Source: a bacterium (lineage in GTDB: Bacteria; UBA10199; 2-02-FULL-50-16; JAJFLM01). From it: DNA of 64,000 nt. A program made the translations under genes and the position numbers. Shown piece after piece: positions 1 through 64,000 of this stretch (positions are counted from its first letter, which is position 1; each line of letters begins with the position of its first letter). The stretch is taken from positions 1,120,001 through 1,184,000 of the forward strand of contig CBDCFN010000016.1 in NCBI GenBank assembly GCA_965216315.1, written 5' to 3'. The notes below the pieces were generated by a model. That model had not been told where the DNA came from. It searched no databases and was given only the letters and a program-made list of their open reading frames with translations.

Positions 1-492
1 ATCTTCTTCTCGCTGGGATTGCCGTTTATTGCGGCCGTGCGGGTCACGACAAATGCTTTTTTCGCGATTAAGGATTCACGAACCCCGGTGCGCATGGCGA
101 ATCTATCCGTCATTGTCAATGTCGGTTGTGCCGTCTTGCTCATGTATCCGCTCGCGCACAATGGTTTGGCCTTAGCCTTATCTATTTCGGCTATCTGTAA
201 CTTTATTTTTCAAGTGCTGGCCTATCGACGCCGTGTCGGGCCGATTGGGTTGCGCACGATGATTGTACCGCTCTTTAAAATCATGGGGGCCAGTTGGCTG
301 ATGGGGACGGCAGTGCTGGCGTTGGGTGTCGCCGGCAAATTCTTTGTGACTCCGCACAATTTTACGCGAGAGTTGATCGGGCTCGGGTTATGTATAGGCC
401 TGGGCGTACTCGTTTACATCGGTCTCCTCTTCATCTTGAAAAGTGAAGAGGTGCGTGAGCTTAAGCGCTTTACCAGCCGAGGCGGGCACTAA
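1..492 (+). CDS. murJ: Lipid II flippase MurJ/MviN, C-terminal part (5' truncated by window edge)
   Basis: Hydrophobic ORF with AFFAIKDSRTPV and PLAHNGLALALSIS, typical of the MurJ C-terminal half; frame open from the window start. Confidence 0.85.
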   Translation: MFFSLGLPFIAAVRVTTNAFFAIKDSRTPVRMANLSVIVNVGCAVLLMYPLAHNGLALALSISAICNFIFQVLAYRRRVGPIGLRTMIVPLFKIMGASWLMGTAVLALGVAGKFFVTPHNFTRELIGLGLCIGLGVLVYIGLLFILKSEEVRELKRFTSRGGH

Positions 493-1126
493 AGGTCCAG
501 TTTCTTTGTCCGGCTTTTTGGCCGAAAAAGTTTAAACTCTCCGCGCAAAAACTGAGTAGCCCATAAGTTAGCGGCATGGCGGCACAGATGCCAAGGCCTT
601 TCGTTCGCTCCGGATCGCCGATGTAATCGGGATCGGAAAAGCGGGTCAGGATGGGGAAATTCACTTCAAGATAAGAGAGGGTAACGCTGGGTTGAATCCC
701 GCCGGCTATGCGTACGGCTTTCTTGTCTTCAATGAAATCAGGTCGTGAACGGACATCATAGACAATGTGGAGGCCTGCATTGGCGGTGATGACGCGCAAG
801 AGGGGCAGAAAGCCGATATGGAGCCCCATGCCGGCTCGAAAATTTAACTCCCTAATCTCCACGGCGCTCTTGCCGCCACCCACGCTGATAAACGCTGCCG
901 GAACGTAAGCAATGCCTAAGCCTTTGAGTCGCGGCTGTTGCCTGATTAGGTGCCTTGCACGTTCCGGGATGTTCTTAGGATTCAGATCCTCCTTAGTGAC
1001 TTTAGCGCGCTTCTCGAGTTTGAGTTTTTTCTTGGCCTGGTCCACGGTGTTAGTGCCTTCCGGATTAGTGACTCCTAAACTGTGTTGGACCGACCCCAAT
1101 GAAATATCATCAACCTTCGCCGACAT
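470..1126 (-). CDS. Hypothetical protein, possible small beta-barrel without signal peptide
   Basis: ATG at 1126 preceded by GGAGG (cctcc 1131-1135 on +); amphipathic beta-strand pattern; ends WTFSARLGW. Confidence 0.6.
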   Translation of the reverse strand: MSAKVDDISLGSVQHSLGVTNPEGTNTVDQAKKKLKLEKRAKVTKEDLNPKNIPERARHLIRQQPRLKGLGIAYVPAAFISVGGGKSAVEIRELNFRAGMGLHIGFLPLLRVITANAGLHIVYDVRSRPDFIEDKKAVRIAGGIQPSVTLSYLEVNFPILTRFSDPDYIGDPERTKGLGICAAMPLTYGLLSFCAESLNFFGQKAGQRNWTFSARLGW

Positions 1127-1167
1127 AATGCCTCCCATGAATTCAGCATAAAAGATTACGGAATTAG

Positions 1168-1193
1168 GTGTCGGCGGGACGAGGTGATTGTTG
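1168..1193 (-). promoter_or_regulatory. Putative sigma28-like promoter CAAC-N15-CCGACAC
   Basis: Minus strand reads CAACAATCACCTCGTCCCGCCGACAC; same geometry as the copies at 1264 and 23208. Confidence 0.45.
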
Positions 1194-1263
1194 TGAGTGT
1201 CGCTGAGTTTCAGTGTACCTTGGTACACGCGGCTATTGTGTTAATTTCGAATATTTTCGCAAA

Positions 1264-1289
1264 CAACATATAGTAAGAAGGATCGATAA
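1264..1289 (+). promoter_or_regulatory. Putative sigma28-like promoter CAACATAT-N11-TCGATAA
   Basis: Same 8-mer and spacing as 23208-23233; 50 nt upstream of the orphan ATG at 1340. Confidence 0.55.
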
Positions 1290-1339
1290 GGGTCTCGTTG
1301 TCGCGGGAGAACAGTGCTTAATAAGGAAGGCAGAATTCT

Positions 1340-3682
1340 ATGCTTCAAGCTATTTCAGCGACAACAGTCCTCGCCAGTACCAGCTCCGGTGCAAGCTTTG
1401 CAATGACGGCCCCACAGCTCCTGGCCCGTCTCGATTCGAGCATCCTCTTTCAAGCCGATTTAAATCTTACGGAAACAGCTAGGTTGGCACAGCATATGTT
1501 GCAATTGGGCTCCGGTCCGGAGTCACTGGTGGGGCTGCTCAGCACACCTCAGGGAACTTTGCCACCATCGACGCGAAACCATCTGCGCAGTGAAGCCTTT
1601 CTCGCTACTGCGACGGAACCAGGTCGAACCAGTGCGTTAGAACGTTTCGTGCATCACTATTTAGATGTCCTTGATGATCCGGAACGGCGTCGAAGCATAA
1701 GCTCTGGTGGCGCCATGCCTTACAACTTCTTTCATTCACCTCCTTTATTTGACTATTCACCTCCGCCGGGAAATCCTTTTGGTGTGGCAAAGATCGATAT
1801 ACCGAGCACACCGTCAGTGCGATTCTCATCAGATGGCTATTATCGCTTATTCGGTTTCTCTTCTATGCCGGGGGCATTCCGAGTGATGGGGCAGTTGCGT
1901 GGTATGCGAGGTCGATCCTTGCGCTCGTTGGAGACCTTGGGGCCACTGCAGTGGGAAGGAGAGCTCTATGAAGGGGCGCTGTTTCCAAACGTCGAGTTAG
2001 TGCGTACGGCATGGCGACGTGAACCGAGCCCTAATGAGCAGGTTGTCTTTAAGGATATCCTCGACGTGATGCCGGCGGATATTTCGAGTCTCAGTGCGAT
2101 GGTGCGCGATGTCGATCGCCTTGATCTCAAGGCGCTGTCACCGGCACAGGCCCGCGAAGTAAGGCTCCTGGCCTGGGTCTTATATAAACTGGCCGATGAG
2201 CAGATGGCGCAGACCAATCGCAAGCGGGCCGAAGAATTGCTAACTGATGCCGTCAGCTTACTTGAGGCCTGGCAACGGGCACATCGAGAACATCAATTAA
2301 GTCTCGATCCATCAGTCGGCACTTTGACGGAAAGTGTCCTCGGTGTTTGGAGTGAGCAGAATGATATGTGGCAAATGCACAACCGGAGTATTGATGGGTT
2401 GATCGACGCCGCAACGAGCAGCTTAGGCCTCAGCGGGCGGCAATTGGGAGTCAGGCAGTTGAGTGGTGCTGCTGAAGTGGTCGCAAGCTATCTTATGATG
2501 GGATATCCCATGCTCGCGCATCAAATTCTGCACTATGACATTGAACCCCACTTAACGAGTCCGGAACAAAACGCAATGAGTCTCAGTGTCTTGCATTATC
2601 TGGGTCGTGATCTCGGCCAAGATGACTTTGATCCCCAGCGTCAAGAGGCGATGCGGCAGTTGAAGGCCCACGTTGAGGCCATTCATGAAAAGACTCACTG
2701 GCAGACCTATCAGTCGGCGGAATGGATGCCCAATACGGATGAGCGCGGTCGCAGCGTCTATCGTTGGAACGCGATTATGATCCGCAATATGGTCGTATCG
2801 ATGCGGACGTACTTGGGTTTGGATGCGGCCGATGAGAAAGAGATTTACGAAACGGCGAGTGGGGAACAATTGTTTCCCATCCAAGATGCGACCGATAGTT
2901 TGTATGCTCAACAGCAGGGGCTTGTTACTCTTTTTGAACATTATGATAATGCTGAGCCGGCTTCGGCCTATAGCGAGTATCGCGACCTAAACAATATCAA
3001 ACGTCAAGTGGAGCAGGCGCGTGCGTCATTGGCGAACAAGATCGAGAGCGCGCCAGCGTACCTTAGTGAGATATTCGCGTCACTGCTCGAGCAGATCAAC
3101 ACGACGCAAGTAGAATGGTTGGCGGCCTTTCCGGAGGGAAAGGGGCCGGCCGATATACTATCTCAGACTGGAAGACATTTTCTGGATGCCGCCCAGTTGT
3201 TAATGGATATGGGGGACAGTGGTGAGGCGCATGAGACGATTCTCAAGGCTGAGAAGTTGCTCGGCGAGGCGGCTCAAATGGATGCCGAACTCGTTGCTGA
3301 GCTTCTTGCTGCGGCCGAAGAGCTTCACATTGAGATTCATCTTGCGCGCGAGAGTCGATTGGTGCTGGGGACAGCTGGGATAGGCTATTATGGCAATGAA
3401 GACGGAATGGCCTCCTATGATCTCGGGACGCTGACAGGGCCTCGCGCTATAACAGCCGATTTTGATGCTTTAGGTGCATTTCATCATCCCGGTCCGTTCT
3501 TGTCAGCGCATCTAGTGGGAGGTGCTCGGATCAATCCTGCCACGCATGGTACTCGTGCGGGATTTACGGAAGGGGTTGGAAAGTACATCGTCAGAGTCAG
3601 TGACATGGAGGAAGCTCTCCGTAGGCTAAGTTTGGAGTCGTCTGAAGATGGCGGCGTTCAGGATGATGGCGACGATGATTAA
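1340..3682 (+). CDS. Hypothetical 780-aa protein, mostly helical, no recognisable domain
   Basis: Long ORF with AAGGAAGG upstream; Ser/Thr/Ala-rich N-terminus and acidic C-terminus. Confidence 0.7.
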   Translation: MLQAISATTVLASTSSGASFAMTAPQLLARLDSSILFQADLNLTETARLAQHMLQLGSGPESLVGLLSTPQGTLPPSTRNHLRSEAFLATATEPGRTSALERFVHHYLDVLDDPERRRSISSGGAMPYNFFHSPPLFDYSPPPGNPFGVAKIDIPSTPSVRFSSDGYYRLFGFSSMPGAFRVMGQLRGMRGRSLRSLETLGPLQWEGELYEGALFPNVELVRTAWRREPSPNEQVVFKDILDVMPADISSLSAMVRDVDRLDLKALSPAQAREVRLLAWVLYKLADEQMAQTNRKRAEELLTDAVSLLEAWQRAHREHQLSLDPSVGTLTESVLGVWSEQNDMWQMHNRSIDGLIDAATSSLGLSGRQLGVRQLSGAAEVVASYLMMGYPMLAHQILHYDIEPHLTSPEQNAMSLSVLHYLGRDLGQDDFDPQRQEAMRQLKAHVEAIHEKTHWQTYQSAEWMPNTDERGRSVYRWNAIMIRNMVVSMRTYLGLDAADEKEIYETASGEQLFPIQDATDSLYAQQQGLVTLFEHYDNAEPASAYSEYRDLNNIKRQVEQARASLANKIESAPAYLSEIFASLLEQINTTQVEWLAAFPEGKGPADILSQTGRHFLDAAQLLMDMGDSGEAHETILKAEKLLGEAAQMDAELVAELLAAAEELHIEIHLARESRLVLGTAGIGYYGNEDGMASYDLGTLTGPRAITADFDALGAFHHPGPFLSAHLVGGARINPATHGTRAGFTEGVGKYIVRVSDMEEALRRLSLESSEDGGVQDDGDDD

Positions 3683-4479
3683 CTTTTCTTAGCCTGTTCC
3701 CAGAGAGCGTCCATTTCTGCTAAAGAAGCATTCGCAAGGTCCTTGCCTTGTTCGCGGAGGCGACCTTCAATGAAGGCGAAGCGTTGTTGGAATTTTCGGG
3801 CCGTGTTGAGCAGCGCATTTTCCGGATTGATCTTCAAAAGGCGCGCGACGTTGACGATCGAAAAGAGGAGATCCCCTAATTCTTCACTGAGTTCTTCTTT
3901 ATTTTTCGGTGCGCCGGCCTGATCCGGTAAGTGTTCATTCAGCTCCGCTAATTCCTCTTTCACCTTGTTGAAGGCATCGCTGAGCTGGGGAAACTCAAAA
4001 CCGACGCGTCCGGCTTTTTGCCCTAATCGATAAGAACGCATCAGGGCGGGGAGCGAAGCGGGGACGCCGGAAAGCAGCGATTTTTTTTCATCGCTCTTTG
4101 CGGCCTTTTCCTTGAGTTTGATCTTTTCCCAATTGCTAATGACTTCATCGGCATCTTCGACCTGAACATCTTCAAAGACGTGGGGATGACGACGAACGAG
4201 TTTTTCGCGCAGCGTATTGCAGACGTCATCGAGCGTGAAACGATCGACTTCACTCGCGATTAATGAATGAAAAATCACCTGACAGAGGACATCGCCGAGC
4301 TCTTCTTTGAATTCTGCATAGTCTTGAGCGGCCAACGCCTCCTGCGCTTCATGGGACTCCTCAATGAGGTAGGAGATAATTGATTCATGGGTCTGTTCGC
4401 GGTCCCAGGGGCATCCGCCCGGCGCGCGCAGCCGGGCCATAACGGCGACAAGTTCATCGAATGCATTGGGTTTATTCAT
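3679..4479 (-). CDS. mazG: Nucleoside triphosphate pyrophosphohydrolase MazG
   Basis: LRAPGGCPWDREQTH, EELGD twice, KLVRRHPHVF; ATG at 4479 chosen as start. Confidence 0.95.
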   Translation of the reverse strand: MNKPNAFDELVAVMARLRAPGGCPWDREQTHESIISYLIEESHEAQEALAAQDYAEFKEELGDVLCQVIFHSLIASEVDRFTLDDVCNTLREKLVRRHPHVFEDVQVEDADEVISNWEKIKLKEKAAKSDEKKSLLSGVPASLPALMRSYRLGQKAGRVGFEFPQLSDAFNKVKEELAELNEHLPDQAGAPKNKEELSEELGDLLFSIVNVARLLKINPENALLNTARKFQQRFAFIEGRLREQGKDLANASLAEMDALWEQAKKS

Positions 4480-4637
4480 GACACTGCGCAGCAAAGTAGC
4501 TGTTGGTCGGCGTGGCGTCAAATTTTAGACCGGGCCAAGGTGGATGCTCTTCATGCAGCAATTGAGATTAGTAATTGATTTTCCTCAGTTTTTAAGGTTT
4601 GCTGGGTCTTTGTCTTCAGGGAGTGAATTAAGGTATC

Positions 4638-5072
4638 ATGTTATTCGAAAAGGCCGTTTGGCTGAATGTAAAGACCGATATAGACGTCTTGCCCATCATC
4701 CATGACGTGAAGCTGGCGATACGCGAGTCCGGCGTTACGGAAGGGTTGTTAACGATCTATGTGCCCGATGGACGCGGTGCCATCATGATTGCCCCTGAAG
4801 GGATCGAAAAAGACCGAGAGTTTTTAAGGTGGCTCCGTGATTGGAGTACGGAAAAACCAAAAGCCAAGGAGGAAACGCCCAAAAGATTGTATCTCAGTCA
4901 TCTTTTTGGGGCGACGCAAACAGTGCCGTTAGTGAATAGTGAAATACGAATCAATCTCAACTCCTCAATCTATATGGTGGACTTTACGGAGGTTGAGACT
5001 CGGCGTGAGTTTCGGGTGGCTCTCTTCAGTGAGGCCCCCAAAGAACAACCACAGATTCAAAGGCGGCAGTAG
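4638..5072 (+). CDS. YjbQ/UPF0047-family protein, divergent
   Basis: Overall pattern (IRESGVTEGLLTIYVP ... SHLFGATQTVPL ... IYMVDF..RRE) fits YjbQ, but the conserved HxT and GTWQ motifs are absent. Confidence 0.6.
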   Translation: MLFEKAVWLNVKTDIDVLPIIHDVKLAIRESGVTEGLLTIYVPDGRGAIMIAPEGIEKDREFLRWLRDWSTEKPKAKEETPKRLYLSHLFGATQTVPLVNSEIRINLNSSIYMVDFTEVETRREFRVALFSEAPKEQPQIQRRQ

Positions 5073-5075
5073 TCT

Positions 5076-6050
5076 ATGGATACAGCGAAAACTGAATCTC
5101 ATGAGACCTTGCGATTTGAATGTGACGATAATGCCCTCGCTCAACAGTTGTTTGGTCCCCAGAATCGCAATTTATTGCGTATCGAAGAGATATTAGAGGT
5201 TCGCATCAATGTGCGTGGCGCCAGCCTCCAAATTGAAGGGGATCTTCACTCAGTGGATCTCAGTCACCGTGTTCTCAGCCAGCTCTATGGATTGCTTAAA
5301 AAAGGTCTTCCCATTTACAAAGAAGACGTCGAGCGGGCTCTTAAAATTCTTTCTTCAGACCAAGATGCTGATTTGTCCACTATCTACAAAGAGTCGGTCT
5401 ATATAACGGGCCGAAAAAAAATCATCACACCGCGCAGTCAACATCAGCGTTCTTATTTGGAAGCGATGCAGTCTAAGGATTTGGTATTTGCTGTGGGTCC
5501 GGCAGGGACAGGTAAAACTTATTTGGCAGTTGCGATGGCGGTGCAAGCGCTTAAGGCCAAAGAAGTCAGCCGGATTATTCTCTCTCGACCTGCGGTGGAA
5601 GCGGGCGAAAAGCTGGGTTTTTTACCAGGGGATCTGGTTGAAAAAATTAATCCTTACCTTAAGCCGCTTTATGATGCCTTGTACGATATGATGGACCATG
5701 AAAAGATCATGCATTTGATGGATTCAGGGGTGATTGAAGTGGCACCGCTTGCGTTCATGAGAGGGCGCACCTTGAATTCGGCCTTTGTGATACTTGATGA
5801 GGCGCAGAATTGCACTAAGGAGCAAATGAAAATGATGCTGACGCGGATTGGGCTGGATTCGCGTACGGTCGTGGCCGGAGATATTACTCAAACAGATCTT
5901 TCCGATGAGAGGCCGTCTGGGTTAACGGATGCGATTGCGCGTTTAAAGGGGGTTAAGGGCATCTTTATCCAGGAATTTACGCATGAAGACGTTGTCAGAC
6001 ATGAGCTTGTGGCAAGAATCATTCGTGCGTATGATAAGCCGGCGCCTTGA
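5076..6050 (+). CDS. phoH: PhoH-like ATPase (YbeZ)
   Basis: GPAGTGKT, RPAVEAGEKLGFLPGD, PLAFMRGRTL, DEAQN. Confidence 0.95.
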   Translation: MDTAKTESHETLRFECDDNALAQQLFGPQNRNLLRIEEILEVRINVRGASLQIEGDLHSVDLSHRVLSQLYGLLKKGLPIYKEDVERALKILSSDQDADLSTIYKESVYITGRKKIITPRSQHQRSYLEAMQSKDLVFAVGPAGTGKTYLAVAMAVQALKAKEVSRIILSRPAVEAGEKLGFLPGDLVEKINPYLKPLYDALYDMMDHEKIMHLMDSGVIEVAPLAFMRGRTLNSAFVILDEAQNCTKEQMKMMLTRIGLDSRTVVAGDITQTDLSDERPSGLTDAIARLKGVKGIFIQEFTHEDVVRHELVARIIRAYDKPAP

Positions 6051-6077
6051 GTCAAATAGCGAGCAGAGGAGTATTGT

Positions 6078-8525
6078 ATGGACAGGAAATGGGGTCCTAA
6101 CCGCAGTATAAAAAATGTGCTCTTCTCATTTAAGCGAGAAGACTGGTCCGATATGCGCCATTTTTGGGCTTCGGCTGAATGGGGTTGGGTTTTGTTTTTG
6201 TTGCTCATTGTGGGGATTACAGCGGTGCTTAATATCGTTTGGGAACCGCTGCCTTCCGATATCCTAGAAGGGAGTATAGCCACCCAAGACATTCGCTCTG
6301 ATCGTGATTATACAATTGTTGATAGGGAGGCCACCCGTGAATTGCAGGAGCTAGCCCAGAAAAAAGTGCTGCCGGTCTTTTTATATGATGACGTGTATAA
6401 AGATGAAGTCCTCGATAAGATTAATAGCGCCTTTGGGAGAGTTAAGGCGCGGTATAACGAGCTAGTGACGCTTAATAATGACGACGTTGTCTTGCCACCG
6501 CAGCAAGTTGAGAATTTACGCACCTTATTTACAGATACTCTAGGCGTGTCTGTGTCGGTGCGTGATTTTGAGAGCCTCGTAAGTTCCAAGTTTGATCTAG
6601 CGCTGCAAAAATCCTTAACGAAAGGTCTTGAAGACGTCTTGCAGTACCCGATTCTCGAAGACGGCGATATCATTGAGCCTTACCGTGAAGAAGGGGTTCA
6701 GTTGCTGACGCCAGGTAAAGAGGAAGACAGTCAGATTCTTAAAGGCCGGTCACTGGATGCACTCAAAAAAGTCGAGGAAATTAAAAAGACGATTACGCTC
6801 GGTGAGATTCCTGAAGCGGTTGAGGGAGATATCAAGGCGGTATTACTGCTAATTGCGCAGTCATTTATCGAGCCGACCGCGGTCTTTAGCCCGCAGGAGA
6901 CGGATCGGCGCATGCAGGCAGCCGTGGCATCCATCGAACCCGTAGTGATTCGCATTCAACCCGGTGAATCAATCATTCGCCGTGGCGATCGGTTTGAACC
7001 TCGCGATATATCAATCATCGAGGGGATGAAGAAGGTCAAAGCTCAACGAAATTTTCGCTGGAAGTTTGTCGGGACGGCTCTATTTTCATTTTTCTTTTTA
7101 TTAGGGCTTTATACCTTTACGGTCAGGTTCTTATTCCGGTTTCACCCAAGGCATAAAGATCTCATCTGTATGGGGCTTATGCTAATTATCACCCTAGGGA
7201 TTTTAAGATTGGGCCTCTCGGTTGGACATGCCGTTCGTGATGCCGTTCCCTTTGATATTCCATTGAGTGCCCTTTTCTACGTCATTCCTGCTGCCGGCGG
7301 AGCGATGGTGATTCGAATGGTGCGCAATGCGCAGGAGGCGATGATTTTCGCCATCGCAGCGGCTATCTTGTTAGGTTTGGCTCCGGATATGGAAATCCAT
7401 TATGTCGCCTATTACTTGTTAGGCGGATTAGTCGGGGCGGGGGCCTTAAACCGAGCGGATTCACGTTCCGCCCTGTGGAAGGCAGGAATTATGACGGGCC
7501 TATTTCAGGCGGTGCTTGTGCTGGCCTTTGAGCTTATTCGCTCGATCGAACTCCTGGCCATGCTGGAGCTCAATAATATCTTGTGGGGGATGGGGGCGGC
7601 GCTCTTGGGCGGCTTGTTGGCTGCTTTTGTAACCCAAGCCTTAGCAAGTGTCGCCGAATCCGTATTTGGTTATGTGACTGACATTCAGTTGTTGGAGCTC
7701 AGTGGCCTCAATCATCCTCTCTTAAGGGAGCTAATCGTCCGGGCGCCGGGAACCTATCATCATAGTCATTTAGTCGGGGGGCTCGCCGAGGCGGCTTGCC
7801 GTGAGATTGGGGCGAACGGATTGTTTGCGCGCGTTGCCTCGTATTTCCATGATATTGGAAAAATGACGAAGTCTGATTATTTCATTGAAAATCAAATTGA
7901 TGGAGAAAACCGGCATGAATCATTGAGTCCGTCGATGAGTGCGCTCGTTATTCAAAATCACGTTAAGGATGGGATGGAGTTGGCGCGGAAATACGGTTTG
8001 CCGGAGCCGATTGTTGATATTATTCCCCAGCATCAAGGGACCAAGTTGATCCGCTATTTCTATTCCAAGGCGAAGGAGCAGGAAGATCCTAATGTGTCTC
8101 AGGTCTCCGAAAAGGATTACCGTTATCCGGGGCCACGGCCGCAAACACGGGAAGCAGGCGTGATATTGCTCGCGGATGGCGTGGAAGCGGCCACTCGTTC
8201 TATGCCGGATAAATCACCGACGAAGATACGTGCCATGGTTGAAAAACTGATTAATTTGAATTTTACGGATGGACAGCTTGATGACTGTGAACTCACGTTG
8301 CGTGATATTCACGATATTGGAGATGCCTTTACACGGATATTAATCGGGATTTATCACAAACGCATTGAATATCCCGATATCCCTGGCGCCGAAAATGAAA
8401 AACTCCGTAAAGGAATTCATGGAGAACAGAGTCAGCATCCAAAACAACAGTCCGACTCCGATCCCTCCCAAGAAGAAACTCAGCGAACTAATCGACCGAA
8501 TTTGCGGGATATTAGTCGAAAATAG
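6078..8525 (+). CDS. 7TM-HD family phosphohydrolase (PgpH-like, 7TMR-HDED plus HD domain)
   Basis: N-terminal TM, large extracytoplasmic domain, about 7 TMs, then APGTYHHS, YFHDIGK, HQGT, YRYPGPRPQ, LADGVEAA; lies between phoH and ybeY. Confidence 0.9.
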   Translation: MDRKWGPNRSIKNVLFSFKREDWSDMRHFWASAEWGWVLFLLLIVGITAVLNIVWEPLPSDILEGSIATQDIRSDRDYTIVDREATRELQELAQKKVLPVFLYDDVYKDEVLDKINSAFGRVKARYNELVTLNNDDVVLPPQQVENLRTLFTDTLGVSVSVRDFESLVSSKFDLALQKSLTKGLEDVLQYPILEDGDIIEPYREEGVQLLTPGKEEDSQILKGRSLDALKKVEEIKKTITLGEIPEAVEGDIKAVLLLIAQSFIEPTAVFSPQETDRRMQAAVASIEPVVIRIQPGESIIRRGDRFEPRDISIIEGMKKVKAQRNFRWKFVGTALFSFFFLLGLYTFTVRFLFRFHPRHKDLICMGLMLIITLGILRLGLSVGHAVRDAVPFDIPLSALFYVIPAAGGAMVIRMVRNAQEAMIFAIAAAILLGLAPDMEIHYVAYYLLGGLVGAGALNRADSRSALWKAGIMTGLFQAVLVLAFELIRSIELLAMLELNNILWGMGAALLGGLLAAFVTQALASVAESVFGYVTDIQLLELSGLNHPLLRELIVRAPGTYHHSHLVGGLAEAACREIGANGLFARVASYFHDIGKMTKSDYFIENQIDGENRHESLSPSMSALVIQNHVKDGMELARKYGLPEPIVDIIPQHQGTKLIRYFYSKAKEQEDPNVSQVSEKDYRYPGPRPQTREAGVILLADGVEAATRSMPDKSPTKIRAMVEKLINLNFTDGQLDDCELTLRDIHDIGDAFTRILIGIYHKRIEYPDIPGAENEKLRKGIHGEQSQHPKQQSDSDPSQEETQRTNRPNLRDISRK

Positions 8526-8841
8526 GGCTGGAGTGGAGCTCATCTTTATGAGCGATGCGCAAATCCGACCTTATTATAAGGAGTACTTCGGGGAGGATCG
8601 AGCGACGGACGTCATAGCTTTTCCTTTGGAAGATGAGGAATTGCTGGGGTCCATTGTTGTTTCGATCGAAACTGCGGAGCGACAGGCCAAAGAGCATGGA
8701 AAATCTCTTTGGGAAGAAGTCCGTTTTCTGATCATCCACGGTTTTCTGCATTTGCTCGGCTATGATCACGGCGAGGAGGAAGAGAAACGCGTGATGCAGG
8801 CCAAAGAGCAGGAATTACTTGCGTTGACTGAATCTATCTGA
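8419..8841 (+). CDS. ybeY: rRNA maturation endoribonuclease YbeY
   Basis: TDVIAFP and HGFLHLLGYDH metal-binding motif; ATG 8419 follows AAAGGA. Confidence 0.93.
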   Translation: MENRVSIQNNSPTPIPPKKKLSELIDRICGILVENRAGVELIFMSDAQIRPYYKEYFGEDRATDVIAFPLEDEELLGSIVVSIETAERQAKEHGKSLWEEVRFLIIHGFLHLLGYDHGEEEEKRVMQAKEQELLALTESI

Positions 8842-8855
8842 TTTTCATTCACATC

Positions 8856-10406
8856 ATGGCGTATTTAGCCGCATTATTGAGTGGGCTGTTGCTGACGCTT
8901 AGCTTTACGACGGTTTTCAACGGCTTTCACCTGCCCGACTTATCGATCCTGGCGTGGATCGGACTTGTCCCCTTGATCGTCGTGTGTCGCCGCGCGCCGC
9001 TGCGACGTGTCGCTTTAGCTAGTTTTATCGCCGGGACTGTCTTTAACGCGCTCGTTTCTTATTGGATCTTTCACGCGATGAATCACTATGGCGGTCTGTC
9101 GCCGTTGGCGAGCCTGGCCGGCGTTCTGGCAATGGCGACGCTGCTCGGGGTGATGCAAGCGCTTATTTTCTGGTTGGTTTTCTGGCTAGAACGACAGGGG
9201 GCCGTCCCTTTGCTCTTCTTGTTGCCGTTTTTTTGGATGTTCAATGAGTGGCTGCGTAATTATGGCCCTTTTGGCGGCTATCCTTGGTCGCAGCTAGCCT
9301 ACAGTCAGGGAGGGCACTTAACGTTCGTTCAAATTGCCGATATCTTCGGAATCTACGGACTGAGTGCTTTGATCGTCTTTGTCAATTGTGTCATGGCGGA
9401 ACTCTGTCGATTTTTTACGAAGCAGCGGCGTTTTCCGGCAAGCGGAGTCGTGACCACCGTGCTCTTGTTGGTTGTGACGTACAGTTATGGCCACTGGCGA
9501 CTCGCATACGTTGAAGGCTGGGTGCAACAGGGGTCGTCAGTTCGGATTGGGATTGTCCAGCCGAATATTCCGCAGGAATTAAAATGGCAGCCGGTACAGG
9601 CTGCTAAATCAGTACAGACATTAAAAAAGTTGACTCAAGAAGCTGTGGATCAAGGGGCAGAGTTTGTTCTGTGGCCGGAATCGGCCTATCCGGATTTGTT
9701 GCCGAGCAATTTGGCTGAGCTTTACGATCTGGCGGAGAGTTCCGTGACTATTTTGACGGGAGCCGTCAGTGTCATCTCGGAAGAGGGTATTGATCGTCGC
9801 CGGCCGGCGATCCGGAACAGCGCTTTTCAGTTTTCCCCTGGAGGGATGACGACCGGGATTTATAGCAAGACACATCTCGTCCCCTTGGGGGAATATGTGC
9901 CTTTAAAGAACGTGCTCAGCTTTTTGGATAAGGTTGTCCCTTCAATTGGCGATTTCCATGCGGGGACGACCTTAAATCTGATTGAGTGGAATAAGTATAA
10001 ATACGGCGTGACAATTTGTTATGAAGATCTTTTCCCGGAAATCAGTCGAGAATTTGTCGCTAAGGGAGCCGATTTTTTGACGAATGTGACCAATGACGCC
10101 TGGTATGGAGACTCATCGGCGCAGTGGCAGCATTTAGAGTTCTCGCGCTTTCGTGTCATTGAAAACCGGCGTCCCATGTTGCGAAGTACGAATACGGGTG
10201 TGTCCGCCATCTATGCCGCGAGCGGGAGAACTATCGAGCAATTGCCCCCGTTTCAGGAGCAGCTGATGGTCAAGGATGTTGTCTTGGGCGGACCCAATTC
10301 GTTTTATACCCGCTTTGGTGACGTCTCGATCTTCGTTGTCATGGGATTCGTGCTTGCAATTATGGTCGCCATTAAGAATATTAGGCAGCGCGATGTCACT
10401 GGGTGA
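8856..10406 (+). CDS. lnt: Apolipoprotein N-acyltransferase
   Basis: WPESA, KTHLVPLGEYVP, ICYEDLFP, TNDAWYG, RSTNTGVS. Confidence 0.95.
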   Translation: MAYLAALLSGLLLTLSFTTVFNGFHLPDLSILAWIGLVPLIVVCRRAPLRRVALASFIAGTVFNALVSYWIFHAMNHYGGLSPLASLAGVLAMATLLGVMQALIFWLVFWLERQGAVPLLFLLPFFWMFNEWLRNYGPFGGYPWSQLAYSQGGHLTFVQIADIFGIYGLSALIVFVNCVMAELCRFFTKQRRFPASGVVTTVLLLVVTYSYGHWRLAYVEGWVQQGSSVRIGIVQPNIPQELKWQPVQAAKSVQTLKKLTQEAVDQGAEFVLWPESAYPDLLPSNLAELYDLAESSVTILTGAVSVISEEGIDRRRPAIRNSAFQFSPGGMTTGIYSKTHLVPLGEYVPLKNVLSFLDKVVPSIGDFHAGTTLNLIEWNKYKYGVTICYEDLFPEISREFVAKGADFLTNVTNDAWYGDSSAQWQHLEFSRFRVIENRRPMLRSTNTGVSAIYAASGRTIEQLPPFQEQLMVKDVVLGGPNSFYTRFGDVSIFVVMGFVLAIMVAIKNIRQRDVTG

Positions 10407-11491
10407 AATAAAAGATAGACTCGAGGTCCTTAAAAAGAAGTACGCGGACCTGAGGAGGTCGCTTTGACCTGGAAGACAAGCGCACTCGCCTTGACTCCTT
10501 AGAGGCGCAGGCCGGCGCCCCCGATTTTTGGAATGACAGCGCCAAAGCCGGGCAGGTTTCTCAACAGATCAATAACATCAAGAGTGAACTCGATTTTCAC
10601 GAGCGTTTGCAGGGTCATCTCGACGATGTCGAGACGAGCTGTGAGCTCTTAAAGGAATCAGCTGATTCCAACCTTGAGGCCGAGGCGGAGCAAACACTGG
10701 TCCAACTCAGTAACGAGCTCGATGAACTGGAGTTTCAGCGTATGCTATCCGGTCCGAACGACGAGGCCAATGCAATTCTGCAAGTCAATGCGGGGGCCGG
10801 TGGGACCGAGTCCTGTGATTGGGCGGAAATGCTCCTGCGCATGTATCGGCGGTACTGTGAACGTCAAGGTTTTGAGCACCAGCTCGTCGACTTTACCGCG
10901 GGAGACCAAGCGGGCTTTCGCTCGGCCACATTGACGGTCAATGGCCCGCATGCCTTTGGTTATTTGCGCGGGGAGAACGGCGTGCATCGCCTGGTCCGCA
11001 TTTCTCCCTTTGACGCGAGCAAACGCCGGCATACTTCCTTTGCATCGGTTTTTGTCTTGCCCGATATTGAAGACACGGTGGATATTGAGATCAATCCGGC
11101 GGATTTAAGGGTGGATACTTTCCGTTCCAGCGGGGCGGGAGGGCAACATGTCAATAAGACAGACTCCGCAATTCGCATCACGCACATCCCGACGAATATC
11201 GTCGTTGCCTGTCAAAACGAGCGCTCGCAGCATCGTAATCGCGACATGGCGATGAAGCTGTTGAAAGCTAAGCTTTACGAGCTTGAGCAGGAAAAACAAC
11301 GCAAGGAACGTGAGAAACTTGAAGACGCCAAGCAAGACATTGCCTGGGGTTCCCAGATCCGTTCCTATGTCCTGCATCCTTACCGCATGGTTAAAGATCA
11401 TCGCACGAACTACGAAATGGGTAACGCCGATGCCGTGCTGGACGGGGATATTTCTGAGTTTATCCGGCAAAATCTATTGCGTACCAGCTAA
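10393..11491 (+). CDS. prfB: Peptide chain release factor 2, with programmed +1 frameshift (about 365 aa)
   Basis: 24 codons from ATG 10393 to CTT-TGA, then +1 frame DLEDK... continuous with the SPF and GGQ motifs. Confidence 0.95.
10453..10468 (+). promoter_or_regulatory. RF2 programmed +1 ribosomal frameshift site
   Basis: AGGAGG-TCG-CTT-TGA-C: internal Shine-Dalgarno 3 nt before the canonical CTTTGAC slippery stop. Confidence 0.95.
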
Positions 11492-11542
11492 AGAGATGAT
11501 CTCGCCTGTTGACTCGCGTTAACAGATAATCCCCACTGTTCA

Positions 11543-11570
11543 CAACGCAAAACCCGCAAATTCTCGATAA
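11543..11570 (+). promoter_or_regulatory. Putative sigma28-like promoter CAAC-N17-TCGATAA (paralog 1)
   Basis: Same spacing as the copies at 17403 and 20291. Confidence 0.5.
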
Positions 11571-11646
11571 TTAGAGTGTTCACTAATTAAAGGCCCAAAT
11601 ACAGCCAGCTCATGGGTTGGGTAAGCAAATGGAGGCTCGTAAGGCA

Positions 11647-14364
11647 ATGTCACATCGCATTAAAGCAATATTTTCTTCAATTTCACTGCTACTGGTTATT
11701 TTTGCCTTTGCGGCCTGTCAGGACGTCGCTTCGGACTCGAAGTCCGACACAGCCAGTGATGAATCGGTTGGAATCAATATTGTCGGCGAGGATGGTATCG
11801 TTATCGGAGATGCCCCGCAGAGTAATGAAAATGTTGCCGATCCGGTCCAGGCCACCGCGGTCGATCCATGCGAATGGTCCAAGGACGCGGTCACGTTTGA
11901 GGCGACCGGACCTATTTATAAGAGTAGTACCTTTCAAGGGACGCAGGATACCTCGACGACGTTGAGTTGGACGGTTAATACGAATTGTACGCCTTCAAAA
12001 TTAATTATTGAGAGTTTTGATGGGAGTAGTTCAGAATACAGTGGGGCGAAGGCTCAAAGCTGGACCAAGCAGATTCCGGCTTTGAGCCAGAGTGCCACGT
12101 TTAAGCTCGTTCTGCTTTATAAGAAAAATAATCAGAGTACTGTTGTACTGGAGAAATCCATCGAGGTGCCCGTGATCGTGATGGAAGATACCTTTGATGT
12201 CAGCGTAACGGCTTGCAATAATGAAACTTCAACAGAATCAAAATGCGAGCTAAACACCAATCTGACCCCTCAAAACGACTATAAAGATCCGAGCGATTAT
12301 CTCGTTACTTTTTCGATGACGAATGATCCTGAACTGAAACTCTGCATCCGTTCGCCTCATGCGGGAATTGAAGCTCAAGCCAGCAACTTCGATTGGAAGG
12401 GCTTATTTATTAAGCAGGCCTATGCGGAATACAATGAGTTGGCCGTCGTCAAAAAAGAATTTGTTTCTAATAAAGGGTTTGCCAATAAGACGGTTATGCA
12501 ACTGCATCCTGGATATTTCTATAATGATCCGGCGCCGTCACTTGGTACGGTGGTCGGAAAGGTCGAATGCTTTGATGAAAATAATATGACCATGAGTGCG
12601 GACGGCACGCAGTTGATCGGACAATTTGAATTTAAGGCAACGGCGAGCACGGACATCGTCTACTATGCCGAGCGCGCTGGTGTGAAATTCATGGAAGCGA
12701 CGATTCCGCTGAAGGTCAAGATTATCCATCCTTCATCCGTTCTCGACGTGAAACGGGCGATCCCCGGCGTAGGTGCCAAAAACTACGACTTGGTCTTGGA
12801 AGAAGACAGCCCGGTTCTGGAGTTCAAAGTGAAATTAAGTGACGGGGAGCACTTTGCTTTAGTTACTGATGCGACGGATAAACTCTATTCAGAATCGACC
12901 TGGACCGCGAGCAGCGCGAATATGGAAAAAATCAACGGACAGAGCAGTGCGACGCCACCGCCGGCTGCAAAGGAAGCAATATGCAAGATCGATAGCGAAG
13001 GGTCATACGGGAATAGCGACTGTAAGGACAAAGGCTATGATCAAAATTTTATCGAGAAGGTCCAAAAAGTTTTTCCGAAGCGCAAGGTTCACGTCTTTAA
13101 ATTCAATCAGCACGATCTCGAAGAGACCTATTACTACGCGCGAGCGATCGCCTTTGATACGAAGTCAGCATTTATCGGATTCGGTTATGGTGATTATCTG
13201 AGGGTCGGTGTGGTTGAAAATGAAGGTCTGCCCGCCCCTCAAATTCGTTTTGCGGCCTCAATGGGTGTCGGAACGGATTATAAGAGCGTTGATTACTTCT
13301 GCACAGATGACTTTAGAAAGAAGATCTTTGAAGGGCCGACTCAAGCATCGATAGCCGGTAAATCGAGAGGGCTTAAGTCACTGACAGTAGAGCGGACCGG
13401 TTGCAGTGCCTCCGGTAATTCTTCCGTCAACGACGTCTATGGCGAAGAGGGTGTCTTCGATTTCCATTCGACCTGCCATTATAATAGTTTGAACCCGGGT
13501 TGGACCCTGACGGCGGTTGATTTCTTGGGTAAAACCCACACGAAGACCTGTAAATATGCGGCGAGTGGTTGGCCTATCTACGTTACGCTCGAAGGAGATA
13601 TTGGCAATAACATCGGTACGGATCACGTCGCGTTTAAGGTGGACAAGCACGAGCAGGGCGGCCCGAATCCCTATCTAGCGACTAAATTCGAAGCCGTCTC
13701 AGGCCATAGCTGTACCATTACGAATGGAGGGGAACAGGATTGGACCGATCCGAGAGATTATGCGGATCATATTGCGCCCGGCATCACGAATGTCGGTTTG
13801 AATTGCTGGAAAGCGCGTCTCAAGGTCAAAATGATTGACGGGAAATGGTATTACGTTCGCTTTAGCGCGGCGACGGCCAACGATAGTCTAAAGAGCAACG
13901 GTTATGTGTGGGAGGCGACGCAGCATCAACACTGGGCGACCTCCCTCAGTGGGAAAAGCGAAAGCCAAAAGGCGCGCTTTACCCTGACGTTTCCGCCGCC
14001 GCTTAAATTTGACCTGGTTGGCCATAAAGGGACACTCCCTTGGGGAGATAAGATCACCACGTGTGGCTACCTGTCTGACGACGATCTGGCCGGATACGAC
14101 CTGCATGCCTTTGCACGGGCCTTCTATTTCGACGGCAAGCACGTGACGAAGGTGAGTTGCGGCTGCACGGGAGGATGTACGGGCCAGGGAGGTAATTTGC
14201 TCAACGTCAGCGATGCCGAGTCGTTTGCGAATGAAGACGTTGGTTTCGTATGGGCGGGTGAAAAAGACGGGGGCGGTCGTTGGGATTTTACCTGTACGGC
14301 CACCGGTGTCGCCGGACAGGAAATAAAACGAGATTTTCATTGGTCTTGTCCCAATAAGGACTAG
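11647..14364 (+). CDS. Large Cys-rich multi-domain lipoprotein, paralog 1
   Basis: Signal peptide ending in lipobox FAAC; STTLSW Ig/PKD-like pattern; start may be 11629 or 11647. Confidence 0.8.
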   Translation: MSHRIKAIFSSISLLLVIFAFAACQDVASDSKSDTASDESVGINIVGEDGIVIGDAPQSNENVADPVQATAVDPCEWSKDAVTFEATGPIYKSSTFQGTQDTSTTLSWTVNTNCTPSKLIIESFDGSSSEYSGAKAQSWTKQIPALSQSATFKLVLLYKKNNQSTVVLEKSIEVPVIVMEDTFDVSVTACNNETSTESKCELNTNLTPQNDYKDPSDYLVTFSMTNDPELKLCIRSPHAGIEAQASNFDWKGLFIKQAYAEYNELAVVKKEFVSNKGFANKTVMQLHPGYFYNDPAPSLGTVVGKVECFDENNMTMSADGTQLIGQFEFKATASTDIVYYAERAGVKFMEATIPLKVKIIHPSSVLDVKRAIPGVGAKNYDLVLEEDSPVLEFKVKLSDGEHFALVTDATDKLYSESTWTASSANMEKINGQSSATPPPAAKEAICKIDSEGSYGNSDCKDKGYDQNFIEKVQKVFPKRKVHVFKFNQHDLEETYYYARAIAFDTKSAFIGFGYGDYLRVGVVENEGLPAPQIRFAASMGVGTDYKSVDYFCTDDFRKKIFEGPTQASIAGKSRGLKSLTVERTGCSASGNSSVNDVYGEEGVFDFHSTCHYNSLNPGWTLTAVDFLGKTHTKTCKYAASGWPIYVTLEGDIGNNIGTDHVAFKVDKHEQGGPNPYLATKFEAVSGHSCTITNGGEQDWTDPRDYADHIAPGITNVGLNCWKARLKVKMIDGKWYYVRFSAATANDSLKSNGYVWEATQHQHWATSLSGKSESQKARFTLTFPPPLKFDLVGHKGTLPWGDKITTCGYLSDDDLAGYDLHAFARAFYFDGKHVTKVSCGCTGGCTGQGGNLLNVSDAESFANEDVGFVWAGEKDGGGRWDFTCTATGVAGQEIKRDFHWSCPNKD

Positions 14365-14377
14365 AGATACGCAGCTG

Positions 14378-14425
14378 AAGACACTTGTCTTATGCTATGC
14401 AGACATTGTCTGAATCTGCTATGAT
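14378..14425 (+). promoter_or_regulatory. Two AGACA/TGTCT palindromes and an extended -10 (TGCTATGAT) upstream of paralog 2
   Basis: AAGACA-CT-TGTCTT 14378-14391; CAGACA-T-TGTCTG 14400-14412; TGcTATGAT 14417-14425. Confidence 0.4.
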
Positions 14426-14437
14426 AGTGGAGACCAG

Positions 14438-17371
14438 ATGGAAATGTCGCACCGCGTTAAAACATTTTTCTCTCTATCCTCTGCATTTATCCTGATTTTA
14501 GTGCTGGCTGCCTGCGAGATCGAGCGTGGGCTTACTTTAGACAAGGTCGAGCCCGCTCAGGCGATGCCGGGATCCGTTGTTCGGCTTATCGGCGGTGGTT
14601 TTAATGATCTGAATCAGTTGGAGGTGAAACTCGGCGAAACGCCGGTGGCCTTTGCCGAAGAGACCGCTCAACTGGTCAGTCAGGGCGAGGATGATTATAA
14701 GGGGAATGAGATTGCCGTGCGCGTGCCTGCGCAATTACCGCTAGGGTCCTACCTTTTTAGCGTGAAGAGCGGAGAGGAAGTCGCGACGCTCCCGTTTACG
14801 GTGGGCGCGGGCGGAGGTGCGATCGTTATCGATCCGGCAGCCGGGGAAGATGAGGCCCCCCAGCCAAGCGAGAGCGAAGACGAACCGGTGCAGACGGCCA
14901 CCATAGATCCCTGTGAGTGGCCCGAAGAAGCGGTCGATTTTCAAGCGACCGGACCGATTTACAAGAGTAGCACGTATCAGGGCGACCAGGACACGTCGAC
15001 GACGCTGAGTTGGACGGTTAATACGAATTGCACGCCCTCCAAGCTGATCATCAAGAGTTTTGACGGCAGCACCTCGGAATACAGCGGAGCCAAGGCCCAA
15101 AACTGGACCAAGCAGATCCCGGCGCTGAATCAGACGGCTACTTTTCAGCTAATCCTTATGTATAAAAAGGACAATGCGAATACCGTCGTGCTGGAGAAAT
15201 CGCTCGAGGTTCCGGTCGTTGTGATGGAGGAGGCCTTCGACGTAAAGGTGACGGCGTGTAATAAGGCAACCTCCACGGAAACGAAGTGCGATCATAATAC
15301 GAATTGGACGCCGCAGAATAATTACCAGGATCCCAGTGATTATGTGGTGACTTTTTCGATGACGAATGATCCAACGCTCAAGCTTTGCATACGCTCCCCG
15401 CATGCCGGCGTTGAATCCCAGGCGCGCCACTTTGATTGGAAAAATCTCTTCATCAAGGAGGCCTATGCTATTTCCAATGATCTGCAGGTTATTCACCAGA
15501 AAGGGTTTATTGAAAAGGGATTGAAGCACAAGGGCAATTTGTACGTATTTCCAGGTTTATCTTATAACGATCCGCCCCCATCGGTCGGAACGGTCGTCGG
15601 TAAGGTCGAGTGTTTTGATTCGAATAATATGCTCGTGAGTCCGGATGGGAAGCTGTTGACCGGACAGTTCGAGTTCAAGGCGACGGCAAGCACGGACATC
15701 GTCTACTATGCTGAGCGCGACAGTGTGAAATTTATGGAAGCGACGATTCCGCTGAAGGTCAAGATTATCCATCCTTCGTCCGTTCTCGACGTGAAGAGGG
15801 CCATTCCCGGTGTTGGCGCCAAAAACTACGACTTGGTTTTGGAAGAAGATAGTCCGGTATTAGAATTTAAAGTAAAATTAAGTGATGGTGAGCAATTTGC
15901 CCTGGTGACCGATGCGACGGACAAGCTTTATTCAGAGGCCACTTGGACCGCTAGCGACGCGAATAAAGAAAAAATCAATGGTCAGAGCAGTGCGGCGCCG
16001 CCGGGGGCAGCGAAGACAGCGACGTGTAAGATCATGAGTAGCGAAGAGACTTCCGGTGCGAAGAACTGCAAGAATCATGGCTATGATGAAGCCTTCATTG
16101 AGAAAGTCCGCAAGGTCTTGCCTAAGCGCACAGTTCATGTCTTCAAGTTCGCCGTCAACGAACAATCCGAAACCTATTATTACGCCAAGGCGATGGCCTT
16201 TGACACCAAGACGGTGGCGCTGGGTTTTGGTTATGGCGACTATTTGCAGGTCGGGACGGTGAGTGAGGCCGGTCTGCCGGCGCCGCAAGTTAAATTTAGC
16301 GGGATGCCGGAGTTCGGGGCCGCTTACCATGACGTCGATTCTTTTTGTACGACGGCATTCAAGAATGAACTCTTCAAGGGCAATCTGTCGGCCATGATGA
16401 CCGGTGAGACGCGGGGGGCGAAGTCGTTTAAAATTACGCGGACCGGTTGTAAGTCGTCCGGTATCGCATCCATCAATGATCGTTATGGTGAAGAGGGAGT
16501 CTTCGACTTCAGCTACGAATGTAATTATGACGGCATGAATCCGGGCTTCAACGTCGAGATGGTTGACTTCCTTGGTGTCAAACGGACGGAGACCTGCAAA
16601 TTTAATGTCAAGATGTGGCCGATGGAATTAAAATTGACCGGTCATTATGATGGCGACAGTACGTCTGATCGGCATGATTTCTCGATCGAAAAAATCGAAC
16701 AGCCGGGCCCGGATCCTATAAAAACAATCGAAGTGCGCCGGGTGCACAATGCCTGTAGTGGGGCGTTCCTCAATAATCCGGTCAATGTCGAGGATAGCCG
16801 GGATTTTTCGCGTACGTTCAGCGTAGAAGGGAAGGGTATCGACTGCTGGCAAATCGGGGTCAAGGTCGGAACCCTCGAAGGGACAAAGTGGGTAAAATGG
16901 AACACCAGCAGTAAGTCAGTCAAAAACATTGGTAAGAAGTGGACAGCGACAGGGTGGAGTTCTTCGCGTGGCAATAGTGAGACGATCTTTTTTCCGCCGA
17001 AATTAGAATTTAGTGGTGACTTTGGCAGTGCTCATTGCTGGTGGGAAACCTCCTGGGGGGACGAAGAACTCGTCAAGGGCGAGTTTAATTGGACCTATTC
17101 AGGAAGGCATATCAAAGATGTCTCCTGTAGTTGTAATAACGGTGCAAATAAGGTCTCCGGTACTGTCGGTAATATCAAGGCCGAGAAAGAGAATGGGCAG
17201 ACACTTGGCTATCGATGGACCGGTGGGACCGATAATGAAAAATTCTGGGATTGTAGCTGTACCGCGACAGGCTATGGGGATCAGGGTGATCGCTCAAGTT
17301 CATGGTGGGCCTGTTGTGACGGTGATGAACATGATGAGAGTGGACAAACTCCCTGCGGTAATAAGCGGTAA
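14438..17371 (+). CDS. Large Cys-rich lipoprotein, paralog 2, with extra N-terminal IPT/TIG-like domain
   Basis: Lipobox LAAC; LTLDKVEPAQAMPGSVVRLIGGGF...IAVRVP...LPFTV is an IPT/TIG pattern; 56-aa stretch identical to paralog 1. Confidence 0.8.
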   Translation: MEMSHRVKTFFSLSSAFILILVLAACEIERGLTLDKVEPAQAMPGSVVRLIGGGFNDLNQLEVKLGETPVAFAEETAQLVSQGEDDYKGNEIAVRVPAQLPLGSYLFSVKSGEEVATLPFTVGAGGGAIVIDPAAGEDEAPQPSESEDEPVQTATIDPCEWPEEAVDFQATGPIYKSSTYQGDQDTSTTLSWTVNTNCTPSKLIIKSFDGSTSEYSGAKAQNWTKQIPALNQTATFQLILMYKKDNANTVVLEKSLEVPVVVMEEAFDVKVTACNKATSTETKCDHNTNWTPQNNYQDPSDYVVTFSMTNDPTLKLCIRSPHAGVESQARHFDWKNLFIKEAYAISNDLQVIHQKGFIEKGLKHKGNLYVFPGLSYNDPPPSVGTVVGKVECFDSNNMLVSPDGKLLTGQFEFKATASTDIVYYAERDSVKFMEATIPLKVKIIHPSSVLDVKRAIPGVGAKNYDLVLEEDSPVLEFKVKLSDGEQFALVTDATDKLYSEATWTASDANKEKINGQSSAAPPGAAKTATCKIMSSEETSGAKNCKNHGYDEAFIEKVRKVLPKRTVHVFKFAVNEQSETYYYAKAMAFDTKTVALGFGYGDYLQVGTVSEAGLPAPQVKFSGMPEFGAAYHDVDSFCTTAFKNELFKGNLSAMMTGETRGAKSFKITRTGCKSSGIASINDRYGEEGVFDFSYECNYDGMNPGFNVEMVDFLGVKRTETCKFNVKMWPMELKLTGHYDGDSTSDRHDFSIEKIEQPGPDPIKTIEVRRVHNACSGAFLNNPVNVEDSRDFSRTFSVEGKGIDCWQIGVKVGTLEGTKWVKWNTSSKSVKNIGKKWTATGWSSSRGNSETIFFPPKLEFSGDFGSAHCWWETSWGDEELVKGEFNWTYSGRHIKDVSCSCNNGANKVSGTVGNIKAEKENGQTLGYRWTGGTDNEKFWDCSCTATGYGDQGDRSSSWWACCDGDEHDESGQTPCGNKR

Positions 17372-17402
17372 GGTTTTCAGCAACGAATCTTTCTAACGTA
17401 CG

Positions 17403-17430
17403 CAACTCTACACATTCAACAAACCGATAA
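17403..17430 (+). promoter_or_regulatory. Putative sigma28-like promoter CAAC-N17-CCGATAA (paralog 3)
   Basis: GCAACTC...ACCGATAA; same flanks and spacing as 20290-20318. Confidence 0.55.
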
Positions 17431-17538
17431 TCCCTGTGAGGTCGGGTGCGGACTTCCTGCCGGGTTAGCAGACTCCGAACGAGAGGCAACTAGAGTGTTC
17501 ACGTGGATTGTGATGGTCCACCTTGTACCGGAGTGTGT

Positions 17539-20268
17539 ATGGCAAAGCTTACTTGTCAGGGCCTCGCCCTGTTGTGTGTTTCCCTTACCTTGATTCTCAC
17601 TTCCTGCCTTAAACCCGCGAATGACAATGATAATAATAAGCCCATTATAAGCGAATCAGCGGACGGTGATCTTGGGGTCGAGGTGAGCGGTCTTCCCGAG
17701 TCGGGTGCGATTGATGTCGATCCTGTGGTTGGAGATGAAGGTGAGGCGAGTAGCCCTCAGGCGACGGTTGTTGAACCTCCCTGCGAATGGCCCGCCGAAG
17801 AGATTTCCTTTGCCGGAAACGCCCCGGTTTACAAGAGTAATGCGGTCGATGAAACCGCTCAGGATCTCTCCACGCAGCTGAGTTGGAACATCACCACCGG
17901 ATGCGCTCCGGATAAAGTTATTATTACAACCCCTCATGGGACGTCCGAGTATGCGGGGGCGCGTGCGCAGAGCTGGAGTAAGGATATCCCCAAACTTGAG
18001 GAGACGACGAGCTATACGCTGGTTATCATTCACAAGAACGAAGTCGTGCATGAAGAATCAGTTGAGATTCCCTTGGTTGTTATGGAGGATAACTTTCAAG
18101 TTTCAGTTACGGCTGTCAACAAGGTAACCGGCAGTCAACATATGAGTTGGACGCCCCAGCAAAATTACCAAGATCCACGCACTTATAAAGTCAGCTATTC
18201 TTTTAGCGCCGAGCTCGATAAGGTCTGTATCCGTTCGCCTCACGGGACGGCGCCGTCGCGCTTTCAGCAGAATAGAAATCTTCGGCCGCAACAACGTCAA
18301 TTGGATCGTCATGATTTCGAGCTCCAGGAAGCGATTATTCAGAATCGCCTGAGCCGCTGGATAGGCGATGCTCTGATTGGCGTTGCTCATGCCGCTCCGC
18401 TCCAAGTTGATCCTCTCTATGCGGCGGTCGTTTGGGTCGATGGAGCGCCCAAGGCACCGACAGTATCGGGATATGAGGAGTGTTTCGGCAAGGATGACTC
18501 CGTGCTCGATGCCCAGGGAAAGAATTACGAGGGTGAGTTCGAATTTGAATTGAATGGCAGTACGGCGATTGAATCCTACGGCATGCTCAATGGCGTCAAA
18601 ATATTTGAAAAGTCAACGCCGCTCAACGTGACGATTGTTAAGCCGTCTTCCGACTTTGCAGCGAAACGCGCGATCCCCGGTGTCGGTGCCAAACACTATG
18701 ATCTCGTCGAGAATGGACTGAGCTCGGTCATCGAATTTAAAGTCGAATTTAGTGATAGCGTGCAGGCCGCGCTCGTAACCGACGTGGCAACGAAGCTGTA
18801 TTCCGAGTCGACTTGGACGGCGAGTGACACGAATATGCAAATCATCAATGGGACCCAGGCCGGTACGTTGCCGGCGGCGAAGTCTGCGGTGTGCGATATC
18901 GATCCCGATGCGGCGTCAACCTCGTCCACAATCAAACCATGCACGGACGCCGGCTTTACAGCCAACTTTATCGATAAAATAAAGACGACTTATCCTAATC
19001 GTCACATGAATGTTTTCAAATTCAATGTTCATGATCTCGCCGAAAGTTACTATTATGCCAAGGCCTCCCAGTTTAAGACCAAGTCTGCCCTGGTCGGTGT
19101 TGGCTATGAAGATTATTTGCAGCAGAGCGAAACGGAAGCGACAGAAATCCCTGAGCCGGGCATTCGCTTTACTCCCACGGCCGAGTACAGCAGTGATTAT
19201 GTTGGAGTCAATAATTTCTGTTCCAATGGTTTTAAGAATACCCTTTTTGCGGGAGCGCAATCCGCAATATTGGCCGGTGAGACGCGCGGCGTTAAATCGA
19301 TGGAAATCCGGCAGACCGGTTGCGATTCCAATCAGGGTAGCACGGATGTTCATCCCTACTATGGTGAACCCGGAGTGATCAATTTTAATTCTAAATGTTT
19401 CTATGACGGGATGAATCCAGGTTACACCGTGACGACAGAAGATCTCCTTGGGAATGAAACGAATACGACCTGCAAATTTAACGTGACGATGTGGGACATC
19501 AAACTGCAGCTGACCAGCAAAACCGATAACCTGCTAGAAGATCGCTATGGCTTTAAGCTTGAAAAAATCGAGCAACCGGGCCCGGATCCGATCAAAGAGC
19601 TTAAAGTTGTCAAAGTTGACAGCCATTGTGGTGGGGCCTTTCTGAATACGGCTGTCAATGTCGAGGATGATCGCGATTACGAGCGTACTTTTGATGTAAC
19701 GAACCAAGGGGTTGATTGTTGGAAGATTGCCGTCCAGGCAAAGACTTACGACGGTTGGAAGTATGTCACTTGGACGACGCATAGCCAGCAGGTCAAAAAT
19801 ACCGGCTACCAATGGCATTCAAAAAGCATTAGCAAAAATACCCGTGGCAATAATGAAACGGCTTTTTTCCCGCCGCGTATGCATATCGATAAGTGGCAAC
19901 GGACATCGAGTCAGTGTTGGAGCACATTTACGTATATTGGTGCTTGCAGCATAGCGTGCACTATCTGGAATGAGAAGATTGATAAGTACGAAGCCGATTA
20001 CAAGCTGAGTGGACGCCATATCGACCGTTTGGAAGTGACCTGCAATCGCGGCTCACTAAGCGGCGTGAGTGTCAGCGGAAGCGACCGAGAGCGCTTTGTG
20101 GATAAGGCTCTCAGCTATAGTTCCAATGCTAACTCGGATGTGCGTACGAAGATTAAATATGATTGTGAAGTGACGGCCACGGGGGTCGGTGATCAGCCTA
20201 AATTAACCCGGTCGTTTGCCCGGTGGGCCAAAGCTGAAGGGAATTCGTGTACGATGGGGAATCAATAA
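17539..20268 (+). CDS. Large Cys-rich lipoprotein, paralog 3
   Basis: ATG 17539 after GGAG; lipobox LTSC; shares CIRSPH, KRAIPGVGAK and KLYSESTWTAS with paralogs 1 and 2. Confidence 0.8.
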   Translation: MAKLTCQGLALLCVSLTLILTSCLKPANDNDNNKPIISESADGDLGVEVSGLPESGAIDVDPVVGDEGEASSPQATVVEPPCEWPAEEISFAGNAPVYKSNAVDETAQDLSTQLSWNITTGCAPDKVIITTPHGTSEYAGARAQSWSKDIPKLEETTSYTLVIIHKNEVVHEESVEIPLVVMEDNFQVSVTAVNKVTGSQHMSWTPQQNYQDPRTYKVSYSFSAELDKVCIRSPHGTAPSRFQQNRNLRPQQRQLDRHDFELQEAIIQNRLSRWIGDALIGVAHAAPLQVDPLYAAVVWVDGAPKAPTVSGYEECFGKDDSVLDAQGKNYEGEFEFELNGSTAIESYGMLNGVKIFEKSTPLNVTIVKPSSDFAAKRAIPGVGAKHYDLVENGLSSVIEFKVEFSDSVQAALVTDVATKLYSESTWTASDTNMQIINGTQAGTLPAAKSAVCDIDPDAASTSSTIKPCTDAGFTANFIDKIKTTYPNRHMNVFKFNVHDLAESYYYAKASQFKTKSALVGVGYEDYLQQSETEATEIPEPGIRFTPTAEYSSDYVGVNNFCSNGFKNTLFAGAQSAILAGETRGVKSMEIRQTGCDSNQGSTDVHPYYGEPGVINFNSKCFYDGMNPGYTVTTEDLLGNETNTTCKFNVTMWDIKLQLTSKTDNLLEDRYGFKLEKIEQPGPDPIKELKVVKVDSHCGGAFLNTAVNVEDDRDYERTFDVTNQGVDCWKIAVQAKTYDGWKYVTWTTHSQQVKNTGYQWHSKSISKNTRGNNETAFFPPRMHIDKWQRTSSQCWSTFTYIGACSIACTIWNEKIDKYEADYKLSGRHIDRLEVTCNRGSLSGVSVSGSDRERFVDKALSYSSNANSDVRTKIKYDCEVTATGVGDQPKLTRSFARWAKAEGNSCTMGNQ

Positions 20269-20290
20269 GCGACCGCGCTACGGTCATTAG

Positions 20291-20318
20291 CAACTCCAGC
20301 GGACCCATTGACCGATAA
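20291..20318 (+). promoter_or_regulatory. Putative sigma28-like promoter CAAC-N17-CCGATAA (paralog 4)
   Basis: GCAACTCC...ACCGATAA. Confidence 0.55.
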
Positions 20319-20439
20319 GGGAATGGGTGCGAAATTTTCTACTCGTAAGTTGCATTTAACACCCGATTTGCGTCCTTGATTTCATCATAGAATATCAAAG
20401 GAGGCTATGTAATAATATTCAGGATACTCGGGAGGTTGT

Positions 20440-23190
20440 GTGACGTCGCTACGCTTTTTTATCTTATTATCCCTCATTATGGGCCTTACGGCCTGCTCCG
20501 GTGCGAAAAAATCGGAGGTAAACGATCCGGGGGTGACCGTCAGTCCGGGCGTCGATATTGTCACTCCTGATTCCACGGAAAGTGAGGAGGCGGAAGAAGA
20601 ACCTGCCATCCAACCCGATGCGCCTGCCGCGATTGACCCCGATGAATTTAAGAATGCGATGTTGGTTGCGGACCCCGCCACGGTCTATGTCGGGCAAGGA
20701 GAGGAAGTCAAAAAGACCGGTGGCTCGACGACGCTCAAATGGGGCATTGAGGGTGAATTTGATAAGATCGCCTTCGTGCGTAAGGCGGATCAATCGATTA
20801 TTTTCGAGACGACCCAGGGTTCTTCCGAGAAAGAAACCGGCCTGCTTTATGAAACGACGACGGCCGTCATGAAGGTTAAAAAACAAGGCCAGTGGTTGGA
20901 TGGTCCTGAAGTCGTGATTGAGGTGGAGAAGGTCTCTGACCTCTATCCATTGAACGTTGTTGTGACCCCCTATCCGGGCCGCCTGCCGCCGGGACAGGAT
21001 ACCCGCAAAATGGAAGCGGCTTTTATGGTCGCCAATAATTTTTACGATAAGATCTGTATCAAGGTCGGTTCCCTGAGCAAGCATCAGCCGCCGAATGGCG
21101 GCAAGTTGACGATGTCTTTGATCGGCTTTCAAGTCGTGGTACCGACGGAGCCGTTGTTAGAAGATATCACCAAGTGTTTTGACAAGCCGGCGGACCCGGA
21201 CCAGCCTTTCGTCGGTTCGGTCGAGTTTACGCCCGAGCCGCTGGACGCGGACAAGACGCAAAAAATGGTGCCGGTGCATATCTGGGGGTTTAAGGGCGAA
21301 AAGAAATACTATCAGAATGTCTCGTACGGAGTACTCAGACGGGTGCCGCCCTCGGTCGATCTGCGCGTTGCGCGCACGGTGCCGGGAGGGGACGCGGAGC
21401 TCAAAGATCTTTTTCTGACGGGCTTTACCAACGTGCTTGAAATGCACGTCGAGGCCCAATATCTGCAGGATCTCTACATTGTGACTAATGCGGCGGATAA
21501 ACTGTACAACGAGGCCTATATTCAGGCGGACCCGGTCCATCCGCCCAAGCGAAAAAACGTCAATCCTATTCTCAACGAACACTGTCAGGTCTCTTTGCAA
21601 AAACCGGGCGGCGAGCTTGGTAAAGTCACTAACGCCGGCAATCAGTGTCCCGCTGTCGTCAAGACCGTCTTGGGTCAGCGTATCAAGGGCTATGAAGGTC
21701 TATTCTCCGTGTTTAAAATCAGTAAAGGCGGGGCTGGCGGCGTGATGATGAGCCAAGGGGGTGTCAGCGGCTTGAAGGCGAATACGCAGCCGCAGCAGCA
21801 ACAAGCGGATACGCCGAGCCCGACGCAACTGGCCCTCAACGCGCAAGGGAGTCTGGCTCCGGTCAGGCTCTACGTACCGGCGACGCGTGATTTTAATACC
21901 TTTGTCATGGTCTTAGGCATTGCGGCCGACGATAAGAAGGTCGCTGAGGCGGTGCACGAGGCCCTGCCGACGCCGGACTGGGAAGAGTTGCTCTCGATCC
22001 CCGACGCCGAATGGATGGAGAAGTTTCAGAATCAGGCTCCTTTCGTCGAGTTTAACGTGCTCAACGTCGGCCGAGTCGATAAGGCCAAGGCCGAACACCT
22101 CAACCCCGACAGCTGTTCGGGTGAGCTGGAAGTGAAAACGCCGGCTAACATGAAGAATGCGGTCCGCTTCACTTTGCGTTGTACGGTTACCGGTGACAAG
22201 GAACTTGGCTGGAAGGTGACCGTTCCGACCATATTGGGTGGCGACAAGAAGCAGACGAAGATTATTCGCTATTCGATGCGTGATTGGCGTTTCAAGATCA
22301 AGCTGAAGGAAATCGTCAAACAGGACGGTGCTCCCAAGGGCTTTGATCAGATCACTTGGGAGGTCAAGGCGGATCCGCCGCCTGGAGCGATTGGCGGCGC
22401 GGGCCCGGGCCCGAATCCCTTTGAGAAGATCAGAATGGTTCCCTATCGAATCAGGGAGTACGATACCAATGACCGCTTTTGTACGGGCTGGGATGACGAG
22501 GGTTACAAATTTACCGAGGCCGGTGAGTCGCGACTCTTTACGTTTAAAAATTATGGCTTGAATTGCCATAGCTTTAAGTTGCAAGGGCGCCGCATTGGCA
22601 AGGCGGAGTGGGAGGACTTTCCCGCCAAAGAAGTGTCGAAGGAGTTGCACAAATATGTCACGGAAGGGCCGGGCTCCCTTCACAATTCGACGATAGAGGC
22701 GCGCCCGGCACCGAGCCTTACCTGGAAGGAAGAATCGGTTAATTGTGAGTGGGAAGAAGTTTGCGACGAAGATGATTGTGATAAGTATATGCATGCCTGC
22801 TGGGGGTGTTTCGGGGGGCCCTTGGCATGCGCGATCGCGTGTGGGATAGGTGTTAAAAAGCGCAACGATTGCCGGGACAACATTGAATGTCATCAGGAGC
22901 TTATCGGTGAGCGCAAGGTCAAGATTGAGGCGGAACACATCCAGACGATGAATGTTCTCGCTTTGGAGTCTCCCGACGATCACGATGATATCCAGCATGG
23001 CGGCAGTGACTACTGTGATCTGCTCAATCGAGAGCTCGACGACTATTTGGAGAAGATGGAGTATGTCAAAGACGAATTCTCTCACCCCGCGTTCGAGGAA
23101 GAGTTTGCCTGTAAGCTCTATTTGCGGGGGGCCGGCGGCCATCCCTCGGTTGAGACGGTTGTCTCGTCCGGCAAATGCACTCCAAACTAG
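20440..23190 (+). CDS. Large Cys-rich lipoprotein, paralog 4 (most divergent)
   Basis: GTG after GGAGG; lipobox LTAC; ADPATV..G.STTLKW Ig/PKD-like pattern; homologous motifs DKICIK/KCFD, ARTVPG, ADKLYNE, GPGPNP, GLNC. Confidence 0.78.
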   Translation: MTSLRFFILLSLIMGLTACSGAKKSEVNDPGVTVSPGVDIVTPDSTESEEAEEEPAIQPDAPAAIDPDEFKNAMLVADPATVYVGQGEEVKKTGGSTTLKWGIEGEFDKIAFVRKADQSIIFETTQGSSEKETGLLYETTTAVMKVKKQGQWLDGPEVVIEVEKVSDLYPLNVVVTPYPGRLPPGQDTRKMEAAFMVANNFYDKICIKVGSLSKHQPPNGGKLTMSLIGFQVVVPTEPLLEDITKCFDKPADPDQPFVGSVEFTPEPLDADKTQKMVPVHIWGFKGEKKYYQNVSYGVLRRVPPSVDLRVARTVPGGDAELKDLFLTGFTNVLEMHVEAQYLQDLYIVTNAADKLYNEAYIQADPVHPPKRKNVNPILNEHCQVSLQKPGGELGKVTNAGNQCPAVVKTVLGQRIKGYEGLFSVFKISKGGAGGVMMSQGGVSGLKANTQPQQQQADTPSPTQLALNAQGSLAPVRLYVPATRDFNTFVMVLGIAADDKKVAEAVHEALPTPDWEELLSIPDAEWMEKFQNQAPFVEFNVLNVGRVDKAKAEHLNPDSCSGELEVKTPANMKNAVRFTLRCTVTGDKELGWKVTVPTILGGDKKQTKIIRYSMRDWRFKIKLKEIVKQDGAPKGFDQITWEVKADPPPGAIGGAGPGPNPFEKIRMVPYRIREYDTNDRFCTGWDDEGYKFTEAGESRLFTFKNYGLNCHSFKLQGRRIGKAEWEDFPAKEVSKELHKYVTEGPGSLHNSTIEARPAPSLTWKEESVNCEWEEVCDEDDCDKYMHACWGCFGGPLACAIACGIGVKKRNDCRDNIECHQELIGERKVKIEAEHIQTMNVLALESPDDHDDIQHGGSDYCDLLNRELDDYLEKMEYVKDEFSHPAFEEEFACKLYLRGAGGHPSVETVVSSGKCTPN

Positions 23191-23207
23191 GGGTGCCTTA
23201 TATTTAG

Positions 23208-23233
23208 CAACATATTGGCGATGAGGCCGATAA
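23208..23233 (+). promoter_or_regulatory. Putative sigma28-like promoter CAACATAT-N10-GCCGATAA
   Basis: Perfect FliA-type -10 GCCGATAA at 23226-23233, with GCAA 15 nt upstream. Confidence 0.65.
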
Positions 23234-23284
23234 TTTGAAATCGGGGCCCGAATAGCGTGCTTGGCTATTTTTAGGAGGGCCCCT

Positions 23285-24811
23285 TTGCCTGCACCGATAG
23301 ACAATTCCCCGTCATTGCAAACTTGGGCGGAACTGGGCCTGGAGGCGAGTCCGGAAGGCTTCATGCAGGAGCACTATGCCTTCACGGTCTGGCCTCAACT
23401 GAGATTCTCTTCATGGCAGCCAGGTCATGACAGCCTCGGACTCTTTGAGCCAAATCTTAGGGCCTCAACTTTCTTCAGTCCATTTTCCGATTACAAGGTG
23501 AGTCTGCGCGGCCACATCGCGAGTGAGGTCCCCTGGTCGGATCCCTATCTGCACATGGAATGGGAAAGTTATCTGGAGGCCGCGGGCGTGACAATTGAGC
23601 GGGATGGCCCTTGGACGCGCTATTTTTACAAGGGGCATATCTTGATGGAGGCCCGGCGAACGGCGTCGGGCCGCAAGTATAGAGTCTATGACACCGCGGG
23701 AGGTCTGCGCGGACAGAAAACGATTGCGATTGAGAAGCCTCCGACGGTGTACGTGTCCGCCCCTGAAAATAAGGATTCATCGACCTGGCGCGTCCAAGTT
23801 TACGGGCGCGAAATTCCGGTTGAGATACCCGAGTCGAATGAGTTGACTCGCCAAGAGCGCGTCGGCGTTCTCATGCGTATCGGGAAGCGCTTGCAGAGCA
23901 TCCCCGAATCACTCCTGGCTCCGCTCCTCGACGGAGCCGGCCGGGAAAAGCCACTTAAAATGAGGGTCGGGACGGTAGATGAGGGTTCAGAGTTGGGTTG
24001 GATCCCAGACGGTCGACGGGATAATGGCAACTATAAAGGGCTGCACAACATCATCTTTTTATCGACTTGGAGGCACCATACTCTCTATCATGAGATCGCC
24101 CACGCCATCGATGATTACGATGTCCCGGATTCAAACTCAACCTATATCTCTGAAAGTTCCCGGAGTGTCATCAGTGAATACTATACCTGGCGCCTGAGCC
24201 AAATCTTTTTATCAAGCGAGTTGGTCGACTACGAAAAATTGATTTCTCGTGATACCGAAGACGATCTCGTCTCATTTCGAAACAGGTCTCGATTTCACTT
24301 TGTCAGTGTCTACGCGGCCGAAGGCAGTCAAGGTGTCTGGAGCCAGATGGATTGGCCGGTCGAATTTCATGCCGAAGGGATGCGAATCTTCTTACAGGCT
24401 CTCAATGGCCAAGTTAGTTGGCGAGATTACGAATCTCGCGAACCGTATTTACGCCTCATCGGACTTGCCTATCTTTTTAAAGAATATAGTGTCGCGAACA
24501 TCGGGACAGTTAAGGCCGATGCCGTCTATTCTAAAGAGAGCTTCCAGGCGGTCTTAGGTGTCGATCTCGATGCAAGCCCACGCATTCGGTCTACATTTGA
24601 TGAGGCCTATACGGACTACGATGCGCGGATTAGCCGCGATCCAAATGATGCGTTTGCCTTATATAATCGCGGGGCGACCCATTACCGTGAGGGCCGAATC
24701 GTTGAGGCCTATGAGGATATTCAGCGTGCCCATCAGCTTGACTCGCAATTTGAAGCGCCTTGGTGGTTGAAGTGGCAACGCGATAATCTTACAGCTCATT
24801 GGCCGTTTTGA
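23285..24811 (+). CDS. Putative zinc metalloprotease (HExxH, lethal-factor/PPEP-like) with C-terminal TPR, no signal peptide
   Basis: LYHEIAHAID (HExxH at 24089-24103), downstream YA...EFHAE, TPR DPNDAFALYNRGATHYREGRIVEAYEDIQRA; AGGAGG 23273-23278 favours the in-frame TTG at 23285. Confidence 0.65.
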   Translation: MPAPIDNSPSLQTWAELGLEASPEGFMQEHYAFTVWPQLRFSSWQPGHDSLGLFEPNLRASTFFSPFSDYKVSLRGHIASEVPWSDPYLHMEWESYLEAAGVTIERDGPWTRYFYKGHILMEARRTASGRKYRVYDTAGGLRGQKTIAIEKPPTVYVSAPENKDSSTWRVQVYGREIPVEIPESNELTRQERVGVLMRIGKRLQSIPESLLAPLLDGAGREKPLKMRVGTVDEGSELGWIPDGRRDNGNYKGLHNIIFLSTWRHHTLYHEIAHAIDDYDVPDSNSTYISESSRSVISEYYTWRLSQIFLSSELVDYEKLISRDTEDDLVSFRNRSRFHFVSVYAAEGSQGVWSQMDWPVEFHAEGMRIFLQALNGQVSWRDYESREPYLRLIGLAYLFKEYSVANIGTVKADAVYSKESFQAVLGVDLDASPRIRSTFDEAYTDYDARISRDPNDAFALYNRGATHYREGRIVEAYEDIQRAHQLDSQFEAPWWLKWQRDNLTAHWPF

Positions 24812-24821
24812 TATAAAATAC

Positions 24822-24860
24822 TGTTACTGCGAGTCGGCTAAAAGCCGACGTGGCAATCTC
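24822..24860 (+). repeat. Half of a REP/RPE-like palindromic element
   Basis: TGTTACTGCGA-GTCGGCT-AAA-AGCCGAC-GTGGCAATCTC resembles the widespread GTCATTGCGAG...CGTGGCAATCTC element and contains a 7-bp hairpin. Confidence 0.55.
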
Positions 24861-25013
24861 ACGAGTGTAAGCGGGCGATGACACTCCAGGTTATGACATT
24901 AGTTGAAATGTTCTAGGATTTCGGTCTCTTGCGCTTCGGCGGCTTAACTCCAAGGAAATATGCAAGTGATATGATATGCTGCGCACGTTGTTGTGTCCTT
25001 TCGGAAATTTGCC

Positions 25014-25041
25014 TTGCAGTTTTTGCCTTCCCTGCTATAAA
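25014..25041 (+). promoter_or_regulatory. Putative sigma70 promoter of the lysS operon
   Basis: TTGCAG-N16-TATAAA with extended TG. Confidence 0.45.
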
Positions 25042-25120
25042 GCGAAGTTCAGTTTTCGTAAATAATTCAGTTATTTAAGGGATTTATGGGGTCAGCCATC
25101 GCGCCTCTCTATCAGCTGTT

Positions 25121-26617
25121 ATGAAGACATCACCCTTGATTGAAGAGCGGCTTAAGAAACTCGAGGAACTCAAGGCCGCGGATATACCGGCCTATCCAAA
25201 CGATATCCAGGTGTCGGACCGCATCGCCGAGGTGTCGGAGCGTTTTGGGGGGCAGTCCCGTGAGGAGTTGGAGAAAGTAACCGCGACGGTTCAACTGGCG
25301 GGGCGCATGATGTCGGTGCGTCTCTTTGGCAAGGCCGGTTTTGCTCACCTCAAGGACAGCAGCGGTAAGATCCAAATTTTCATTGAAAAAAAGGGACTTA
25401 GCGAGGAAGAGTTCAAGCTTTTCAAGAAGGCCGATATCGGGGATTTTTTGTGGGTCGAAGGGGCCCCGATGCGCACCAAAACGGGGGAGCTCTCCATCCA
25501 TGCCCAAAAATTGCGCTTGGTGACCAAGTCACTCCACCCTTTGCCGGAGAAATGGCACGGCCTGCAGGACAAGGAGATTCGCTATCGCAAGCGCTATGTG
25601 GATCTCATCGTCAATGATGAGGTGCAGCAGGTTTTTCGGAGGCGCTCGGCTATTGTCAGTCAAATTCGCCAATTCTTCATCGAGCGGGAATTTTTAGAGG
25701 TGGAGACGCCGATGATGCATTCTTTGGCCGGCGGCGCGGCGGCACGCCCCTTTGAAACCCACCATAATGCACTTGATTTGGAGCTGTACTTGCGTATCGC
25801 CCCTGAACTTTATCTTAAGCGCCTCATTGTGGGTGGCTTTGATCGCGTCTTTGAATTGAATCGTAATTTTCGTAACGAAGGGATTTCGACCCAACATAAT
25901 CCTGAATTTACGATGCTGGAATTTTATCAGGCTTATGCGCGCCACGAAGATCTCATGGCATTAACCGAAGAGTTGCTTAGTGAGCTGGCACAGGAGATCT
26001 GTGGGGGAACCGATGTCATGTATGCCGGGGAGAAACTTTCGTTTAAGGCGCCTTTCGCGCGGCATAATTTTGAGGAGTCCTTAGTCGAGATTGGCGGGTT
26101 GCCGCCTGAAGTCATCAAGGATGCCGCTGTAGCTGAGAAGATTGCCGAAGAGAATGGCATTAATCCCAAGTCCGGTGGAACGCTGGCTTCATTGCACATG
26201 GCCTTGCTCGAAAAGTTTGTGGAGCCGAAACTGATTCAGCCGACCTACATTACCAAGTTTCCGGCGGATGTTTCACCGCTGGCGCGGCGTGATGATAGTG
26301 ACCCCCAGTATACGGAGCGTTTTGAATTGTATATAGCGGGTCGGGAAATCGCGAACGGCTTTTCAGAGCTTAATGATCCGATTGATCAAGAAGAGCGCTT
26401 TAAAAACCAGCTTAAGGCCAAGCAGCGCGGTGATGACGAAGCCATGCCTTATGATGCTGATTTTGTGGAAGCCTTGATGTATGGCATGCCGCCGACGGCT
26501 GGTGAAGGAATCGGTATTGATCGGTTGGTGATGTTATTGACGGATCAGCCCTCCATTAGGGATGTAATCTGTTTTCCGCTGCTTCGACCTGAGGTCTCTG
26601 ATACTAAGGGTGCCTAA
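25121..26617 (+). CDS. lysS: Lysine--tRNA ligase (class II)
   Basis: LPEKWHGL, YLRIAPELYLKRL, FRNEG, HNPEFTMLEFY, YGMPPTAGEGIGIDRL. Confidence 0.98.
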   Translation: MKTSPLIEERLKKLEELKAADIPAYPNDIQVSDRIAEVSERFGGQSREELEKVTATVQLAGRMMSVRLFGKAGFAHLKDSSGKIQIFIEKKGLSEEEFKLFKKADIGDFLWVEGAPMRTKTGELSIHAQKLRLVTKSLHPLPEKWHGLQDKEIRYRKRYVDLIVNDEVQQVFRRRSAIVSQIRQFFIEREFLEVETPMMHSLAGGAAARPFETHHNALDLELYLRIAPELYLKRLIVGGFDRVFELNRNFRNEGISTQHNPEFTMLEFYQAYARHEDLMALTEELLSELAQEICGGTDVMYAGEKLSFKAPFARHNFEESLVEIGGLPPEVIKDAAVAEKIAEENGINPKSGGTLASLHMALLEKFVEPKLIQPTYITKFPADVSPLARRDDSDPQYTERFELYIAGREIANGFSELNDPIDQEERFKNQLKAKQRGDDEAMPYDADFVEALMYGMPPTAGEGIGIDRLVMLLTDQPSIRDVICFPLLRPEVSDTKGA

Positions 26618-26621
26618 GCAC

Positions 26622-27866
26622 ATGAGACTCGAAGCTTTTATTGCTAATCGTTACTTGTCGACCACGCGCAATTCTTTCTCCGTTTCTTTGCTCAAATGGA
26701 TAGGCATGCTTGGTGTTGCTTTAGGTGTCTGTAGTCTTATCGTTGTCATTTCCGTCATGCGTGGTTTTGAGCGCGATTTTGAGAAAAAGATACTGGGCTT
26801 TCAGGCGCCACTCGTCTTGGAAGTTTCTTCAGCGCAGGTCAATCAACTTCCTTCAATCGAGAACCTCAAGAAATTGCATCCCAGCATTTTACGGGGAGAG
26901 CGGCGTATTGAGGGCGAACTCGTGATTGAAAGCTCGTTTGGGTCGGCTTCAGGGGCACGCATTCGCGGGATAGATCGGCCTATCGGGGAGATCCATGGCA
27001 TTGGCGAACTCACAATGAGCGATGATGAGACGGACCCGCTCGAAACAAAAGCGACGCTCAAGGGGGAGGCATTGCCAGGTATTGTCTTGGGGAAAGAACT
27101 CGCAGCCCATATCCAAGTTCATCCGGACTTTAAAGATGAGGTGAAACTCGTATTCCCGTTCGGCGAGCTGTCGCCGACCGGCGAAATTATGCCGCGGGTT
27201 CGCCGTTTTCGCGTCGCGGGTCTGTTTGATTCGGGTTTTTATGATTATGACAGTAAATTTGCTGTCGTGACGGATGCGATGTCCGAGCGTTTGTTTGGAG
27301 AATACGGCCGTGCCAGTCTTGCGATCTATCTGAAAGATCCAGCGGCGGCCGATCGAATCAAAGCACAACTGGAAAAGGCCTATGAAGGCCATGTGTGGCA
27401 AGCGCATACGTGGCGTGAGCGCAATCAGCGGCTCTTTCAAGCGCTATTTTTAGAGCGTCTCGGTATGTTTATATTGTTGCTGATGATTGTATTGATCGCT
27501 ACCTTTAACATCTTTGCGCTCTTGTCGATGATCGTTCTGGAGAAGGTGAAAGATATGGCGGTTCTGCGCACGGTTGGACTGCATCTACGGCAAGTCAGAC
27601 GCATTTTTTTGTTGCAAGTATGGAAGATTGGGTTGCGCGGAACCGCCATTGGGGGGAGCATTGCTATCATTATTTGTTTGTGGCTGCACTTTTTTCCTTA
27701 TGAATTACCCCATAGTTACTACATCAGGTATTTACCGGTCACTTTCGAGCCCCTTTATATATTTGCGTTAATAATGGTCGGCCCGTTGATCAGCGTCTTA
27801 GCGGGTTGGTATCCGGCACGGCAGGCGTGCGCACCTGTTATTGCGGAAGTTTTGAGGTATGAATAG
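26622..27866 (+). CDS. LolC/E-family lipoprotein-releasing ABC permease
   Basis: GVALGV..LIVVISVMRGF, MacB/FtsX-type architecture, adjacent to lolD. Confidence 0.85.
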   Translation: MRLEAFIANRYLSTTRNSFSVSLLKWIGMLGVALGVCSLIVVISVMRGFERDFEKKILGFQAPLVLEVSSAQVNQLPSIENLKKLHPSILRGERRIEGELVIESSFGSASGARIRGIDRPIGEIHGIGELTMSDDETDPLETKATLKGEALPGIVLGKELAAHIQVHPDFKDEVKLVFPFGELSPTGEIMPRVRRFRVAGLFDSGFYDYDSKFAVVTDAMSERLFGEYGRASLAIYLKDPAAADRIKAQLEKAYEGHVWQAHTWRERNQRLFQALFLERLGMFILLLMIVLIATFNIFALLSMIVLEKVKDMAVLRTVGLHLRQVRRIFLLQVWKIGLRGTAIGGSIAIIICLWLHFFPYELPHSYYIRYLPVTFEPLYIFALIMVGPLISVLAGWYPARQACAPVIAEVLRYE

Positions 27867-27871
27867 CCATT

Positions 27872-29059
27872 ATGCGTTTTGAGTTGCTTACAGGATGGCG
27901 TCACATCAAGTCACGGCGTTCCAAGATGTTGACCATGGTTTCAGGAATTACGGTCTTGGGGGTTGCCTTTGGCGTGATGGCTCTTTTGGTCACGTTGGCG
28001 GTGATCAACGGTTTTAAAGCGGAATACGAGAAATCGATATTGGCGTTTAATGCGCACTTGATAGTCATGGGGGGGCAGGGTCCTGAGTCGATTCAGCAAG
28101 TCCAGCAGGCAATCCAAGGAGTCTCCCAGCCGGATGAGGTAAAAGGGGTCAGTCCATTTATGTATCGTGAGGGTCTTGCCGTCAAAGGAATGGAAGTGCG
28201 TGGTATTGCCATCAAGGCCGTTGATCTCGAGTCTTACTGGGAGTTATCGGGTTTGGAACACAAGGATCAGACCGGCGATGCGGGACTTTGGATTGGTCAG
28301 GCGCTGGAGAAGCAGCTGGGCGTCGTGGGTGGGATTTTAAGACTACGAGTCCCGGAAGATGAGGAAGATGTCGAAGCGTCTCGTTTTATTGAGCTGCCGG
28401 TTAGCGGAACTTTTGCAACCGGTATCTACGATTATGATGTGAGTTATGCCCTCATCGATATGACTGAGGCACGAAGTCGTTTTAAATTGCCCGAAAATGC
28501 CGACGGAGTCGAAATCTGGTTGCGCGATGCGAATCAGGCACGGTCTTTTCAGCAGCGCTTAGCGGAACAGCTTGCTTTTCCCTATACCGTCATGACTTGG
28601 GAGGACCTTAATGCCAATCTTTTTGGGGCCTTGCAGCTGGAGCGCTTCGTCTTTGCCATTATCATGGGAATCCTGATACTGGTAGCGAGTTTTAATATCA
28701 CCGGGACGCTGACGATGCGTATCTTGGAGCGCAGGGGTGATATTGCCATTCTCAGGGCCATGGGGGCCCGTTGGAAGCAACTCCGCCGGCTTTTCTTTTG
28801 CCAAGGTCTCGTCTTGGGTTGGACAGGCTGTTTGCTGGGCGTTGGGATGGGATTGGGTCTGTTGGAAGCGTTGGTTCGCTTTAAACCCTTGCGCTTGACG
28901 GCGGAGATATATTTCATTGATTTTGTGCCGGCGCGCTGGAGTCCGTTGCATATCGGGGTCGCATTGCTGGTGACGACGGTGTTTTCATGGCTGGCGACGC
29001 GGATCGCGTTGGTTCGGCTGAAGAAATTTCCAGTCGTTCAGGCCCTCAATGAGATTTAG
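27872..29059 (+). CDS. Second LolC/E-family lipoprotein-releasing ABC permease
   Basis: LGVAFGVMALLVTLAVINGF, VASFNI, IAILRAMGA. Confidence 0.87.
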   Translation: MRFELLTGWRHIKSRRSKMLTMVSGITVLGVAFGVMALLVTLAVINGFKAEYEKSILAFNAHLIVMGGQGPESIQQVQQAIQGVSQPDEVKGVSPFMYREGLAVKGMEVRGIAIKAVDLESYWELSGLEHKDQTGDAGLWIGQALEKQLGVVGGILRLRVPEDEEDVEASRFIELPVSGTFATGIYDYDVSYALIDMTEARSRFKLPENADGVEIWLRDANQARSFQQRLAEQLAFPYTVMTWEDLNANLFGALQLERFVFAIIMGILILVASFNITGTLTMRILERRGDIAILRAMGARWKQLRRLFFCQGLVLGWTGCLLGVGMGLGLLEALVRFKPLRLTAEIYFIDFVPARWSPLHIGVALLVTTVFSWLATRIALVRLKKFPVVQALNEI

Positions 29060-29085
29060 GTGACTGATTTAGAAGGAATTTTTGG

Positions 29086-29757
29086 ATGGTAGCGTTATTA
29101 GAAGCACGTTTATTAGGCAAGTCCTATGCAGAGGGCGGAACTGAGTCCCCCGTGCTCTCGGATGTGAATTTGAGTGTGGACAGAGGCGAAATTTTGAGTA
29201 TTACAGGGGCCTCCGGGGCCGGGAAAAGTACGCTTTTACATCTTTTGGGCACGATCGAGGTTCCCACGAGCGGCCAAGTTTTCTTTGAGGGCGATGACGT
29301 ACTCAGTTATTCAGAGCGAGATTTAGCCGAATTTCGGAATAAGAAGCTTGGCTTTATCTTTCAATTCCATCATTTATTGGCGGAATTTAATGCCTTAGAA
29401 AATGTATCGATGCCGCTGATGTTGAGGGGGATGCCGGGGAGCGCTATTCGAGAGCAAGCGGTCAGCGCGCTTAAAGATGTCGGGATGGAGCATAAGCTCA
29501 GCTCTTTGCCGGGAGAGTTGTCAGGTGGTGAACAGCAGAGAGTTGCTGTTGCCAGGGCTATTGTGACGGCGCCGATTCTGTTGCTGGCCGATGAGCCAAC
29601 CGGTAATTTAGATCGTCAGACAGGGACCCAATTAATGGAGCTACTCTTTGACTTGAATCAGGCAAGAGATTTGACGCTGATATATGTGACACATAATGAT
29701 GAGTTAGCGGCTCGTGCAGGTCGCACACTTCACATGCAGGATGGAAAGTTGCAATGA
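29086..29757 (+). CDS. lolD: Lipoprotein-releasing ABC ATPase LolD
   Basis: GASGAGKS, GFIFQFHHLL, LSGGEQQRVAVARA, ADEPTGNLD. Confidence 0.92.
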   Translation: MVALLEARLLGKSYAEGGTESPVLSDVNLSVDRGEILSITGASGAGKSTLLHLLGTIEVPTSGQVFFEGDDVLSYSERDLAEFRNKKLGFIFQFHHLLAEFNALENVSMPLMLRGMPGSAIREQAVSALKDVGMEHKLSSLPGELSGGEQQRVAVARAIVTAPILLLADEPTGNLDRQTGTQLMELLFDLNQARDLTLIYVTHNDELAARAGRTLHMQDGKLQ

Positions 29758-32030
29758 GAGCGAAAATTTGCGGTATCGTTACAGGTTTCATTTTGATGCT
29801 GATGGCTTCGAGCCAACTTTATGCAGCACCTCGCATCTCGGCCGTTGAAATTCGCGGCAATGAAGAAGTTTCTGAAGAGACTATTCGTGCGGTTATTCTG
29901 TCACGCAAGGGAATGCCTTATTCTCTGGATCGCATTCAAAAGGATATTCGTGCACTCCACGACTTGGGCCGGTTTCGCGATATTCAGGTTAAGAAAGAAG
30001 GTCAACGCGGCGGCGTATCTCTCATCTATCTCGTTGAAGAAAAGCCTCGCATCGAATCAATCGAGATTGAAGGTAATAAGAAGCTCGACGATGATGACCT
30101 GCTTGAGTTGATTACGGTTAAGCCATTTGGCGGGGCGGATCCTTCCGAAATAAATCATTCGATTCAAATGATGAAGGAGAAATATGCGTCCAAGGGCTAT
30201 CACCTCGTTTCCATTGAGCACACTTTTAAGTCGATCCCCAAGAGCGCGAACAAAAAACTGGTATTTATCGTCCAGGAAAATGAGGGGGTACGAGTCAAGC
30301 GGGTCAATTTTTCAGGAAATAAGGCCTTTAGCGATAAGAAGCTGCGCAAGGTCATCCAGACGAGGCGGAAAACACTGCTTTCGTGGATGACCGGAAAAGG
30401 CAAGTACAATAAAGAAATTTTGGAACGCGACGTCGCATTCTTAACCTTCCACTACCTTAATAACGGCTATCTGCGCATCAAAGTCGATGAACCTGAAGTG
30501 TATTTGTCTCGAGATAAAAAATGGCTCTATATCAATTTTACAGTGGAAGAAGGCGAGCAGTATCGCTTGGGTAAAGTTGGTGTCGCCGGGGACATTCTAA
30601 CGACAAGTGAGGAGTTGAGCTCGGAACTTGAAACGAAGTCAGGGGATATTTACTCGCGAAAAATTATCGAACAGGATGTCATTAAGTTGACTGAAAAATA
30701 CGGGAATGAGGCGTACGCGTTTGCAAATATAAATCCTGCGACGATCCCGAATGATGCAGATCTGACAGCCGATGTGACTTTTCAAATTAGTAAGGGCCGT
30801 AAGATTAAGATCGAGCGCATTAATATTGAAGGGAATACGGTGTCGCGTGATAAGGTTATTCGGCGCGAACTAGAGATCGTAGAAAACGGTTATTATCATG
30901 AAAGTCGAATAAGAAAGTCACGCGAACGCTTGATGGCGCTTGGCTTCTTTGAGGATGTAAATTTTTCGACTCCGCGCGGCACGCGTGATGACACAATCGT
31001 TCTGAATATCAAAGTTAAAGAGAAGCAAACCGGTAGCTTTTCAATCGGTGCAGGTTTTTCATCTGTAGAAAGCTTTATTATTACAGCGTCTATTTCCAAA
31101 GAAAATTTTCTGGGCTACGGAATCAGTGGGCGGTTTTCTTTGGAGCTTTCGACTAAGCGACAATTGTTTTTACTGTCGTTTCAAGACCCCTACTTTTTGG
31201 ATACCGATTGGATTTTTTCTGCATCAGGATATCGAACGGTCAATGCATTTGAGGACTTTGATCGTCGTTCTTTCGGCGGAAGCGTGACTTTAGGCCGTCG
31301 AATTTTTGATCATTCCCGTATCCTGATGGGGTATGAAATCGAGGATGTACAGGCGGATGATTTCAGAACAACCATCCCTGCGGTTTTTCAAAATAACTTA
31401 TCCGGGTTAACATCCAGTGTGGCCCTGACGTTGAGTCGCGATACGCGTAACAATCGGCTCTATCCGAGTAAAGGCTCCTATTTGAGTGTCAGTAATGAGT
31501 TTGCGGGTGTTGGCGGGGATAATGAGTACTTCCGTGTGATAGGAAATGCACGTTACTATAAACCCTTAATTTGGAAGCTGATATTCAAGCAAAATATTAC
31601 GATGGGATATATTAAGAGCCTCGATGATAATCCCGTACCTTTGTTTGAACGATTTTTCACGGGTGGTATCAATTCTCTGCGCGGTTACCAGCTTCGTTCG
31701 GTCGGGCCTCGAGTTCGAGTCCTTGCCGATCCCAGCAGCGGTGATGACGAGTTTATTATCGGTGGTAACAAAATGCTTCTTTTTAATACGGAGTTTGAAG
31801 TGCCGCTTTATGATCCTGCCGGGCTCAAACTAGTCGCCTTTTATGACATGGGAAATACCTATGCCGAGGACCAGAATTTTAATCTGCTCAAGATGCAGCA
31901 CAACTATGGCTTCGGGATGCGATGGAACTCACCGTTTGGTCCCATGCGTTTTGAATGGGGATTTCCCATTAATAGGCGCCCCGGCGATGATCGTGTCGTC
32001 TTTAATTTTACAATTGGCAGTTTCTTCTAA
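29754..32030 (+). CDS. bamA: Outer membrane protein assembly factor BamA
   Basis: Signal peptide, POTRA repeats, KVIRRE, LRGY loop motif, C-terminal FNFTIGSFF. Confidence 0.95.
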   Translation: MRAKICGIVTGFILMLMASSQLYAAPRISAVEIRGNEEVSEETIRAVILSRKGMPYSLDRIQKDIRALHDLGRFRDIQVKKEGQRGGVSLIYLVEEKPRIESIEIEGNKKLDDDDLLELITVKPFGGADPSEINHSIQMMKEKYASKGYHLVSIEHTFKSIPKSANKKLVFIVQENEGVRVKRVNFSGNKAFSDKKLRKVIQTRRKTLLSWMTGKGKYNKEILERDVAFLTFHYLNNGYLRIKVDEPEVYLSRDKKWLYINFTVEEGEQYRLGKVGVAGDILTTSEELSSELETKSGDIYSRKIIEQDVIKLTEKYGNEAYAFANINPATIPNDADLTADVTFQISKGRKIKIERINIEGNTVSRDKVIRRELEIVENGYYHESRIRKSRERLMALGFFEDVNFSTPRGTRDDTIVLNIKVKEKQTGSFSIGAGFSSVESFIITASISKENFLGYGISGRFSLELSTKRQLFLLSFQDPYFLDTDWIFSASGYRTVNAFEDFDRRSFGGSVTLGRRIFDHSRILMGYEIEDVQADDFRTTIPAVFQNNLSGLTSSVALTLSRDTRNNRLYPSKGSYLSVSNEFAGVGGDNEYFRVIGNARYYKPLIWKLIFKQNITMGYIKSLDDNPVPLFERFFTGGINSLRGYQLRSVGPRVRVLADPSSGDDEFIIGGNKMLLFNTEFEVPLYDPAGLKLVAFYDMGNTYAEDQNFNLLKMQHNYGFGMRWNSPFGPMRFEWGFPINRRPGDDRVVFNFTIGSFF

Positions 32031-32100
32031 CCAATTAATATTATTGAGAGTTTAGCCTTTATTGAGTTGGGCGGGGCGGGCGTCCGCGAGTTCTTTTGCC

Positions 32101-32129
32101 TTGCCAGAGCGGGGGGGCTTCCCTATAGT
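32101..32129 (+). promoter_or_regulatory. Putative sigma70 promoter of skp
   Basis: TTGCCA-N17-TATAGT. Confidence 0.5.
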
Positions 32130-32157
32130 ACCGAACCCAATCAGGAGGAATCTCAAA

Positions 32158-32679
32158 ATGAAACGTTTTTTAGCAATTTGTGGATTATTCGCAGCGCTCT
32201 CCTTATCAGGAACGGCCATTGCCGATGCAGCCATTAAGATCGGTGTCGTTGATTTCCAGAAGGCGTTAAACTCAGTCAATGAGGGAAAAAATGCCAAGAA
32301 AAATTTGGAAACAGAGTTTAAGCGGAAACAAAAGCAGCTTGATATTCAACAGAAAGAACTAGAAGGGCTCAAGAATGAGCTTCAAGCTCAAGCCGCTGTT
32401 TTGTCTCAAGACAAATTACAGATGAAGCAGGGTGAATTTCAAAAGAAGTTCATCACGCTCAGGCAAAAAGCCGGTGAGTATCAGCAAGAGATGATGAAAA
32501 AAGAAGCTGAGCTGAGTAACCGCATTTTAGGCAAGCTCAAGACAATCGTCGCTGAGATTGGCAGCAAGGAGAGCTTTACTCTCATTGTTGAGCGGTCAAA
32601 TGATCCTGTTCTCTATGTGGATAGCAGCAAAGAAGATCTTACGGACCGCGTCATTAAGGCATATAACAAAAAGTTTTAA
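32158..32679 (+). CDS. skp: Periplasmic chaperone Skp/OmpH
   Basis: AGGAGG then ATG 32158; signal peptide, KIGVVDFQK, coiled coil, DLTDRVIK; follows bamA. Confidence 0.92.
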   Translation: MKRFLAICGLFAALSLSGTAIADAAIKIGVVDFQKALNSVNEGKNAKKNLETEFKRKQKQLDIQQKELEGLKNELQAQAAVLSQDKLQMKQGEFQKKFITLRQKAGEYQQEMMKKEAELSNRILGKLKTIVAEIGSKESFTLIVERSNDPVLYVDSSKEDLTDRVIKAYNKKF

Positions 32680-33344
32680 TGGCCGTTCCTAAAGAACTGC
32701 TTTCAATTTTAGTTTGCCCCAAGTGTATGGGGCAGTTGCGGGGCTCTCCGAACGGGGAGTCGCTACTTTGCAACCGTTGTCAGGTTCATTATCCAGTGAG
32801 GGATGATGTGCCTATACTTATTCCGGAAGAAGCGATTGAGGCAAGGCAGGTTGCCGCCGAGGAAGAGCTGGGGCAAATGAAGACCCTTAAGACGGTTACG
32901 ATTGTACTGGTCGAAGGCAAGAATAAGGGGATGGAGCTTAAGCTGCCCCAGGGTTGTTGTCGTGCAGTTGGTCGCTCCGTTGATGATTTAGAGAGCACGC
33001 GTGTTTTCGATACGAGCGGTGTCGTCGGTTTGGATGACAGTACAAAACAGCTCGTTCTCAACTATGTAACTCAACAATTCCAAGCCGGTTCAGCCCCTGG
33101 GCAGACGAGTGCTGACGATATTGGCTCTTTCAGGAGATTGCCGGATCTTGCTCTGTCTGACAGTGCGACTTCACGATTACATGCGATGCTTTTTCATGGC
33201 CCTAATGGTGTTGGCGTGCTGGACTTGGTAAGCAAGAACGGCACGTTTGTTAATGGCGTCGAGGTCGAGTCTAAATTTCTCAAAGAAGGCGATGTTATTA
33301 CGATAGGTGGAAGTAAGTTGAAAATCGGTCAGGGTGAGAGTTGA
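32679..33344 (+). CDS. Trm112/YcaR-like zinc-finger domain fused to an FHA domain
   Basis: LLSILVCPKC...LLCNRC..YPVRDDVPILI; FHA motifs VGRS, SRLHA, DLVSKNGTFVNG, LKEGDVITIG. Confidence 0.8.
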   Translation: MAVPKELLSILVCPKCMGQLRGSPNGESLLCNRCQVHYPVRDDVPILIPEEAIEARQVAAEEELGQMKTLKTVTIVLVEGKNKGMELKLPQGCCRAVGRSVDDLESTRVFDTSGVVGLDDSTKQLVLNYVTQQFQAGSAPGQTSADDIGSFRRLPDLALSDSATSRLHAMLFHGPNGVGVLDLVSKNGTFVNGVEVESKFLKEGDVITIGGSKLKIGQGES

Positions 33345-34231
33345 GAAAGAAGAAGAACGATTCTCTTACGAGTATGACGGGCTTTGCTTCTGTCCGGGGC
33401 CGCATTGCCGAGCGCGAATTTGTTCTCGAAGCCAAATCCGTTAATCATCGTTTCTGTGAGGTTAATGTACGTCTTCCCGGTAAATATTCGGCTTGGGAAT
33501 TGCCTGCGCAAAAGAATGTACGTGAGTTTTTCGAAAGAGGTCGGATTGATATCTTTATCAAGGAAGAGGGCGGCGTTGGGCTCAGCAAGGTCGATCGATC
33601 TCAATTTCAATCTGCGCTGCGGGAACTAAAACGGTTAGCGCGTGAACTCCAATTGAGCGACACTATATCGCTCGAAACTCTACTCCAGTTTAAGCAAAAC
33701 TATTATCGAGATGACACGCACTTTGACGTCGGAGCCGAGTGGAAGCATCTTAAGCCTCTATTGGAGAAACTTTTGATTAAATTGGCGCGTATGCGGCGTC
33801 AAGAAGGTCAGCAATTGGCAAAATGGTTTAGGCAGCGTGTCCCTGTAATGCAAGATATAGTCAAAAAATTAAAGACCAGGGTTAAGGGTCAATCACAACA
33901 CCAAAAAAAGAAGCTGACACGAAAACTTAAAGAGCTTGGGTTTGAAGCTACGGGGATTGATAATAGGGTTGCGTCCGAAGTTGCATTACTTGCAGAGAAG
34001 CTTGATGTTACGGAAGAGATTGTTCGTTTGGACACCCATTTAAAAGCTTTTAGGCGCTTGTTGACTGAAGGTGGTGTGGCCGGGCGCAAAATTGATTTTC
34101 TCATGCAGGAAGTAGGACGTGAAGTGAATACGATTGCATCTAAATCGCAGGATTCCCAAATAGCCAATTTAGCCGTCCAATTTAAGACCGAGGTAGAAAA
34201 AATCCGCGAGCAAGCGGGCAATGTCGAATGA
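33341..34231 (+). CDS. yicC: YicC/YloC family endoribonuclease
   Basis: SMTGF, KSVNHRF, DVTEEIVRL, GRKIDFLMQE..RE.NT..SK, EKIREQ. Confidence 0.93.
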   Translation: MRKKKNDSLTSMTGFASVRGRIAEREFVLEAKSVNHRFCEVNVRLPGKYSAWELPAQKNVREFFERGRIDIFIKEEGGVGLSKVDRSQFQSALRELKRLARELQLSDTISLETLLQFKQNYYRDDTHFDVGAEWKHLKPLLEKLLIKLARMRRQEGQQLAKWFRQRVPVMQDIVKKLKTRVKGQSQHQKKKLTRKLKELGFEATGIDNRVASEVALLAEKLDVTEEIVRLDTHLKAFRRLLTEGGVAGRKIDFLMQEVGREVNTIASKSQDSQIANLAVQFKTEVEKIREQAGNVE

Positions 34232-34803
34232 AGCCCAGCGACAAAAAACTTCCACATTTCTTTGTGCTTTCAAGTCCCTCCGGTGGGGGCAAGACAACCT
34301 TGTTGCATTGCCTTATGCAGGATCGTCCGGACCTGAAGTTATCCGTTTCCTACACGACAAGGCGGCCGCGGCCCGGTGAAAAAGACGGGGTTGATTATCA
34401 CTATATTAGCCGGGATGAGTTTCGAGAAAAAATTGAGACCGGTGCTCTCTTGGAATGGGAGGAAGTTCATGGGTCGCTTTATGGGACTCCAAAGGCGGAG
34501 GCCGGCCAAAATATCGCTAATTTACTGTTTGATGTCGACACCAAGGGGGCATTGCAGTTGCGACAACTGCATCCCCATACAACACTTATTTTTATTCAGC
34601 CACCTTCGCTGGAAGTTCTTAAAGAGCGCCTGAAAGCGAGGGGGACGGAAGATGCCGCTGACCTAGAGCGGCGGCTTGACCGCTTTCGCCTTGAAATGGC
34701 CGAGAAAGATAAATTCGATTATGTTATAATTAATGATAATGTGGAGCGAGCGGTAAGCGAGCTAAAAAGAATCATCCTTGCGGAGGAAAGTGCCGGGGAA
34801 TGA
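34228..34803 (+). CDS. gmk: Guanylate kinase
   Basis: SPSGGGKTT, SVSYTTRRPRPGEKDGVDY, YGTP. Confidence 0.95.
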   Translation: MKPSDKKLPHFFVLSSPSGGGKTTLLHCLMQDRPDLKLSVSYTTRRPRPGEKDGVDYHYISRDEFREKIETGALLEWEEVHGSLYGTPKAEAGQNIANLLFDVDTKGALQLRQLHPHTTLIFIQPPSLEVLKERLKARGTEDAADLERRLDRFRLEMAEKDKFDYVIINDNVERAVSELKRIILAEESAGE

Positions 34804-36998
34804 AATCATCTCTTAGTGTGCTAAGTGTTCCTGAATCAGATAAAGTCCGATTGAGCGATATTTTGGATCAGCTCGAAGGCTATGTTTCCGAGTCCGAAAT
34901 TGAGCTGGTCAAGAAAGCCTACATATTTAGTGCCAAGGCCCATGAAGGGCAAAAGCGTAGCTCTGGCGAGCCTTTTATGAGTCACCCATTGTGCGTGGCG
35001 CTCATTCTTGCCGAAATGCGTTTGGATAGTGCGACTGTCATTACGGGTTTATTGCATGATACAGTCGAAGATACGCTGGTAACAATCAAGGCCATCAAAG
35101 ATGTCTTTGGCGATCAAGTAGCCAAATTAGTAGATGGCGTCACAAAACTTAGTAAAATCAAATTTTCTTCAAGAGAAGCGCGGCAGGCTGAAAACTTTCG
35201 AAAAATGTTCATGGCTATGGCCGAAGATATCCGCGTCATTCTGGTCAAGTTGGCAGATCGTCTCCATAATATGAGGACCATTCATTATTTGCCGGAAAAT
35301 AAACGCATACGCATTGCTACGGAAACCATGGAGGTCTATGCGCCGATAGCCGGTCGCCTCGGCATTCAGGAGATGAAGATTGAGCTGGAGCAGAGGGCAT
35401 TTCGTTGTTTGAAGCCGGAGGTGTGGAATAAGATACAAAAGCAAGTTTCTAGATTGGAGAAGGTCAGTGAAAAATTCATCGGTGAGGTTGAAGGTGCCGT
35501 AAAGAAGGAACTTGGAGAGCATGGTATTGAAGCAAATGTTGAACATCGCTTTAAGCACCACTACAGCATTTACCGTAAAATGGATGCGCAAAATCTCGAC
35601 TTTGAACAGGTCTATGACATTATCGGCTTCCGTGTCTTGGTGAAGGAATTATCTGATTGCTATACGGCCTTGGGAGTCATCCATTCACTTTGGCAACCGG
35701 TTCCAGGGCGTTTCAAAGATTATATTGGTATGCCTAAGCTTAATAATTATCAATCTTTACATACGACAGTTATTGGCCCTCATGGTCATCGTGTTGAATT
35801 TCAGATCCGCAATGAAGAAATGCATGAAATAGCCGAATGGGGGATTGCCGCTCATTGGCGCTACAAAGTGAAAAATGAGATGACTGAAAAAGACGAAATG
35901 AAATTTCGTTGGTTGCGTCAGTTTATGGAATGGCAGCGAGATGTTTCAGATCCGGCAGAATACCTCGATATCGTTAAACTCGATTTGTTTGCTACGGATG
36001 TATATGTTTTTACGCCTAAAGGAGATATTCGTGAGTTTCCAAGAGGCTCGACACCTGTCGATTTTGCTTACTCCGTGCATACGGATGTGGGGAACAGTTG
36101 TATTGGTGCAAGAGTTAACGGCCGTATTGTCCCTTTGCGCTATATATTAAAGAGTGGAGATGAGGTAGAGATTCTTACCAGAAACGATCACACACCTTCA
36201 AAAGATTGGCTTAAATTTGTAAGGACGTCACGCGCACGCTCGAAAATAAGGCATTTTATTAGAAGTCAACAGCGCGATCGAGCTTTGGTGATAGGTCGCG
36301 AGATACTGGAAAAAGAATTTGCAAAGTTTGGGGCTGAAACGAGCAAGGAACTGAAACGCGCGGGCTTCAAAGAATTCATGAAGAGTCGCGGGATTGCCAG
36401 TGAAGAGGAGCTAATGGCGCAGCTTGGTTATGGTAAAGTCACACCGCGTCAGGTGGTGGCATCAATATTGCCTGCGGAGCAGTTGGCAGAGCCTACAGAA
36501 GAACCCGTAAAGGAAACGGCGCTTTCTAGAATTTTTCGAAGGGCGGTCAGGCGATCAAAGGGGATCGTAAGGGTCCAGGGGTTCGATGATATTCTGGTCA
36601 GTATCGGCAAATGTTGTTCGCCAATTCCGGGGGACTCAATAGTCGGTTTTGTCACGCGTGGAAGAGGGGTTACGGTTCATCGCGTCGATTGTTCTCGAGC
36701 TCTTACAATGGATCCTGATCGCCGCATTGATGTTGAGTGGGATGATTCTACGGAAAACCTTTCAGTCGCAAAAATCAGGATGCTTTGTCTTGATAAACCG
36801 GGATTGTTAGCGACCATCTCAAAAGAAATATCAGGTTATAACGTGAATATTTCCAATGCAAATTGTCGTGCTATCGGTGATGAAAAGGCCGTGAACACGT
36901 TTGAGCTTGCGATCCGCAGTGTACAAGAACTCAATCGCCTCATTCATTCGCTTGAAAAGCTTAAGGGTGTTATCAGCGTGGATCGAGTGACAAAGTGA
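34800..36998 (+). CDS. spoT: Bifunctional (p)ppGpp synthetase/hydrolase (long RSH, Rel/SpoT)
   Basis: HDTVED hydrolase motif, RFKD synthetase motif, YQSLHT, TGS, CCSPIPGD and ACT domains. Confidence 0.93.
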   Translation: MKSSLSVLSVPESDKVRLSDILDQLEGYVSESEIELVKKAYIFSAKAHEGQKRSSGEPFMSHPLCVALILAEMRLDSATVITGLLHDTVEDTLVTIKAIKDVFGDQVAKLVDGVTKLSKIKFSSREARQAENFRKMFMAMAEDIRVILVKLADRLHNMRTIHYLPENKRIRIATETMEVYAPIAGRLGIQEMKIELEQRAFRCLKPEVWNKIQKQVSRLEKVSEKFIGEVEGAVKKELGEHGIEANVEHRFKHHYSIYRKMDAQNLDFEQVYDIIGFRVLVKELSDCYTALGVIHSLWQPVPGRFKDYIGMPKLNNYQSLHTTVIGPHGHRVEFQIRNEEMHEIAEWGIAAHWRYKVKNEMTEKDEMKFRWLRQFMEWQRDVSDPAEYLDIVKLDLFATDVYVFTPKGDIREFPRGSTPVDFAYSVHTDVGNSCIGARVNGRIVPLRYILKSGDEVEILTRNDHTPSKDWLKFVRTSRARSKIRHFIRSQQRDRALVIGREILEKEFAKFGAETSKELKRAGFKEFMKSRGIASEEELMAQLGYGKVTPRQVVASILPAEQLAEPTEEPVKETALSRIFRRAVRRSKGIVRVQGFDDILVSIGKCCSPIPGDSIVGFVTRGRGVTVHRVDCSRALTMDPDRRIDVEWDDSTENLSVAKIRMLCLDKPGLLATISKEISGYNVNISNANCRAIGDEKAVNTFELAIRSVQELNRLIHSLEKLKGVISVDRVTK

Positions 36999-37369
36999 CG
37001 ATGAAAGAACATCTCGATCGAGGTAATCAGGCTGAAGAAATAGCGGCTCGTTATCTCAAGGGTGAGGGTTATGAGTTGTTGGAACGAAATTACCGCTGTC
37101 GACAGGGTGAGATTGATATTATCGCCAGCAAAGATCATACGATCCACTTTGTAGAAGTGAAGGGGCGCTGGAGCGCGGAGACGGGTGGGCCTTTGGAACA
37201 GGTGACGGCACGGAAGATGAAGCAGATCGCGCGGGTGGCGCTTGTTTATCTCCAGCGCCATCAGAAGCTGCGTGACTGGCGGGCTTTTTTTTCGGTGCTG
37301 GGTGTGGATAACAGGTCAAATAATCAGCAAATTCAATGGGTTCCAGATGCATTCGACCTGCCGGTCTAA
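36995..37369 (+). CDS. yraN: YraN/UPF0102 family nuclease-like protein
   Basis: G..AEE.A..YL, RNYRCRQGEIDII, FVEVK. Confidence 0.9.
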   Translation: MTMKEHLDRGNQAEEIAARYLKGEGYELLERNYRCRQGEIDIIASKDHTIHFVEVKGRWSAETGGPLEQVTARKMKQIARVALVYLQRHQKLRDWRAFFSVLGVDNRSNNQQIQWVPDAFDLPV

Positions 37370-37402
37370 GGGACGCGCGGGGTGAGGCGTGACGGAAATT
37401 GG

Positions 37403-37431
37403 TAGACAATACGGGGTCCTTTGACTATAGA
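37403..37431 (+). promoter_or_regulatory. Putative sigma70 promoter of the acyl-CoA ligase cluster
   Basis: TAGACA-N17-TATAGA. Confidence 0.4.
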
Positions 37432-37464
37432 CAGCGTACCAAGCCGTAATTCTTAAGGATTTCT

Positions 37465-39246
37465 ATGGCTCCCAAAAACCTTATTGCCGTCTTTGAAAAG
37501 TCGGCCCTTCAGTTCGGTGATCAAGAATGTTTCCTGGTCAAGGAGGCGGGTGATTGGGTGCCGTGGTCTTGGCGGGAAGTTCGCGGCAAAGTGCGCGCCT
37601 TGTCCGCGGCTTTGCAAGGCTTAGGGGTTACCAAGGGCGACTGCGTTTCCATCCTTTCTTCAACCCGACCTGAATGGACCTTGGCCGATCTGGCCATCCT
37701 GTCGTTGGGGGCGATTACCGCACCTATCTATCAGTCTAATCTGCCTGATGAGGTCCAATTTATTCTCAATAACTCGGACGCCAAGGGGATATTTGTTGAG
37801 GATGAAGTTCAGTTAAGGAAGGTTCTTGATGTTAAAGATAAGTTGCCGCGACTGGAATTTATCGTCGTTATACGGGGTGGCTCCAAGGCCGAGCAGGCAC
37901 TTTCTCTCCGGGACTTATTGAAGACCGACGAGAAACAGGCAAGCAGCTATGATCGTAATATTAAGGAGTTGGACGGTTCAAGTGTGGCGTCGTATGTTTA
38001 TACTTCCGGGACTACGGGAAAACCAAAGGGAGCCGTTCTTACTCACAATAATTTCATTTCAGAAATAATGGCTGTTGGTAAGGCTTTTGATGTTACGCCG
38101 AACGATATTAGCTTGTCATTTCTGCCATTGGCACACATCCTCGCCCGAGCTATTCAGTTCTATCAGCTGCATGTAGGCTTTACGTTTGCGTTTGCTGAGT
38201 CCATTGAAAAGCTGGCAGGAAATATTCAGGATATTCGCCCGAATTTTCTCGTGAGTGTCCCCCGTATCTTTGAAAAGGTATATGAACGGATACTTTCTCA
38301 AGTTCATGCTTCATCATCGCTAAAGCAGGGAATGTTTAATTGGGCGAAAAAAGTCGGGTCTGAGTACAGTGAAGCCAAGCAAAAAAAGAAACCCGCTGCA
38401 GTGATGGTCAGTTTTCAGTATTTATTGGCGTCTAAATTAGTCTTTCAGAAAATCAGAGACAGGCTGGGCGGAAGGATGCGATTTGCAGTGTCCGGAGGCG
38501 CGCCCTTGGCGCAAGAAATTGCCGAGTTTTTTCACGCGGCTGGAATTCTCGTTCATGAGGGCTATGGACTGACGGAAACGACGGCGGCGATTAATATTAT
38601 GACGGAAGATAATATTGAATTCGGTACAGTGGGCCCCCCTGTTGAGGGAGTTGAAGAGAAAATCGCTGAAGATGGGGAGATTTTGGTTAGAGGCTCCACG
38701 GTTTTCCAGGGCTATTATCGCAATGATGAGGCGACCCGTGAGGTGTTAGATGAGGATGGATGGTTTCATACCGGGGATATTGGTGAGTTCACGCTTTCAG
38801 GATCGCTAAAAATTACCGATCGCAAAAAAGATATTATTGTCACGGCCGGCGGAAAAAATGTGGCGCCGCAAAAAATCGAGAACCTCATCAAAACCAACAA
38901 GTATATCAGTCAGGTAGTTGTTCATGGCGATAAACGAAAGTATTTAACGGCCTTGATCACGCTCAATGAGGAAGAGGTGGATAAGTATGCGGCCGATAAG
39001 GGTTTTTCCTCGAATGGCGCTCCCTTGGTCAAGCATGACAAGGTGGAGAATCTTGTTAAGAAGATCATTGAAGAGAACAATAAACACTTGCCCAGCTACG
39101 AGACGATAAAGCGTTTTGCGATCATGGAAAGCGATTTTACTCAAGAAAGTGGTGAACTGACTCCGTCATTAAAAGTTAAAAGACGCTTTGTGGCAGAGAA
39201 GTACGCTGATATACTCAACAACCTTTATCATGAAGGTGATTCTTAA
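37465..39246 (+). CDS. Long-chain fatty acid--CoA ligase (AMP-dependent)
   Basis: YTSGTTGKPKG, EGYGLTET, GWFHTGDIG, DRKKDIIVTAGGKNVAP, ELTPSLK. Confidence 0.92.
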   Translation: MAPKNLIAVFEKSALQFGDQECFLVKEAGDWVPWSWREVRGKVRALSAALQGLGVTKGDCVSILSSTRPEWTLADLAILSLGAITAPIYQSNLPDEVQFILNNSDAKGIFVEDEVQLRKVLDVKDKLPRLEFIVVIRGGSKAEQALSLRDLLKTDEKQASSYDRNIKELDGSSVASYVYTSGTTGKPKGAVLTHNNFISEIMAVGKAFDVTPNDISLSFLPLAHILARAIQFYQLHVGFTFAFAESIEKLAGNIQDIRPNFLVSVPRIFEKVYERILSQVHASSSLKQGMFNWAKKVGSEYSEAKQKKKPAAVMVSFQYLLASKLVFQKIRDRLGGRMRFAVSGGAPLAQEIAEFFHAAGILVHEGYGLTETTAAINIMTEDNIEFGTVGPPVEGVEEKIAEDGEILVRGSTVFQGYYRNDEATREVLDEDGWFHTGDIGEFTLSGSLKITDRKKDIIVTAGGKNVAPQKIENLIKTNKYISQVVVHGDKRKYLTALITLNEEEVDKYAADKGFSSNGAPLVKHDKVENLVKKIIEENNKHLPSYETIKRFAIMESDFTQESGELTPSLKVKRRFVAEKYADILNNLYHEGDS

Positions 39247-39272
39247 AACCTAGTATCGAGGGGGTACAATAA

Positions 39273-39659
39273 ATGGCAGATACACCAACGCAATCGTCAG
39301 GATCGAAGGGGTCGGGTTTGGCTCCTAATGTGGCAAGCATGCTATGTTATGTTTGTATGCCGATCACCAGCATCATCTTTCTCCTGATCGAGAAAGAAAA
39401 TAAGGACGTCCAGTTCCACGCTTGGCAGGGAACAACCTTTGGGGTGGCGTACATCCTATTGATAGTTGTTTTGCAGATATTGGCAGCGATCCTGGGAGCC
39501 ATCGCCAGTGTCATTGGGGTTATTTTCGGTCTTTTGATCCCAATCATTGGAATCGTGGCCTTTGTTCTGTGGATTATTTGCTTGGTGAAGGCTTACCAAG
39601 GTGAGCGCTGGAAGATCCCGTACATCGGAAACTTCGCCGCCAGTAAAGCCGGCGTATAA
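39273..39659 (+). CDS. DUF4870/Tic20-like membrane protein
   Basis: GLAPNVASMLCY, VQFHAWQ, KAYQGERWKIPYIG. Confidence 0.8.
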   Translation: MADTPTQSSGSKGSGLAPNVASMLCYVCMPITSIIFLLIEKENKDVQFHAWQGTTFGVAYILLIVVLQILAAILGAIASVIGVIFGLLIPIIGIVAFVLWIICLVKAYQGERWKIPYIGNFAASKAGV

Positions 39660-40056
39660 GTCGGGACATCGCTTTAACCGCGCAAGGGTTCCAAGGGCGG
39701 CAGTTGTACTGGCACTGCTGCTCTTGGGGCTCGTGTTCGTCCCATTAGCTTGGCTAGGCGGGTCGCAGACGTGTGCGGTGAGGCAGTTTCTCGGCGTCGA
39801 TTGTCCAGGATGTGGCCTCGTGCGATCATGGGTGGCATTGAGTGACCTGGATTGGCGCAAGGCCTTTGCCCTGTATCCACTCGGGCCCTTCATCTATTTA
39901 GGGATATGGCTCTATATTATAGATGAAGGGCGCGTGTACGTAATGGGCGACCGATGGAGCCCGCTTGTCAGGCGCTTGTCCAATTCACGCTTAGCGTTAT
40001 GTTTGGTTGGAATGATTCTTATCCAGTGGATTGCCAAGCTAGCAGGGCTGTGGTAG
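39601..40056 (+). CDS. DUF2752-family membrane protein (start uncertain)
   Basis: C..RQFLGVDCPGCGLVRS motif flanked by TM segments. Confidence 0.75.
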   Translation: MSAGRSRTSETSPPVKPAYKSGHRFNRARVPRAAVVLALLLLGLVFVPLAWLGGSQTCAVRQFLGVDCPGCGLVRSWVALSDLDWRKAFALYPLGPFIYLGIWLYIIDEGRVYVMGDRWSPLVRRLSNSRLALCLVGMILIQWIAKLAGLW

Positions 40057-40081
40057 GAAGATGGCCATCTGAGGAGGAGAC

Positions 40082-40414
40082 ATGTCAGTAGAAACAGCCA
40101 GAGAGTATTTCGAACAGAAAATTCCGGAGATTATTCAGCAAAGGGCAGATCGTCTTAAGAGTATCGGGGCGATTTATGAATTTCAAATCACTGGAGACGA
40201 TGGTGGAACGTGGACGCTGAATCTCAAGGAAGAGCCGGCGTATATTCAGGAAGAAAGCGCTGGGGAGCCCGATTGTACTGTGGTCATGCAGGATATGGCC
40301 TTCGTTAAGATGATCAATGGCGACCTTAAGCCTCAGATGGCGTTTTTGACGGGTAAATTGAAAGTAACAGGCAATATGGGGCTGGCACTTAAACTGACCA
40401 CACTCTTTGATTAA
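40082..40414 (+). CDS. SCP2 sterol/lipid-binding domain protein
   Basis: FQITGDDGGTW, PQMAFLTGKLKVTGNMGLALKL. Confidence 0.9.
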   Translation: MSVETAREYFEQKIPEIIQQRADRLKSIGAIYEFQITGDDGGTWTLNLKEEPAYIQEESAGEPDCTVVMQDMAFVKMINGDLKPQMAFLTGKLKVTGNMGLALKLTTLFD

Positions 40415-40417
40415 GTT

Positions 40418-41614
40418 GTGAGCCCAGCATCTTCCGCTCAGGGTCGTCCGCTTTCAGGTATTGTCGTTCTCGACTTGAGCCGCCTTTTTCCGGGCGGCTT
40501 TTGTACACTCCAACTAGCCGATCTTGGGGCCCGGGTCATCAAGATAGAAGAGCCTGGCGTTGGCGACTTTTATCGAGCGACGGGAGCCCCTGCACTTCTT
40601 GGGGAAGGGTATTACCAGGCACTCAATAGGAATAAAGAAAGTCTCTCGCTCAACCTCAAATCAAAAGCCGGCAAAGCTATTTTTTTAAAGCTCGTTGCGC
40701 AAGCCGATGTTGTCGTGGAGAGCTTTAGGCCGGGGCGGTTGGATAAACTAGGGCTCGGTTATCATAGCCTCAAGCGGCGCAACAAAGGGATCATTGTTTG
40801 TTCGATTACCGGTTATGGGCAGACGGGACCGCGGGCCCAAGAAGCCGGACATGATCTCAATTACATGGCGACTGCGGGACTTATGAGCCTGACCGGCGAT
40901 CCCAATAAACCGAATGTTCTTGGTTTTCAACTTGCCGACATGGCTGGCGGGGGTCTTTATGGGGCTTTTGCGATTCTTGCCGCGCTTCAGGCGCGGAATC
41001 GGACTAGGAAGGGAACCTGGATCGACCTTTCGATGACGGAGGGGGCGCTTTCTTTAGCGGGCGTTCATTTGTCCGGCATGGCGTGGGACAATAAGTGGGT
41101 AGATCCTGCTTCAGGTCTTCTCGACGGAGGAGCGGCGAGTTATAATGTCTATACCTCGAAGGACGGTGCTCCATTTGCGCTAGCGGCATTGGAGCCAAAA
41201 TTTTGGGAGCTCTTTCAGAAGGTTACGAAACTGAGATTTTCCGTATCTTCGGGATTTGATAAAGCATTATTTTCAACGAATGTGCATAAACGAGTTGCAA
41301 AATTGTTTTCTGAGCGAACGAGAGCGGCATGGATGAAACTAGCGCGCAAATTTGATATTTGTTTGAGCCCCATTCAAGGCTTAAGCGCTGTTCTCAAAGA
41401 TCCACAGTTCAAAGTAAGACATTTGTTTGGGACGATAAGCGGTCCGAGCAGGAGAAAAATCCCTTTTGTTCGACTGCCTTTTCTGTGGCAAGGGCGACGT
41501 CTTGGCTCGATACGGCGCGCTCCTGGTTTAGGTGCGGATAATGAGCGTATTTTGCGTGGACTGGGTTTTCGCACAACCCAGATCAAGCAGTTAGAGAAGG
41601 AAGGGGTTCTGTAA
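40418..41614 (+). CDS. CoA-transferase family III (CaiB/BaiF, AMACR-like)
   Basis: PLSGIVVLDLSR, LADLGARVIKIE, NRNKES, GHDLNY, ADMAGG. Confidence 0.9.
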   Translation: MSPASSAQGRPLSGIVVLDLSRLFPGGFCTLQLADLGARVIKIEEPGVGDFYRATGAPALLGEGYYQALNRNKESLSLNLKSKAGKAIFLKLVAQADVVVESFRPGRLDKLGLGYHSLKRRNKGIIVCSITGYGQTGPRAQEAGHDLNYMATAGLMSLTGDPNKPNVLGFQLADMAGGGLYGAFAILAALQARNRTRKGTWIDLSMTEGALSLAGVHLSGMAWDNKWVDPASGLLDGGAASYNVYTSKDGAPFALAALEPKFWELFQKVTKLRFSVSSGFDKALFSTNVHKRVAKLFSERTRAAWMKLARKFDICLSPIQGLSAVLKDPQFKVRHLFGTISGPSRRKIPFVRLPFLWQGRRLGSIRRAPGLGADNERILRGLGFRTTQIKQLEKEGVL

Positions 41615-43246
41615 GTGAAGGTGGCCCTTGGGCAATTTAATGCGACGATTGGAGATTTTTCAGGGAATCTGGAAAAAATCCTGGGCATGATTGCGCAGGC
41701 TGAAAAAGGGGGGGCAGAGCTCATTGTTTTTCCCGAGCTTGCCGTCTCAGGCTATCCACCGCGCGATTTATTAGAAAAAAAACATTTTATAGATTCCAAT
41801 TTGGAAGTGCTGCAGGCTTTGTTGCCGGCATCTCGTCGAATTGGGATCCTTATTGGTCATATTGCGAGGAATGAGCAACACGGTGAAAAGTCACTCTTGA
41901 ATGCAGCCAGTTTCATAACGGATGAGAGGATCCAGTTAACGTACGCGAAGCGACTTCTGCCAACTTATGATGTATTTGATGAGGAAAGATATTTTGCGTG
42001 CGGAAAGGTTCCGGGGTATTTTGAATTTGGCGGTCTGCGCTTTGGGGTGACGATCTGCGAAGATATTTGGAACGATAAGCGTTATTGGGAAGATCCGAAA
42101 TACAGTATTGATCCGGTCGCTGAGCTGGTGGAGCAGAGGGTTACACATATTCTGAACCTTTCCGCCTCTCCTTATGGGTGGGATAAGGAGGCTGTTCGTT
42201 TGGAAATGATTCGGGCCATCGCCAAGCGTTATGAAAGGCCGGTTTATTTTTGTAATTTGGTCGGAGGCAATGATGAGCTCGTATTTGACGGGCGATCCAC
42301 TGTAGTCAATTCAGGTGGTCAGGTTGTGGCGGAAGCCGCGTGCTTTGAGGATGATCTCTTGTTGGTGGATGATGTTGAGACCCTGCCGGAGGCGCAGATT
42401 GATCTCGAACGCGATCAGCGAGAGACGATTCTGAAAGCCTTGAGCCTTGGTGTCCATGATTATGTGACAAAATGCGGTTTTACTAAGGTGGTCTTGGGCC
42501 TTTCAGGCGGTGTTGACTCGGCTTTGGTCTTAAAAATTGCGGTTGAAGCGTTAGGCGCGGAGAACGTGGATGCGCTTATTATGCCGTCGCGCTATACCAG
42601 TTCCGAGACGCTGAGTGATGCCAAGCAGCTTGCGGAGCATCTGGGGATTACTCACCATGTTATTTCAATCGAGCCTATTTTTGAGGCGTATTTGACAAGT
42701 TTAAGGGAAGTGTTTGGAGCGTCGACTCCGGATACGACTGAAGAAAATATTCAAGCGCGTATTCGAGGGAATTTGCTCATGGCCTATTCCAATAAATATG
42801 GGCATTTATTGCTTTCCACTGGGAATAAATCGGAACTTTCTGTTGGCTACTGTACTCTCTATGGCGACATGTCGGGAGGACTTGCCGTCATCTCCGATAT
42901 TCCCAAGACACTCGTGTATGAATTGTGTGAATGGATCAATCGAGAGCGAGAGGAGATTCCACAGCGTATTCTGACGCGGCCGCCTTCGGCTGAACTAAGG
43001 CCTGATCAGAAAGATCAGGATTCGTTGCCGCCCTATAGTGTGCTTGACCCTATCCTGAAGGCCTACATTGAGGATCATCAAAGTCGTGAATCAATCATTG
43101 CGATGGGAAACGATGCCTCGATAGTGGATGAAGTCATTCGGCGGATCGTCCAAAATGAATATAAGCGTCAACAGATGCCAATCGGGATAAAGGTCAGCAA
43201 AAAGGCGTTTGGTATGGGGCGCCGTTTGCCGCTTGCCAAAAAATGA
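41615..43246 (+). CDS. nadE: Glutamine-dependent NAD+ synthetase
   Basis: Nitrilase domain (FPEL, ICEDIW) followed by LSGGVDS, ENIQARIRG, TGNKSE. Confidence 0.95.
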   Translation: MKVALGQFNATIGDFSGNLEKILGMIAQAEKGGAELIVFPELAVSGYPPRDLLEKKHFIDSNLEVLQALLPASRRIGILIGHIARNEQHGEKSLLNAASFITDERIQLTYAKRLLPTYDVFDEERYFACGKVPGYFEFGGLRFGVTICEDIWNDKRYWEDPKYSIDPVAELVEQRVTHILNLSASPYGWDKEAVRLEMIRAIAKRYERPVYFCNLVGGNDELVFDGRSTVVNSGGQVVAEAACFEDDLLLVDDVETLPEAQIDLERDQRETILKALSLGVHDYVTKCGFTKVVLGLSGGVDSALVLKIAVEALGAENVDALIMPSRYTSSETLSDAKQLAEHLGITHHVISIEPIFEAYLTSLREVFGASTPDTTEENIQARIRGNLLMAYSNKYGHLLLSTGNKSELSVGYCTLYGDMSGGLAVISDIPKTLVYELCEWINREREEIPQRILTRPPSAELRPDQKDQDSLPPYSVLDPILKAYIEDHQSRESIIAMGNDASIVDEVIRRIVQNEYKRQQMPIGIKVSKKAFGMGRRLPLAKK

Positions 43247-43944
43247 CACAGCCAACCGGTATTTTATATGTTGTCGCCACTCCCATAGGGAATTTGGAGG
43301 ATATATCTACGCGTGCGCAGCGGATTTTACGAGAAGTCGATATGATTGCTGCGGAAGATACGCGGCATACACGGAAATTGCTGACGCATTGTCAGATACA
43401 GAACCAACTCATTTCTTATCATGACCATAATGAGTCGAGGCAGAGTGAGGCGCTTATTAAAAAGCTTCTTTCTGGTCAGTCACTGGCGTTAGTGAGTGAC
43501 GCGGGCACGCCCTGTATTTCAGATCCAGGATATCGCTTGGTTCGTCGTTGTTCGGAATTAGCCATTCGAGTTATTCCAATCCCGGGGCCCTCCGCGGCTA
43601 TCGCAGCACTTTCGGCGGCAGGTCTTCCAACGCATCAATTTTATTTTGCCGGTTTTCCTCCATTAAAGGCGGGGAAGCGACGCAAGTTTTTCTTAGAGCT
43701 CGCTACTATTCCTGTCACGGTCGTGTTTTATGAATCACCCTATCGGATACAGAAAACATTGGAGATGATGCAGGAGTTAATGGGCAATCGTGAATGTGTG
43801 GTGGCCCGCGAACTTACCAAGGTCCATGAGGAGTTTATGCGAGGGCCTATTTCAGATGTGCGCCAGGCCATTGGAGCTAAAGGGGTTAAGGGGGAGTTTG
43901 TTATTTTGCTTTCGGGGTGCTCGGAGCCTGACGCCAAAAAGTAA
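43243..43944 (+). CDS. rsmI: 16S rRNA C1402 2'-O-methyltransferase RsmI
   Basis: VATPIGNLEDI, AEDTR, SDAGTPCISDPG, RELTKVHEE. Confidence 0.95.
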   Translation: MTQPTGILYVVATPIGNLEDISTRAQRILREVDMIAAEDTRHTRKLLTHCQIQNQLISYHDHNESRQSEALIKKLLSGQSLALVSDAGTPCISDPGYRLVRRCSELAIRVIPIPGPSAAIAALSAAGLPTHQFYFAGFPPLKAGKRRKFFLELATIPVTVVFYESPYRIQKTLEMMQELMGNRECVVARELTKVHEEFMRGPISDVRQAIGAKGVKGEFVILLSGCSEPDAKK

Positions 43945-44929
43945 CTTTTCCTGCCTTGGGGTCGGCGACGACCACGGTACCGTCATTCATGACTTCAATC
44001 CCGGTCGGTTCGCGTAAGTCAGGAGTTTTGGATGGCGTATCACCCCAAACCATATTAGGTCGAACGACGGTGCTGACGTCTTCGTGGGTCAGGCTGAGAC
44101 GTTGGATGCGATGATTTCCCGTGTCAGCAACGTAGACAAGGCCGTTCGAGTCAAGTGCAAGGCCTCGAGGGTCTCGGAGTTGGCCTGCTTCCGCTCCCAT
44201 CCCTCCCCATTTTTTCTTGAAAATTCCATCGCTGCTGAACAGTTGGATACGGTCATTTAAATCGATTACCCAGAGATTGCCCTCGTCATCACATTTTAGG
44301 CCCGTCGGGGCAAAAATACGTCCATCGCCGTCTCCCGATTCCCCAAACTCTTTGACGTAGGTTCCGTCGCTTTTGTACTGGATGATTTTGTCGCGGGCGA
44401 GGGCGGCGACAAAGATATTGCCCAAGGGGGAGACGCAGAGCCCACCTAATTGGGTGAACTTGCCTGGCTCGTCACCTCGTTCGCCGAATTGTCGGACGTA
44501 TTTCCCATCTGTACTGACGGCGTAAATGACGCCTTCGTACAGCTCGCCGACGTAAAGCGTGTTCAACCCGTCATAGGCAATCTTGACGGGAAACGCCATA
44601 CGCCTGTCTTGCGTTGCCTGGAGCATCCAGACCATTTTGCCCTCGGGGCTGAGCTTGATGACCGCGCGATTGCCTATATCCGTCACGTAAACAGATCCAT
44701 CGTTGCCGATGGCGATGTCGGCTGGCTTGACGAGTTGAATTTCGCTCGTCAGCAGCGTGATTTCACTGATTTTCTCATAGGGTGGCTCGGCCGGGACGAT
44801 GGGTAGTGAGACCACCTTGGCGCCTTTTTCGGACTTGGGGACCATTTTAAGATTTTTTGCGTGAAGCGCTGGCGGACTCAGGAGGAGGATGAGCGCGAAG
44901 CCTAACAATATCGTATACTTATATAACAT
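43901..44929 (-). CDS. Secreted NHL-repeat beta-propeller protein
   Basis: Signal peptide ending ALHA; repeats such as PRGLALDSNGLVYVADTGNHRIQ. Confidence 0.85.
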   Translation of the reverse strand: MLYKYTILLGFALILLLSPPALHAKNLKMVPKSEKGAKVVSLPIVPAEPPYEKISEITLLTSEIQLVKPADIAIGNDGSVYVTDIGNRAVIKLSPEGKMVWMLQATQDRRMAFPVKIAYDGLNTLYVGELYEGVIYAVSTDGKYVRQFGERGDEPGKFTQLGGLCVSPLGNIFVAALARDKIIQYKSDGTYVKEFGESGDGDGRIFAPTGLKCDDEGNLWVIDLNDRIQLFSSDGIFKKKWGGMGAEAGQLRDPRGLALDSNGLVYVADTGNHRIQRLSLTHEDVSTVVRPNMVWGDTPSKTPDLREPTGIEVMNDGTVVVADPKAGKVTFWRQAPSTPKAK

Positions 44930-45084
44930 GCTTCAATGATGATTATAAGGGATTTTACCTGTCGAACGCAACCGGTCAATGAGCTAAGGGTTCAAAATTA
45001 GGGTGTTTTTTGGCATGATTTGAACTTGCCATGGTCCATGGCATATGGCATAGAGAGGACAGATTTTCCGGCTGCTCTATCTGG

Positions 45085-45113
45085 AAAGTGGGCCTCATGC
45101 CCGCTTTTTTTTT
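45085..45113 (+). terminator. rimP leader hairpin with U-tract (attenuator-like)
   Basis: AAAGTGGGC-CTCAT-GCCCGCTTTTTTTTT immediately before the rimP start. Confidence 0.7.
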
Positions 45114-45124
45114 CGGCTATTGTG

Positions 45125-45571
45125 ATGGATATGAATCTGGAATCGATGATTGCGACGCGTTTGGCGGAAATGGGTTTTGAACTCGTTGATTTGCAATGTG
45201 TCGGCTCTCCAAGTGGTAAGCGCGTTCTCATTAGAGCGGATCGGGAAGGAGGGATAACGGTTGGGGATTGCCAGTCGATTTCCCGAGAGTTGGGTCCGCT
45301 ATTGGAAGCTGAGCAGTGGAGTCTGGGTTCTTTTAATCTCGAAGTCAGTTCACCTGGGCTGGATAGGCCCTTGAAAAAGCTCGAAGACGTTAAACGTTTC
45401 GTTGGTAAAAAAGCGGCAATCAAAACAAAGACGGCACAGGATGGCAGACGACACTACAAGGGGTGCTTGAGCCGAGTTCGGGGGAATACGGTTGTCATGC
45501 AGATTGACGAAAGAGAATTTGAGATTGATTGGGATGATGTGTTGAAGGCGCATTTGGTTTTTGAAGGCTAA
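45125..45571 (+). CDS. rimP: Ribosome maturation factor RimP
   Basis: GITVGDC..ISR, LEVSSPGLDRPL; start 45125 or 45131. Confidence 0.93.
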   Translation: MDMNLESMIATRLAEMGFELVDLQCVGSPSGKRVLIRADREGGITVGDCQSISRELGPLLEAEQWSLGSFNLEVSSPGLDRPLKKLEDVKRFVGKKAAIKTKTAQDGRRHYKGCLSRVRGNTVVMQIDEREFEIDWDDVLKAHLVFEG

Positions 45572-45594
45572 TTAGGATTGTAAGGAGCAATAAG

Positions 45595-47076
45595 ATGTTG
45601 GCAGATTTAGGACGTGTTATTGACCAAGTCAGTAAGGACAAGGGAATCCCTAAAGAGATAATAGTTGATGCGCTGGAAGCCGCGATGCTGACGGCTGCAC
45701 GCAAGAAATTCGGCCAAGAACGAGAGATTGAGGCGCATTATAATCCTGAATTGTCTGAAGTAGAGCTTTTTCAGTTTCGAACGGTTGTGGAGGAGCTTGA
45801 AAATGAATTTACAGAGGTCGGAGTTGATGAAGCAAAGCATTTAGATCCCGATGCCGAGCTCGGAGATAGTATTGGTGAAAAGCTGGATTCGTCATTGTTT
45901 GGCCGGATTGCAGCGCAAACAGCCAAGCAAGTTATTATTCAAAAAGTCCGCGATGCCGAGCAGGAAATTATCTACAACGAATACAAAGACCGCATCGGAG
46001 AGCTTATTACCGGAGTTGTCCGGAGGGTTGAAAAAGGAAATATCATTATTGACCTGGGACGGACTGAAGCGATTGCGCCCTATCGTGAGCAAGTGCCTTC
46101 AGAATCATATCGACCGGGAGAGCGTCTCCAAGGTTATTGTGTTCGAGTTGATCCGGTTGGTCGTGGTCCACAAATTGTTGTTTCACGGCGGCATACAGGG
46201 CTCTTGACCAAACTCTTTGAAATGGAAGTTCCGGAGATTGCAGAACGTATTGTCGAGATTAAGGCGGCGGCCCGTGAACCGGGAGGGCGTTCTAAGATTG
46301 CCGTTTATTCGCGTGACGCGGATGTAGACCCCGTAGGGGCTTGTGTTGGTATGAAGGGGTCACGTGTTCAGAGTGTTGTTCAAGAACTCAGGGGTGAAAA
46401 GATTGATATTGTGAGCTGGAATCCGGATACGGCGCAGTTTGTATGTAATGCGATCGCTCCGGCGGAAGTATCAAAAGTCATTATCAACGAAAAGACTCAT
46501 ACGATGGAGGTCGTTGTTCCCGATGATCAACTTTCATTGGCAATAGGAAAGCGAGGGCAGAATGTCCGTTTAGCGTCGGAATTGACGGGATGGAATATTG
46601 ACATTTGTAGCGAACAAAAGCTCGAGGAAATGGCCAAGCGTGCCAAGCGCGTTCTTGTTTTAGCTTTGGGTGTTGAAGATTCTATGGCAACAATTCTGTA
46701 CAGCCAGGCATTTCGCTCCGCTGCCGAGATTGCCGAGGCACCGTTAGAACAGCTCGCTAAAATACCCGGCATAAGCGAAGAACGTATTCAGCAGATTGCG
46801 ACAAAGGCCAAGGAATATATCGAGAAGAAGAGTCAAGCTGAAGCAGAAGGGCGTGATTTAGACGCCGAGCTGCTGGAGCAGGATAAGGCAAGTATGGAAG
46901 CGCAAGCCCAAGAAGAAGCACAGGAGCAGGAACCGGAAGAGGCGCAGGAAGAGGAACAGAAAGGTGACGCAACAGAAGAAGTAACGGCGGAAGAAGTTTC
47001 TGAGGTAAGTCAAGAACCTGACGAAGCGCCTGCTGAGGAGCAAGAATTATCTAATGAGGATGAGTTACAAGAGTAA
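45595..47076 (+). CDS. nusA: Transcription termination factor NusA with acidic C-terminal tail
   Basis: FGRIAAQTAKQVIIQK, AREPGGRSKIAV, LSLAIGKRGQNVRLA. Confidence 0.97.
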   Translation: MLADLGRVIDQVSKDKGIPKEIIVDALEAAMLTAARKKFGQEREIEAHYNPELSEVELFQFRTVVEELENEFTEVGVDEAKHLDPDAELGDSIGEKLDSSLFGRIAAQTAKQVIIQKVRDAEQEIIYNEYKDRIGELITGVVRRVEKGNIIIDLGRTEAIAPYREQVPSESYRPGERLQGYCVRVDPVGRGPQIVVSRRHTGLLTKLFEMEVPEIAERIVEIKAAAREPGGRSKIAVYSRDADVDPVGACVGMKGSRVQSVVQELRGEKIDIVSWNPDTAQFVCNAIAPAEVSKVIINEKTHTMEVVVPDDQLSLAIGKRGQNVRLASELTGWNIDICSEQKLEEMAKRAKRVLVLALGVEDSMATILYSQAFRSAAEIAEAPLEQLAKIPGISEERIQQIATKAKEYIEKKSQAEAEGRDLDAELLEQDKASMEAQAQEEAQEQEPEEAQEEEQKGDATEEVTAEEVSEVSQEPDEAPAEEQELSNEDELQE

Positions 47077-49421
47077 TGAGTGAACCGGAAAAGACACAAA
47101 GATCCGAGATCGTCGAAAAACGCGTCACCGGAACGGTTATTAGGCGGCGAGCGAAGAAGGTAGTAGAGAAGCCACCTGAAAAAGAGAGCGCGCCGGCTGT
47201 TGCCGAAGACGCGGTGAAGTCAGTAGCTCCTGAGCCGACTGTCGAAACACCCACCAAGAAAACAGCAAAAACTAAGCCGGCGCCGGAGCCTCAGGTGGTT
47301 GCTAAAGAAGCTGCAGAGGTAGAGGAGTCGAAGGTTGAGTCAAAAGAAGAAAAGACTTCCGTGCTAGCTGAAAAGCTTGAACCGCCAGAAGAAAAGGCTG
47401 CTGAAAAAGCAAAAGCGAAGCGTGGGCCTAAGGTCAAGCGTACTAAAGATGATCTCTTAATGGATGAATATGAGCGTGCCGGGGGCCTTAAGCAGGTGGC
47501 TGTTGAGGCGACCATTGAAGACGCGACCGATGACGTAGAAGTGGCAGTTGTCCCTGAGCCGATGGAACGTCTATTTAAGCCGGAGCGGCAACAGAGACGC
47601 GGTAAGCGGGTGACCGGGCGCAAGGATTTTAAGAAAACCGTTGTTACGACCCCGAGCGCCAAGAAGCGTAAGATCCGAGTGAATGAAAACATTACCGTCG
47701 CGGACTTTGCCAACGCCATGTCAATTAAGGGTACGGACGTGATGAAAAAGTTGATCGGCATGGGCACTATGGTGACGCTTAATGACCGCATCGACGTCGA
47801 TACGGCTGAGATCATCGCAGGTGAATACGGTTTTGAAATTGAGAACGTGTCCTTCAAAGAGGAAGAATTTATTCCCTCAAAGAAACAGGAAGATGTTTCC
47901 GCCGAAGCTTTAGAGCCGCGCGCGCCCGTTGTGACCGTGATGGGTCATGTCGACCATGGAAAGACGAGCCTGCTGGATTATATTCGCAAAGAAAAGGTGG
48001 CGGCCGGTGAGGCAGGCGGTATTACGCAGCATATTGGGGCGTATCAAGTTCAGATTCCCAGGGGGACGATTACCTTTGTCGATACGCCGGGCCATGAGGC
48101 CTTTACTTCGATGCGTGCCCGAGGTGCCCAAGTGACCGATATTGTGGTGCTCGTAGTGGCCGCCGATGATGGTGTGAAGCCCCAGACGATTGAGGCCTTG
48201 GATCATGCCAGGGCTGCTGAGGTTCCCATTATTGTGGCCATTAATAAAATGGATGCCGCCGGGGCCAATCCCGATGATGTGAAACGACAATTGGCGGAGC
48301 AGAATTTATTAGCTGAGGACTGGGGGGGTGAGGTCATTATGGTGCCCGTGTCGGCACACACGGGGGAAGGTATTGAAACTCTCTTGGAAATGCTGGTTCT
48401 GCAGGCGGAAATGTTGGAGTTGAAAGCCAATCCCAACAAATTGGCAGAAGGTTTTGTCATTGAGGCGCGCTTAGAAAAGGGCCGTGGCCCGCTATGCAGT
48501 GTCATTGTTAAAGAGGGGACCTTGCGGAAAGGCGATCCTATAGTCGCCGGTATCTATGGGGGGCGTGTGCGGGCCATGCACGATTCAACGGGCAAAGATT
48601 TAAAAGAGGCCGGACCTTCAATGGCAGTTGAGCTGATAGGGCTGTCGGGTGTGCCGGGTGCCGGTGACGATCTTCATGCGCTCGCAAATGATGATGACGT
48701 GAAGCGTGTGGTCGGTTATCGCAAAGAGGGCGAGCGGAGTCATAGGCTTGCCAGTCAAAAGACTACAAGTATTGATGATCTTTTCTTGCAGATCAAAGAA
48801 GGTGAAAGGACTGAGCTTAAAGTCGTGATCAAGGCAGATGTCCAGGGCTCGATTGAGGCACTTAAGGCTTCACTAGAACAGTTGACCACGGAGAAGGTGA
48901 CGTTGAGTGTCATTCACAGCTCGGTGGGAGCTGTTACGGAATCGGATGTGATGTTGGCCGAGGCCAGTCGTGCCATGATTGTCGGTTTTAATGTGAGCCC
49001 TGACAGTAAGGCGCGCAAAATGGCAGAGAGCATGGGTGTAACAATAAAGATTTACCGTGTTATCTATGAGGCCATTGATGAAGTTAAGAAGGCAATGGAA
49101 GGTCTTTTGGCTCCGACTTTTGAGGAAGAATATCTGGGTCGCGCGGAGGTGAGGGATATTTTTAACGTTTCAAAGGCCGGCACCATCGCTGGGTCTTTTG
49201 TTGTCGATGGGAAGATTACCCGGGGATGCAATATCAGGGTCGTCCGGGATGGCGCGATAGTCTACGAGGGTAAAATTAGCAGTCTTAAGCGTTTTAAGGA
49301 AGATGCCAAAGAGGTTGCCCAGGGATATGAATGCGGAATTGGGGTTGAGAATTTTAACGATATAAAGGTAGGCGATGTTCTTGAAAGCTACCAGATGAAA
49401 CAAATTGCCAGCACTCTTTAA
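47076..49421 (+). CDS. infB: Translation initiation factor IF-2
   Basis: [34 protein letters not shown]. Confidence 0.98.
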
Positions 49422-49462
49422 GTGAAATTTTCATTTCGCTCTTATCATTTGCACTAAAATAT

Positions 49463-49822
49463 ATGTTGAAAGACGGTTCCAAGCATAGGGTTGAACAGGT
49501 TTCTGATTTGCTTAGGTGTGAATTGTCCAGCATTATGCTGCTTGAAGTTCGTGATCCGCGACTGCAAGGGGTAACTGTGACCCAAGTCAGACTGTCTCCG
49601 GACTTAAAGGAAGCTCGCGTCTATTATGATTGGATGGGGTCAGCTGAATCACGCGCTGATGTTGAAAGAGCCTTGAGGAAGAGTGCCGCGTATATCAGAC
49701 GTTCATTGGCGAAAAAGATAGAGATGAAGCAGGTGCCGCACTTGCAATTTCATTTTGATGAAACGCGCGAATTTTATGATAAGGCGACACGCCTTTTAGG
49801 CGAGACTGAGTCGCAAAAATGA
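49463..49822 (+). CDS. rbfA: Ribosome-binding factor A
   Basis: VRDPRL..VTVT.V.LSPDL..A.VY, VPHLQFHFD; follows infB. Confidence 0.93.
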   Translation: MLKDGSKHRVEQVSDLLRCELSSIMLLEVRDPRLQGVTVTQVRLSPDLKEARVYYDWMGSAESRADVERALRKSAAYIRRSLAKKIEMKQVPHLQFHFDETREFYDKATRLLGETESQK

Positions 49823-50520
49823 GCTTAAACGGCTTGATTGTCATCGATAAGCCCGCTGATTGGACGTCTCATGATGTCGTGCGCAAGGTGAAACGTCTGC
49901 TTAAGGCGCGAAAGGTCGGACATACGGGGACGTTGGATCCCGCCGCGACTGGGGTACTCGTCCTTTGTCTCAATGAAGCCACCCGACAGGCAGCGAGCAT
50001 TACCGATCATCGGAAGATTTACGAAGCCTCGATTTCTTTAGGAACTGCGACGGATACGGGAGATAAGGATGGGATAGTGACGGAAACGGCCGCTGTGCCG
50101 GTCCTGTCTGAAGCTCAGCTTAGGGAGGTGCTGAAACGCTTTGAGGGCGAAATCGAACAAGTGGTTCCTTTATACAGCGCCGTGAAAGTCCAAGGCAAAA
50201 GGCTTTATCAGTGGGCGCGACAGGGGAAAGGCGATGAGGTCGTTCGCCCGCGCCGTCGGGTAACGATTGAGTCGGTTGAGTTGAGATCCTGGACGCAGCA
50301 AAGCCTGGAAATTCAGGTGACGTGCTCAAAAGGGACGTTTATTCGTGCTTTGGCCGAGGATATCGGCCGGGCGATCGGGGTGCCGGCTCACCTGGGGGCC
50401 TTAAGGCGGGTCCAACAGGGGCCCTTTAGCCTGGATCAAGCGATTACGCTCGAGCAATTGGAGAGGGCGACGGCAGACCCGCAATCCGCAACGGAGGCTT
50501 GGCTGCTGCCATGTCCTTAG
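49819..50520 (+). CDS. truB: tRNA pseudouridine(55) synthase TruB, short form without C-terminal PUA domain
   Basis: DKP..WTSHDVV, GHTGTLDP, YSAVKV.G, CSKGTFIR. Confidence 0.93.
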   Translation: MSLNGLIVIDKPADWTSHDVVRKVKRLLKARKVGHTGTLDPAATGVLVLCLNEATRQAASITDHRKIYEASISLGTATDTGDKDGIVTETAAVPVLSEAQLREVLKRFEGEIEQVVPLYSAVKVQGKRLYQWARQGKGDEVVRPRRRVTIESVELRSWTQQSLEIQVTCSKGTFIRALAEDIGRAIGVPAHLGALRRVQQGPFSLDQAITLEQLERATADPQSATEAWLLPCP

Positions 50521-50534
50521 AAGGCGCTTACGTC

Positions 50535-50563
50535 TTGCCAGGGGGAGGTGAATCGCCTAAACT
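50535..50563 (+). promoter_or_regulatory. Putative sigma70 promoter of rpsO-pnp
   Basis: TTGCCA-N17-TAAACT. Confidence 0.5.
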
Positions 50564-50651
50564 AGGCGACAGTGGGGGCGCATCCGGCCTTTACAAGAGA
50601 TGGGCCCTATGTTAGGCATCGGGCGCATACGAAGTTTAATCTGGAGGATTA

Positions 50652-50918
50652 ATGGCTGAAGAGCAGTCTAAAAGTGTGATTATTGGCAAGCACCAGGTAC
50701 ACCAAACGGATACGGGGTCTCCTGAGGTGCAGATAGCGCTTATGAGCGAGCGCATTGCGCACCTTAACAATCACTTTAAATCACATGCAAAGGACCATCA
50801 AACTCGTCGAGGTCTCTTGAAGCTCGTCGGACAGCGGCGCCGGCTCTTAGCCTATCTCAAGAAGAAGAATATAGAACGTTACAGAAAGATTACGCAGGAG
50901 CTTGGCCTCAGAAAGTAA
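50652..50918 (+). CDS. rpsO: 30S ribosomal protein S15
   Basis: [31 protein letters not shown]. Confidence 0.98.
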
Positions 50919-50950
50919 TTCCTGTTCTGAGTTGGCCCGGTCTGCGAGAC

Positions 50951-51014
50951 GGCTGATAATTTAATAGCATGGAGGGAAGAGACGAGGTCCCGCGATGATA
51001 TTAAGTTATCAGTT
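50951..51014 (+). promoter_or_regulatory. Long RNA stem in the pnp leader (candidate RNase III site)
   Basis: GGCTGATAATTTAATA (50951-50966) pairs with TATTAAGTTATCAGTT (50999-51014): 16 bp including 3 G-U. Confidence 0.6.
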
Positions 51015-51099
51015 GCCCGCCGCAAAACCGAATCATCTCATCACAACAAAGCCACTCCATATCTTAGCGTAGTCGCGTCTGATATTGGAGGAAAAGAAT

Positions 51100-53223
51100 A
51101 TGTCAGTAGAAAAATTTAGCATCGATTTTGGTGGCCGCCCCATTATTTTTGAAACGGGGAAATTGGCCAAACAAGCGAGCGCGGCTGTGACCGTGCAGTA
51201 TGGTGACACGGTCGTTTTAGTCACAGCTGGGGTCGCCAAAGAAGCCAAGGAAGGAGCCGATTTCCTGCCCTTAACGGTGATTTATCAAGAAAAGACCTAT
51301 GCAGCCGGTAAGATTCCTGGTGGATTTTTTAAGCGGGAAGGGCGTCCCGCTGAATATGAAACGCTGACCAGCCGATTTATTGATCGACCGATCCGACCGC
51401 TGTTTCCGGATAATTTTTATAACGAAATGCAGGTCATTGCGACAGTGCTCTCGACTGACCAGGAGAACGAAGCGGACATCCTGGCAATGGCCGGGGCCTC
51501 CGCGACCTTATTGATGTCGGAAGCGCCTTTTGCCGGTCCCATTGCGGGAGCACGTGTTGGGCGAGTCGACGGCAAATTGATCTGTAATCCGACTCCTGAG
51601 CAAATGGATGAGAGTGATATTGATCTCATGGTTGCCAGTAGTGAGGAGGCGATCGTGATGGTTGAAGGGGGCTCGCTGGAAGTCAGTGAAGCGGACATGA
51701 TAGATGCTATCATGTTTGGACATGAGGCCGTTCAACCCGTCTTAAAACTTCAGAAAGAAATTGCTGCTAAGGTCGGAAAACAGAAGTTTGAAGTAGAGGC
51801 AGAGAGCGATAATGAAGAAATGGTTCAAAAGCTCAAGAGCGACTTCGGCGCGAAGATTGATCAAGCGCTGCGTGTTGTCGCTAAACAAGAAAGAAGTGCG
51901 GCCGTGTCAGAGGTCAAGGCGGAAGCCAAGGAGAGCCTCGTGCTGGATCCGGAAGACGTTGAGGCTGCAGAGGCCTTTGGTAAAGCCTTCAAGTCGGTTG
52001 AATCAACTTTGATGCGGGATATGATTCTCAATGAAAAGGTCCGCATTGGCGGCCGTAAATATGATGAAGTCCGTGAGATTGACTGCGAAACATCGGTTTT
52101 GCCGAGGACTCATGGCTCAGCCTTGTTTACTCGCGGAGAAACTCAGGCTTTAGTCATTGCGACGCTTGGTTCGGAGGATGATGCCCAGTATATTGATTCT
52201 GTCTCGGGTGGTGACGGTCGCAAACGCTTTATGCTCCACTACAATTTCCCGCCTTTTTCTGTTGGCGAAGTAAGAAGAATGGGCCCTCCGGGACGACGCG
52301 AAATAGGTCATGGTGCGCTTGCCGAGCGCGCCATACGTCCCATGTTGCCGGATCAAGAACATTGTCCTTACACAATTCGGATTGTGTCTGAAATATTGGA
52401 ATCCAACGGGTCTTCATCGATGGCAAGTGTCTGCGGGGCAAGCCTTTCACTGATGGATGCAGGTATTAAGATTGCTCGACCCGTGGCGGGTATTGCGATG
52501 GGGCTGGTGAGTCGAGATGGTGAGCGGGCGATCCTCTCGGATATTCTCGGTGACGAGGACCATCTCGGCGATATGGATTTCAAGGTAACCGGTACGGAGC
52601 AAGGGATTACCGCGCTTCAAATGGATATTAAAATTTCCGGTATTGATAAAGCGCTTTTGACTGAGGCGTTGGAACAGGCCCGTGTAGGACGGCTGCATAT
52701 CCTGAAGGAAATGGCGAAAGCACTTGAGGGGCCGCGCCAGGAGCTTTCCGAGCATGCTCCCAAGGTGCTGATCATGAATATCAATCCTTCACGCATACGC
52801 GATCTCATCGGCCCAGGTGGCAAAAACATCAAGGGCATTGTTGCTGAAACCGGGGCAAAGATTAGCGTTGAAGACTCAGGAGAAGTATCAATTTATTCTT
52901 CTGATAAGAGTTCCATGGATCTTGCGATTTCGCGCGTTAAAGAGCTTACCGCTGAACCGGAGATGGGCAAGATCTACCAGGGCAAGGTCCAGAAAATTAT
53001 GGAGTATGGTGCCTTTGTTGAAATTATGCCGGGCTTTGACGGGCTTCTTCATATTTCGCAGATTGATTTTAAGAGAATCAATCAAGTAACCGATGTTCTT
53101 AATGAGGGGGACATAACCCCGGTCAAAATCATTAAGATCGAGCCCAACGGAAAAGTTTCGCTTTCTCGTACCGAAGCATTGAAAGAGCTGGAGAATAAGG
53201 GAGAGGCTAAAGCTGACAACTAG
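51100..53223 (+). CDS. pnp: Polyribonucleotide nucleotidyltransferase (PNPase)
   Basis: GKIPGGFFKREG, RREIGHG, ESNGSSSMAS, GDMDFKV, KH and S1 domains. Confidence 0.98.
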   Translation: MSVEKFSIDFGGRPIIFETGKLAKQASAAVTVQYGDTVVLVTAGVAKEAKEGADFLPLTVIYQEKTYAAGKIPGGFFKREGRPAEYETLTSRFIDRPIRPLFPDNFYNEMQVIATVLSTDQENEADILAMAGASATLLMSEAPFAGPIAGARVGRVDGKLICNPTPEQMDESDIDLMVASSEEAIVMVEGGSLEVSEADMIDAIMFGHEAVQPVLKLQKEIAAKVGKQKFEVEAESDNEEMVQKLKSDFGAKIDQALRVVAKQERSAAVSEVKAEAKESLVLDPEDVEAAEAFGKAFKSVESTLMRDMILNEKVRIGGRKYDEVREIDCETSVLPRTHGSALFTRGETQALVIATLGSEDDAQYIDSVSGGDGRKRFMLHYNFPPFSVGEVRRMGPPGRREIGHGALAERAIRPMLPDQEHCPYTIRIVSEILESNGSSSMASVCGASLSLMDAGIKIARPVAGIAMGLVSRDGERAILSDILGDEDHLGDMDFKVTGTEQGITALQMDIKISGIDKALLTEALEQARVGRLHILKEMAKALEGPRQELSEHAPKVLIMNINPSRIRDLIGPGGKNIKGIVAETGAKISVEDSGEVSIYSSDKSSMDLAISRVKELTAEPEMGKIYQGKVQKIMEYGAFVEIMPGFDGLLHISQIDFKRINQVTDVLNEGDITPVKIIKIEPNGKVSLSRTEALKELENKGEAKADN

Positions 53224-53819
53224 CCGGCGTTTTTGATCGTCGCGAGAAAGCGCAGGCATTGCGCTTGTGTTTCTTCAATCGAACCTGAATTGTCGATTAC
53301 ATGGTCAGCACGTCGTTTTTTTTCGTTCAGTGCGAGTTGCGTCGCAATGCGCGCTCGGGCATCTTGCTCGGTGAAGCCTCGGTACTTCATTAAACGCTCA
53401 ATGCATATTGCCTCAGGGGCCCAGACGACGATGACGGTGTCCATCATCGTGTCCATCTTGGTTTCATAGAGGAGCGGTACGTCGATGATGACGCATTCCG
53501 CATTATCTTCTTGATACGCTGCGAGCTTGGCGCTTATTTCTTTCATGACCGCGGGGTGAAGGATGTCGTTGAGGCGTTGTCTCGAACTCTCATCATTGAA
53601 GACGATCGCTGCCAACGCGTCTCGGTCGAGCTGGCCGGTATCCAGAGTTAATTTCGAGCCAAACGCGTCGATAATTTGCTGGTATTGGGGTGTTTCCGGT
53701 GCGACGAGTTCACGCGCAATCTGATCGGAGTCAATGATAGGGATGTTTTTCTCTCGGAAAATATCGGCGACCAATGACTTGCCGGAGCCGAGCCCGCCGG
53801 TAAGCCCGATTTTAATCAC
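53220..53819 (-). CDS. coaE: Dephospho-CoA kinase
   Basis: IGLTGGLGSGKS, LN.ILHP, DVPLLYE. Confidence 0.95.
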   Translation of the reverse strand: MIKIGLTGGLGSGKSLVADIFREKNIPIIDSDQIARELVAPETPQYQQIIDAFGSKLTLDTGQLDRDALAAIVFNDESSRQRLNDILHPAVMKEISAKLAAYQEDNAECVIIDVPLLYETKMDTMMDTVIVVWAPEAICIERLMKYRGFTEQDARARIATQLALNEKKRRADHVIDNSGSIEETQAQCLRFLATIKNAG

Positions 53820-54264
53820 CGGACGACTCCGCGGTCTGTTGCTGTTTAAGCGAACGAATAAATTCTATGAGCGGCAACACAGCTATCGGGCCATATTCCA
53901 AAATTTTCTCTATTTGGGTATCCTCGTCGTCTTCGTTTTGAGCCTCTAAAAGTCGCATGATTAGCTGGGTAATCTCAGAGAATTCGGGGCTGAGTTTGGC
54001 GTGAACGCGACTTATCTGGGGGTTTTCAGCTTCCTGTTTCTGCATGGTCCATGTCATCTGCTTTGTGAAGTCTTCGACATCCCAATTCTCAGTGCCCAAC
54101 TCGTGTGTTTCAATAAGTTTATCCAGGAGGTCTATTTGTTGAGGATCCAGTGCCAGGGCCTTTTCATAGGCCTTAAGAGCAGCGGTATACTTCTTGCGTC
54201 GGCAGAGGCGATCACCCTTGCTTATCAGCTTACGTGCTTTTTTTAGCGGGTCTCGTGTCCACAT
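53812..54264 (-). CDS. TPR-containing hypothetical protein
   Basis: GDRLCRRKKYTAALKAYEKALALDP TPR pattern; start taken at ATG 54264. Confidence 0.65.
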   Translation of the reverse strand: MWTRDPLKKARKLISKGDRLCRRKKYTAALKAYEKALALDPQQIDLLDKLIETHELGTENWDVEDFTKQMTWTMQKQEAENPQISRVHAKLSPEFSEITQLIMRLLEAQNEDDEDTQIEKILEYGPIAVLPLIEFIRSLKQQQTAESSGD

Positions 54265-55705
54265 CCGGTTTATCCTTTTTGCCGAAGCCGAGTGTATCAC
54301 ACACGATGTGCAATAGGGTCTCTTTTTCGTTCTTGCATGGGTCATCAAGAACAACTTCCAGTAAGTTGGCGAGTATTTGGCCGATCTGAGGGCCCTCAGG
54401 AACGCCGACCTGCATCAGTTCGTGCCCCCCGATGGCGAGATCTGAAATTGTAATGGCGGGTTTTTTTGCCAGCTCCTGCTCGATTCGCTTGCGGAGCTTC
54501 TGCACACCCCGAATGCCATCGGGGTATTTTCCTCCGCGGTTGTCGGCAATGCGGAGATCAACGAGTGTCAACACGAGGTTTTCGCCCACGCTTCTGATGA
54601 ATCGACGGATTGCTTTATCCGTGAAAAAAGATTTCGCCTGAAACATATGATTATCGATGAGTGTTGCAATATTATCGGCATTCACTCCAAGGGTTGACAT
54701 CTTCAGTTCTTTGATGCGCTTTCTTGCCAACTTTGTTGACAGGCTTTGATGGCCAAAAAATGTCAGCCTCTGCTTTTTTCGGTCATATCGTTTTGTTGCT
54801 GGTTTGCCGACATCGTGAAAAAGAGCAGCCAACATCAACTCCAATTGTCCCGCATTGGGGATCGCAATGTCTTCACGAGCCGCATCAAGCACGCGCATTG
54901 TGTGGAGGAAAACATCATCATTTTTGAGTTTTTTACCCTGTTCAACCCCGACAGTTTCAGCCAGCTCGGGAAAAATATATTCGAGAAGGCCGGTGTCGCG
55001 CATGATGCAGAACCCGTATGATGGTTTGCTGGCGCGCAGTAATTTTTCAACTTCCATTGAAATCCGCTCAGGGCTTACGGACTGAATTAATGATGCATGC
55101 TCTCTCATCGCCTGCCAGGTCTTTTCTTCAATTTTCAGGTGAAGTCGAGCGGCAAATTGTACGGCGCGCATCAGGCGGAGTGGGTCTTCAATAAAGGAAT
55201 TTTCATGGACTTGCCTAAGAACCTTGTTCTTCATATCTGCTTGGCCGTGGTAAGGATCACATAGTTCGCCGGTGCTGTAATTGAGTGCCATCGCATTAAT
55301 TGTGAAATCTCTTCGTTGCAGATCGTCAGTAACGTTCAGCTCAGGATCAAACTCAACCTCAAAGTCCCGGTGACCTGTTCCCGTAGAGATTTCTTTACGG
55401 GGAAGGGCGATATCGTACTCCGTTTCCGGATCATCATTCGGCCTAAACTTCAGGACGCCAAAGGACTTGCCTACGAGATGGACCTTCCCATGCTGTCGGA
55501 GTACAGTTTGAAGCCTTTTGAATGATAATTTGCGAACGAGTATATCGCGATCTTTGCTTGTTTGGCCTAATAGTCGGTCACGAACCGGACCACCGACTTC
55601 ATAAACTTCAGCACCTTCTGCAAGTATTTCCTGCAGGTAGGAAGGGAGACTTGCTGGATTATAAAGAGACGTTTGTTTTGATTTGGAGTTGCTTGCGGAA
55701 GTCAT
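54230..55705 (-). CDS. cca: CCA-adding tRNA nucleotidyltransferase with HD domain (start uncertain)
   Basis: VGGPVRD, DxD, RRDFTINAMA, EDPLR..R, LFHDVGK. Confidence 0.88.
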   Translation of the reverse strand: MTSASNSKSKQTSLYNPASLPSYLQEILAEGAEVYEVGGPVRDRLLGQTSKDRDILVRKLSFKRLQTVLRQHGKVHLVGKSFGVLKFRPNDDPETEYDIALPRKEISTGTGHRDFEVEFDPELNVTDDLQRRDFTINAMALNYSTGELCDPYHGQADMKNKVLRQVHENSFIEDPLRLMRAVQFAARLHLKIEEKTWQAMREHASLIQSVSPERISMEVEKLLRASKPSYGFCIMRDTGLLEYIFPELAETVGVEQGKKLKNDDVFLHTMRVLDAAREDIAIPNAGQLELMLAALFHDVGKPATKRYDRKKQRLTFFGHQSLSTKLARKRIKELKMSTLGVNADNIATLIDNHMFQAKSFFTDKAIRRFIRSVGENLVLTLVDLRIADNRGGKYPDGIRGVQKLRKRIEQELAKKPAITISDLAIGGHELMQVGVPEGPQIGQILANLLEVVLDDPCKNEKETLLHIVCDTLGFGKKDKPDVDTRPAKKST

Positions 55706-56651
55706 CGAGCCAAATCGTAAAAAAATCGTTATTAAGGCGACTCATTAATTGTTCTGAGTCGGGTTCTTTTTTATTTTCCGAGTAACTATTAACCTTGACC
55801 AGATACCACTTGGAACCAATGCGGATCGATTGAGGGTAAACTGTGTTTGCCTCACGAATTGCAAAAAGCGACTTTACATGGGCATCAGGAAGACGACGCC
55901 CCAATATTTTATCTCTTTCGAGGAAGCTGAGGCGCGTTTTATCTCGAAGCTTGGCTTCCAGTGTGTCTAGTTCACTTTTGGCTATAGGGCCACGAGACCA
56001 TTTATTGAGCCACTCTGTGAGTTTTGCTTCTATCTCTTCATCGGAAAGGCCTTCTTTTTTCGGGACTTCAATCACTTCAAACTCCCATTCCGATTGGGCG
56101 ACTTTAGTGCTCCACTGATTTTCGTCGGGAGCGCTCAGGATGCCGGTGAGCTGAAAAGAACTATAGAGATCCAGGAGAAGATCCTCGCGCAGCGCGGTTT
56201 CAAAGTCAGTTCCAAAGCGCCGGCGATAGAAAGGGCGAAATTCTTTTCGGTAATAGCGGGTATTGAAGACACCATCTTTGTAAAATTGTTTCTGTTTGCG
56301 GATCATTTGAGCGACTTCGCTATCGGCAATTTGAAAGCCTAAAGAATGGGCAAATGCGGACGTCACTTTTCGTTCGATGAGTTGCTGTAGAATGTTAGAG
56401 CGTAAAAATTTGGCAAAATTATCGGGGAGACCTTCCTTGAATTGGTCACGGACGCGATCGACAGCAGCATCGTATGCGACGTTATACTGTTGGAGCGGAA
56501 TAGCCTGCTCACCGACTATGGCCGCCGTCTGCGCTCCCAGTTGTGGGCCTGCAGCGCTGCCTGCAAAGTAGACGACAAAGACGAGGGCGATGAGACCAAG
56601 GAGGACTTTGATGAACCATCCCTCGGAGTGCTTGCGCATATAGTCTAACAT
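55659..56651 (-). CDS. SurA N-terminal domain / PpiD-like membrane-anchored chaperone (short)
   Basis: MLDYMRK...IKVLLGLIALVFV, L.QLI, F.KDG.F; divergent from mreB; no clear parvulin motif. Confidence 0.75.
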   Translation of the reverse strand: MLDYMRKHSEGWFIKVLLGLIALVFVVYFAGSAAGPQLGAQTAAIVGEQAIPLQQYNVAYDAAVDRVRDQFKEGLPDNFAKFLRSNILQQLIERKVTSAFAHSLGFQIADSEVAQMIRKQKQFYKDGVFNTRYYRKEFRPFYRRRFGTDFETALREDLLLDLYSSFQLTGILSAPDENQWSTKVAQSEWEFEVIEVPKKEGLSDEEIEAKLTEWLNKWSRGPIAKSELDTLEAKLRDKTRLSFLERDKILGRRLPDAHVKSLFAIREANTVYPQSIRIGSKWYLVKVNSYSENKKEPDSEQLMSRLNNDFFTIWLDDFRKQLQIKTNVSL

Positions 56652-56685
56652 AACGGCTTCGTAATTAGCCGAGAAACGAGGCTGA

Positions 56686-57777
<1,092 letters not shown>

Positions 57778-57783
57778 TTTGAC

Positions 57784-58629
57784 GTGGTGCAACAGCGTTC
57801 CAGACTTCAAATCACTCTTTTTTCAGCAGCGGCCCTCTTATTTCTACTGACATTGCTTTCTTTGACTGTGCACCCGCCCGAGGATCGCACTGCCAGCTGG
57901 TATGAGACAATTTTTTTCGGTGCGCTGTCTCCTTTGCAAAAGGGCGCTACTTTTATCGGCCGGTCAGCCAAAGACCTAGTGGCTGATTATGTTAATTTAG
58001 TGCATGTCGCTGCAGATAATCGACAATTGAAACAACAGGTTAGTAGCTTGGAATCACAACTCTTACTGTATCGAAGTGTTGTGGATGAGAATAGAAGGTT
58101 GCGTTCGCTTCTTAAATATCAACAAGAGAAGCCCTGGACAACGCTAGCGGCCCGCATCGTCGCGTACAGCCCGCAGGCGGAGTTCAGGTTAGTGACGATA
58201 AATAAGGGTTCCAGGGACGGCCTTAAGAAGCGTATGCCCGTTATCTCGGAAAAGGGCCTGATCGGGCAGATTTACCGACTCGGGTATAGCAGTGCGCAAG
58301 TATTGTTAATCACCGATCCAACGAGTGCGGTTGACGCGCGCCTTCTTGATACCGGCGCTCGTGGCCTCATTCGAGGCAGGATACTCACAACCGAATTAAA
58401 CCGTAATTTTTTTATTACGGGCCTTGAGTATATTGATCGTGAAGCTCTCGTTAAGATAGGGAGCTTGGTGGTGACTTCCGGTCTTGATAAAGTTTTTCCT
58501 GCAGGCATTCCGATTGGTCTCGTCAAGAAAGTTAATGAAGATTCGTTAGGATTTTTTAAACATGCCGAAGTGCTTCCTTTGAGTAATTTTTTGTCATTGA
58601 GAGATGTATTAGTGGTTACGGAGTGGTAA
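57784..58629 (+). CDS. mreC: Rod shape-determining protein MreC
   Basis: TM plus coiled coil (ENRRLRSLL), INKGSRDG, VVTSGLDKVFPAGIPIG. Confidence 0.93.
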   Translation: MVQQRSRLQITLFSAAALLFLLTLLSLTVHPPEDRTASWYETIFFGALSPLQKGATFIGRSAKDLVADYVNLVHVAADNRQLKQQVSSLESQLLLYRSVVDENRRLRSLLKYQQEKPWTTLAARIVAYSPQAEFRLVTINKGSRDGLKKRMPVISEKGLIGQIYRLGYSSAQVLLITDPTSAVDARLLDTGARGLIRGRILTTELNRNFFITGLEYIDREALVKIGSLVVTSGLDKVFPAGIPIGLVKKVNEDSLGFFKHAEVLPLSNFLSLRDVLVVTEW

Positions 58630-58644
58630 GGTTTAGCTGCGCTT

Positions 58645-59148
58645 ATGTTGCGAATTATCGCCTATTTAATCGTTGGTTTCTTTGCGCTCCTCCTTGAGAG
58701 CACACTTTTTGCGTCATGGCCGAGTGTGACGCTGCGCTTTGAGTTTGTGTGGATCTTAGTGCTTTTCTTGGCGTTTTCCTCCCCCCTCAATGAATGTGGT
58801 CCAATCGCCATTGGGCTAGGCCTGATGGAAGATATAACGGGAGCCCCATTTCTAGGATTCTTTGCGACGGTCTATTTTTCGTTTGCTGTGCTGTTGCGGG
58901 CGTTCATTGCCCATATGTTTGTCGAAACACTCTGGGCCCGTTTATTATGGGTTGGGATTTTCACTCTGTTGGCCTTGAGCCTGGAATGGGGATTGCTGGC
59001 GGCTATGGGCCGCAGCGAAGGGATTCAGAGCTATCTGTTAACGTATGCTTTATTGCAGAGCCTGGTGAATATGGTTGTGGCGGCGTTTTTCCTGCCCTTA
59101 TTGGATCGTGTTGACGAACTCGTCTATAGTAATCGTTATGTCTCTTAA
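58645..59148 (+). CDS. mreD: Rod shape-determining protein MreD
   Basis: Hydrophobic, GLMED motif, lies between mreC and mrdA. Confidence 0.8.
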   Translation: MLRIIAYLIVGFFALLLESTLFASWPSVTLRFEFVWILVLFLAFSSPLNECGPIAIGLGLMEDITGAPFLGFFATVYFSFAVLLRAFIAHMFVETLWARLLWVGIFTLLALSLEWGLLAAMGRSEGIQSYLLTYALLQSLVNMVVAAFFLPLLDRVDELVYSNRYVS

Positions 59149-61063
59149 GGGTGTACAAGAGAATCTGTCTCAGCTGCAGAACCGTTTTGTCTATGTCATT
59201 ATCGCCGTGTGTATTTTTTTTCTGGGTGTGACCGTACGCCTTTATTATCTGCAGATATTAAAAGGCGATGAATACCGTTCCTTCTCGGAAGAAAATACCT
59301 TAAAAGAAATTCGCATTCCGGCGGTAAGAGGTCTCATAAAAGATCGTTATGGCGATACGATCGCTTCAAGTCGCTCGTCTTTTGATTTGGCTTTGATTCC
59401 ACAGTATGTGCGCAATCTCAACGCAGTGAGTGAGAGTATCCAGGGCTTAGTTGATATTCCTGCGGAACAAATCAAGCAAGTGTGGCCCAAGACGGCACGG
59501 ATGCCACCGTTTTATCCCTTTGTGATCACGCGTGATATTGGTTTTGATGCGATGGCACGTATCGAAGTGTATCGAGCCATAGAGGACTCCCCTACGGAGG
59601 GTTATGATCTGCAAGGCGTTGAAATTCTTCCTTATCCGGTAAGGCGCTATCCCGGTGGTAGTGTAGCGGCCAATATACTGGGTTATGTCCGCGAATCGTC
59701 CCGTAAAGAACTCACACGTTTACAGCAGGCTGTGCCGGGATTTTATCATCTTGGAGACCGGGTGGGCGCTTTCGGCCTCGAACAACGATGGGAGGTATTG
59801 CTGAAAGGCACGGATGGTTACCAGCAAAAATTTGTGAATGCGGTTGGAAAAGAAGTTCAGAGTGAAGGGATTGGGCTTAAGCTGTCTAGACAACCGGCGA
59901 GTCCCGGTTTGAATCTTATAACGACTTTAGATCATAAGTTGCAGCGATTTGCTGAGGGTTTGTTCGGCGATAAACGGGGAGCGTTAGCGGCGGTTAATCC
60001 CAATACCGGTGAAATCTATGCGCTCGTAAGTCTACCCACATTCGATCTATCGCGTTTAGCGGGTCAGATCGATGAGGAAGCTTGGAAAGAGCTTACGCAT
60101 GATCCAGGGAAGGTTTTTCTTAACCGGGCGGTTCAATCAGCATATCCGCCGGGGTCAACGTACAAGATTGTTACGGCGGCGGCGGCTTTAGAGGAGGGTG
60201 TCGTTGAGCTGGATGAAAAAATCCGTTGCCCAGGGTATTTGCGCTTTGGGCGGCGTGCCTTCAAGTGCTGGAAGAGCGGGGGGCACGGCATGGTTGATGT
60301 GCATAAGGCAATTGTCCAGTCATGTGATGTTTTCTTTTATACGATGGGGATACGACTCGGCGTGGATCTCATGGCTAAGTATGCCCATATGTTTGGGTTG
60401 GGTAAAAAGACAGGTATTGAGATAGCGAGCGAATCGCCGGGTTTAATTCCTACGAAGGCCTGGAAAAAACGTGCGCGTGGTGATCAGTGGCACCCTGGTG
60501 AAAACCTCTCGATATCTATCGGGCAAGGATATGATCTCGTGACGCCACTCCAGAATGCTTTGATGGTTTCTGTCGTTGCGAATGGGGGGTATAGGGTTTT
60601 GCCGAAACTGAGTAAGTCATTTGAGGATAGTGATGGGCAGCGATTTCGTCCGCCCGGACGTATCCTGACGGATAATTCGGTATGGGCGGGAATTTCAAAG
60701 GAAACGTTAGAGGTCTTAAGAAGGGCGCTACGGGGTGTTGTGAATGAAGTCGGTGGTACCGCGCGGCGCTTAAGTCAACTGCCTTATGAGATCAGTGGGA
60801 AAACGGGCACGGCTCAAGTCGTGGGGTATGGCTCAGGCTTACATGGTCCGCAATATCGTGATCATGCTCTGTTCGTTTCCTATGCCCCGTATAATGCACC
60901 GGAAATTGCAGTTAGTGTTATTGTAGAACATGGGGGGCATGGCTCTTCAGCTGCGGCGCCTATAGCCGGAAAGGTAATCGAGAAATACATGCAGCTAAAA
61001 GCAGCAAGAAAGCTTAAAGGGAATGAAGAAGTAGCCAAAAAGGGTGTTGTGAATGCGCGATAA
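59138..61063 (+). CDS. mrdA: Penicillin-binding protein 2
   Basis: RG.I.DR, YPPGSTYK (SxxK), SCD, KTGTAQ. Confidence 0.95.
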   Translation: MSLKGVQENLSQLQNRFVYVIIAVCIFFLGVTVRLYYLQILKGDEYRSFSEENTLKEIRIPAVRGLIKDRYGDTIASSRSSFDLALIPQYVRNLNAVSESIQGLVDIPAEQIKQVWPKTARMPPFYPFVITRDIGFDAMARIEVYRAIEDSPTEGYDLQGVEILPYPVRRYPGGSVAANILGYVRESSRKELTRLQQAVPGFYHLGDRVGAFGLEQRWEVLLKGTDGYQQKFVNAVGKEVQSEGIGLKLSRQPASPGLNLITTLDHKLQRFAEGLFGDKRGALAAVNPNTGEIYALVSLPTFDLSRLAGQIDEEAWKELTHDPGKVFLNRAVQSAYPPGSTYKIVTAAAALEEGVVELDEKIRCPGYLRFGRRAFKCWKSGGHGMVDVHKAIVQSCDVFFYTMGIRLGVDLMAKYAHMFGLGKKTGIEIASESPGLIPTKAWKKRARGDQWHPGENLSISIGQGYDLVTPLQNALMVSVVANGGYRVLPKLSKSFEDSDGQRFRPPGRILTDNSVWAGISKETLEVLRRALRGVVNEVGGTARRLSQLPYEISGKTGTAQVVGYGSGLHGPQYRDHALFVSYAPYNAPEIAVSVIVEHGGHGSSAAAPIAGKVIEKYMQLKAARKLKGNEEVAKKGVVNAR

Positions 61064-62159
61064 TAAGAGTCGATGGAGTCAGCTAAATAGTCCGGTGGTA
61101 TGGGTGGTAATAGGACTCTCGACACTAGGGCTTATCAATCTCTACAGCGCAACGTCGATTTTGGGCGAAGCAGGCGTTTCCCCTATATTTTATTCGCAAT
61201 TACTTTGGATGTTGATTGCCTGGGTTGTGAGTCTGACGGTATGGCTTGTTGATTATCATCAGCTCGATCGCTTTGCTTATGCGATTTATGGAGTCACTCT
61301 GGTCGGCTTAATTGCAGTTCTTATTTTCGGACAGGAAATATCCGGACACCAGAGTTGGATTAAACTAGGCCCTTTCCATATGCAACCGTCGGAATTTGCC
61401 AAGATCGGGTTTCTGCTGGCGCTTGCTAAGTATTTTGCGAGTACTGATCGGCTGAGCGGTCTTAATCTTAAAGAACTTCAGGTGCCTTTTCTGATTGTTG
61501 GTTTGCCTTTAGCGTTAATTATTATTGAAGGGGACCTCGGAACGGCTCTCTTTTTTATCCTGACCTTCGCTTCTCTTGTCTTGTTTGTTGGCGTCAAACG
61601 TAAGACTTTCGCTTTGTTGACAGGCGCTGCCTTAGTAACTGTACTTATTGCCTATTTCTTTCTTCTAAATCCCTATCAGCGTTCAAGGCTCGAGACTTTT
61701 ATTCAGCCAGACCTAGATCCGCGGGGCCAGGGCTATCAGGTGATTCAATCGAAGATTACGGTAGGTTCCGGTATGTTGACGGGCAAAGGCTATATGAATG
61801 GCATGCAGACGAAACTATTGTACTTACCAGAAAAACATACGGACTTTATCTTTCCGGTTCTCGCTGAAGAATGGGGCTTTTTGGGTTCGATGGTTATTAT
61901 AGCGCTTTATTTTGCATTGATTATGGCGGGGGCCAATATCGCCTCTCGTGCGCGGGATCGGTTCGGCCTTTTTGTGGCCTTGGGTATAACGATGTTATTG
62001 TTTTGGCAGGTCGTAATCAATATCGGAGGAGTTCTAGGTTTGTTGCCGTTGACCGGTGTTACTCTACCGATTCTATCTTATGGCGGTTCTTCTCTCGTAA
62101 CGGTATTCTTGGGGATTGGGATCCTCTTGAACGTCCGAGCCAGTCAGCACTTTTTTTAA
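61053..62159 (+). CDS. rodA: Rod shape-determining SEDS protein RodA
   Basis: QPSEFAK, DLGTA, LPEKHTDFIF, SYGGSS. Confidence 0.95.
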   Translation: MRDNKSRWSQLNSPVVWVVIGLSTLGLINLYSATSILGEAGVSPIFYSQLLWMLIAWVVSLTVWLVDYHQLDRFAYAIYGVTLVGLIAVLIFGQEISGHQSWIKLGPFHMQPSEFAKIGFLLALAKYFASTDRLSGLNLKELQVPFLIVGLPLALIIIEGDLGTALFFILTFASLVLFVGVKRKTFALLTGAALVTVLIAYFFLLNPYQRSRLETFIQPDLDPRGQGYQVIQSKITVGSGMLTGKGYMNGMQTKLLYLPEKHTDFIFPVLAEEWGFLGSMVIIALYFALIMAGANIASRARDRFGLFVALGITMLLFWQVVINIGGVLGLLPLTGVTLPILSYGGSSLVTVFLGIGILLNVRASQHFF

Positions 62160-62482
62160 GCCTGGCTGATAAGCCTTTCCAGTTCAGACTTAGGGACGGC
62201 GCCAACGACTTGGTCGAGCATCTTACCATCTTTAAAGAGCATGATCGTCGGAATCGAACGAACGCCAAATTGGGCGGGCGTTTGTGGATTGTCGTCAATG
62301 TTCATCTTGAAGACGTTGACCTTGTCGCCCTGTTCGGCGGCAAGTTCCTCAATGATAGGAGTCACGGCTCGGCAGGGGCCACACCATACAGCCCAAAAGT
62401 CGACGAGAGCCGGTTTGTCGCCGCCGAGGACATCACTTTGAAAATTCGAATCTGTTGCTTCTTTGACGTTTTCTGAGGCCAT
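62156..62482 (-). CDS. trxA: Thioredoxin
   Basis: DFWAVWCGPC, RSIPT. Confidence 0.97.
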   Translation of the reverse strand: MASENVKEATDSNFQSDVLGGDKPALVDFWAVWCGPCRAVTPIIEELAAEQGDKVNVFKMNIDDNPQTPAQFGVRSIPTIMLFKDGKMLDQVVGAVPKSELERLISQA

Positions 62483-62593
62483 GCTTCACTCCTTTTGGCG
62501 ATTAGATGAGTGGAGATATAAAGAGTCTCAGGAAAAATCAACATAAATTCCCTTGCCTTGACGCTGAGCAAACACTTTTCATAGGATAGGCCC

Positions 62594-63388
62594 ATGCCAC
62601 TAACATTATCTTTTATTGCATTGGGAACCTATCTAGGGACGAGTCTCGGCTTTCTGGCCTATATCCTGTTCAGGCCGCGCCGCCTGGCCAGGGTCGCCTT
62701 TTGGTTGGCGATTGCGGGTTTTGTGATCCACACGGTGGGTTTGGCGCTCAGTGTGCCCGGGCGCGAGTACCCGTTCATCTACTCGACGACGGATGCCTAT
62801 GCCTTGATCTCATGGGTGGTGACTTTCTTGTTTATCGTACTGGCGCGACTCTACCACCTCCAAGGGGCAGGGGCCTTTTTTATGATAGCGGCGGCTTCTT
62901 TATTGATACTTTCCTTGTTTGGGGGTGGTTACCGGGAGTTTCAGCTTTCGGCTGAAGTCAATCCGTGGGTCTTGGTTCATTTACTCCTCGCATTTATGGC
63001 GTTTGCCGTCTTTCTGGTCAGCTTTGTCATTGGCATCGCGTTTATTATGGCCGAGTCACGCATCAAGGCCAAAAGATTAGGGGGACTTGTGAGGCGGCTC
63101 CCCCCGTTGGAAGTGCTCGATGGTATTCATTACAAGGCGCTCAGCTTGGGTCTCTTGTTACTTACTGCGTCCATCGTTGCGGGCAGCATACTCAATAAGG
63201 TCGCACTCGGTGTCTTTTTCACCTGGGATTCGAAGCAACTCTGGGTGCTGTTTACTTGGTTGCTATACGCGGTGATGCTGCAGATGCGCATCCGTGTCGG
63301 GTGGCGCGGTAGACGGGGCATTCTCTTGTCTATCTTAGGTTTTGTTATCGTCATACTCGCTTTTTTTGGATTGCAGCATGGTGCCTAA
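62594..63388 (+). CDS. ccsA: Cytochrome c assembly protein CcsA/HemX family
   Basis: Multiple TMs, LPPLEVLD, WDSKQ, GWRGRR; immediately upstream of hemA. Confidence 0.8.
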   Translation: MPLTLSFIALGTYLGTSLGFLAYILFRPRRLARVAFWLAIAGFVIHTVGLALSVPGREYPFIYSTTDAYALISWVVTFLFIVLARLYHLQGAGAFFMIAAASLLILSLFGGGYREFQLSAEVNPWVLVHLLLAFMAFAVFLVSFVIGIAFIMAESRIKAKRLGGLVRRLPPLEVLDGIHYKALSLGLLLLTASIVAGSILNKVALGVFFTWDSKQLWVLFTWLLYAVMLQMRIRVGWRGRRGILLSILGFVIVILAFFGLQHGA

Positions 63389-64000
63389 TTATACTGCCGA
63401 TTCGTTTGCTGTCTTTGGTCTGTCTCATAAGACAGCTCCATTAGAACTGAGGGAGAAGCTTGCCTTCAAGGGCACCGAACTTGATGAATTCTATCGGCAG
63501 TTATTGTCAAATTCAGGGGTGGACGGGGTCCTTATCTTGTCAACGTGCAATCGCTCTGAAGTGTATGTTGTTGGTGCTAATCTGGAAAATCTGCACAAAG
63601 AAATGGAAGACAAATTTGTGGCTAAAATGGGTTCAGCGCCGAAACAGGATGTGTTTTATTGGTATACCGGCGCGAGCGCTATCACTCATCTGATTCGCGT
63701 AACAAGCGGATTGGATTCAATGATATTAGGCGAAACCCAGATCACGAATCAGGTCAAAGAGGCGTATTCCCGTGCCATTAGCCTGGGCATGAATGGCACG
63801 TTGATGAACCAAATTGCCCATCGTGCCTTTCGCGTGGCCAAGAAAGTCAGAACCGACACGGATATTCAACGCCAGCCGGTGTCCGTACCTTATACAGCTG
63901 TCTTGTTGGCGGAGCAGATTTTTGGGGAGTTATCTTCGAAACGCGTCATGTTGGTTGGAGCGGGGGATATGAGTGAGCTTGCCGCGCGACATCTTGTTGA
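63378..64000 (+). CDS. hemA: Glutamyl-tRNA reductase, N-terminal part (3' truncated; absent from the ORF track)
   Basis: Hand translation gives GLSHKTAPLELREKLAF, LSTCNRSEVY, SGLDSMILGETQI, GAGDM. Confidence 0.95.
   Translation, partial: MVPNYTADSFAVFGLSHKTAPLELREKLAFKGTELDEFYRQLLSNSGVDGVLILSTCNRSEVYVVGANLENLHKEMEDKFVAKMGSAPKQDVFYWYTGASAITHLIRVTSGLDSMILGETQITNQVKEAYSRAISLGMNGTLMNQIAHRAFRVAKKVRTDTDIQRQPVSVPYTAVLLAEQIFGELSSKRVMLVGAGDMSELAARHLV

Follow-up and report, generated by a model that had tools for sequence, protein, structure and literature searches.

What reads the promoter-like sites that precede scattered orphan genes and an array of lipoprotein genes in this DNA, and why do these sites come with different spacings between their two boxes? 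An earlier note on the window (the whole stretch of 64,000 nt analysed here) had claimed six such sites, in which CAAC is separated by 15 or 17 nucleotides (N15, N17) from a CGATAA-like element, and had ascribed them to sigma-28.

Six promoter-like sites in the window

All six claimed sites are present, with the coordinates, strands and spacings given below, and they are exactly the matches to the motif in the intergenic DNA of the window (2,065 bp in 16 stretches of at least 30 nt). The excess over background was confirmed, 5,000 dinucleotide shuffles giving a mean of 0.016 matches and a maximum of 1, as was the reported absence from housekeeping intergenic regions: all six matches precede accessory genes and none a housekeeping gene. 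Three more matches in the window are intragenic (N15 at 30689-30664, N14 at 54696-54672 and N16 at 13291-13265).

The N15 sites flank the region on both sides. The weakest site, CAAC-N15-CCGACAC (1168..1193, minus strand), precedes a predicted target at 470..1126 (minus strand) that encodes a 218-aa orphan with neither a Pfam family nor a signal peptide; this site scores 12.1 bits with the genome's own matrix and falls outside the top 20 of the window by an independent matrix derived solely from 170 sites in other genomes. Its -10 element is similar to that of the E. coli aer sigma-28 promoter, given as GCCGACAT (PMC2859248). On the plus strand, CAAC-N15-TCGATAA (1264..1289) precedes an orphan gene (1340..3682, plus strand) of 780 aa, again with no Pfam family, the product of which starts with an uncharged "LAS" leader and is a candidate cargo of a T3SS (type III secretion system). 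The third, CAAC-N15-CCGATAA (23208..23233, plus strand), stands before another predicted N15 target (23261..24811, plus strand; start codon uncertain), which encodes an orphan with one weak C-terminal TPR and no signal peptide.

Between them lies the lipoprotein array, all on the plus strand, with N17 sites at 11543..11570, 17403..17430 (the top score in the window) and 20291..20318 that precede lipoprotein 1 (11647..14364; about 905 aa, with a lipobox and no Pfam family), lipoprotein 3 (17539..20268; 909 aa, likewise without a Pfam family, and with a relative in just 1 of the 20 related genomes searched) and lipoprotein 4 (20440..23190; 916 aa), respectively. By the independent matrix, the sites ending at 17430, 23233, 20318 and 1289 occupy ranks 1-4 in the window, and the one ending at 11570 is joint eighth. 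The note had called these three genes paralogs 1, 3 and 4; their sites stand, whereas the kinship of the fourth comes down to a stretch of 58-72 aa (E about 1e-6), lipoproteins 1-3 being 36-54% identical in pairwise comparison and lipoprotein 4 distant from them. Lipoprotein 2 (14444..17371, plus strand) lacks a motif of its own (best score -0.8) and is likely co-transcribed with lipoprotein 1; a homologue in a related genome, G061, has an N17 site. A palindrome of the TGTT-N10-AACA type, a candidate operator (11507..11524), is centred 27 nt upstream of the -35 box of lipoprotein 1.

A large predicted regulon in the genome and the phylum

In the 492,844 non-coding bases of G000, the genome of the window, gCAAC-N15/16/17-NCGATAA occurs in 69, 21 and 21 copies, respectively, compared with 0-3 copies for each of the other spacers from 10 to 23 and with a mean of 0.7-1.4 (maximum 5) in 30 shuffles. 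A gene lies immediately downstream of 108 of these 111 sites. The -10 element is NCGATAA, with C favoured at N and G just before it, and the -35 element, gCAAC(T/A)TT, differs from that of sigma-28, TAAAGTTT. Seventeen of 66 N15 sites are located 5-10 nt upstream of an ATG, which fits a core promoter with a leaderless-type transcript.

The N15 motif is found in all 61 genomes sampled from this phylum, likely UBA10199, in 19-107 copies (0-8 for the reversed pattern), and the N17 motif in 6-30 copies per genome (0-7 for the reversed pattern); the phylum totals are 3,008 for N15, 969 for N16 and 855 for N17. The outgroup genome G062 has no match to the motif and none to the control either, so that it is uninformative. 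This genome-wide enrichment and conservation across the phylum uphold the proposal that a sigma-28-type promoter joins the scattered orphans and the lipoprotein array in one large predicted regulon, which we infer to comprise about 200 genes (about 185-210).

Among the predicted targets are lipoproteins, Sec-exported proteins, DUF4423 regulators and enzymes, and three quarters of those scanned have no Pfam family. In a set of 130 (83 of the 107 strict targets plus 47 leader proteins), HEAT, TPR, Ser/Thr kinases and a multidomain carboxylase occur, and no ankyrin, LRR, F-box or U-box family was detected at E 1e-4. Searches of an open-access library listed no paper on the motif, the T3SS or the sigma factor of UBA10199, or one naming MXAN_2437.

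The sigma-28-like factor of the T3SS cluster

G000 encodes five factors of the sigma-70 family, namely RpoD, RpoH, two ECFs and one FliA-like protein. The sigma-28-family gene presupposed by the original ascription is therefore present, as a single copy (G000:C16:350511-351410) inside a non-flagellar T3SS cluster, with sctV/D/J/L/N/O/Q/R/S/T-like genes as neighbours. Its product scores 133 bits against TIGR02479 (FliA/WhiG), below the curated cut-off of 189.6, yet this is the best family of all; a single full-length match in the 117-150-bit band of this model is found in 59 of the 61 genomes and a partial one in the other two. The protein has regions 2 and 4 and belongs to group 3, FliA-like, not to the ECF group. 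Its -10-reading region resembles that of FliA (region 2.4 of the RI(R/K)G...D type), whereas the -35 recognition helix is altered (SKSWTSRLH versus TESRVSQIH): the region 4.2 helix reads SKSW(T/V)SRLH in 12 of 12 aligned homologues and E(S/A)R(V/I)SQ in 9 of 9 flagellar FliAs. The two are 24-29% identical and form separate clades (97/97). The gene keeps its place, 43 of 47 loci with a sigma relative adjoining the next T3SS gene and 39 reaching sctN. The motif and the cluster sigma co-occur in all 61 genomes, which are kin and not independent.

No flagellin was found in G000. Nine of the 61 genomes have a canonical FliA, and it is these nine that have flagellin; none of the 9 flagellin leaders in these flagellated relatives carries the CAAC motif, 6 having instead a TAAAG/TTAAG-like...CCGTT site. 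A flagellar regulon is ruled out on both counts.

The small protein encoded just before the sigma gene is a candidate secreted anti-sigma factor that might tie the switch to the finished state of the machine, in the way FlgM acts in flagella; we advance this role tentatively, at somewhat less than even odds. At one locus (L021), a model of the sigma with this partner has an interaction score of 0.75, the best of 3 controls having 0.00, the mark for this score being reached by 116 of 157 solved pairs and 2 of 215 mismatched pairs; the runs share at least 45% of contacts, and the partner pLDDT is at least 58. The protein shows no FlgM match (PF04316), and PDB and Atlas searches gave nothing named; the positional counterpart in G000 does not align with the modelled L021 family.

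T3SS genes and their predicted promoters

In the G000 cluster, SctV scores 806 bits, over the cut-off of 692, and SctN, SctL, SctQ and others are also matched; several Sct matches fall below their own cut-offs, and flagellar models give SctN, SctS and SctO an equal or higher score. SctU is encoded elsewhere, apart from the cluster. SctV is found in 60 of the 61 genomes (55 over the cut-off), and G000 has a single SctV/FlhA match and no second export gate, in a search that covered the export gate and flagellin. No dedicated T3SS secretin SctC was detected in G000, where GspD, part of a type II secretion operon, alone is a clear secretin and a second match is weak (253 aa); in 5 of 23 relatives, the secretin search gave one match.

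The C-terminal profile of a needle-like protein retrieves T3SS needle chains as 11 of its 12 PDB matches (best E 7e-4), those to PrgI and MxiH having E 0.05-0.6, and the protein falls in an Atlas cluster in which 11% of members carry PF09392 (0.91). On its own it has no needle match in Pfam or NCBIfam, and its model is poor (pLDDT 57) and has no Foldseek match; a homologue search with the profile gave 15 unnamed matches, and a PDB search with the upstream TPR protein only generic TPR matches. Two SycD-like chaperones are encoded in G000 (E 1e-19 to 1e-21, below cut-off), flanked by proteins with no family match.

In the T3SS loci, the motif precedes the needle-like, post-sctJ and chaperone-flanked genes, in contrast to the sigma, export and ATPase genes. 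It is missing before the sigma gene in 36 of 39 loci and before sctL (37/40), sctQ (23/24) and sctR (28/30); the N17 matches within sctL coding DNA at 7 of 39 loci may be coincidence.

Spacer length, export class and the LAS leader

The two spacing classes of the earlier note, N15 and N17, both exist, but strict bimodality is ruled out: the N15 class fits the 11-bp sigma-28 spacer, the N16 and N17 sites, equally common in G000, are 1 and 2 bp longer, and the three spacings form a skewed range. Under a spacer prior that is flat from 12 to 20, the N17 length persists at 23 of the 24 orthologous needle-gene promoters and at 30 of the 32 after sctJ, with spacers that vary in sequence. In G000 itself, the needle gene has N16, and the site after sctT is N15.

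The further claim that spacing tracks export class survives as a correlation in G000 and not as a rule. Lipoproteins make up 13 of 34 N17 targets and 8 of 171 N15 targets in this genome (p=6e-7), the export link weakening to p=0.037 with paralogs collapsed; of the 69 N15 targets, 8 have a signal peptide, and none was called for 11 of the 21 N17 targets, under a hydrophobicity rule with visible misses both ways. Signal peptides are found in 10 of 25 N17 and 4 of 30 N15 targets of G061 (p=0.03) and, without reaching significance, in 9 of 28 N17 targets and 5 of the first 30 of 62 N15 sites in G019 (p=0.22).

The uncharged N-terminal LAS leader is present in 23 of 197 high-scoring genes of G000 and in 38 of 2,256 others (p=5e-11). 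Where a LAS-leader protein has a promoter scoring at least 12 bits (33 proteins), the spacing is N15 without exception; the remaining 28 of 61 have no such site. Fifty-nine of these proteins amount to 53 unrelated bodies. The leader occurs in 5 of 30 N15 targets and 0 of 25 N17 targets of G061 and in none of 58 targets of G019, and is therefore not phylum-wide. From sequence, we infer that the LAS-leader proteins are putative T3SS cargo.

A predicted late switch and the alternatives to it

These observations are best explained if the motif is a promoter read by the sole sigma-28-like factor, that of the T3SS cluster, so that a flagellum-style late switch now controls a T3SS, its predicted cargo and surface proteins; we assign this reading a probability of roughly 0.78. 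The housekeeping polymerase would make the basal body and the sigma factor, which would then transcribe about 185-210 genes, N15 driving most signal-less orphans, including the LAS-leader proteins, and N17 the needle-like gene, the post-sctJ operon and many lipoproteins. The two spacer lengths might further set the timing within this one regulon, N17 serving assembly and the surface coat and N15 the cargo, which we consider close to an even bet, and the difference could be readable through DNA supercoiling or a bound factor.

A more elaborate scheme would be that, throughout this uncultured phylum, an early-type T3SS without a secretin has retained the sigma-28 checkpoint of the flagellum; that the sigma reads the 2-bp longer N17 promoters (needle, translocon, surface lipoproteins) for as long as the small protein that binds it stays in the cell; that the finished machine exports this protein and the freed sigma fires the canonical N15 promoters, with 100 or more cargo genes; that many of these genes were made by pasting a cassette of promoter plus LAS leader onto kinases, metabolic enzymes and sigma-region-4 domains; that the cargo is aimed at another cell, possibly bacterial prey; and that Myxococcota systems regarded as "needle-less" may also contain this needle-like subunit, overlooked so far. 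Taken jointly, these propositions are unlikely.

The alternative that survives best, improbable in our view, invokes the same sigma and a general "attack-phase" regulon for contact with host or prey, as in Bdellovibrio, with the T3SS as one client, most orphans not cargo and the spacer a matter of promoter strength only. The mixed nature of the targets listed above, the abundance of N16 and the lack of a T3SS secretin in G000 agree with it, as does the similarly broad FliA regulon of Bdellovibrio (92 of 140 attack-phase promoters; PMC3627812). It leaves unexplained the retention of N17 by 53 of the 56 orthologous promoters at the needle gene and after sctJ, whose spacers vary in sequence, the all-N15 class of LAS-leader proteins and the fixed place of the sigma gene in the T3SS cluster.

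Another possibility, which we rate as very unlikely, is that the same sigma needs the help of a MerR-like, DNA-binding activator to compensate for the long spacer of N17, or that N17 has a different -35 register. N17 sites do differ, with a stricter gCAACT(T), an upstream A-tract and a T after CGATAA in the T3SS loci, and they rarely show the TTT of N15 sites (2/33 versus 58/152), but 51 N17 spacers from the T3SS loci contain no conserved sequence or palindrome. The sole upstream palindrome, of the TGTT-N10-AACA type, is found at 13 of 217 promoters and in all spacing classes (8/152, 3/32 and 2/33 for N15, N16 and N17), and is ruled out as the cause of N17. An activator would touch the spacing step only and is compatible with the sigma assignment.

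There is a slimmer chance still that an ECF sigma reads the motif, or that it is a transcription-factor site next to a coincidental sigma-28 gene: G000 has two ECF sigmas, P. syringae employs the ECF factor HrpL for its T3SS (PMC3879358), and our assignment is sequence-based, but the -10 element and the 8-n11-8 geometry are of the sigma-28 type (PMC2859248), the proximity of N15 sites to ATG is core-promoter-like, and motif and cluster sigma go together throughout the (related) genomes. The earlier suggestion of two sigma-28 paralogs, one per spacing, is largely refuted: 9 of 61 genomes do have a second, canonical FliA and G059 has an extra partial TIGR02479 match on another contig, but that FliA goes with flagellin genes whose promoters lack the motif, both spacings are enriched in the 52 genomes without it, and G000 has one such gene, a missed second one being unlikely because the genome is 98.3% complete.

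If the late-switch reading holds, it would make the lifestyle of a phylum without a cultured member accessible from sequence, a near-universal T3SS being combined there with a promoter that lists about 200 predicted co-regulated genes per genome. It also bears on the origin of the injectisome from the flagellum, given that a non-flagellar system appears to keep a sigma-28 layer and a needle-like subunit with no secretin. To order a regulon through one alternative sigma, each gene class conserving its spacer length, would be unusual and is easily tested, and, the organism being uncultured, both the LAS leader and the promoter are testable in laboratory strains.

Comparison with known systems

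The class 3 promoters of E. coli and Salmonella FliA are given as TAAAGTTT-n11-GCCGATAA (PMC2859248). The present system shares with them the CGATAA -10, an N15 class with the 8-n11-8 geometry when GCAACTTT is laid on TAAAGTTT, a group-3 sigma in a type III export cluster, and sites on late structural genes and not on basal-body genes. It differs in the gCAAC(T) -35, the recognition helix, the lack of flagellin and of a FlgM-family gene, a class 2 bp longer that is kept at orthologous promoters, and a regulon of roughly 200 genes.

In Bdellovibrio bacteriovorus, a deltaproteobacterial relative, the FliA attack-phase promoter is TTAAG-N16-CCGATA (PMC3627812, PMC12622784), and sigma-28 similarly has a large regulon of surface proteins, proteases and unknowns. 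That factor, however, is a flagellar FliA with a canonical -35, whereas here a separate paralogue is tied to a non-flagellar T3SS, and relatives with a flagellum have retained a FliA of their own, the promoter of which is different.

By analogy with the hrp box of P. syringae, an alternative-sigma box is placed on T3SS structural genes and could serve to list cargo, which in our case is predicted; the HrpL box also marks scattered effectors and non-effectors (PMC3879358). HrpL is an ECF factor with a different box, and the factor described here belongs to the flagellar sigma-28 group, which fits the descent of the injectisome from the flagellum. Chlamydia trachomatis likewise retains sigma-28 in a flagellum-less bacterium with a T3SS, although there it is described as binding only two late genes (hctB and tsp) and not T3SS genes (PMC12282069).

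In machinery, the system resembles the T3SS* of Myxococcus xanthus (MXAN_2434-2464) and the "Myxo" T3SS, with SctD/J/Q/RSTUV/N/L, several LcrH-like chaperones and no dedicated secretin (PMC10433427, PMC3459982). These early-branching systems are described in the same sources as being without needle and translocon homologues, whereas the loci analysed here encode a needle-like subunit and chaperone-flanked candidate translocators, both with the promoter motif.

The motif in the window and across the genome

The six sites reported in the earlier note, CAAC followed by a spacer of 15 (N15, before three orphans) or 17 nucleotides (N17, before lipoprotein paralogs 1, 3 and 4) and a YCGATAA-like element, were all found exactly as written, and they do precede accessory rather than housekeeping genes: the 16 intergenic stretches of the window hold six matches, all at accessory genes, compared with a mean of 0.016 in 5,000 dinucleotide shuffles. 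The gene content is mostly housekeeping (Pfam family in 43 of 44 non-accessory proteins); among the seven accessory genes, six have no family and one has a weak TPR. The site at 1193-1168 is a weak match. Lipoprotein 2 has no motif site, and its upstream region (14365-14443) carries an extended -10-like TGCTATGAT in place of the sigma-28-like motif. Lipoprotein 4 is no more than a distant relative of the other window lipoproteins. In a related genome, G061, a homologue of the lipoprotein group retains an N17 site. At 10400-10620, prfB shows its common +1 programmed frameshift (CTT TGA), upstream of the ORF that starts at 10607.

In the whole genome (2.96 Mb, completeness 98.3%), exact matches with spacers of 15, 16 and 17 number 90, 31 and 30, and those with spacers of 13, 14, 18 and 19 number 7-16. 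In the 492,844 non-coding bases there are 69, 21 and 21, with 0-3 for other spacers and an average of ~1 over 30 shuffles, a genome-wide enrichment; a gene follows closely at 108 of the 111 sites. A matrix trained on the same non-coding sites, and hence partly circular, marked 244 of 2,453 ORFs (longest-ORF picks) at 12 bits and 189 at 15 bits, which gives a predicted regulon of ~185-210 genes once off-spacer matches are subtracted. No Pfam family was found for 62 of the 83 strict targets scanned (of 107). When GCAACTTT is aligned with the consensus for E. coli (TAAAGTTT-n11-GCCGATAA; PMC2859248), N15 corresponds to canonical sigma-28 geometry and N17 is two bases longer. An ATG lies 5-10 nt after the site in 17/66 N15 vs 0/19 N17 cases (p=0.01), and the short distance suggests many leaderless-type transcripts.

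A FliA-like sigma factor in a type III secretion cluster

The genome encodes RpoD, RpoH, two ECF sigma factors and one FliA-like protein; a helicase carries a region-4 domain too. The FliA-like gene (contig C16, 350511-351410) has sctJ on one side and sctL/N on the other, within a non-flagellar type III secretion system (T3SS) cluster, which also encodes SctV (806 bits, above cut-off), an FHA/SctD-like protein, SctO/P/Q, FliO, SctR/S/T and SycD-like chaperones; SctU is encoded elsewhere in the genome, and no dedicated T3SS secretin was found. The protein departs from FliA in its predicted -35 element, its TIGR02479 score (133 bits, below the 189.6 cut-off), its recognition helix and the company it keeps, no flagellin having been found in this genome. 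Region 2.4 is FliA-like; the region 4.2 helix reads SKSW(T/V)SRLH in 12/12 homologues vs E(S/A)R(V/I)SQ in 9/9 flagellar FliAs, a combination that would fit retained -10 and changed -35 recognition, and the two types form separate clades. Relatives sharing 48-82% identity belong to uncultured Deltaproteobacteria, some of them labelled UBA10199, and 43 of 47 of their loci adjoin the next T3SS gene.

Across 61 genomes sampled from the phylum (probably UBA10199), N15 copies number 19-107 per genome (reversed control 0-8), N16 copies 5-42 (0-13) and N17 copies 6-30 (0-7), the N16 or N17 count being close to control in a few. Sigma matches, assigned by score band (117-150 bits) rather than synteny, are full-length and single in 59 genomes and partial in the remaining two; an additional fragment occurs in G059. 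SctV is present in 60/61. Because kin are not independent, these genomes represent one conserved system, not 61 tests. Canonical FliA and flagellin co-occur in the same nine genomes, where the motif occurs in 0/9 flagellin leaders and a TAAAG/TTAAG-like...CCGTT site in 6/9 (loci L109 and L112-L116, with CCGTT rather than CCGATAA), as if flagellar FliA had shifted its -10 and the T3SS sigma its -35, so that the two would stay apart. The absence from flagellin leaders and the restriction of FliA to nine genomes imply that the motif goes with the T3SS sigma rather than with flagellar FliA. The earlier note had suggested that two sigma28 paralogs might account for the spacing difference; this has to be abandoned, given the single FliA-like gene here and that same restriction, and since all three spacings occur across the phylum, one sigma suffices for them. 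We put the probability that the cluster sigma reads the motif at about 0.85.

Loci L018, L019, L021 and L027 have an opposite-strand N15 site ~250 nt before the sigma match, which could drive an antisense RNA or a small divergent gene. The helicase with the sigma-70 region 4 domain (L132:477-3470; C16:91474-94539) has an uncharged N-terminus and an N15 site placed 8 nt ahead of an ATG, and may be a cargo targeting another cell's polymerase.

Spacer length

The sigma-28-like motif of this predicted T3SS-linked regulon is real, and its spacing is class-biased. Two spacing classes in the strict sense are another matter: N17 is kept at orthologous T3SS promoters, but the overall distribution is skewed, not two-peaked, with as many N16 as N17 sites (21 each). 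Under a flat prior over 12-20, N17 occurs in 23/24 loci at the gene following the sctD-linked ORF, in 30/32 after sctJ and in 9/30 after sctT (no site in 18); at the first two, spacer letters vary freely though length is kept. The source genome departs from its relatives, with N16, N17 and N15, respectively. No site was found before sigma in 36/39 loci, sctL in 37/40, sctO in 29/33, sctQ in 23/24 and sctR in 28/30. An N17 match within sctL coding DNA (7/39 loci), located at the 3' end just before sctN in L018, L021, L022, L023 and L030, could represent an internal promoter or a chance match in coding sequence. At N17 sites gCAACT is kept more strictly, and those of T3SS loci have an A-tract upstream; a T-run marks the N15 sites. 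In sigma-70 promoters, negative supercoiling favours long spacers, ~twofold per base (PMC9303308).

That spacer tracks export class holds in part. Signal peptides, called from hydrophobicity without regard to spacer length, occur in 8/69 N15, 4/21 N16 and 10/21 N17 targets (p=0.0009; 0.037 with paralogs collapsed), and lipoproteins, by matrix, in 13/34 N17 vs 8/171 N15 (p=6e-7; 21 proteins, 17 families). G061 agrees (4/30 N15 vs 10/25 N17, p=0.03, one N17 call evidently a false positive; 30 of 34 N15 and all 25 N17 sites sampled); in G019, another relative, the difference is not significant (5/30 vs 9/28, p=0.22; 30 of 62 N15 and all 28 N17 sites).

The only upstream palindrome found, TGTT-N10-AACA at window 11507-11524 with 12 more genomic sites, was rejected as an N17-specific element because it is spread over all spacing classes (13/217 promoters). 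In 9/13 cases 27 nt separate its centre from the downstream -35 box, two copies stand before DUF4423 genes, and it is a candidate operator.

Needle-like protein and putative anti-sigma factor

The conserved N17 gene after the sctD-linked ORF (L001:12385-12936; C16:347385-347936) encodes a candidate SctF-like needle protein. A profile built from the 60 C-terminal residues matched 12 PDB sequences, of which 11 are T3SS needle chains (7y6c_F being classed as a needle peptide by sequence; best E 7e-4), aligning at the extreme C-terminus; the protein alone matched neither a family nor a fold. Its length is double the usual, and a long glycine-rich insertion forms its middle. In a similar Atlas cluster 11% of members carry PF09392, the recognition value being just below the tool's mark; clusters resembling the protein are mostly labelled Myxococcota, a group with a T3SS described as needle-less. 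The next gene encodes a TPR chaperone that has a CdsG-like match, an order resembling that of Chlamydia cdsD-E-F-G.

Between the post-sctJ gene and sigma, 25 loci have an ORF of 99-143 aa with a low-complexity N-terminus, within a predicted N17 operon. For one of these (L021:9091-9426), a complex model with its sigma scored 0.75 vs 0.00 for the best control; the mark was reached by 116/157 solved and 2/215 mismatched pairs, rates that hold roughly, as the model used its own alignments. Runs had at least 45% of contacts in common and a partner pLDDT of at least 58, with contacts chiefly to sigma residues 87-131, which supports binding in the model. The positional counterpart in the source genome (L001:15010-15369, just before sigma) could not be aligned to the family used in the model, and this genome has no FlgM family match. 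The FliA-FlgM complex structure has been solved; the candidate here has no sequence likeness to FlgM. That the small protein is a secreted anti-sigma is a tentative proposal, which we consider somewhat less likely than not.

A common N-terminus among N15 targets

An uncharged N-terminus that is rich in Ser, Thr, Leu and Ala and ends in [LVI]LAS[S/T] (LAS leader) is common to 61 proteins of the source genome, among them the product of window gene 1340-3682 (leader at 1340-1400); with two doubtful ones dropped, 59 remain, with 53 unrelated bodies. By a rule drawn up after the N15 targets were seen and then run on all ORFs, the leader occurs in 23/197 high-scoring genes vs 38/2,256 others, and all 33 LAS genes with a site of at least 12 bits are N15. 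No family was found for 33 of the 47 scanned; among the others are Ser/Thr kinases and a hybrid histidine kinase, malic enzyme, an amino-acid dehydrogenase, an aromatic amino-acid lyase, a carboxylase, an acyltransferase and a weak match to sigma region 4. A second genomic copy exists for the dehydrogenase, malic enzyme and RtcB targets. One protein with the leader, of 2,588 aa, is multidomain, resembles acetyl-CoA carboxylase and includes a biotin ligase domain (L244:304-8067; C16:1632121, minus strand). The leader occurs in 5/30 N15 targets of G061 and was not found in G019 targets. L129 and L139 (C16:2163001-2202000) form a tandem array of ~12 signal-less orphans, often with a Cys-rich N-terminus, each with its own N15 site.

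The leader is a candidate secretion or chaperone-binding signal. Terminal reassortment of effectors joins a signal cassette to new genes, and the LAS pattern is as expected if a promoter and secretion-signal cassette had been pasted onto new genes; the exclusive N15 spacing could also come from shared descent of promoter and leader. That LAS proteins are T3SS substrates we regard as marginally the better bet.

Model and comparison with known systems

We propose that the basal body would be made first and that sigma would then drive needle, translocators, surface proteins and cargo; that N17 genes are early and N15 genes late is conceivable, at slightly under even odds. No description of the motif or of a T3SS-sigma regulon was found in the open-access literature searched. 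The T3SS* of Myxococcus, a system active in prey lysis and described as having neither needle nor translocon, likewise has no dedicated secretin (PMC10433427, PMC3459982). The sigma-28 of Chlamydia binds just two genes (PMC12282069). The HrpL regulon works in a similar way (PMC3879358), but here the sigma is of the flagellar group; the Bdellovibrio FliA attack regulon is also similar (PMC3627812, PMC12622784), but here a non-flagellar paralogue with a new -35 takes the place of FliA.

Follow-up and report, generated by a model that had tools for sequence, protein, structure and literature searches.

Four tandem paralogs of predicted multi-β-sandwich lipoproteins between prfB and lysS in an uncultured bacterium

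Introduction

Among the closest described systems to the lipoproteins reported here are LigA and LigB of the pathogen Leptospira. LigA and LigB have lipoprotein signal peptides and are long chains of immunoglobulin (Ig)-like domains that are related in fold and are not repeats; they are exported via Lol to the surface, where they bind host molecules (PMC7821625). The four paralogs described here, A to D, come from an uncultured bacterium. They too combine a lipoprotein signal peptide with a long Ig-like chain, and in both systems the membrane-proximal domains of paralogs are similar and the distal ones differ; LigA and LigB reach the surface, as A–D may do. Other differences are plain. The Lig domains belong to Pfam Big_2 and number 12–13, whereas A–D match no Big model and have six; A–D are encoded by four tandem copies, unlike LigA and LigB; their bacterium, perhaps a free-living one, is no pathogen; and, to be set against the Lig pair, domains 1–3 of A and B are 72–80% identical as proteins, with saturated synonymous sites.

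The intimin/invasin proteins and the RTX adhesins are extended β-sandwich stalks that present a distal binding part, and A–D have a structural likeness to them. These proteins use a β-barrel anchor or type 1 secretion, whereas A–D have an N-terminal lipid anchor; their repeats are near-identical, whereas all six domains of A–D differ; and A–D have, by comparison, no recognised lectin-like tip domain. The bacterial alpha-2-macroglobulins (ECAM/YfhM of E. coli, A2M of Salmonella) are, like A–D, lipoproteins built of successive β-sandwiches, which in the A2Ms are MG domains. The bacterial A2M gene is paired with a neighbouring penicillin-binding-protein gene, whereas the array has no such neighbour. 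A–D are about half as long as the bacterial A2Ms, and differ from them in having no CxEQ thioester motif, no A2M Pfam match and no recognised thioester or bait-region domain.

What does the array add? It brings a sequence family covered by no database model, and it reveals that a string of housekeeping genes, conserved in other respects, contains a slot of variable content. If A–D are surface binders, they would be the most accessible handle on how a wholly uncultured phylum contacts particles, partners or prey, and natural targets for labelling or capturing cells. Lineage-specific multi-Ig lipoproteins with no assigned function are common in candidate phyla, so that the value of the finding is moderate.

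The array and its genes

The window, by which we mean the whole 64,000-nucleotide stretch analysed, holds the array between prfB (release factor 2; 10393..11491, +) and lysS (lysyl-tRNA synthetase; 25121..26617, +), the left and right borders, which are outside the family. In the ORF list the four genes are all on the + strand. Paralog A (11647..14364; 905 aa; alternative TTG start at 11617) is defined by its ORF, lipobox, alignment and AlphaFold model, B (14438..17371; 977 aa), the mosaic discussed below, by ORF, alignment and domain trees, C (17539..20268; 909 aa; alternative GTG start at 17503) by ORF, alignment and lipobox, and D (20440..23190; 916 aa), the most divergent, by ORF, alignment and Cys positions. 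The genes for these 905–977 aa lipoprotein precursors are separated by 73, 167 and 171 bp, and a GGAG-type ribosome-binding site lies 5–11 nt 5' of every proposed start (4/4).

A sequence-only reading of the window had proposed four consecutive same-strand paralogs, and the ORFs and the collinear full-length alignment bear out the claim. The motifs it had listed are all present in the four-paralog alignment: STTLSW/STQLSW/STTLKW, CI(R/K)...CF, RAIPG/RTVPG, KLYSE/KLYNE, GPNP/GPDP, G(L/I/V)(N/D)C and the terminal CTATG/VTATG, at which position D has LYLRG. D also carries an insertion of poly-Gln, and 10 of its Cys are clustered at residues 769–817. Because dN in the front half is well below the saturated dS, and homologs occur in other genomes, the four-paralog array is confirmed as real, far beyond chance. 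The codon adaptation of the array genes (0.70–0.71; 75th–85th percentile) is like that of bamA (74th percentile) and below the ribosomal set (0.729), the GC content is unremarkable, and the homologs have the same architecture, from which we take the genes to be native and functional.

Promoter and terminator scans gave no excess over shuffled expectation, and no RNA run is listed as holding the array in public sequencing runs. The neighbours are housekeeping genes, with no ligand, partner, transporter or flippase gene linked to the array. A link to the downstream HExxH/TPR ORF was considered and rejected: the genomes in which relatives of this ORF occur lack the family, while G001 and G030 yielded no relative of it.

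Signal peptides, tethers and sorting

The lipoprotein call is rule-based, requiring a basic n-region, a hydrophobic h-region and a lipobox [LVI][ASTVI][GAS]C near residues 15–30. All four copies have Lys, Arg or His ahead of a hydrophobic stretch, as expected of Sec/SPII substrates, and the lipoboxes are FAAC in A (ending at residue 24), LAAC in B (26), LTSC in C (23) and LTAC in D (19); the Phe at −3 in A is a less common residue there. At +2 the copies have Q, E, L and S, respectively, with Asp in 0/4, so that the earlier claim of a lipobox in every copy, never followed by Asp, is confirmed by sequence rules for all four. These features support A–D as predicted lipoprotein precursors. The tethers are 32–57 residues long, with 9–13 Asp+Glu, 0–2 Lys+Arg and 2–6 Pro; of the acidic, Pro-rich linker that had been described, the acidic character stands and the richness in Pro is only mild. 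In A, the signal peptide, lipobox (Cys24) and acidic disordered tether (residues 25–73; 11 Asp+Glu, 1 Lys+Arg) are encoded by 11647..11865 (+), and pLDDT is <50 at residues 1–72.

The genome encodes Lnt (8856–10406), LspA (PF01252, 128 bits) and LolA, LolC/E-like and LolD-like genes lie at 26610–29757, and BamA and Skp are also encoded. We propose that the precursors would be lipidated by Lgt/LspA/Lnt and that LolCDE–LolA would transport A–D to the outer membrane. We infer sorting to the outer membrane from the +2 rule of E. coli, a rule that this phylum may not follow.

On which side of that membrane would the proteins act? In diderm bacteria, the majority of lipoproteins sorted by Lol face the periplasm, and the elongated lipoproteins LpoA/LpoB span the periplasm in E. 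coli. An Ig domain is ~4 nm long, and six sandwiches plus a tether come to the order of the periplasmic width. A–D might thus be periplasm-facing structural or scaffold lipoproteins, acting to space, tether or organise the outer membrane, cell wall and inner membrane relative to one another. This reading is favoured also by the setting of the array in an envelope-biogenesis backbone, with lnt on its upstream side and lolC/E/D, bamA and skp on its downstream side, by the prfB–lysS housekeeping slot, by a codon adaptation the same as that of bamA, and by the stability of the sequence between samples. However, the same gene string exists in relatives that do not have the array (in G006 and G009 nothing separates prfB from lysS), so that array position is weak evidence of function. 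A housekeeping role, moreover, fits poorly with a family found in so few genomes of the phylum, and with four divergent copies and very fast sequence divergence. We consider a periplasmic scaffold unlikely, though far from negligible, and favour binding proteins at the outer membrane or cell surface.

Domain architecture and predicted fold

AlphaFold models of full-length A (pLDDT 64.7 overall, ~75–88 in the domains) and of its C-terminal part (pLDDT 72.1, pTM 0.67) consist of six consecutive Ig/FN3-like β-sandwiches, a tandem Ig-like fold. Domain 1 (residues 74–182; 11866..12192, +) is an Ig/FN3-like β-sandwich with the STTLSW motif. Domain 2 (183–362; 12193..12732, +) is a β-sandwich with a low-confidence insertion at 239–303 and the conserved Cys233/Cys308 pair. 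Domain 3 (363–535; 12733..13251, +) is, from the secondary structure of the model, mixed β with three short helices, and carries RAIPG, KLYSE and Cys446/Cys459. Domains 4 (536–639; 13252..13563, +; residues 11–104 of the C-terminal model) and 5 (640–784; 13564..13998, +; residues 105–249) are β-sandwiches, the former with conserved Cys552, 586, 610 and 635, the latter with GPNP, GLNCW and the Cys688–689/Cys720 pair. Domain 6 (785–905; 13999..14361, +), the terminal β-sandwich with the CTATG...C end, is the most divergent. The pTM of the last three domains hints at a compact rather than an extended arrangement.

Foldseek gave 232 matches to full-length A at E ≤ 0.001. The matches listed are all Ig, FN3 or MG chains, such as mastigoneme, contactin, titin and alpha-2-macroglobulins, the bacterial ones included, and three-domain FN3 matches cover residues 76–529. 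The last three domains of A match the Aeromonas RTX adhesin tetra-repeat (6xi1, E 6.7e-5), nectin-1, intimin D00–D0 (6tqd, E 9e-4, prob 0.99) and the Yersinia invasin InvD (5ldy, E 2.7e-3), with TM-scores of only 0.16–0.32 for the intimin, invasin and RTX matches. The models and matches thus bear out a chain of about six β-sandwich domains. The description of these as Ig/PKD-like repeats holds at the level of the generic fold and fails in its specifics: Pfam Big, PKD and TIG profiles have no match in A–D, and the six domains are not sequence repeats of each other (best cross-domain HMM E-value 0.0067 among 24 segments). No catalytic fold, enzyme family or enzyme motif was found in A–D by Pfam, NCBIfam, PDB sequence search, motif scan or the models. 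In line with the sequence-only reading, no enzyme or S-layer family matches A–D over their full length, and the models do not show a globular, non-modular fold. We conclude that A–D are very probably exported multi-β-sandwich lipoproteins.

Might such proteins form a coat? The S-layer glycoprotein of Haloferax volcanii is a lipid-anchored chain of six Ig-like domains, and it is among the Foldseek matches (7ptp, E 5.8e-7). A–D could on this model make up a lipid-anchored surface coat, an S-layer-like lattice or other abundant layer, with the paralogs as alternative or co-assembling subunits; the fairly high codon adaptation and the adjoining constitutively needed genes are compatible with an abundant protein. 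On the other side, 7ptp ranks only 37th, with TM 0.15–0.17, amid hundreds of generic multi-Ig matches, no S-layer or SLH family of Pfam or NCBIfam matches A–D, and the ribosomal set has a higher codon adaptation. We regard a coat as quite improbable, and return to A–D as candidate binders.

Cysteines

Each copy has 21–23 Cys (2.3%), which is the 91st percentile of the 826 genome ORFs ≥ 400 aa (median 0.89%), so that the label Cys-rich is apt relative to the genome, the absolute content being only 2.3%. The number of Cys after the lipid Cys is even in all four (A 20, B 22, C 18, D 20), and also in the three other lipobox-bearing full-length members examined (P0005 18, P0008 12, a protein of genome G030 20). 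The conserved Cys columns pair up within domains, all six of which carry such pairs, and the genome encodes VKOR, which suggests that the Cys of A–D are oxidised to disulfides by a VKOR-type system.

A lineage-restricted family

The sequence-only reading recognised no named family, and we agree: A–D are matched by no model of Pfam, NCBIfam, PHROGs or PADLOC, the last two giving 0 families. At E ≤ 1, Pfam gave only MMM1 (E 0.012, 0.17) and DUF6680 (E 0.13), all below cut-offs. The best E was 0.25 in a PDB sequence search with the family profile; in the ESM Atlas A scored at most 0.86, which falls short of the usable level, and D had no usable match. Of the 8,000 candidates scored in a word-indexed homolog search with A, only A and B were recovered. 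Pattern scans with the four-paralog alignment (genome and metagenome contigs) and with P0008 (metagenome contigs) gave no relative, and among the 10,170 ORFs of this genome the six segment HMMs matched none besides A–D.

When 1.84 billion representative proteins were searched with a profile, only four matches lay outside this window. The family body consists of collinear six segments ending G(K/R)xI..V.C.C ... C.(C/V)TA.G ... C, with conserved Cys columns, and A–D, P0005, P0006, P0008, P0009 and the G030 protein align across these segments. Family profile E-values are 5.6e-51 to 8.6e-4 (3.1e-8 for the G030 protein). Profile matches occur in only 4/93 genomes of the phylum, G000 included and one (G019) doubtful; the 93-genome set is identical whether taken at the phylum or class level. 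The homologs in other genomes keep the A–D architecture, and A–D are filed as a new, lineage-restricted family of a known sort, multi-Ig-like lipoprotein paralogs.

Divergence between copies and the history of B

Over the full collinear alignment, identity to A is 57, 38 and 22% for B, C and D. Between A and B it is 80, 72 and 76% in domains 1–3, and 46, 30 and 33% in domains 4–6; domain 3 is the most conserved segment in all pairs. The dN is 0.015–0.19 in the front half versus 0.75–1.16 in the rear. The proposed division into a conserved membrane-proximal half and a divergent distal part is thus borne out by per-domain identity and dN. Saturation of dS in nearly all windows means that the dN/dS test for positive selection is not interpretable.

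Trees group A with B for domains 1–3 (99/100) and B with C for domains 4–5 (90/96). Since the trees of the two halves are incongruent, B is an old mosaic whose front half goes with A and whose domains 4–5 go with C. A recent gene conversion or cassette mechanism was considered and rejected: no inverted repeats were found in the array, and the best direct DNA repeat, 300 nt long, has 83% identity. In one study, the contigs of two samples are identical over the covered stretches, although contigs cannot show rare variants. One run also has a few variant contigs, short and of low depth, which probably come from a second strain. As a fast-switching repertoire the array does not hold up, given the modest best repeat, the identity of the two samples and the saturated dS, from which the duplications must be old.

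Polymorphic toxins, which A–D resemble in outline, also join a conserved N-terminal region to a divergent C-terminal one, and successive β-sandwiches recall the alpha-2-macroglobulins. Are A–D polymorphic lipoprotein toxins with variable C-terminal effectors, or protease-trapping alpha-2-macroglobulin-like lipoproteins? The divergent C-terminal parts are still collinear homologous β-sandwiches rather than swapped unrelated domains, and gaps of 73–171 bp are too small for immunity genes. The thioester CxEQ is present in 0/9 family members, A–D are ~900 aa against ~1,540 for the Salmonella protein, and Pfam, NCBIfam and a motif scan revealed neither families nor motifs of toxins or enzymes. Both readings are already disfavoured and strike us as hardly credible.

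Proposed role

The reading that we prefer is of fixed binders. A–D would protrude from the membrane as a jointed stalk, in which the conserved domains 1–3 would be the common stalk and domains 4–6, diverged and exchanged between copies, would give the binding specificity of each paralog. The array would then provide a small, fixed repertoire of four binders, whose different ligands would lie on polymers, particles or other cells, with no switching. Taken whole, the statement that A–D are exported, lipid-anchored multi-sandwich chains at the outer membrane or surface with a binding role has, in our judgement, slightly less than an even chance of being right. The architecture drawn in the sequence-only reading is supported; its adhesin or target-recognition function and the surface exposure we can only infer. 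The faster divergence of the distal domains could reflect relaxed constraint in place of diversified binding. The two-sample identity gives no sign of ongoing diversification.

The prfB–lysS slot in relatives

The array occupies the gap between prfB and lysS, and in other families of the 93-genome phylum other long Cys-rich lipoproteins are found in the slot (G010, G073, G075, G076; G003). Like the array genes, theirs lie on the same strand directly after prfB, and before lysS where the contig allows, and the products have a lipobox, an N-terminal domain, a linker and a long body, whose number of Cys, 12–52, is even in 9/9.

Are these lipoproteins related to A–D? The N-domain of B aligns with those of the G003 and G010 lipoproteins (hhalign Prob 78%, P 1.8e-5, 93 columns), and the last domains of the slot lipoproteins and the array family align in register (Prob 49%, P 1.8e-4), these P values being optimistic, as the N-domain and the last 150 residues were chosen after viewing the sequences. 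Full-length hhalign of the array family with the G003 and G010 lipoproteins gave Prob of 3.9% and 5.3%, BLASTP was not significant, and segment HMMs gave a best E of 0.38. Since there is no full-length profile, BLAST or segment-HMM similarity, common descent is probable for the N-domain only, and for the body it is unproven.

On a broader reading, the prfB–lysS gap would serve across the phylum as an identity slot, holding in three or more families one to four fast-evolving, disulfide-rich lipoproteins with a shared N-module, perhaps a shared last domain, and diverged, recombining middles, acting in cell-surface recognition of partner, host, prey or kin. Selection for new specificities would then account for only about ten family relatives being visible among billions of proteins. 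We find this broader reading rather doubtful.

The N-domain of B (~residues 27–126; 14516..14815, +) is an insertion in the four-paralog alignment, right after the lipid Cys and ahead of the tether, and is also present in P0005 of genome G001. By eye it appears IPT/TIG-like. Scanned alone against Pfam, the B and P0005 N-domains gave 0 families at E ≤ 10, PF01833 not being matched; the G010 counterpart scores 19.2 bits with PF01833, against a cut-off of 20.9.

The lipoprotein array

The four tandem genes of the window, all on the forward strand, encode a genuine, clearly delimited family of multi-β-sandwich lipoproteins that is nearly an orphan and belongs to an uncultured phylum. In the ORF listing the genes occupy 11617/11647-14364 (A), 14438-17371 (B), 17503/17539-20268 (C) and 20440-23190 (D), with intergenic gaps of 73, 167 and 171 bp, and a GGAG-type ribosome-binding site precedes the chosen start in each. 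All four N-termini consist of a short basic stretch, then a hydrophobic stretch, then a lipobox; the lipid anchor is followed by an acidic segment of 32-57 residues with 9-13 Asp plus Glu, 0-2 Lys plus Arg and 2-6 Pro. The sequence-only reading had taken these proteins for Cys-rich paralogs sharing a set of collinear motifs, with lipoboxes lacking Asp at +2, and all of this is borne out. The proteins align collinearly over their whole length (B, C and D are 57%, 38% and 22% identical to A), every motif named in that reading is present in the alignment, the lipoboxes are FAAC, LAAC, LTSC and LTAC with Q, E, L and S at +2, and the cysteine content, 2.3%, lies at the 91st percentile among long ORFs of the same genome. 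Codon adaptation, at the 75th-85th percentile and similar to that of bamA, suggests native genes with ordinary to good expression. A motif, AC(A/C)GATAA(T)CC, lies upstream of A, C and D (about 11530-11545, 17420-17440 and 20310-20325), some 110-130 nt before the start codon; it is absent before B, which starts only 73 bp after A. The motif may represent three promoters or a common operator.

Predicted structure

What do these proteins look like? Protein A was modeled with AlphaFold2 from an eight-sequence alignment (mean pLDDT 64.7, structured blocks mostly 75-88), and a second model covers its residues 536-905 (pLDDT 72.1, pTM 0.67); because the alignments were very shallow, both models are valid at the domain level only. 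Residues 1-72 are unstructured in the full-length model. Together the models place six β-rich domains in A: domain 1 at residues 74-182, domain 2 at 183-362 (interrupted by a disordered insertion, 239-303), domain 3 at 363-535 with three short helices, domain 4 at 536-639, domain 5 at 640-784, and domain 6 at 785-905. The whole model gave 232 Foldseek matches at E <= 0.001, and those listed are multidomain chains of the Ig, FN3 or MG type, namely the Chlamydomonas mastigoneme (7.5e-10), contactin-2, α2-macroglobulins, complement C5 and titin; the TM-scores, 0.10-0.19, are low because the angles between domains differ. For the C-terminal model, the matches listed include an RTX-adhesin repeat, nectin-1, intimin D00-D0 and InvD. 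The Foldseek scores fall in the range taken as a common arrangement, and the safe statement is that the models predict six Ig/FN3-like sandwiches, with no recognizable enzyme or lectin fold. The earlier proposal of a chain of about six β-sandwich domains behind a lipobox and tether, with a conserved proximal and a divergent distal part, was thus correct in its anatomy.

In sequence, the six domains do not repeat one another, the best cross-domain E-value being 0.0067 in a set of 24 segments. Among nine family members we found no CxEQ thioester, HExxH or conserved GxSxG motif; the single match to the GxSxG pattern is GKSRG in A. An α2-macroglobulin-like trap, or a polymorphic toxin, is an unlikely explanation and ranks last among the rivals. 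α2-macroglobulins occur among the structural matches, and the bacterial ones have only a generic build in common with A-D. The same holds for intimin, invasin and RTX adhesin stalks.

After the lipid cysteine there are 20, 22, 18 and 20 cysteines in A, B, C and D, and 18, 12 and 20 in the other complete lipobox-bearing members; P0006, a homolog without a lipobox, has 14. The count is even in every member counted, a parity that is not a statistical test because the members are relatives. The conserved columns pair within single domains (233/308; 446/459; 552, 586, 610 and 635; about 688/720; about 796/840; 881-883/901), and from these we infer one or two disulfides per domain. Such predicted bonds would fit folding outside the cytoplasm. 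The genome, 98% complete, encodes an oxidase of the VKOR type, and no DsbB was found in it. Two features set D apart in sequence: a knot-like insertion in the last domain, seen in D only, with ten cysteines in 49 residues (769-817; window 22744-22890), and, between domains 3 and 4, an insertion rich in Gln (QPQQQQ).

Divergence among the copies

The sequence-only reading proposed a conserved stalk and a divergent distal end, and the A-B comparison agrees, with identities of 72-80% in domains 1-3 and 30-46% in domains 4-6. From domain 1 to domain 6, A and B share 80, 72, 76, 46, 30 and 33%, and B and C share 50, 40, 50, 48, 54 and 32%; D is 12-30% identical to A, B and C in each domain. In 60-codon windows of A versus B, dN is 0.015-0.19 at residues 60-450 and 0.75-1.16 past residue 630, with dS saturated nearly throughout and as low as 0.6 only at residues 300-390. 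The proximal half is thus strongly conserved, and the distal half appears to be under loose or diversifying evolution.

Domain trees join A and B in domains 1-3 (support 99/100), and join B and C in domains 4-5 (90/96) and in domain 5 alone (91/92); the rest of the branching in these trees is unreliable because of several long branches. The trees confirm B as a mosaic, its front going with A and its domains 4-5 with C. At the DNA level, the strongest repeat of the region reaches 83% identity over 300 nt, and no inverted repeats were found there. Given the substitution windows, the mosaic trees and these repeat searches, the array appears to be the product of old duplications and at least one old exchange of distal parts between copies. 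On this evidence it is not an active cassette or switching system. In one study, public contigs of two samples are identical to the array over the stretches covered. In public run X2, short low-depth contigs carry clustered differences at 11794-11853, 14551-14596 and 18488-18570, and their probable source is another strain of the organism present in the sample.

A nearly orphan family

The Pfam scan of the paralogs returned no family at or above cut-off, the sole rows being MMM1 (E 0.012 and 0.17) and DUF6680 (E 0.13). There was no match in NCBIfam, PHROGs or PADLOC, and the family profile reached only E 0.25 against all PDB sequences; the initial failure to recognize a named family therefore stands. 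A HMMER search of 1,835,955,588 representative proteins with the four-paralog profile, at E <= 0.001, matched seven: A, C, D and four others, P0005 (5.6e-51), P0006 (3.9e-32), P0007 (1.8e-11; P0009 is its full-length form) and P0008 (8.6e-4). The 90% clusters of these four contain 1, 1, 2 and 1 sequences, and their only name in any source is 'hypothetical protein'.

The phylum, here one class of 93 species genomes, was searched with the eight-sequence family profile, and four genomes matched, counting G000, which holds the window. G001, of the same family as G000, matched at 1e-300, and G030, of another family, matched at 3.1e-8 through a lipoprotein of 1,126 aa whose locus is unrelated. The match in G019 (5.6e-4) was discounted because only a generic 'GGSTTLSW' Ig-type strand of a different lipoprotein aligned. 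The G030 member (L113:10676-14056) has a ~200-residue Ala-rich N-terminal stretch, with A, E, N and R runs and probably helical, between lipobox and β-sandwich body; in the other members a short acidic tether occupies this place. In the array's own genome, six segment HMMs match only A-D among 10,170 ORFs of >= 80 aa. The organism is uncultured; by LysS, its nearest labeled records (61% and 56% identical) are metagenome bins that bear the title 'Deltaproteobacteria bacterium RIFCSP...'.

The prfB-lysS slot

The array sits in a familiar housekeeping string: phoH, a 7TM-HD protein gene, ybeY, lnt, prfB, A-D, a 516-aa ORF and lysS, followed by two LolC/E-like genes, a LolD-like ATPase gene, bamA and skp. 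PMC7530605 gives the Salmonella order as 'recJ prfB lysS'. Among the 12 relatives examined first, prfB directly adjoins lysS in G006 (47 bp gap) and G009 (282 bp), and in G007 the two are separated by 3.5 kb with unrelated genes on the opposite strand. In G001, prfB is followed by P0005 up to the contig end, with lysS at the start of a different contig; in G003 it precedes a lipoprotein of 903 aa and another that is truncated where the contig stops; and in G010, 17 kb separate the two genes and include three same-strand lipoproteins (562, 715 and 728 aa). A crude rule-based ORF and lipoprotein script was then applied to up to 5 kb 3' of prfB in 68 further genomes. In 8 loci LysS came first, within 600 nt, and in 7 it came later in the fetched stretch; a rule-called lipoprotein was the first ORF in 8; seven loci were < 1 kb, and several more were too short to judge. 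Over both sets (L089-L091 and L114-L181; 80 genomes), LysS directly follows prfB in about 10. Grouped by BLAST at E <= 1e-4, the post-prfB proteins fall into several separate groups: the A-D family; seven Cys-rich lipoproteins with 12-52 post-anchor cysteines, all within a single family of genomes (three in G010, two in G073, and those of G075 and G076); seven secreted proteins that are Cys-poor and about 550 aa long; four lipoproteins with lengths of 645-726 aa; and others besides. The slot is therefore variable in the phylum, often holding exported proteins.

Do the Cys-rich slot lipoproteins form a single superfamily? Full-length profile, BLAST and segment-HMM comparisons were all non-significant. 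With hhalign, the additional domain at the N-terminus of B and P0005 aligned to N-domains from the G003 and G010 proteins (Prob 78%, P 1.8e-5, 93 columns), and the last 150 residues of the A-D family aligned in register with slot lipoproteins (Prob 49%, P 1.8e-4, 78 columns). Because both regions were chosen by eye, common descent is rated as probable, and for the N-domain only. Should the slot prove to hold one fast-evolving recognition superfamily, the array would gain in importance.

Possible function

The genome encodes machinery for lipidation, Lol transport and Bam assembly. The precursors carry lipoprotein signals, and the mature proteins are predicted to consist of a tether and six sandwiches with disulfides, and to have no enzyme domain. 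We propose that A-D would be acylated, carried to the outer membrane and held off it by the tether, and that domains 4-6 would bind, each copy to a different target. A putative adhesin or recognition role is a reasonable inference. First among the rival explanations is a structural or scaffolding role in the periplasm. Second is a lipid-anchored surface coat, and here the Haloferax S-layer protein has only its generic build in common with A-D. The closest analogue in logic is LigA/LigB of Leptospira, described in PMC7821625 as lipoproteins of many Ig-like domains that are not repeats, with proximal domains common to both and distal ones differing; the Lol pathway takes them to the surface, and there they bind host proteins. 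A-D are not members of that family; the Pfam scan gave no Big_2 match. Surface exposure and distinct ligands, if established, would add to the importance of the array.

Neighboring genes

The 516-aa ORF between D and lysS (23261-24811) has a HEIAH (HExxH) motif and one C-terminal TPR, and by eye no signal peptide. Its relatives occur in 9 of the 93 phylum genomes at E <= 1e-5, G000 included (G027, G029, G017 and G024, and more weakly four others), with none in G001 or G030, the other genomes with the lipoprotein family; we treat it as an unrelated passenger of the array. On the other side, the stretch 10393-10620 of prfB contains the classical site for programmed +1 frameshifting, with AGGAGG followed by CTT TGA C (10462-10468), and its short first frame starts at ATG 10393, overlapping the end of lnt (stop 10404-10406). 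Over both strands, the window has 16 copies of the heptamer CTTTGAC versus 8.75 expected, and none of 100 shuffles reached 16; of these copies, the one at 10462 alone serves as the prfB frameshift site.

Follow-up and report, generated by a model that had tools for sequence, protein, structure and literature searches.

The window analyzed here, a stretch of 64,000 nucleotides, encodes four adjacent, collinear paralogs, the last of which carries a 49-residue segment with nine cysteines near its C-terminus. This raises the question of whether the segment is an exposed, disulfide-cross-linked structure with a contact function, or rather a membrane anchor, a metal site, or a decayed gene end. The four genes lie on the forward strand: P1 (11647..14364, 905 amino acids from the ATG, lipobox FAAC), P2 (14438..17371, 977 amino acids, lipobox LAAC), P3 (17539..20268, 909 amino acids from the ATG, lipobox LTSC), and P4 (20440..23190, 916 amino acids, lipobox LTAC), the most divergent paralog. 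Pattern matching located the lipoboxes at residues 19−26, in each case after the most hydrophobic 19-mer of the respective protein, and a lipobox is also present in two of the three full-length family members from outside P1−P4. By the criterion of a signal peptide with a lipobox, P1−P4 would be classed as bacterial lipoproteins. The family is located within a lipoprotein and outer-membrane biogenesis gene block. The antisense ORF at 21913−23364 matched no family and has the kind of codon score expected for a shadow frame.

The cysteine counts, taken for the mature or the whole protein, are even in all seven full-length members (20, 22, 18, 20, 18, 12, and 14). In addition, the genome encodes a VKOR (96 bits), whose open frame also encodes a thioredoxin-like domain, as well as two further DsbA-like proteins. 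Together with the lipoprotein signals, the even cysteine counts and the VKOR and DsbA-like genes indirectly support disulfide bonding in general.

The P4 segment spans 22744..22890 (+, residues 769−817), and this stretch translates exactly into the 49 residues with nine cysteines quoted in the original prediction, with Cys at positions 1, 7, 12, 19, 22, 29, 33, 43, and 49. It begins with an acidic arm (22744..22797, +, residues 769−786, CEWEEVCDEDDCDKYMHA) containing 8 D/E, 1 K, and 3 Cys, continues with an uncharged hydrophobic core (22798..22854, +, residues 787−805, CWGCFGGPLACAIACGIGV) containing 4 Cys, and ends with a C-side arm (22855..22890, +, residues 806−817, KKRNDCRDNIEC) containing 4 K/R, 3 D/E, and 2 Cys. 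Of the predicted layout of an acidic arm, an uncharged apex, and a basic arm, the basic arm proved to be only weakly basic. The mean Kyte-Doolittle (KD) value over the 19 residues of the core is 1.62, and this is the sole internal stretch of such kind in the family. The segment is followed by a 99-residue acidic tail (22891..23187, +, residues 818−916; 22 D/E, 9 K/R, and 3 Cys), so that segment and tail together contain 12 Cys.

The other paralogs carry different sequences at this place. P1 has a polar loop (LPWGDKITTCGY; 14035..14070, +), P2 has a polar/acidic loop (CWWETSWGDEE; 17036..17068, +), and P3 has a shorter counterpart of the P4 core (19915..19971, +, residues 805−823; CWSTFTYIGACSIACTIWN). 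The P2 loop from 17036 and the P3 sequence CWSTFTYIGACSIACTIW at 19915−19968 were found exactly where they had been predicted. In the alignment of P1−P3, the identity in the 25-column window at this position is 0.02, the minimum of the protein (mean, 0.455), in agreement with the claim that the paralogs differ here; the next-lowest windows, with identities of 0.063 and 0.098, are in the N-terminal linker.

P3 and P4, however, have one motif in common that is not found in P1 and P2. The sequence AC[SA]IAC occurs in these two proteins and nowhere else among the 6370 six-frame open frames of at least 100 amino acids in the genome. P3 805−823 and P4 787−805 align without gaps, with 9/19 identical residues (C-W-x2-F-x5-A-C-x-I-A-C-x-I), and no other non-self position among the 1,365,882 compared in the genome scores as high (41, next 35). 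Since the identity around the motif is 23% and the DNA of the motif differs at synonymous positions, the motif was kept by selection and not copied by recent gene conversion. The direct repeats, moreover, are located elsewhere, and no sign of such conversion was seen at the loop. The description of the element as hypervariable therefore applies between the paralogs, but neither to the core, with its 9/19 identity, nor to the contigs from the two of four runs that cover the P4 segment, in which it is identical to the window (0 differences). Of the runs considered, X4 does not cover the segment and the contigs of X5 end ahead of it; none of the runs listed for the region was of RNA.

We then consider where this motif lies in the two proteins. 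The P3 counterpart sits within the C-terminal tail that is conserved across the family, including an invariant Cys conserved across six members. In the AlphaFold2 (AF2) model, the P3 counterpart is a coil (pLDDT <50) between strands 190−196 and 225−234 of the fragment. Its position between two strands of the conserved tail with the invariant Cys suggests that it would be an extracytoplasmic loop in P3.

For P4, the original prediction had described the segment as an insert in the same loop, and had taken EHI as a downstream anchor equivalent to G(K/R)H(V/I) in the paralogs. This was not borne out: the family profile matches P4 only as far as window position 22758, inside the acidic arm, and hhalign matched P4 to the family only up to residue 730. 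Since the detectable homology stops at 22758, an insert in a loop is not supported for P4, and it is possible that the segment does not form a loop of a conserved domain. When the 99-residue P4 tail was scored with the family tail profile, 39 of 100 shuffles did at least as well, and no relative of the tail was detected within or outside the family.

The family as a whole is an orphan, with seven representatives among 1.84 billion. P4 residues 757−916 had a relative in none of 92 other genomes of the phylum, and no relative was detected among shorter proteins or among proteins of similar length except P4 itself. A word-based search of 5.8 billion proteins matched only the proteins of the window itself, and a pattern scan of genome contigs based on the family alignment turned up no relative. 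Pfam and NCBIfam searches with P1−P4, the segment, and the tail returned sub-threshold noise only (MMM1, DUF6680, and Synapsin_C), and the PDB sequences, queried with either the family profile or P4 757−916, returned nothing meaningful. In the ESM Atlas, there was no usable match for P4 residues 755−830, and the scores for residues 818−916 were 0.76 or lower. The P4 segment is thus without a match in any of these four collections.

These results might mean that the C-terminal 148 residues of P4 were replaced or are decaying and have no specific function, arising as a by-product of recombination or of an old frame change in the copy of the gene array that has diverged most. The end of the family homology at 22758, the lack of any relative of residues 757−916 wherever we searched, and the low AF2 confidence over the tail (pLDDT 25−41) are as expected from such an origin. 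However, the reading frame is uninterrupted over the 148 codons and its codon-position GC (0.595/0.365/0.622) is normal for coding sequence, and none of the other frames at the 3′ end of P4 hides a family tail (tblastn, all E > 0.1). Moreover, the core motif is common to P3 at a matching place, the cysteine parity is maintained, and the segment is identical in the contigs of two runs. We therefore regard a decayed end as unlikely.

AF2 modeling of P4 covered the C-terminal 360 amino acids. The region before the segment was modeled as all-beta sandwiches (pLDDT 65−88), and the segment itself as a strand, a GGP turn, and a strand at low confidence (pLDDT 45−54). This arrangement, weak as the model is at this place, agrees with the apex proposed in the original prediction. 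The top matches in VIA-align were generic sandwich (Ig/FnIII-like) domains with Z scores of 7−9, against a background of 7−8, and Foldseek against the PDB yielded no match at E 0.001 or better. The models thus point to a generic beta-sandwich in the terminal region of P3 and P4 before the segment, with low confidence (<55) over the segment.

Class II viral fusion proteins and HAP2 have disulfide-stabilised fusion loops, which the P4 core resembles. The core might accordingly be a similar tip, a disulfide-stiffened loop rich in Gly, aromatic residues, and Cys that is mounted on a beta-sandwich and dips into a target or neighbouring membrane. Such a tip would account for the uncharged W-G-C-F-G-G-P-L between cysteines with charged arms on either side, for the all-beta scaffold, and for the conservation of the motif in paralogs that are otherwise 23% identical. 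The match to HAP2 domain III (Z 8.0, rmsd 3.1 over 96 residues), however, is one of many to Ig-like domains and is inside the background, no sequence relation or significant fold relation connects P4 to these proteins, and our literature search for such loops in bacterial lipoproteins led only to work on viruses and eukaryotes. Fusogens of this class have three beta domains with the loop at the tip of the elongated one, and the modeled 360 residues of P4 gave only a generic Ig-like match. The setting of the element also differs: it is near the C-terminus of a lipoprotein, whereas the class II/HAP2 loop tips a central domain, and neither trimeric nor stem-anchor features were seen in P4. Taken together, a fusion-loop-like tip is quite improbable.

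The segment could instead be embedded in a membrane as a degenerate or atypical internal anchor related to C-terminal sorting tags, with the acidic 99-residue tail being cytoplasmic or processed off. The layout of P4, with WGC followed by an uncharged stretch of 15−19 residues and then KKR, resembles the Cys motif, uncharged stretch, and basic cluster of the MYXO-CTERM/JDVT-CTERM type. The genome relies heavily on such Cys-containing C-terminal tags, which are present on at least 14 other proteins, and the homology of P4 to the family stops just where the segment starts. For comparison, we used 15 ORFs picked by pattern, 14 of them tag-like and one not. The KD values were 1.38−2.11 for the 14 tag-like ORFs and 0.95 for the other one; on a second scale, the median was 3.15 over all 15 ORFs, and the summed value of the P4 core was 3.66, within the range of real tags. 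Since real tags score like the P4 core, hydrophobicity fails to separate a loop from a membrane helix, and that of the core fits a membrane-contacting role and a membrane anchor equally.

Other properties of the segment argue against an anchor. When P4 751−837 and the P3 loop were compared with the NCBIfam sorting domains, including MYXO-CTERM and JDVT-CTERM (TIGR03901 and NF033191), no family matched at E up to 10, whereas all three control tags from the same genome matched at least one, namely one JDVT-CTERM tag at 27.1 bits (cut-off 27) and two MYXO-CTERM tags at 18.2 and 15.3 bits, below the cut-off of 20. Tags of this type are at the extreme C-terminus, unlike the P4 segment, which is internal: 99 residues follow residue 817, without the second signal peptide that follows in reported fusions. 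Internal MYXO-CTERM motifs, rare exceptions among tags of this type, have been published for MXAN_5598 (PMC11980579). Furthermore, in the genome's own tags a polar spacer separates the Cys from the hydrophobic part; the segment lacks this spacer, and its own hydrophobic stretch contains Gly-Gly-Pro and four Cys. The homologous motif of P3 (KD 0.88, no basic cluster) is an internal loop within the conserved, presumably extracytoplasmic tail, and the P4 tail retains three Cys, which make the P4 total even. We consider that the segment is unlikely to be an anchor of this kind.

The arrangement of the cysteines was also evaluated. The nested ladder of 7−49, 12−43, 19−33, and 22−29 in the original prediction is not supported: the position sums of 56, 55, 52, and 51 give arms of unequal length. 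In P3, the counterpart of the core contains no more than three Cys, and the most likely partner of the first is the family-invariant Cys that follows the loop. This would leave C-x-I-A-C in P3 to pair locally, and such local pairing would contradict the rungs 19−33 and 22−29.

Alternatively, the cysteines might be ligands of Zn, Cu, or an Fe-S cluster rather than disulfide partners. Nine Cys and two His are crowded into about 50 residues, where they form one CxxC (CWGC) and one CxxxC, and the genome has further Cys-dense open frames, some of which are ferredoxin-like. Nevertheless, the protein appears to be exported as a lipoprotein into an envelope with VKOR and DsbA-like oxidants, and the cysteine parity is even throughout the family. 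The single CxxC is accompanied by neither paired knuckles nor CxxCxxCxxxCP spacing, and the family searches returned no metal-binding family. Metal coordination is therefore very unlikely.

The explanation that we favor, plausible although somewhat short of an even chance, is that the P4 segment is an extracytoplasmic, disulfide-cross-linked protrusion holding an exposed greasy contact surface; its disulfides, its exposure, and its contact function are what we infer, whereas the sequence, the paralogy, the lipoboxes, the conservation of the P3/P4 motif, and the presence of an oxidative folding system are shown. In this reading, P4 has diverged furthest among four Cys-rich lipoproteins that are encoded in tandem, are built of beta-sandwiches, and would be exported, lipid-anchored, and oxidatively folded in the envelope of a Gram-negative bacterium that is uncultured and has a small genome. 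Toward the C-terminus, the family has a conserved Cys followed by a segment free in length and sequence, and in P3 and P4 this free segment carries the common uncharged motif, flanked in P4 by the acidic 18-residue arm with three Cys and by the KKR-containing 12-residue arm with two Cys. The protrusion would keep a surface of Gly, Ala, Cys, and aromatic residues rigid and exposed, and this surface may contact a partner protein, a lipid surface, or another cell. A more specific version, in which the P3/P4 motif is a membrane-insertion tip that grips or perturbs the membrane of another cell and is lengthened in P4 into a charged, Cys-laddered stalk, has a small chance of being right.

A comparable protein is TraA of Myxococcus xanthus, a Cys-rich and polymorphic receptor on the cell surface that serves outer-membrane exchange (PMC11980579). 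The two are alike in being Cys-rich cell-surface proteins with a variable recognition part in a deltaproteobacteria-type lineage, if P4 is indeed surface-exposed; no homology of the P1−P4 family to TraA was detected, and TraA is anchored via MYXO-CTERM, while P4 would be anchored via its N-terminal lipobox. The variable part of TraA is N-terminal. P1−P4 also resemble tandem surface-lipoprotein arrays, with four adjacent lipobox paralogs whose divergence is greatest in one putative surface-loop region; unlike such arrays, the family has no named relative, and no recent exchange was seen at the loop.

At present, the P4 segment is an orphan sequence feature whose value is that of a lead rather than a result. 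Should the motif prove to insert into membranes, it would be a rare parallel in bacteria to the fusion loops of viruses and gametes. If the segment holds an exposed, cross-linked hydrophobic contact surface, it would mark the functional end of a surface-lipoprotein family that has no name, and the motif, present in two paralogs and absent from the other two, would offer a concrete handle for asking what these cells bind.

Translation of window positions 22744-22890 on the forward strand yielded the 49 residues quoted in the original prediction (P4 residues 769-817, here the segment), with cysteines at segment positions 1, 7, 12, 19, 22, 29, 33, 43 and 49. It falls within the final sixth of the 916-residue P4 ORF (20440-23190), the fourth of four neighbours on the same strand, following P1 (11647-14364), P2 (14438-17371) and P3 (17539-20268); the predicted coordinates of the P2 and P3 loops, the variable spot near the C-terminus, were also correct in the ORF translations. 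All four proteins begin with a hydrophobic signal stretch followed by a lipobox (FAAC, LAAC, LTSC and LTAC, respectively). By sequence, P1-P3 are clearly paralogs, the other two sharing 57% and 38% identity with P1 in global alignments. P4 is, judged from its alignments, a distant paralog of these three: BLASTP against P3 gave two collinear matches (E 3e-7 and 3e-4), and P4 574-730 matched the family C-terminal profile with 93.8% probability in hhalign. In P2 (window 14438-14900) and its homologue P0009 (residues 24-125) from another genome of the same family, G001, the lipobox is followed by an additional N-terminal module (VEPA..GSVVRLIG.GF...), which is absent from P1, P3 and P4, looks IPT/TIG-type by eye and has no match in Pfam. 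A 483-residue open frame on the reverse strand (21913-23364) overlaps the 3' half of P4; it matched no family, and its codon score is of the kind usual for shadow frames.

The array is flanked by prfB (10607-11491) and lysS (25121-26617), with Lnt upstream and LolC, LolE, LolD, BamA and Skp downstream. These genes form a block at window 8856-32679 that is kept across many phyla. Among 80 loci around LysS relatives, prfB lay upstream of lysS in 32, and the two matches were less than 400 bases apart in 29 of those 32; relatives of P1-P4 or of the following 516-residue gene occurred in none of the 80. Since the prfB-lysS gap here measures 13.6 kb, filled by the four lipoprotein genes and the 516-residue TPR gene, the array and this gene represent an insertion in a widely kept gene block. 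In G001, the order is Lnt, prfB, one 963-residue family member and then the contig end, and the position is therefore older than the genome of the window. The closest LysS matches came from metagenome-assembled genomes labelled Deltaproteobacteria (61% and 56% identity). The 516-residue gene directly after P4 (23261-24811, forward strand) has a single, C-terminal TPR match and otherwise no family match, an HExxH motif by eye (LYHEIAHAI) and no evident signal peptide. CTTTGAC at 10462-10468 (forward strand), which precedes the long prfB frame (Pfam match from profile position 47), is probably the familiar site of programmed +1 frameshifting in prfB.

The family is rare. Seven proteins among 1.84 billion representatives matched the four-paralog profile: three of the window's own, the G001 protein, two shorter full-length members and one N-terminal fragment. 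The C-terminal profile matched in 2 of 93 phylum genomes, including that of the window, and Pfam, NCBIfam and a PDB sequence search returned no significant match for the family. P4 757-916 matched only itself across the 93 phylum genomes, shorter proteins and proteins of similar length, and no counterpart of the segment was found in the family libraries.

The original prediction described the loop as hypervariable, which is true between paralogs. In the P1-P3 alignment, a 25-column window over the loop has a mean pairwise identity of 0.02, versus 0.455 overall, below both the N-terminal linkers (0.063 and 0.098) and the next-lowest window of the folded part (0.159), and in the family members outside the window this place is taken by yet other, mainly polar sequences unrelated to these. 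The description fails for the core of the segment: P3 805-823 (CWSTFTYIGACSIACTIWN) and P4 787-805 (CWGCFGGPLACAIACGIGV) align without gaps and share 9 of 19 residues. When the P3 19-mer was compared with all 1,365,882 positions of the genome's six-frame open frames, its best non-self match was the P4 core (score 41 versus 35 for the next), and the predicted common motif AC[SA]IAC occurred in P3 and P4 alone among 6370 open frames. Because the two core DNAs differ at synonymous positions and no repeat family joining them was found, the likeness is maintained in the protein sequence rather than left over from recent copying. The core is not free to vary, being a conserved motif in two of the four paralogs, and two loop types can be distinguished: those of P1, P2 and the outside members are polar, those of P3 and P4 hydrophobic and Cys-bearing. 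Within the population, contigs from sequencing runs X1 (49,017 bases) and X2 (604 bases), both from one study and X1 possibly the source sample itself, showed no differences from the window in the segment; as contigs hide rare variants, this indicates only the absence of gross variation. In the N-terminal half of P3 (18411-18570), about 25 substitutions and an insertion of 6 bases appear in low-depth contigs of X2 and X4, which suggests either another strain or a wrongly placed paralog.

Placing the element as an insert in the loop holds for P3, where the motif is followed by a tail aligning with all other members, including an invariant Cys at position 243 of the fragment and, within a TATG-like stretch, a T-A pair, and forms a coil between two strands in the AF2 model (loop pLDDT below 50). 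It is not shown for P4, where the family profile match ends at window 22758, five codons into the segment, and the hhalign match at residue 730. The 99-residue P4 tail scored 2.6 against a profile of six family tails (shuffle mean 2.1; 39 of 100 shuffles as good), and P4 lacks the post-loop invariant Cys present in the other six members, so the proposed downstream anchor EHI is a guess. This tail is acidic (22 D/E, 9 K/R), contains 3 Cys and has a coding-like GC content by codon position; no family tail was found in another frame of the P4 3' end. A degenerate P4 end is an improbable reading. The P4 version of the core is lengthened by two Cys-bearing charged arms and followed by an orphan tail, and the segment could equally be a loop insert or the start of a different C-terminal module.

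Disulfide bonding in general is indirectly supported. The proteins are exported lipoproteins, and without the lipid-anchor Cys the seven full-length members contain 20, 22, 18, 20, 18, 12 and 14 cysteines, an even number in every case (about 1 in 128 by chance). DsbB was not found in the genome (98% complete), which encodes VKOR and a thioredoxin-like domain in one 444-residue open frame (G000:C16:477507-478679, reverse strand; locus L090/L093) and two further DsbA-like genes. Next to this evidence, a metal site formed by the segment cysteines is very unlikely. The specific nested ladder proposed originally is not supported: its rungs would need unequal arms, and the bookkeeping of cysteines with P3 argues against the inner ones. 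In P0012, the outside member with the fewest cysteines, the loop-start Cys has no candidate partner other than the invariant post-loop Cys, and vice versa; this pairing is therefore likely in P3 as well, leaving the two cysteines of C-S-I-A-C to pair mutually. Homology would then predict a local C797-C801 pair in P4 in place of bonds to C790 and C787.

Averaged over 19 residues, the Kyte-Doolittle value of the core is 1.62, which within P4 only the signal peptide exceeds; an internal stretch of this kind occurs in no other family member. It is uncharged, with eight acidic residues before it and KKR after. By hydrophobicity alone it cannot be distinguished from the tags of the same genome, where many proteins terminate with a Cys motif (GGCSL or GGCGC), then a hydrophobic stretch and finally a cluster of Arg/Lys. 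Internal MYXO-CTERM motifs are published as rare cases (PMC11980579). An internal, sorting-tag-like membrane anchor is nevertheless unlikely: the segment lacks a polar spacer, no second signal peptide follows it, and in P3 the homologous motif is part of an extracytoplasmic domain that is conserved. Neither the segment nor the P3 loop matched a sorting-domain model at E up to 10, whereas of three control tags one scored up to the JDVT-CTERM cut-off and the other two came slightly short of the cut-off for MYXO-CTERM. This layout, with a polar spacer between GGCSL or GGCGC and the hydrophobic stretch and the Arg/Lys cluster last, closes at least 14 ORFs of the genome (for example L095, L096 and L097, C16:2205454-2209323), and the bodies of those tested resemble MtsC-type cohesion proteins.

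The AF2 model of P4 557-916 (7-row alignment) had a mean pLDDT of 58: values ran from 65 to 88 in the all-beta first 200 residues, fell to 45-54 in the segment and were 25-41 for most of the tail. The P3 counterpart averaged 59. The fold search returned only Ig/FnIII-like sandwiches (best Z 9.0, typical background 7-8), HAP2 domain III (Z 8.0) being one of many, and Foldseek found nothing at E 0.001 or better. A literature search for fusion-loop-like elements in bacterial lipoproteins gave no counterpart among the matches listed, which concerned viruses, eukaryotic fusogens or drug delivery. Insertion of the core into a membrane is quite improbable. HACWGCF and LACAIACGIG were modelled as two strands joined by GGP (pLDDT 45-54), which, as a hint only, is what a hairpin would need. 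The original observation is real and well located, and its framing needs correction. The best-supported reading, at somewhat less than even chances, is that the P4 segment may serve a surface lipoprotein as a hydrophobic contact element, exposed and cross-linked by oxidation.
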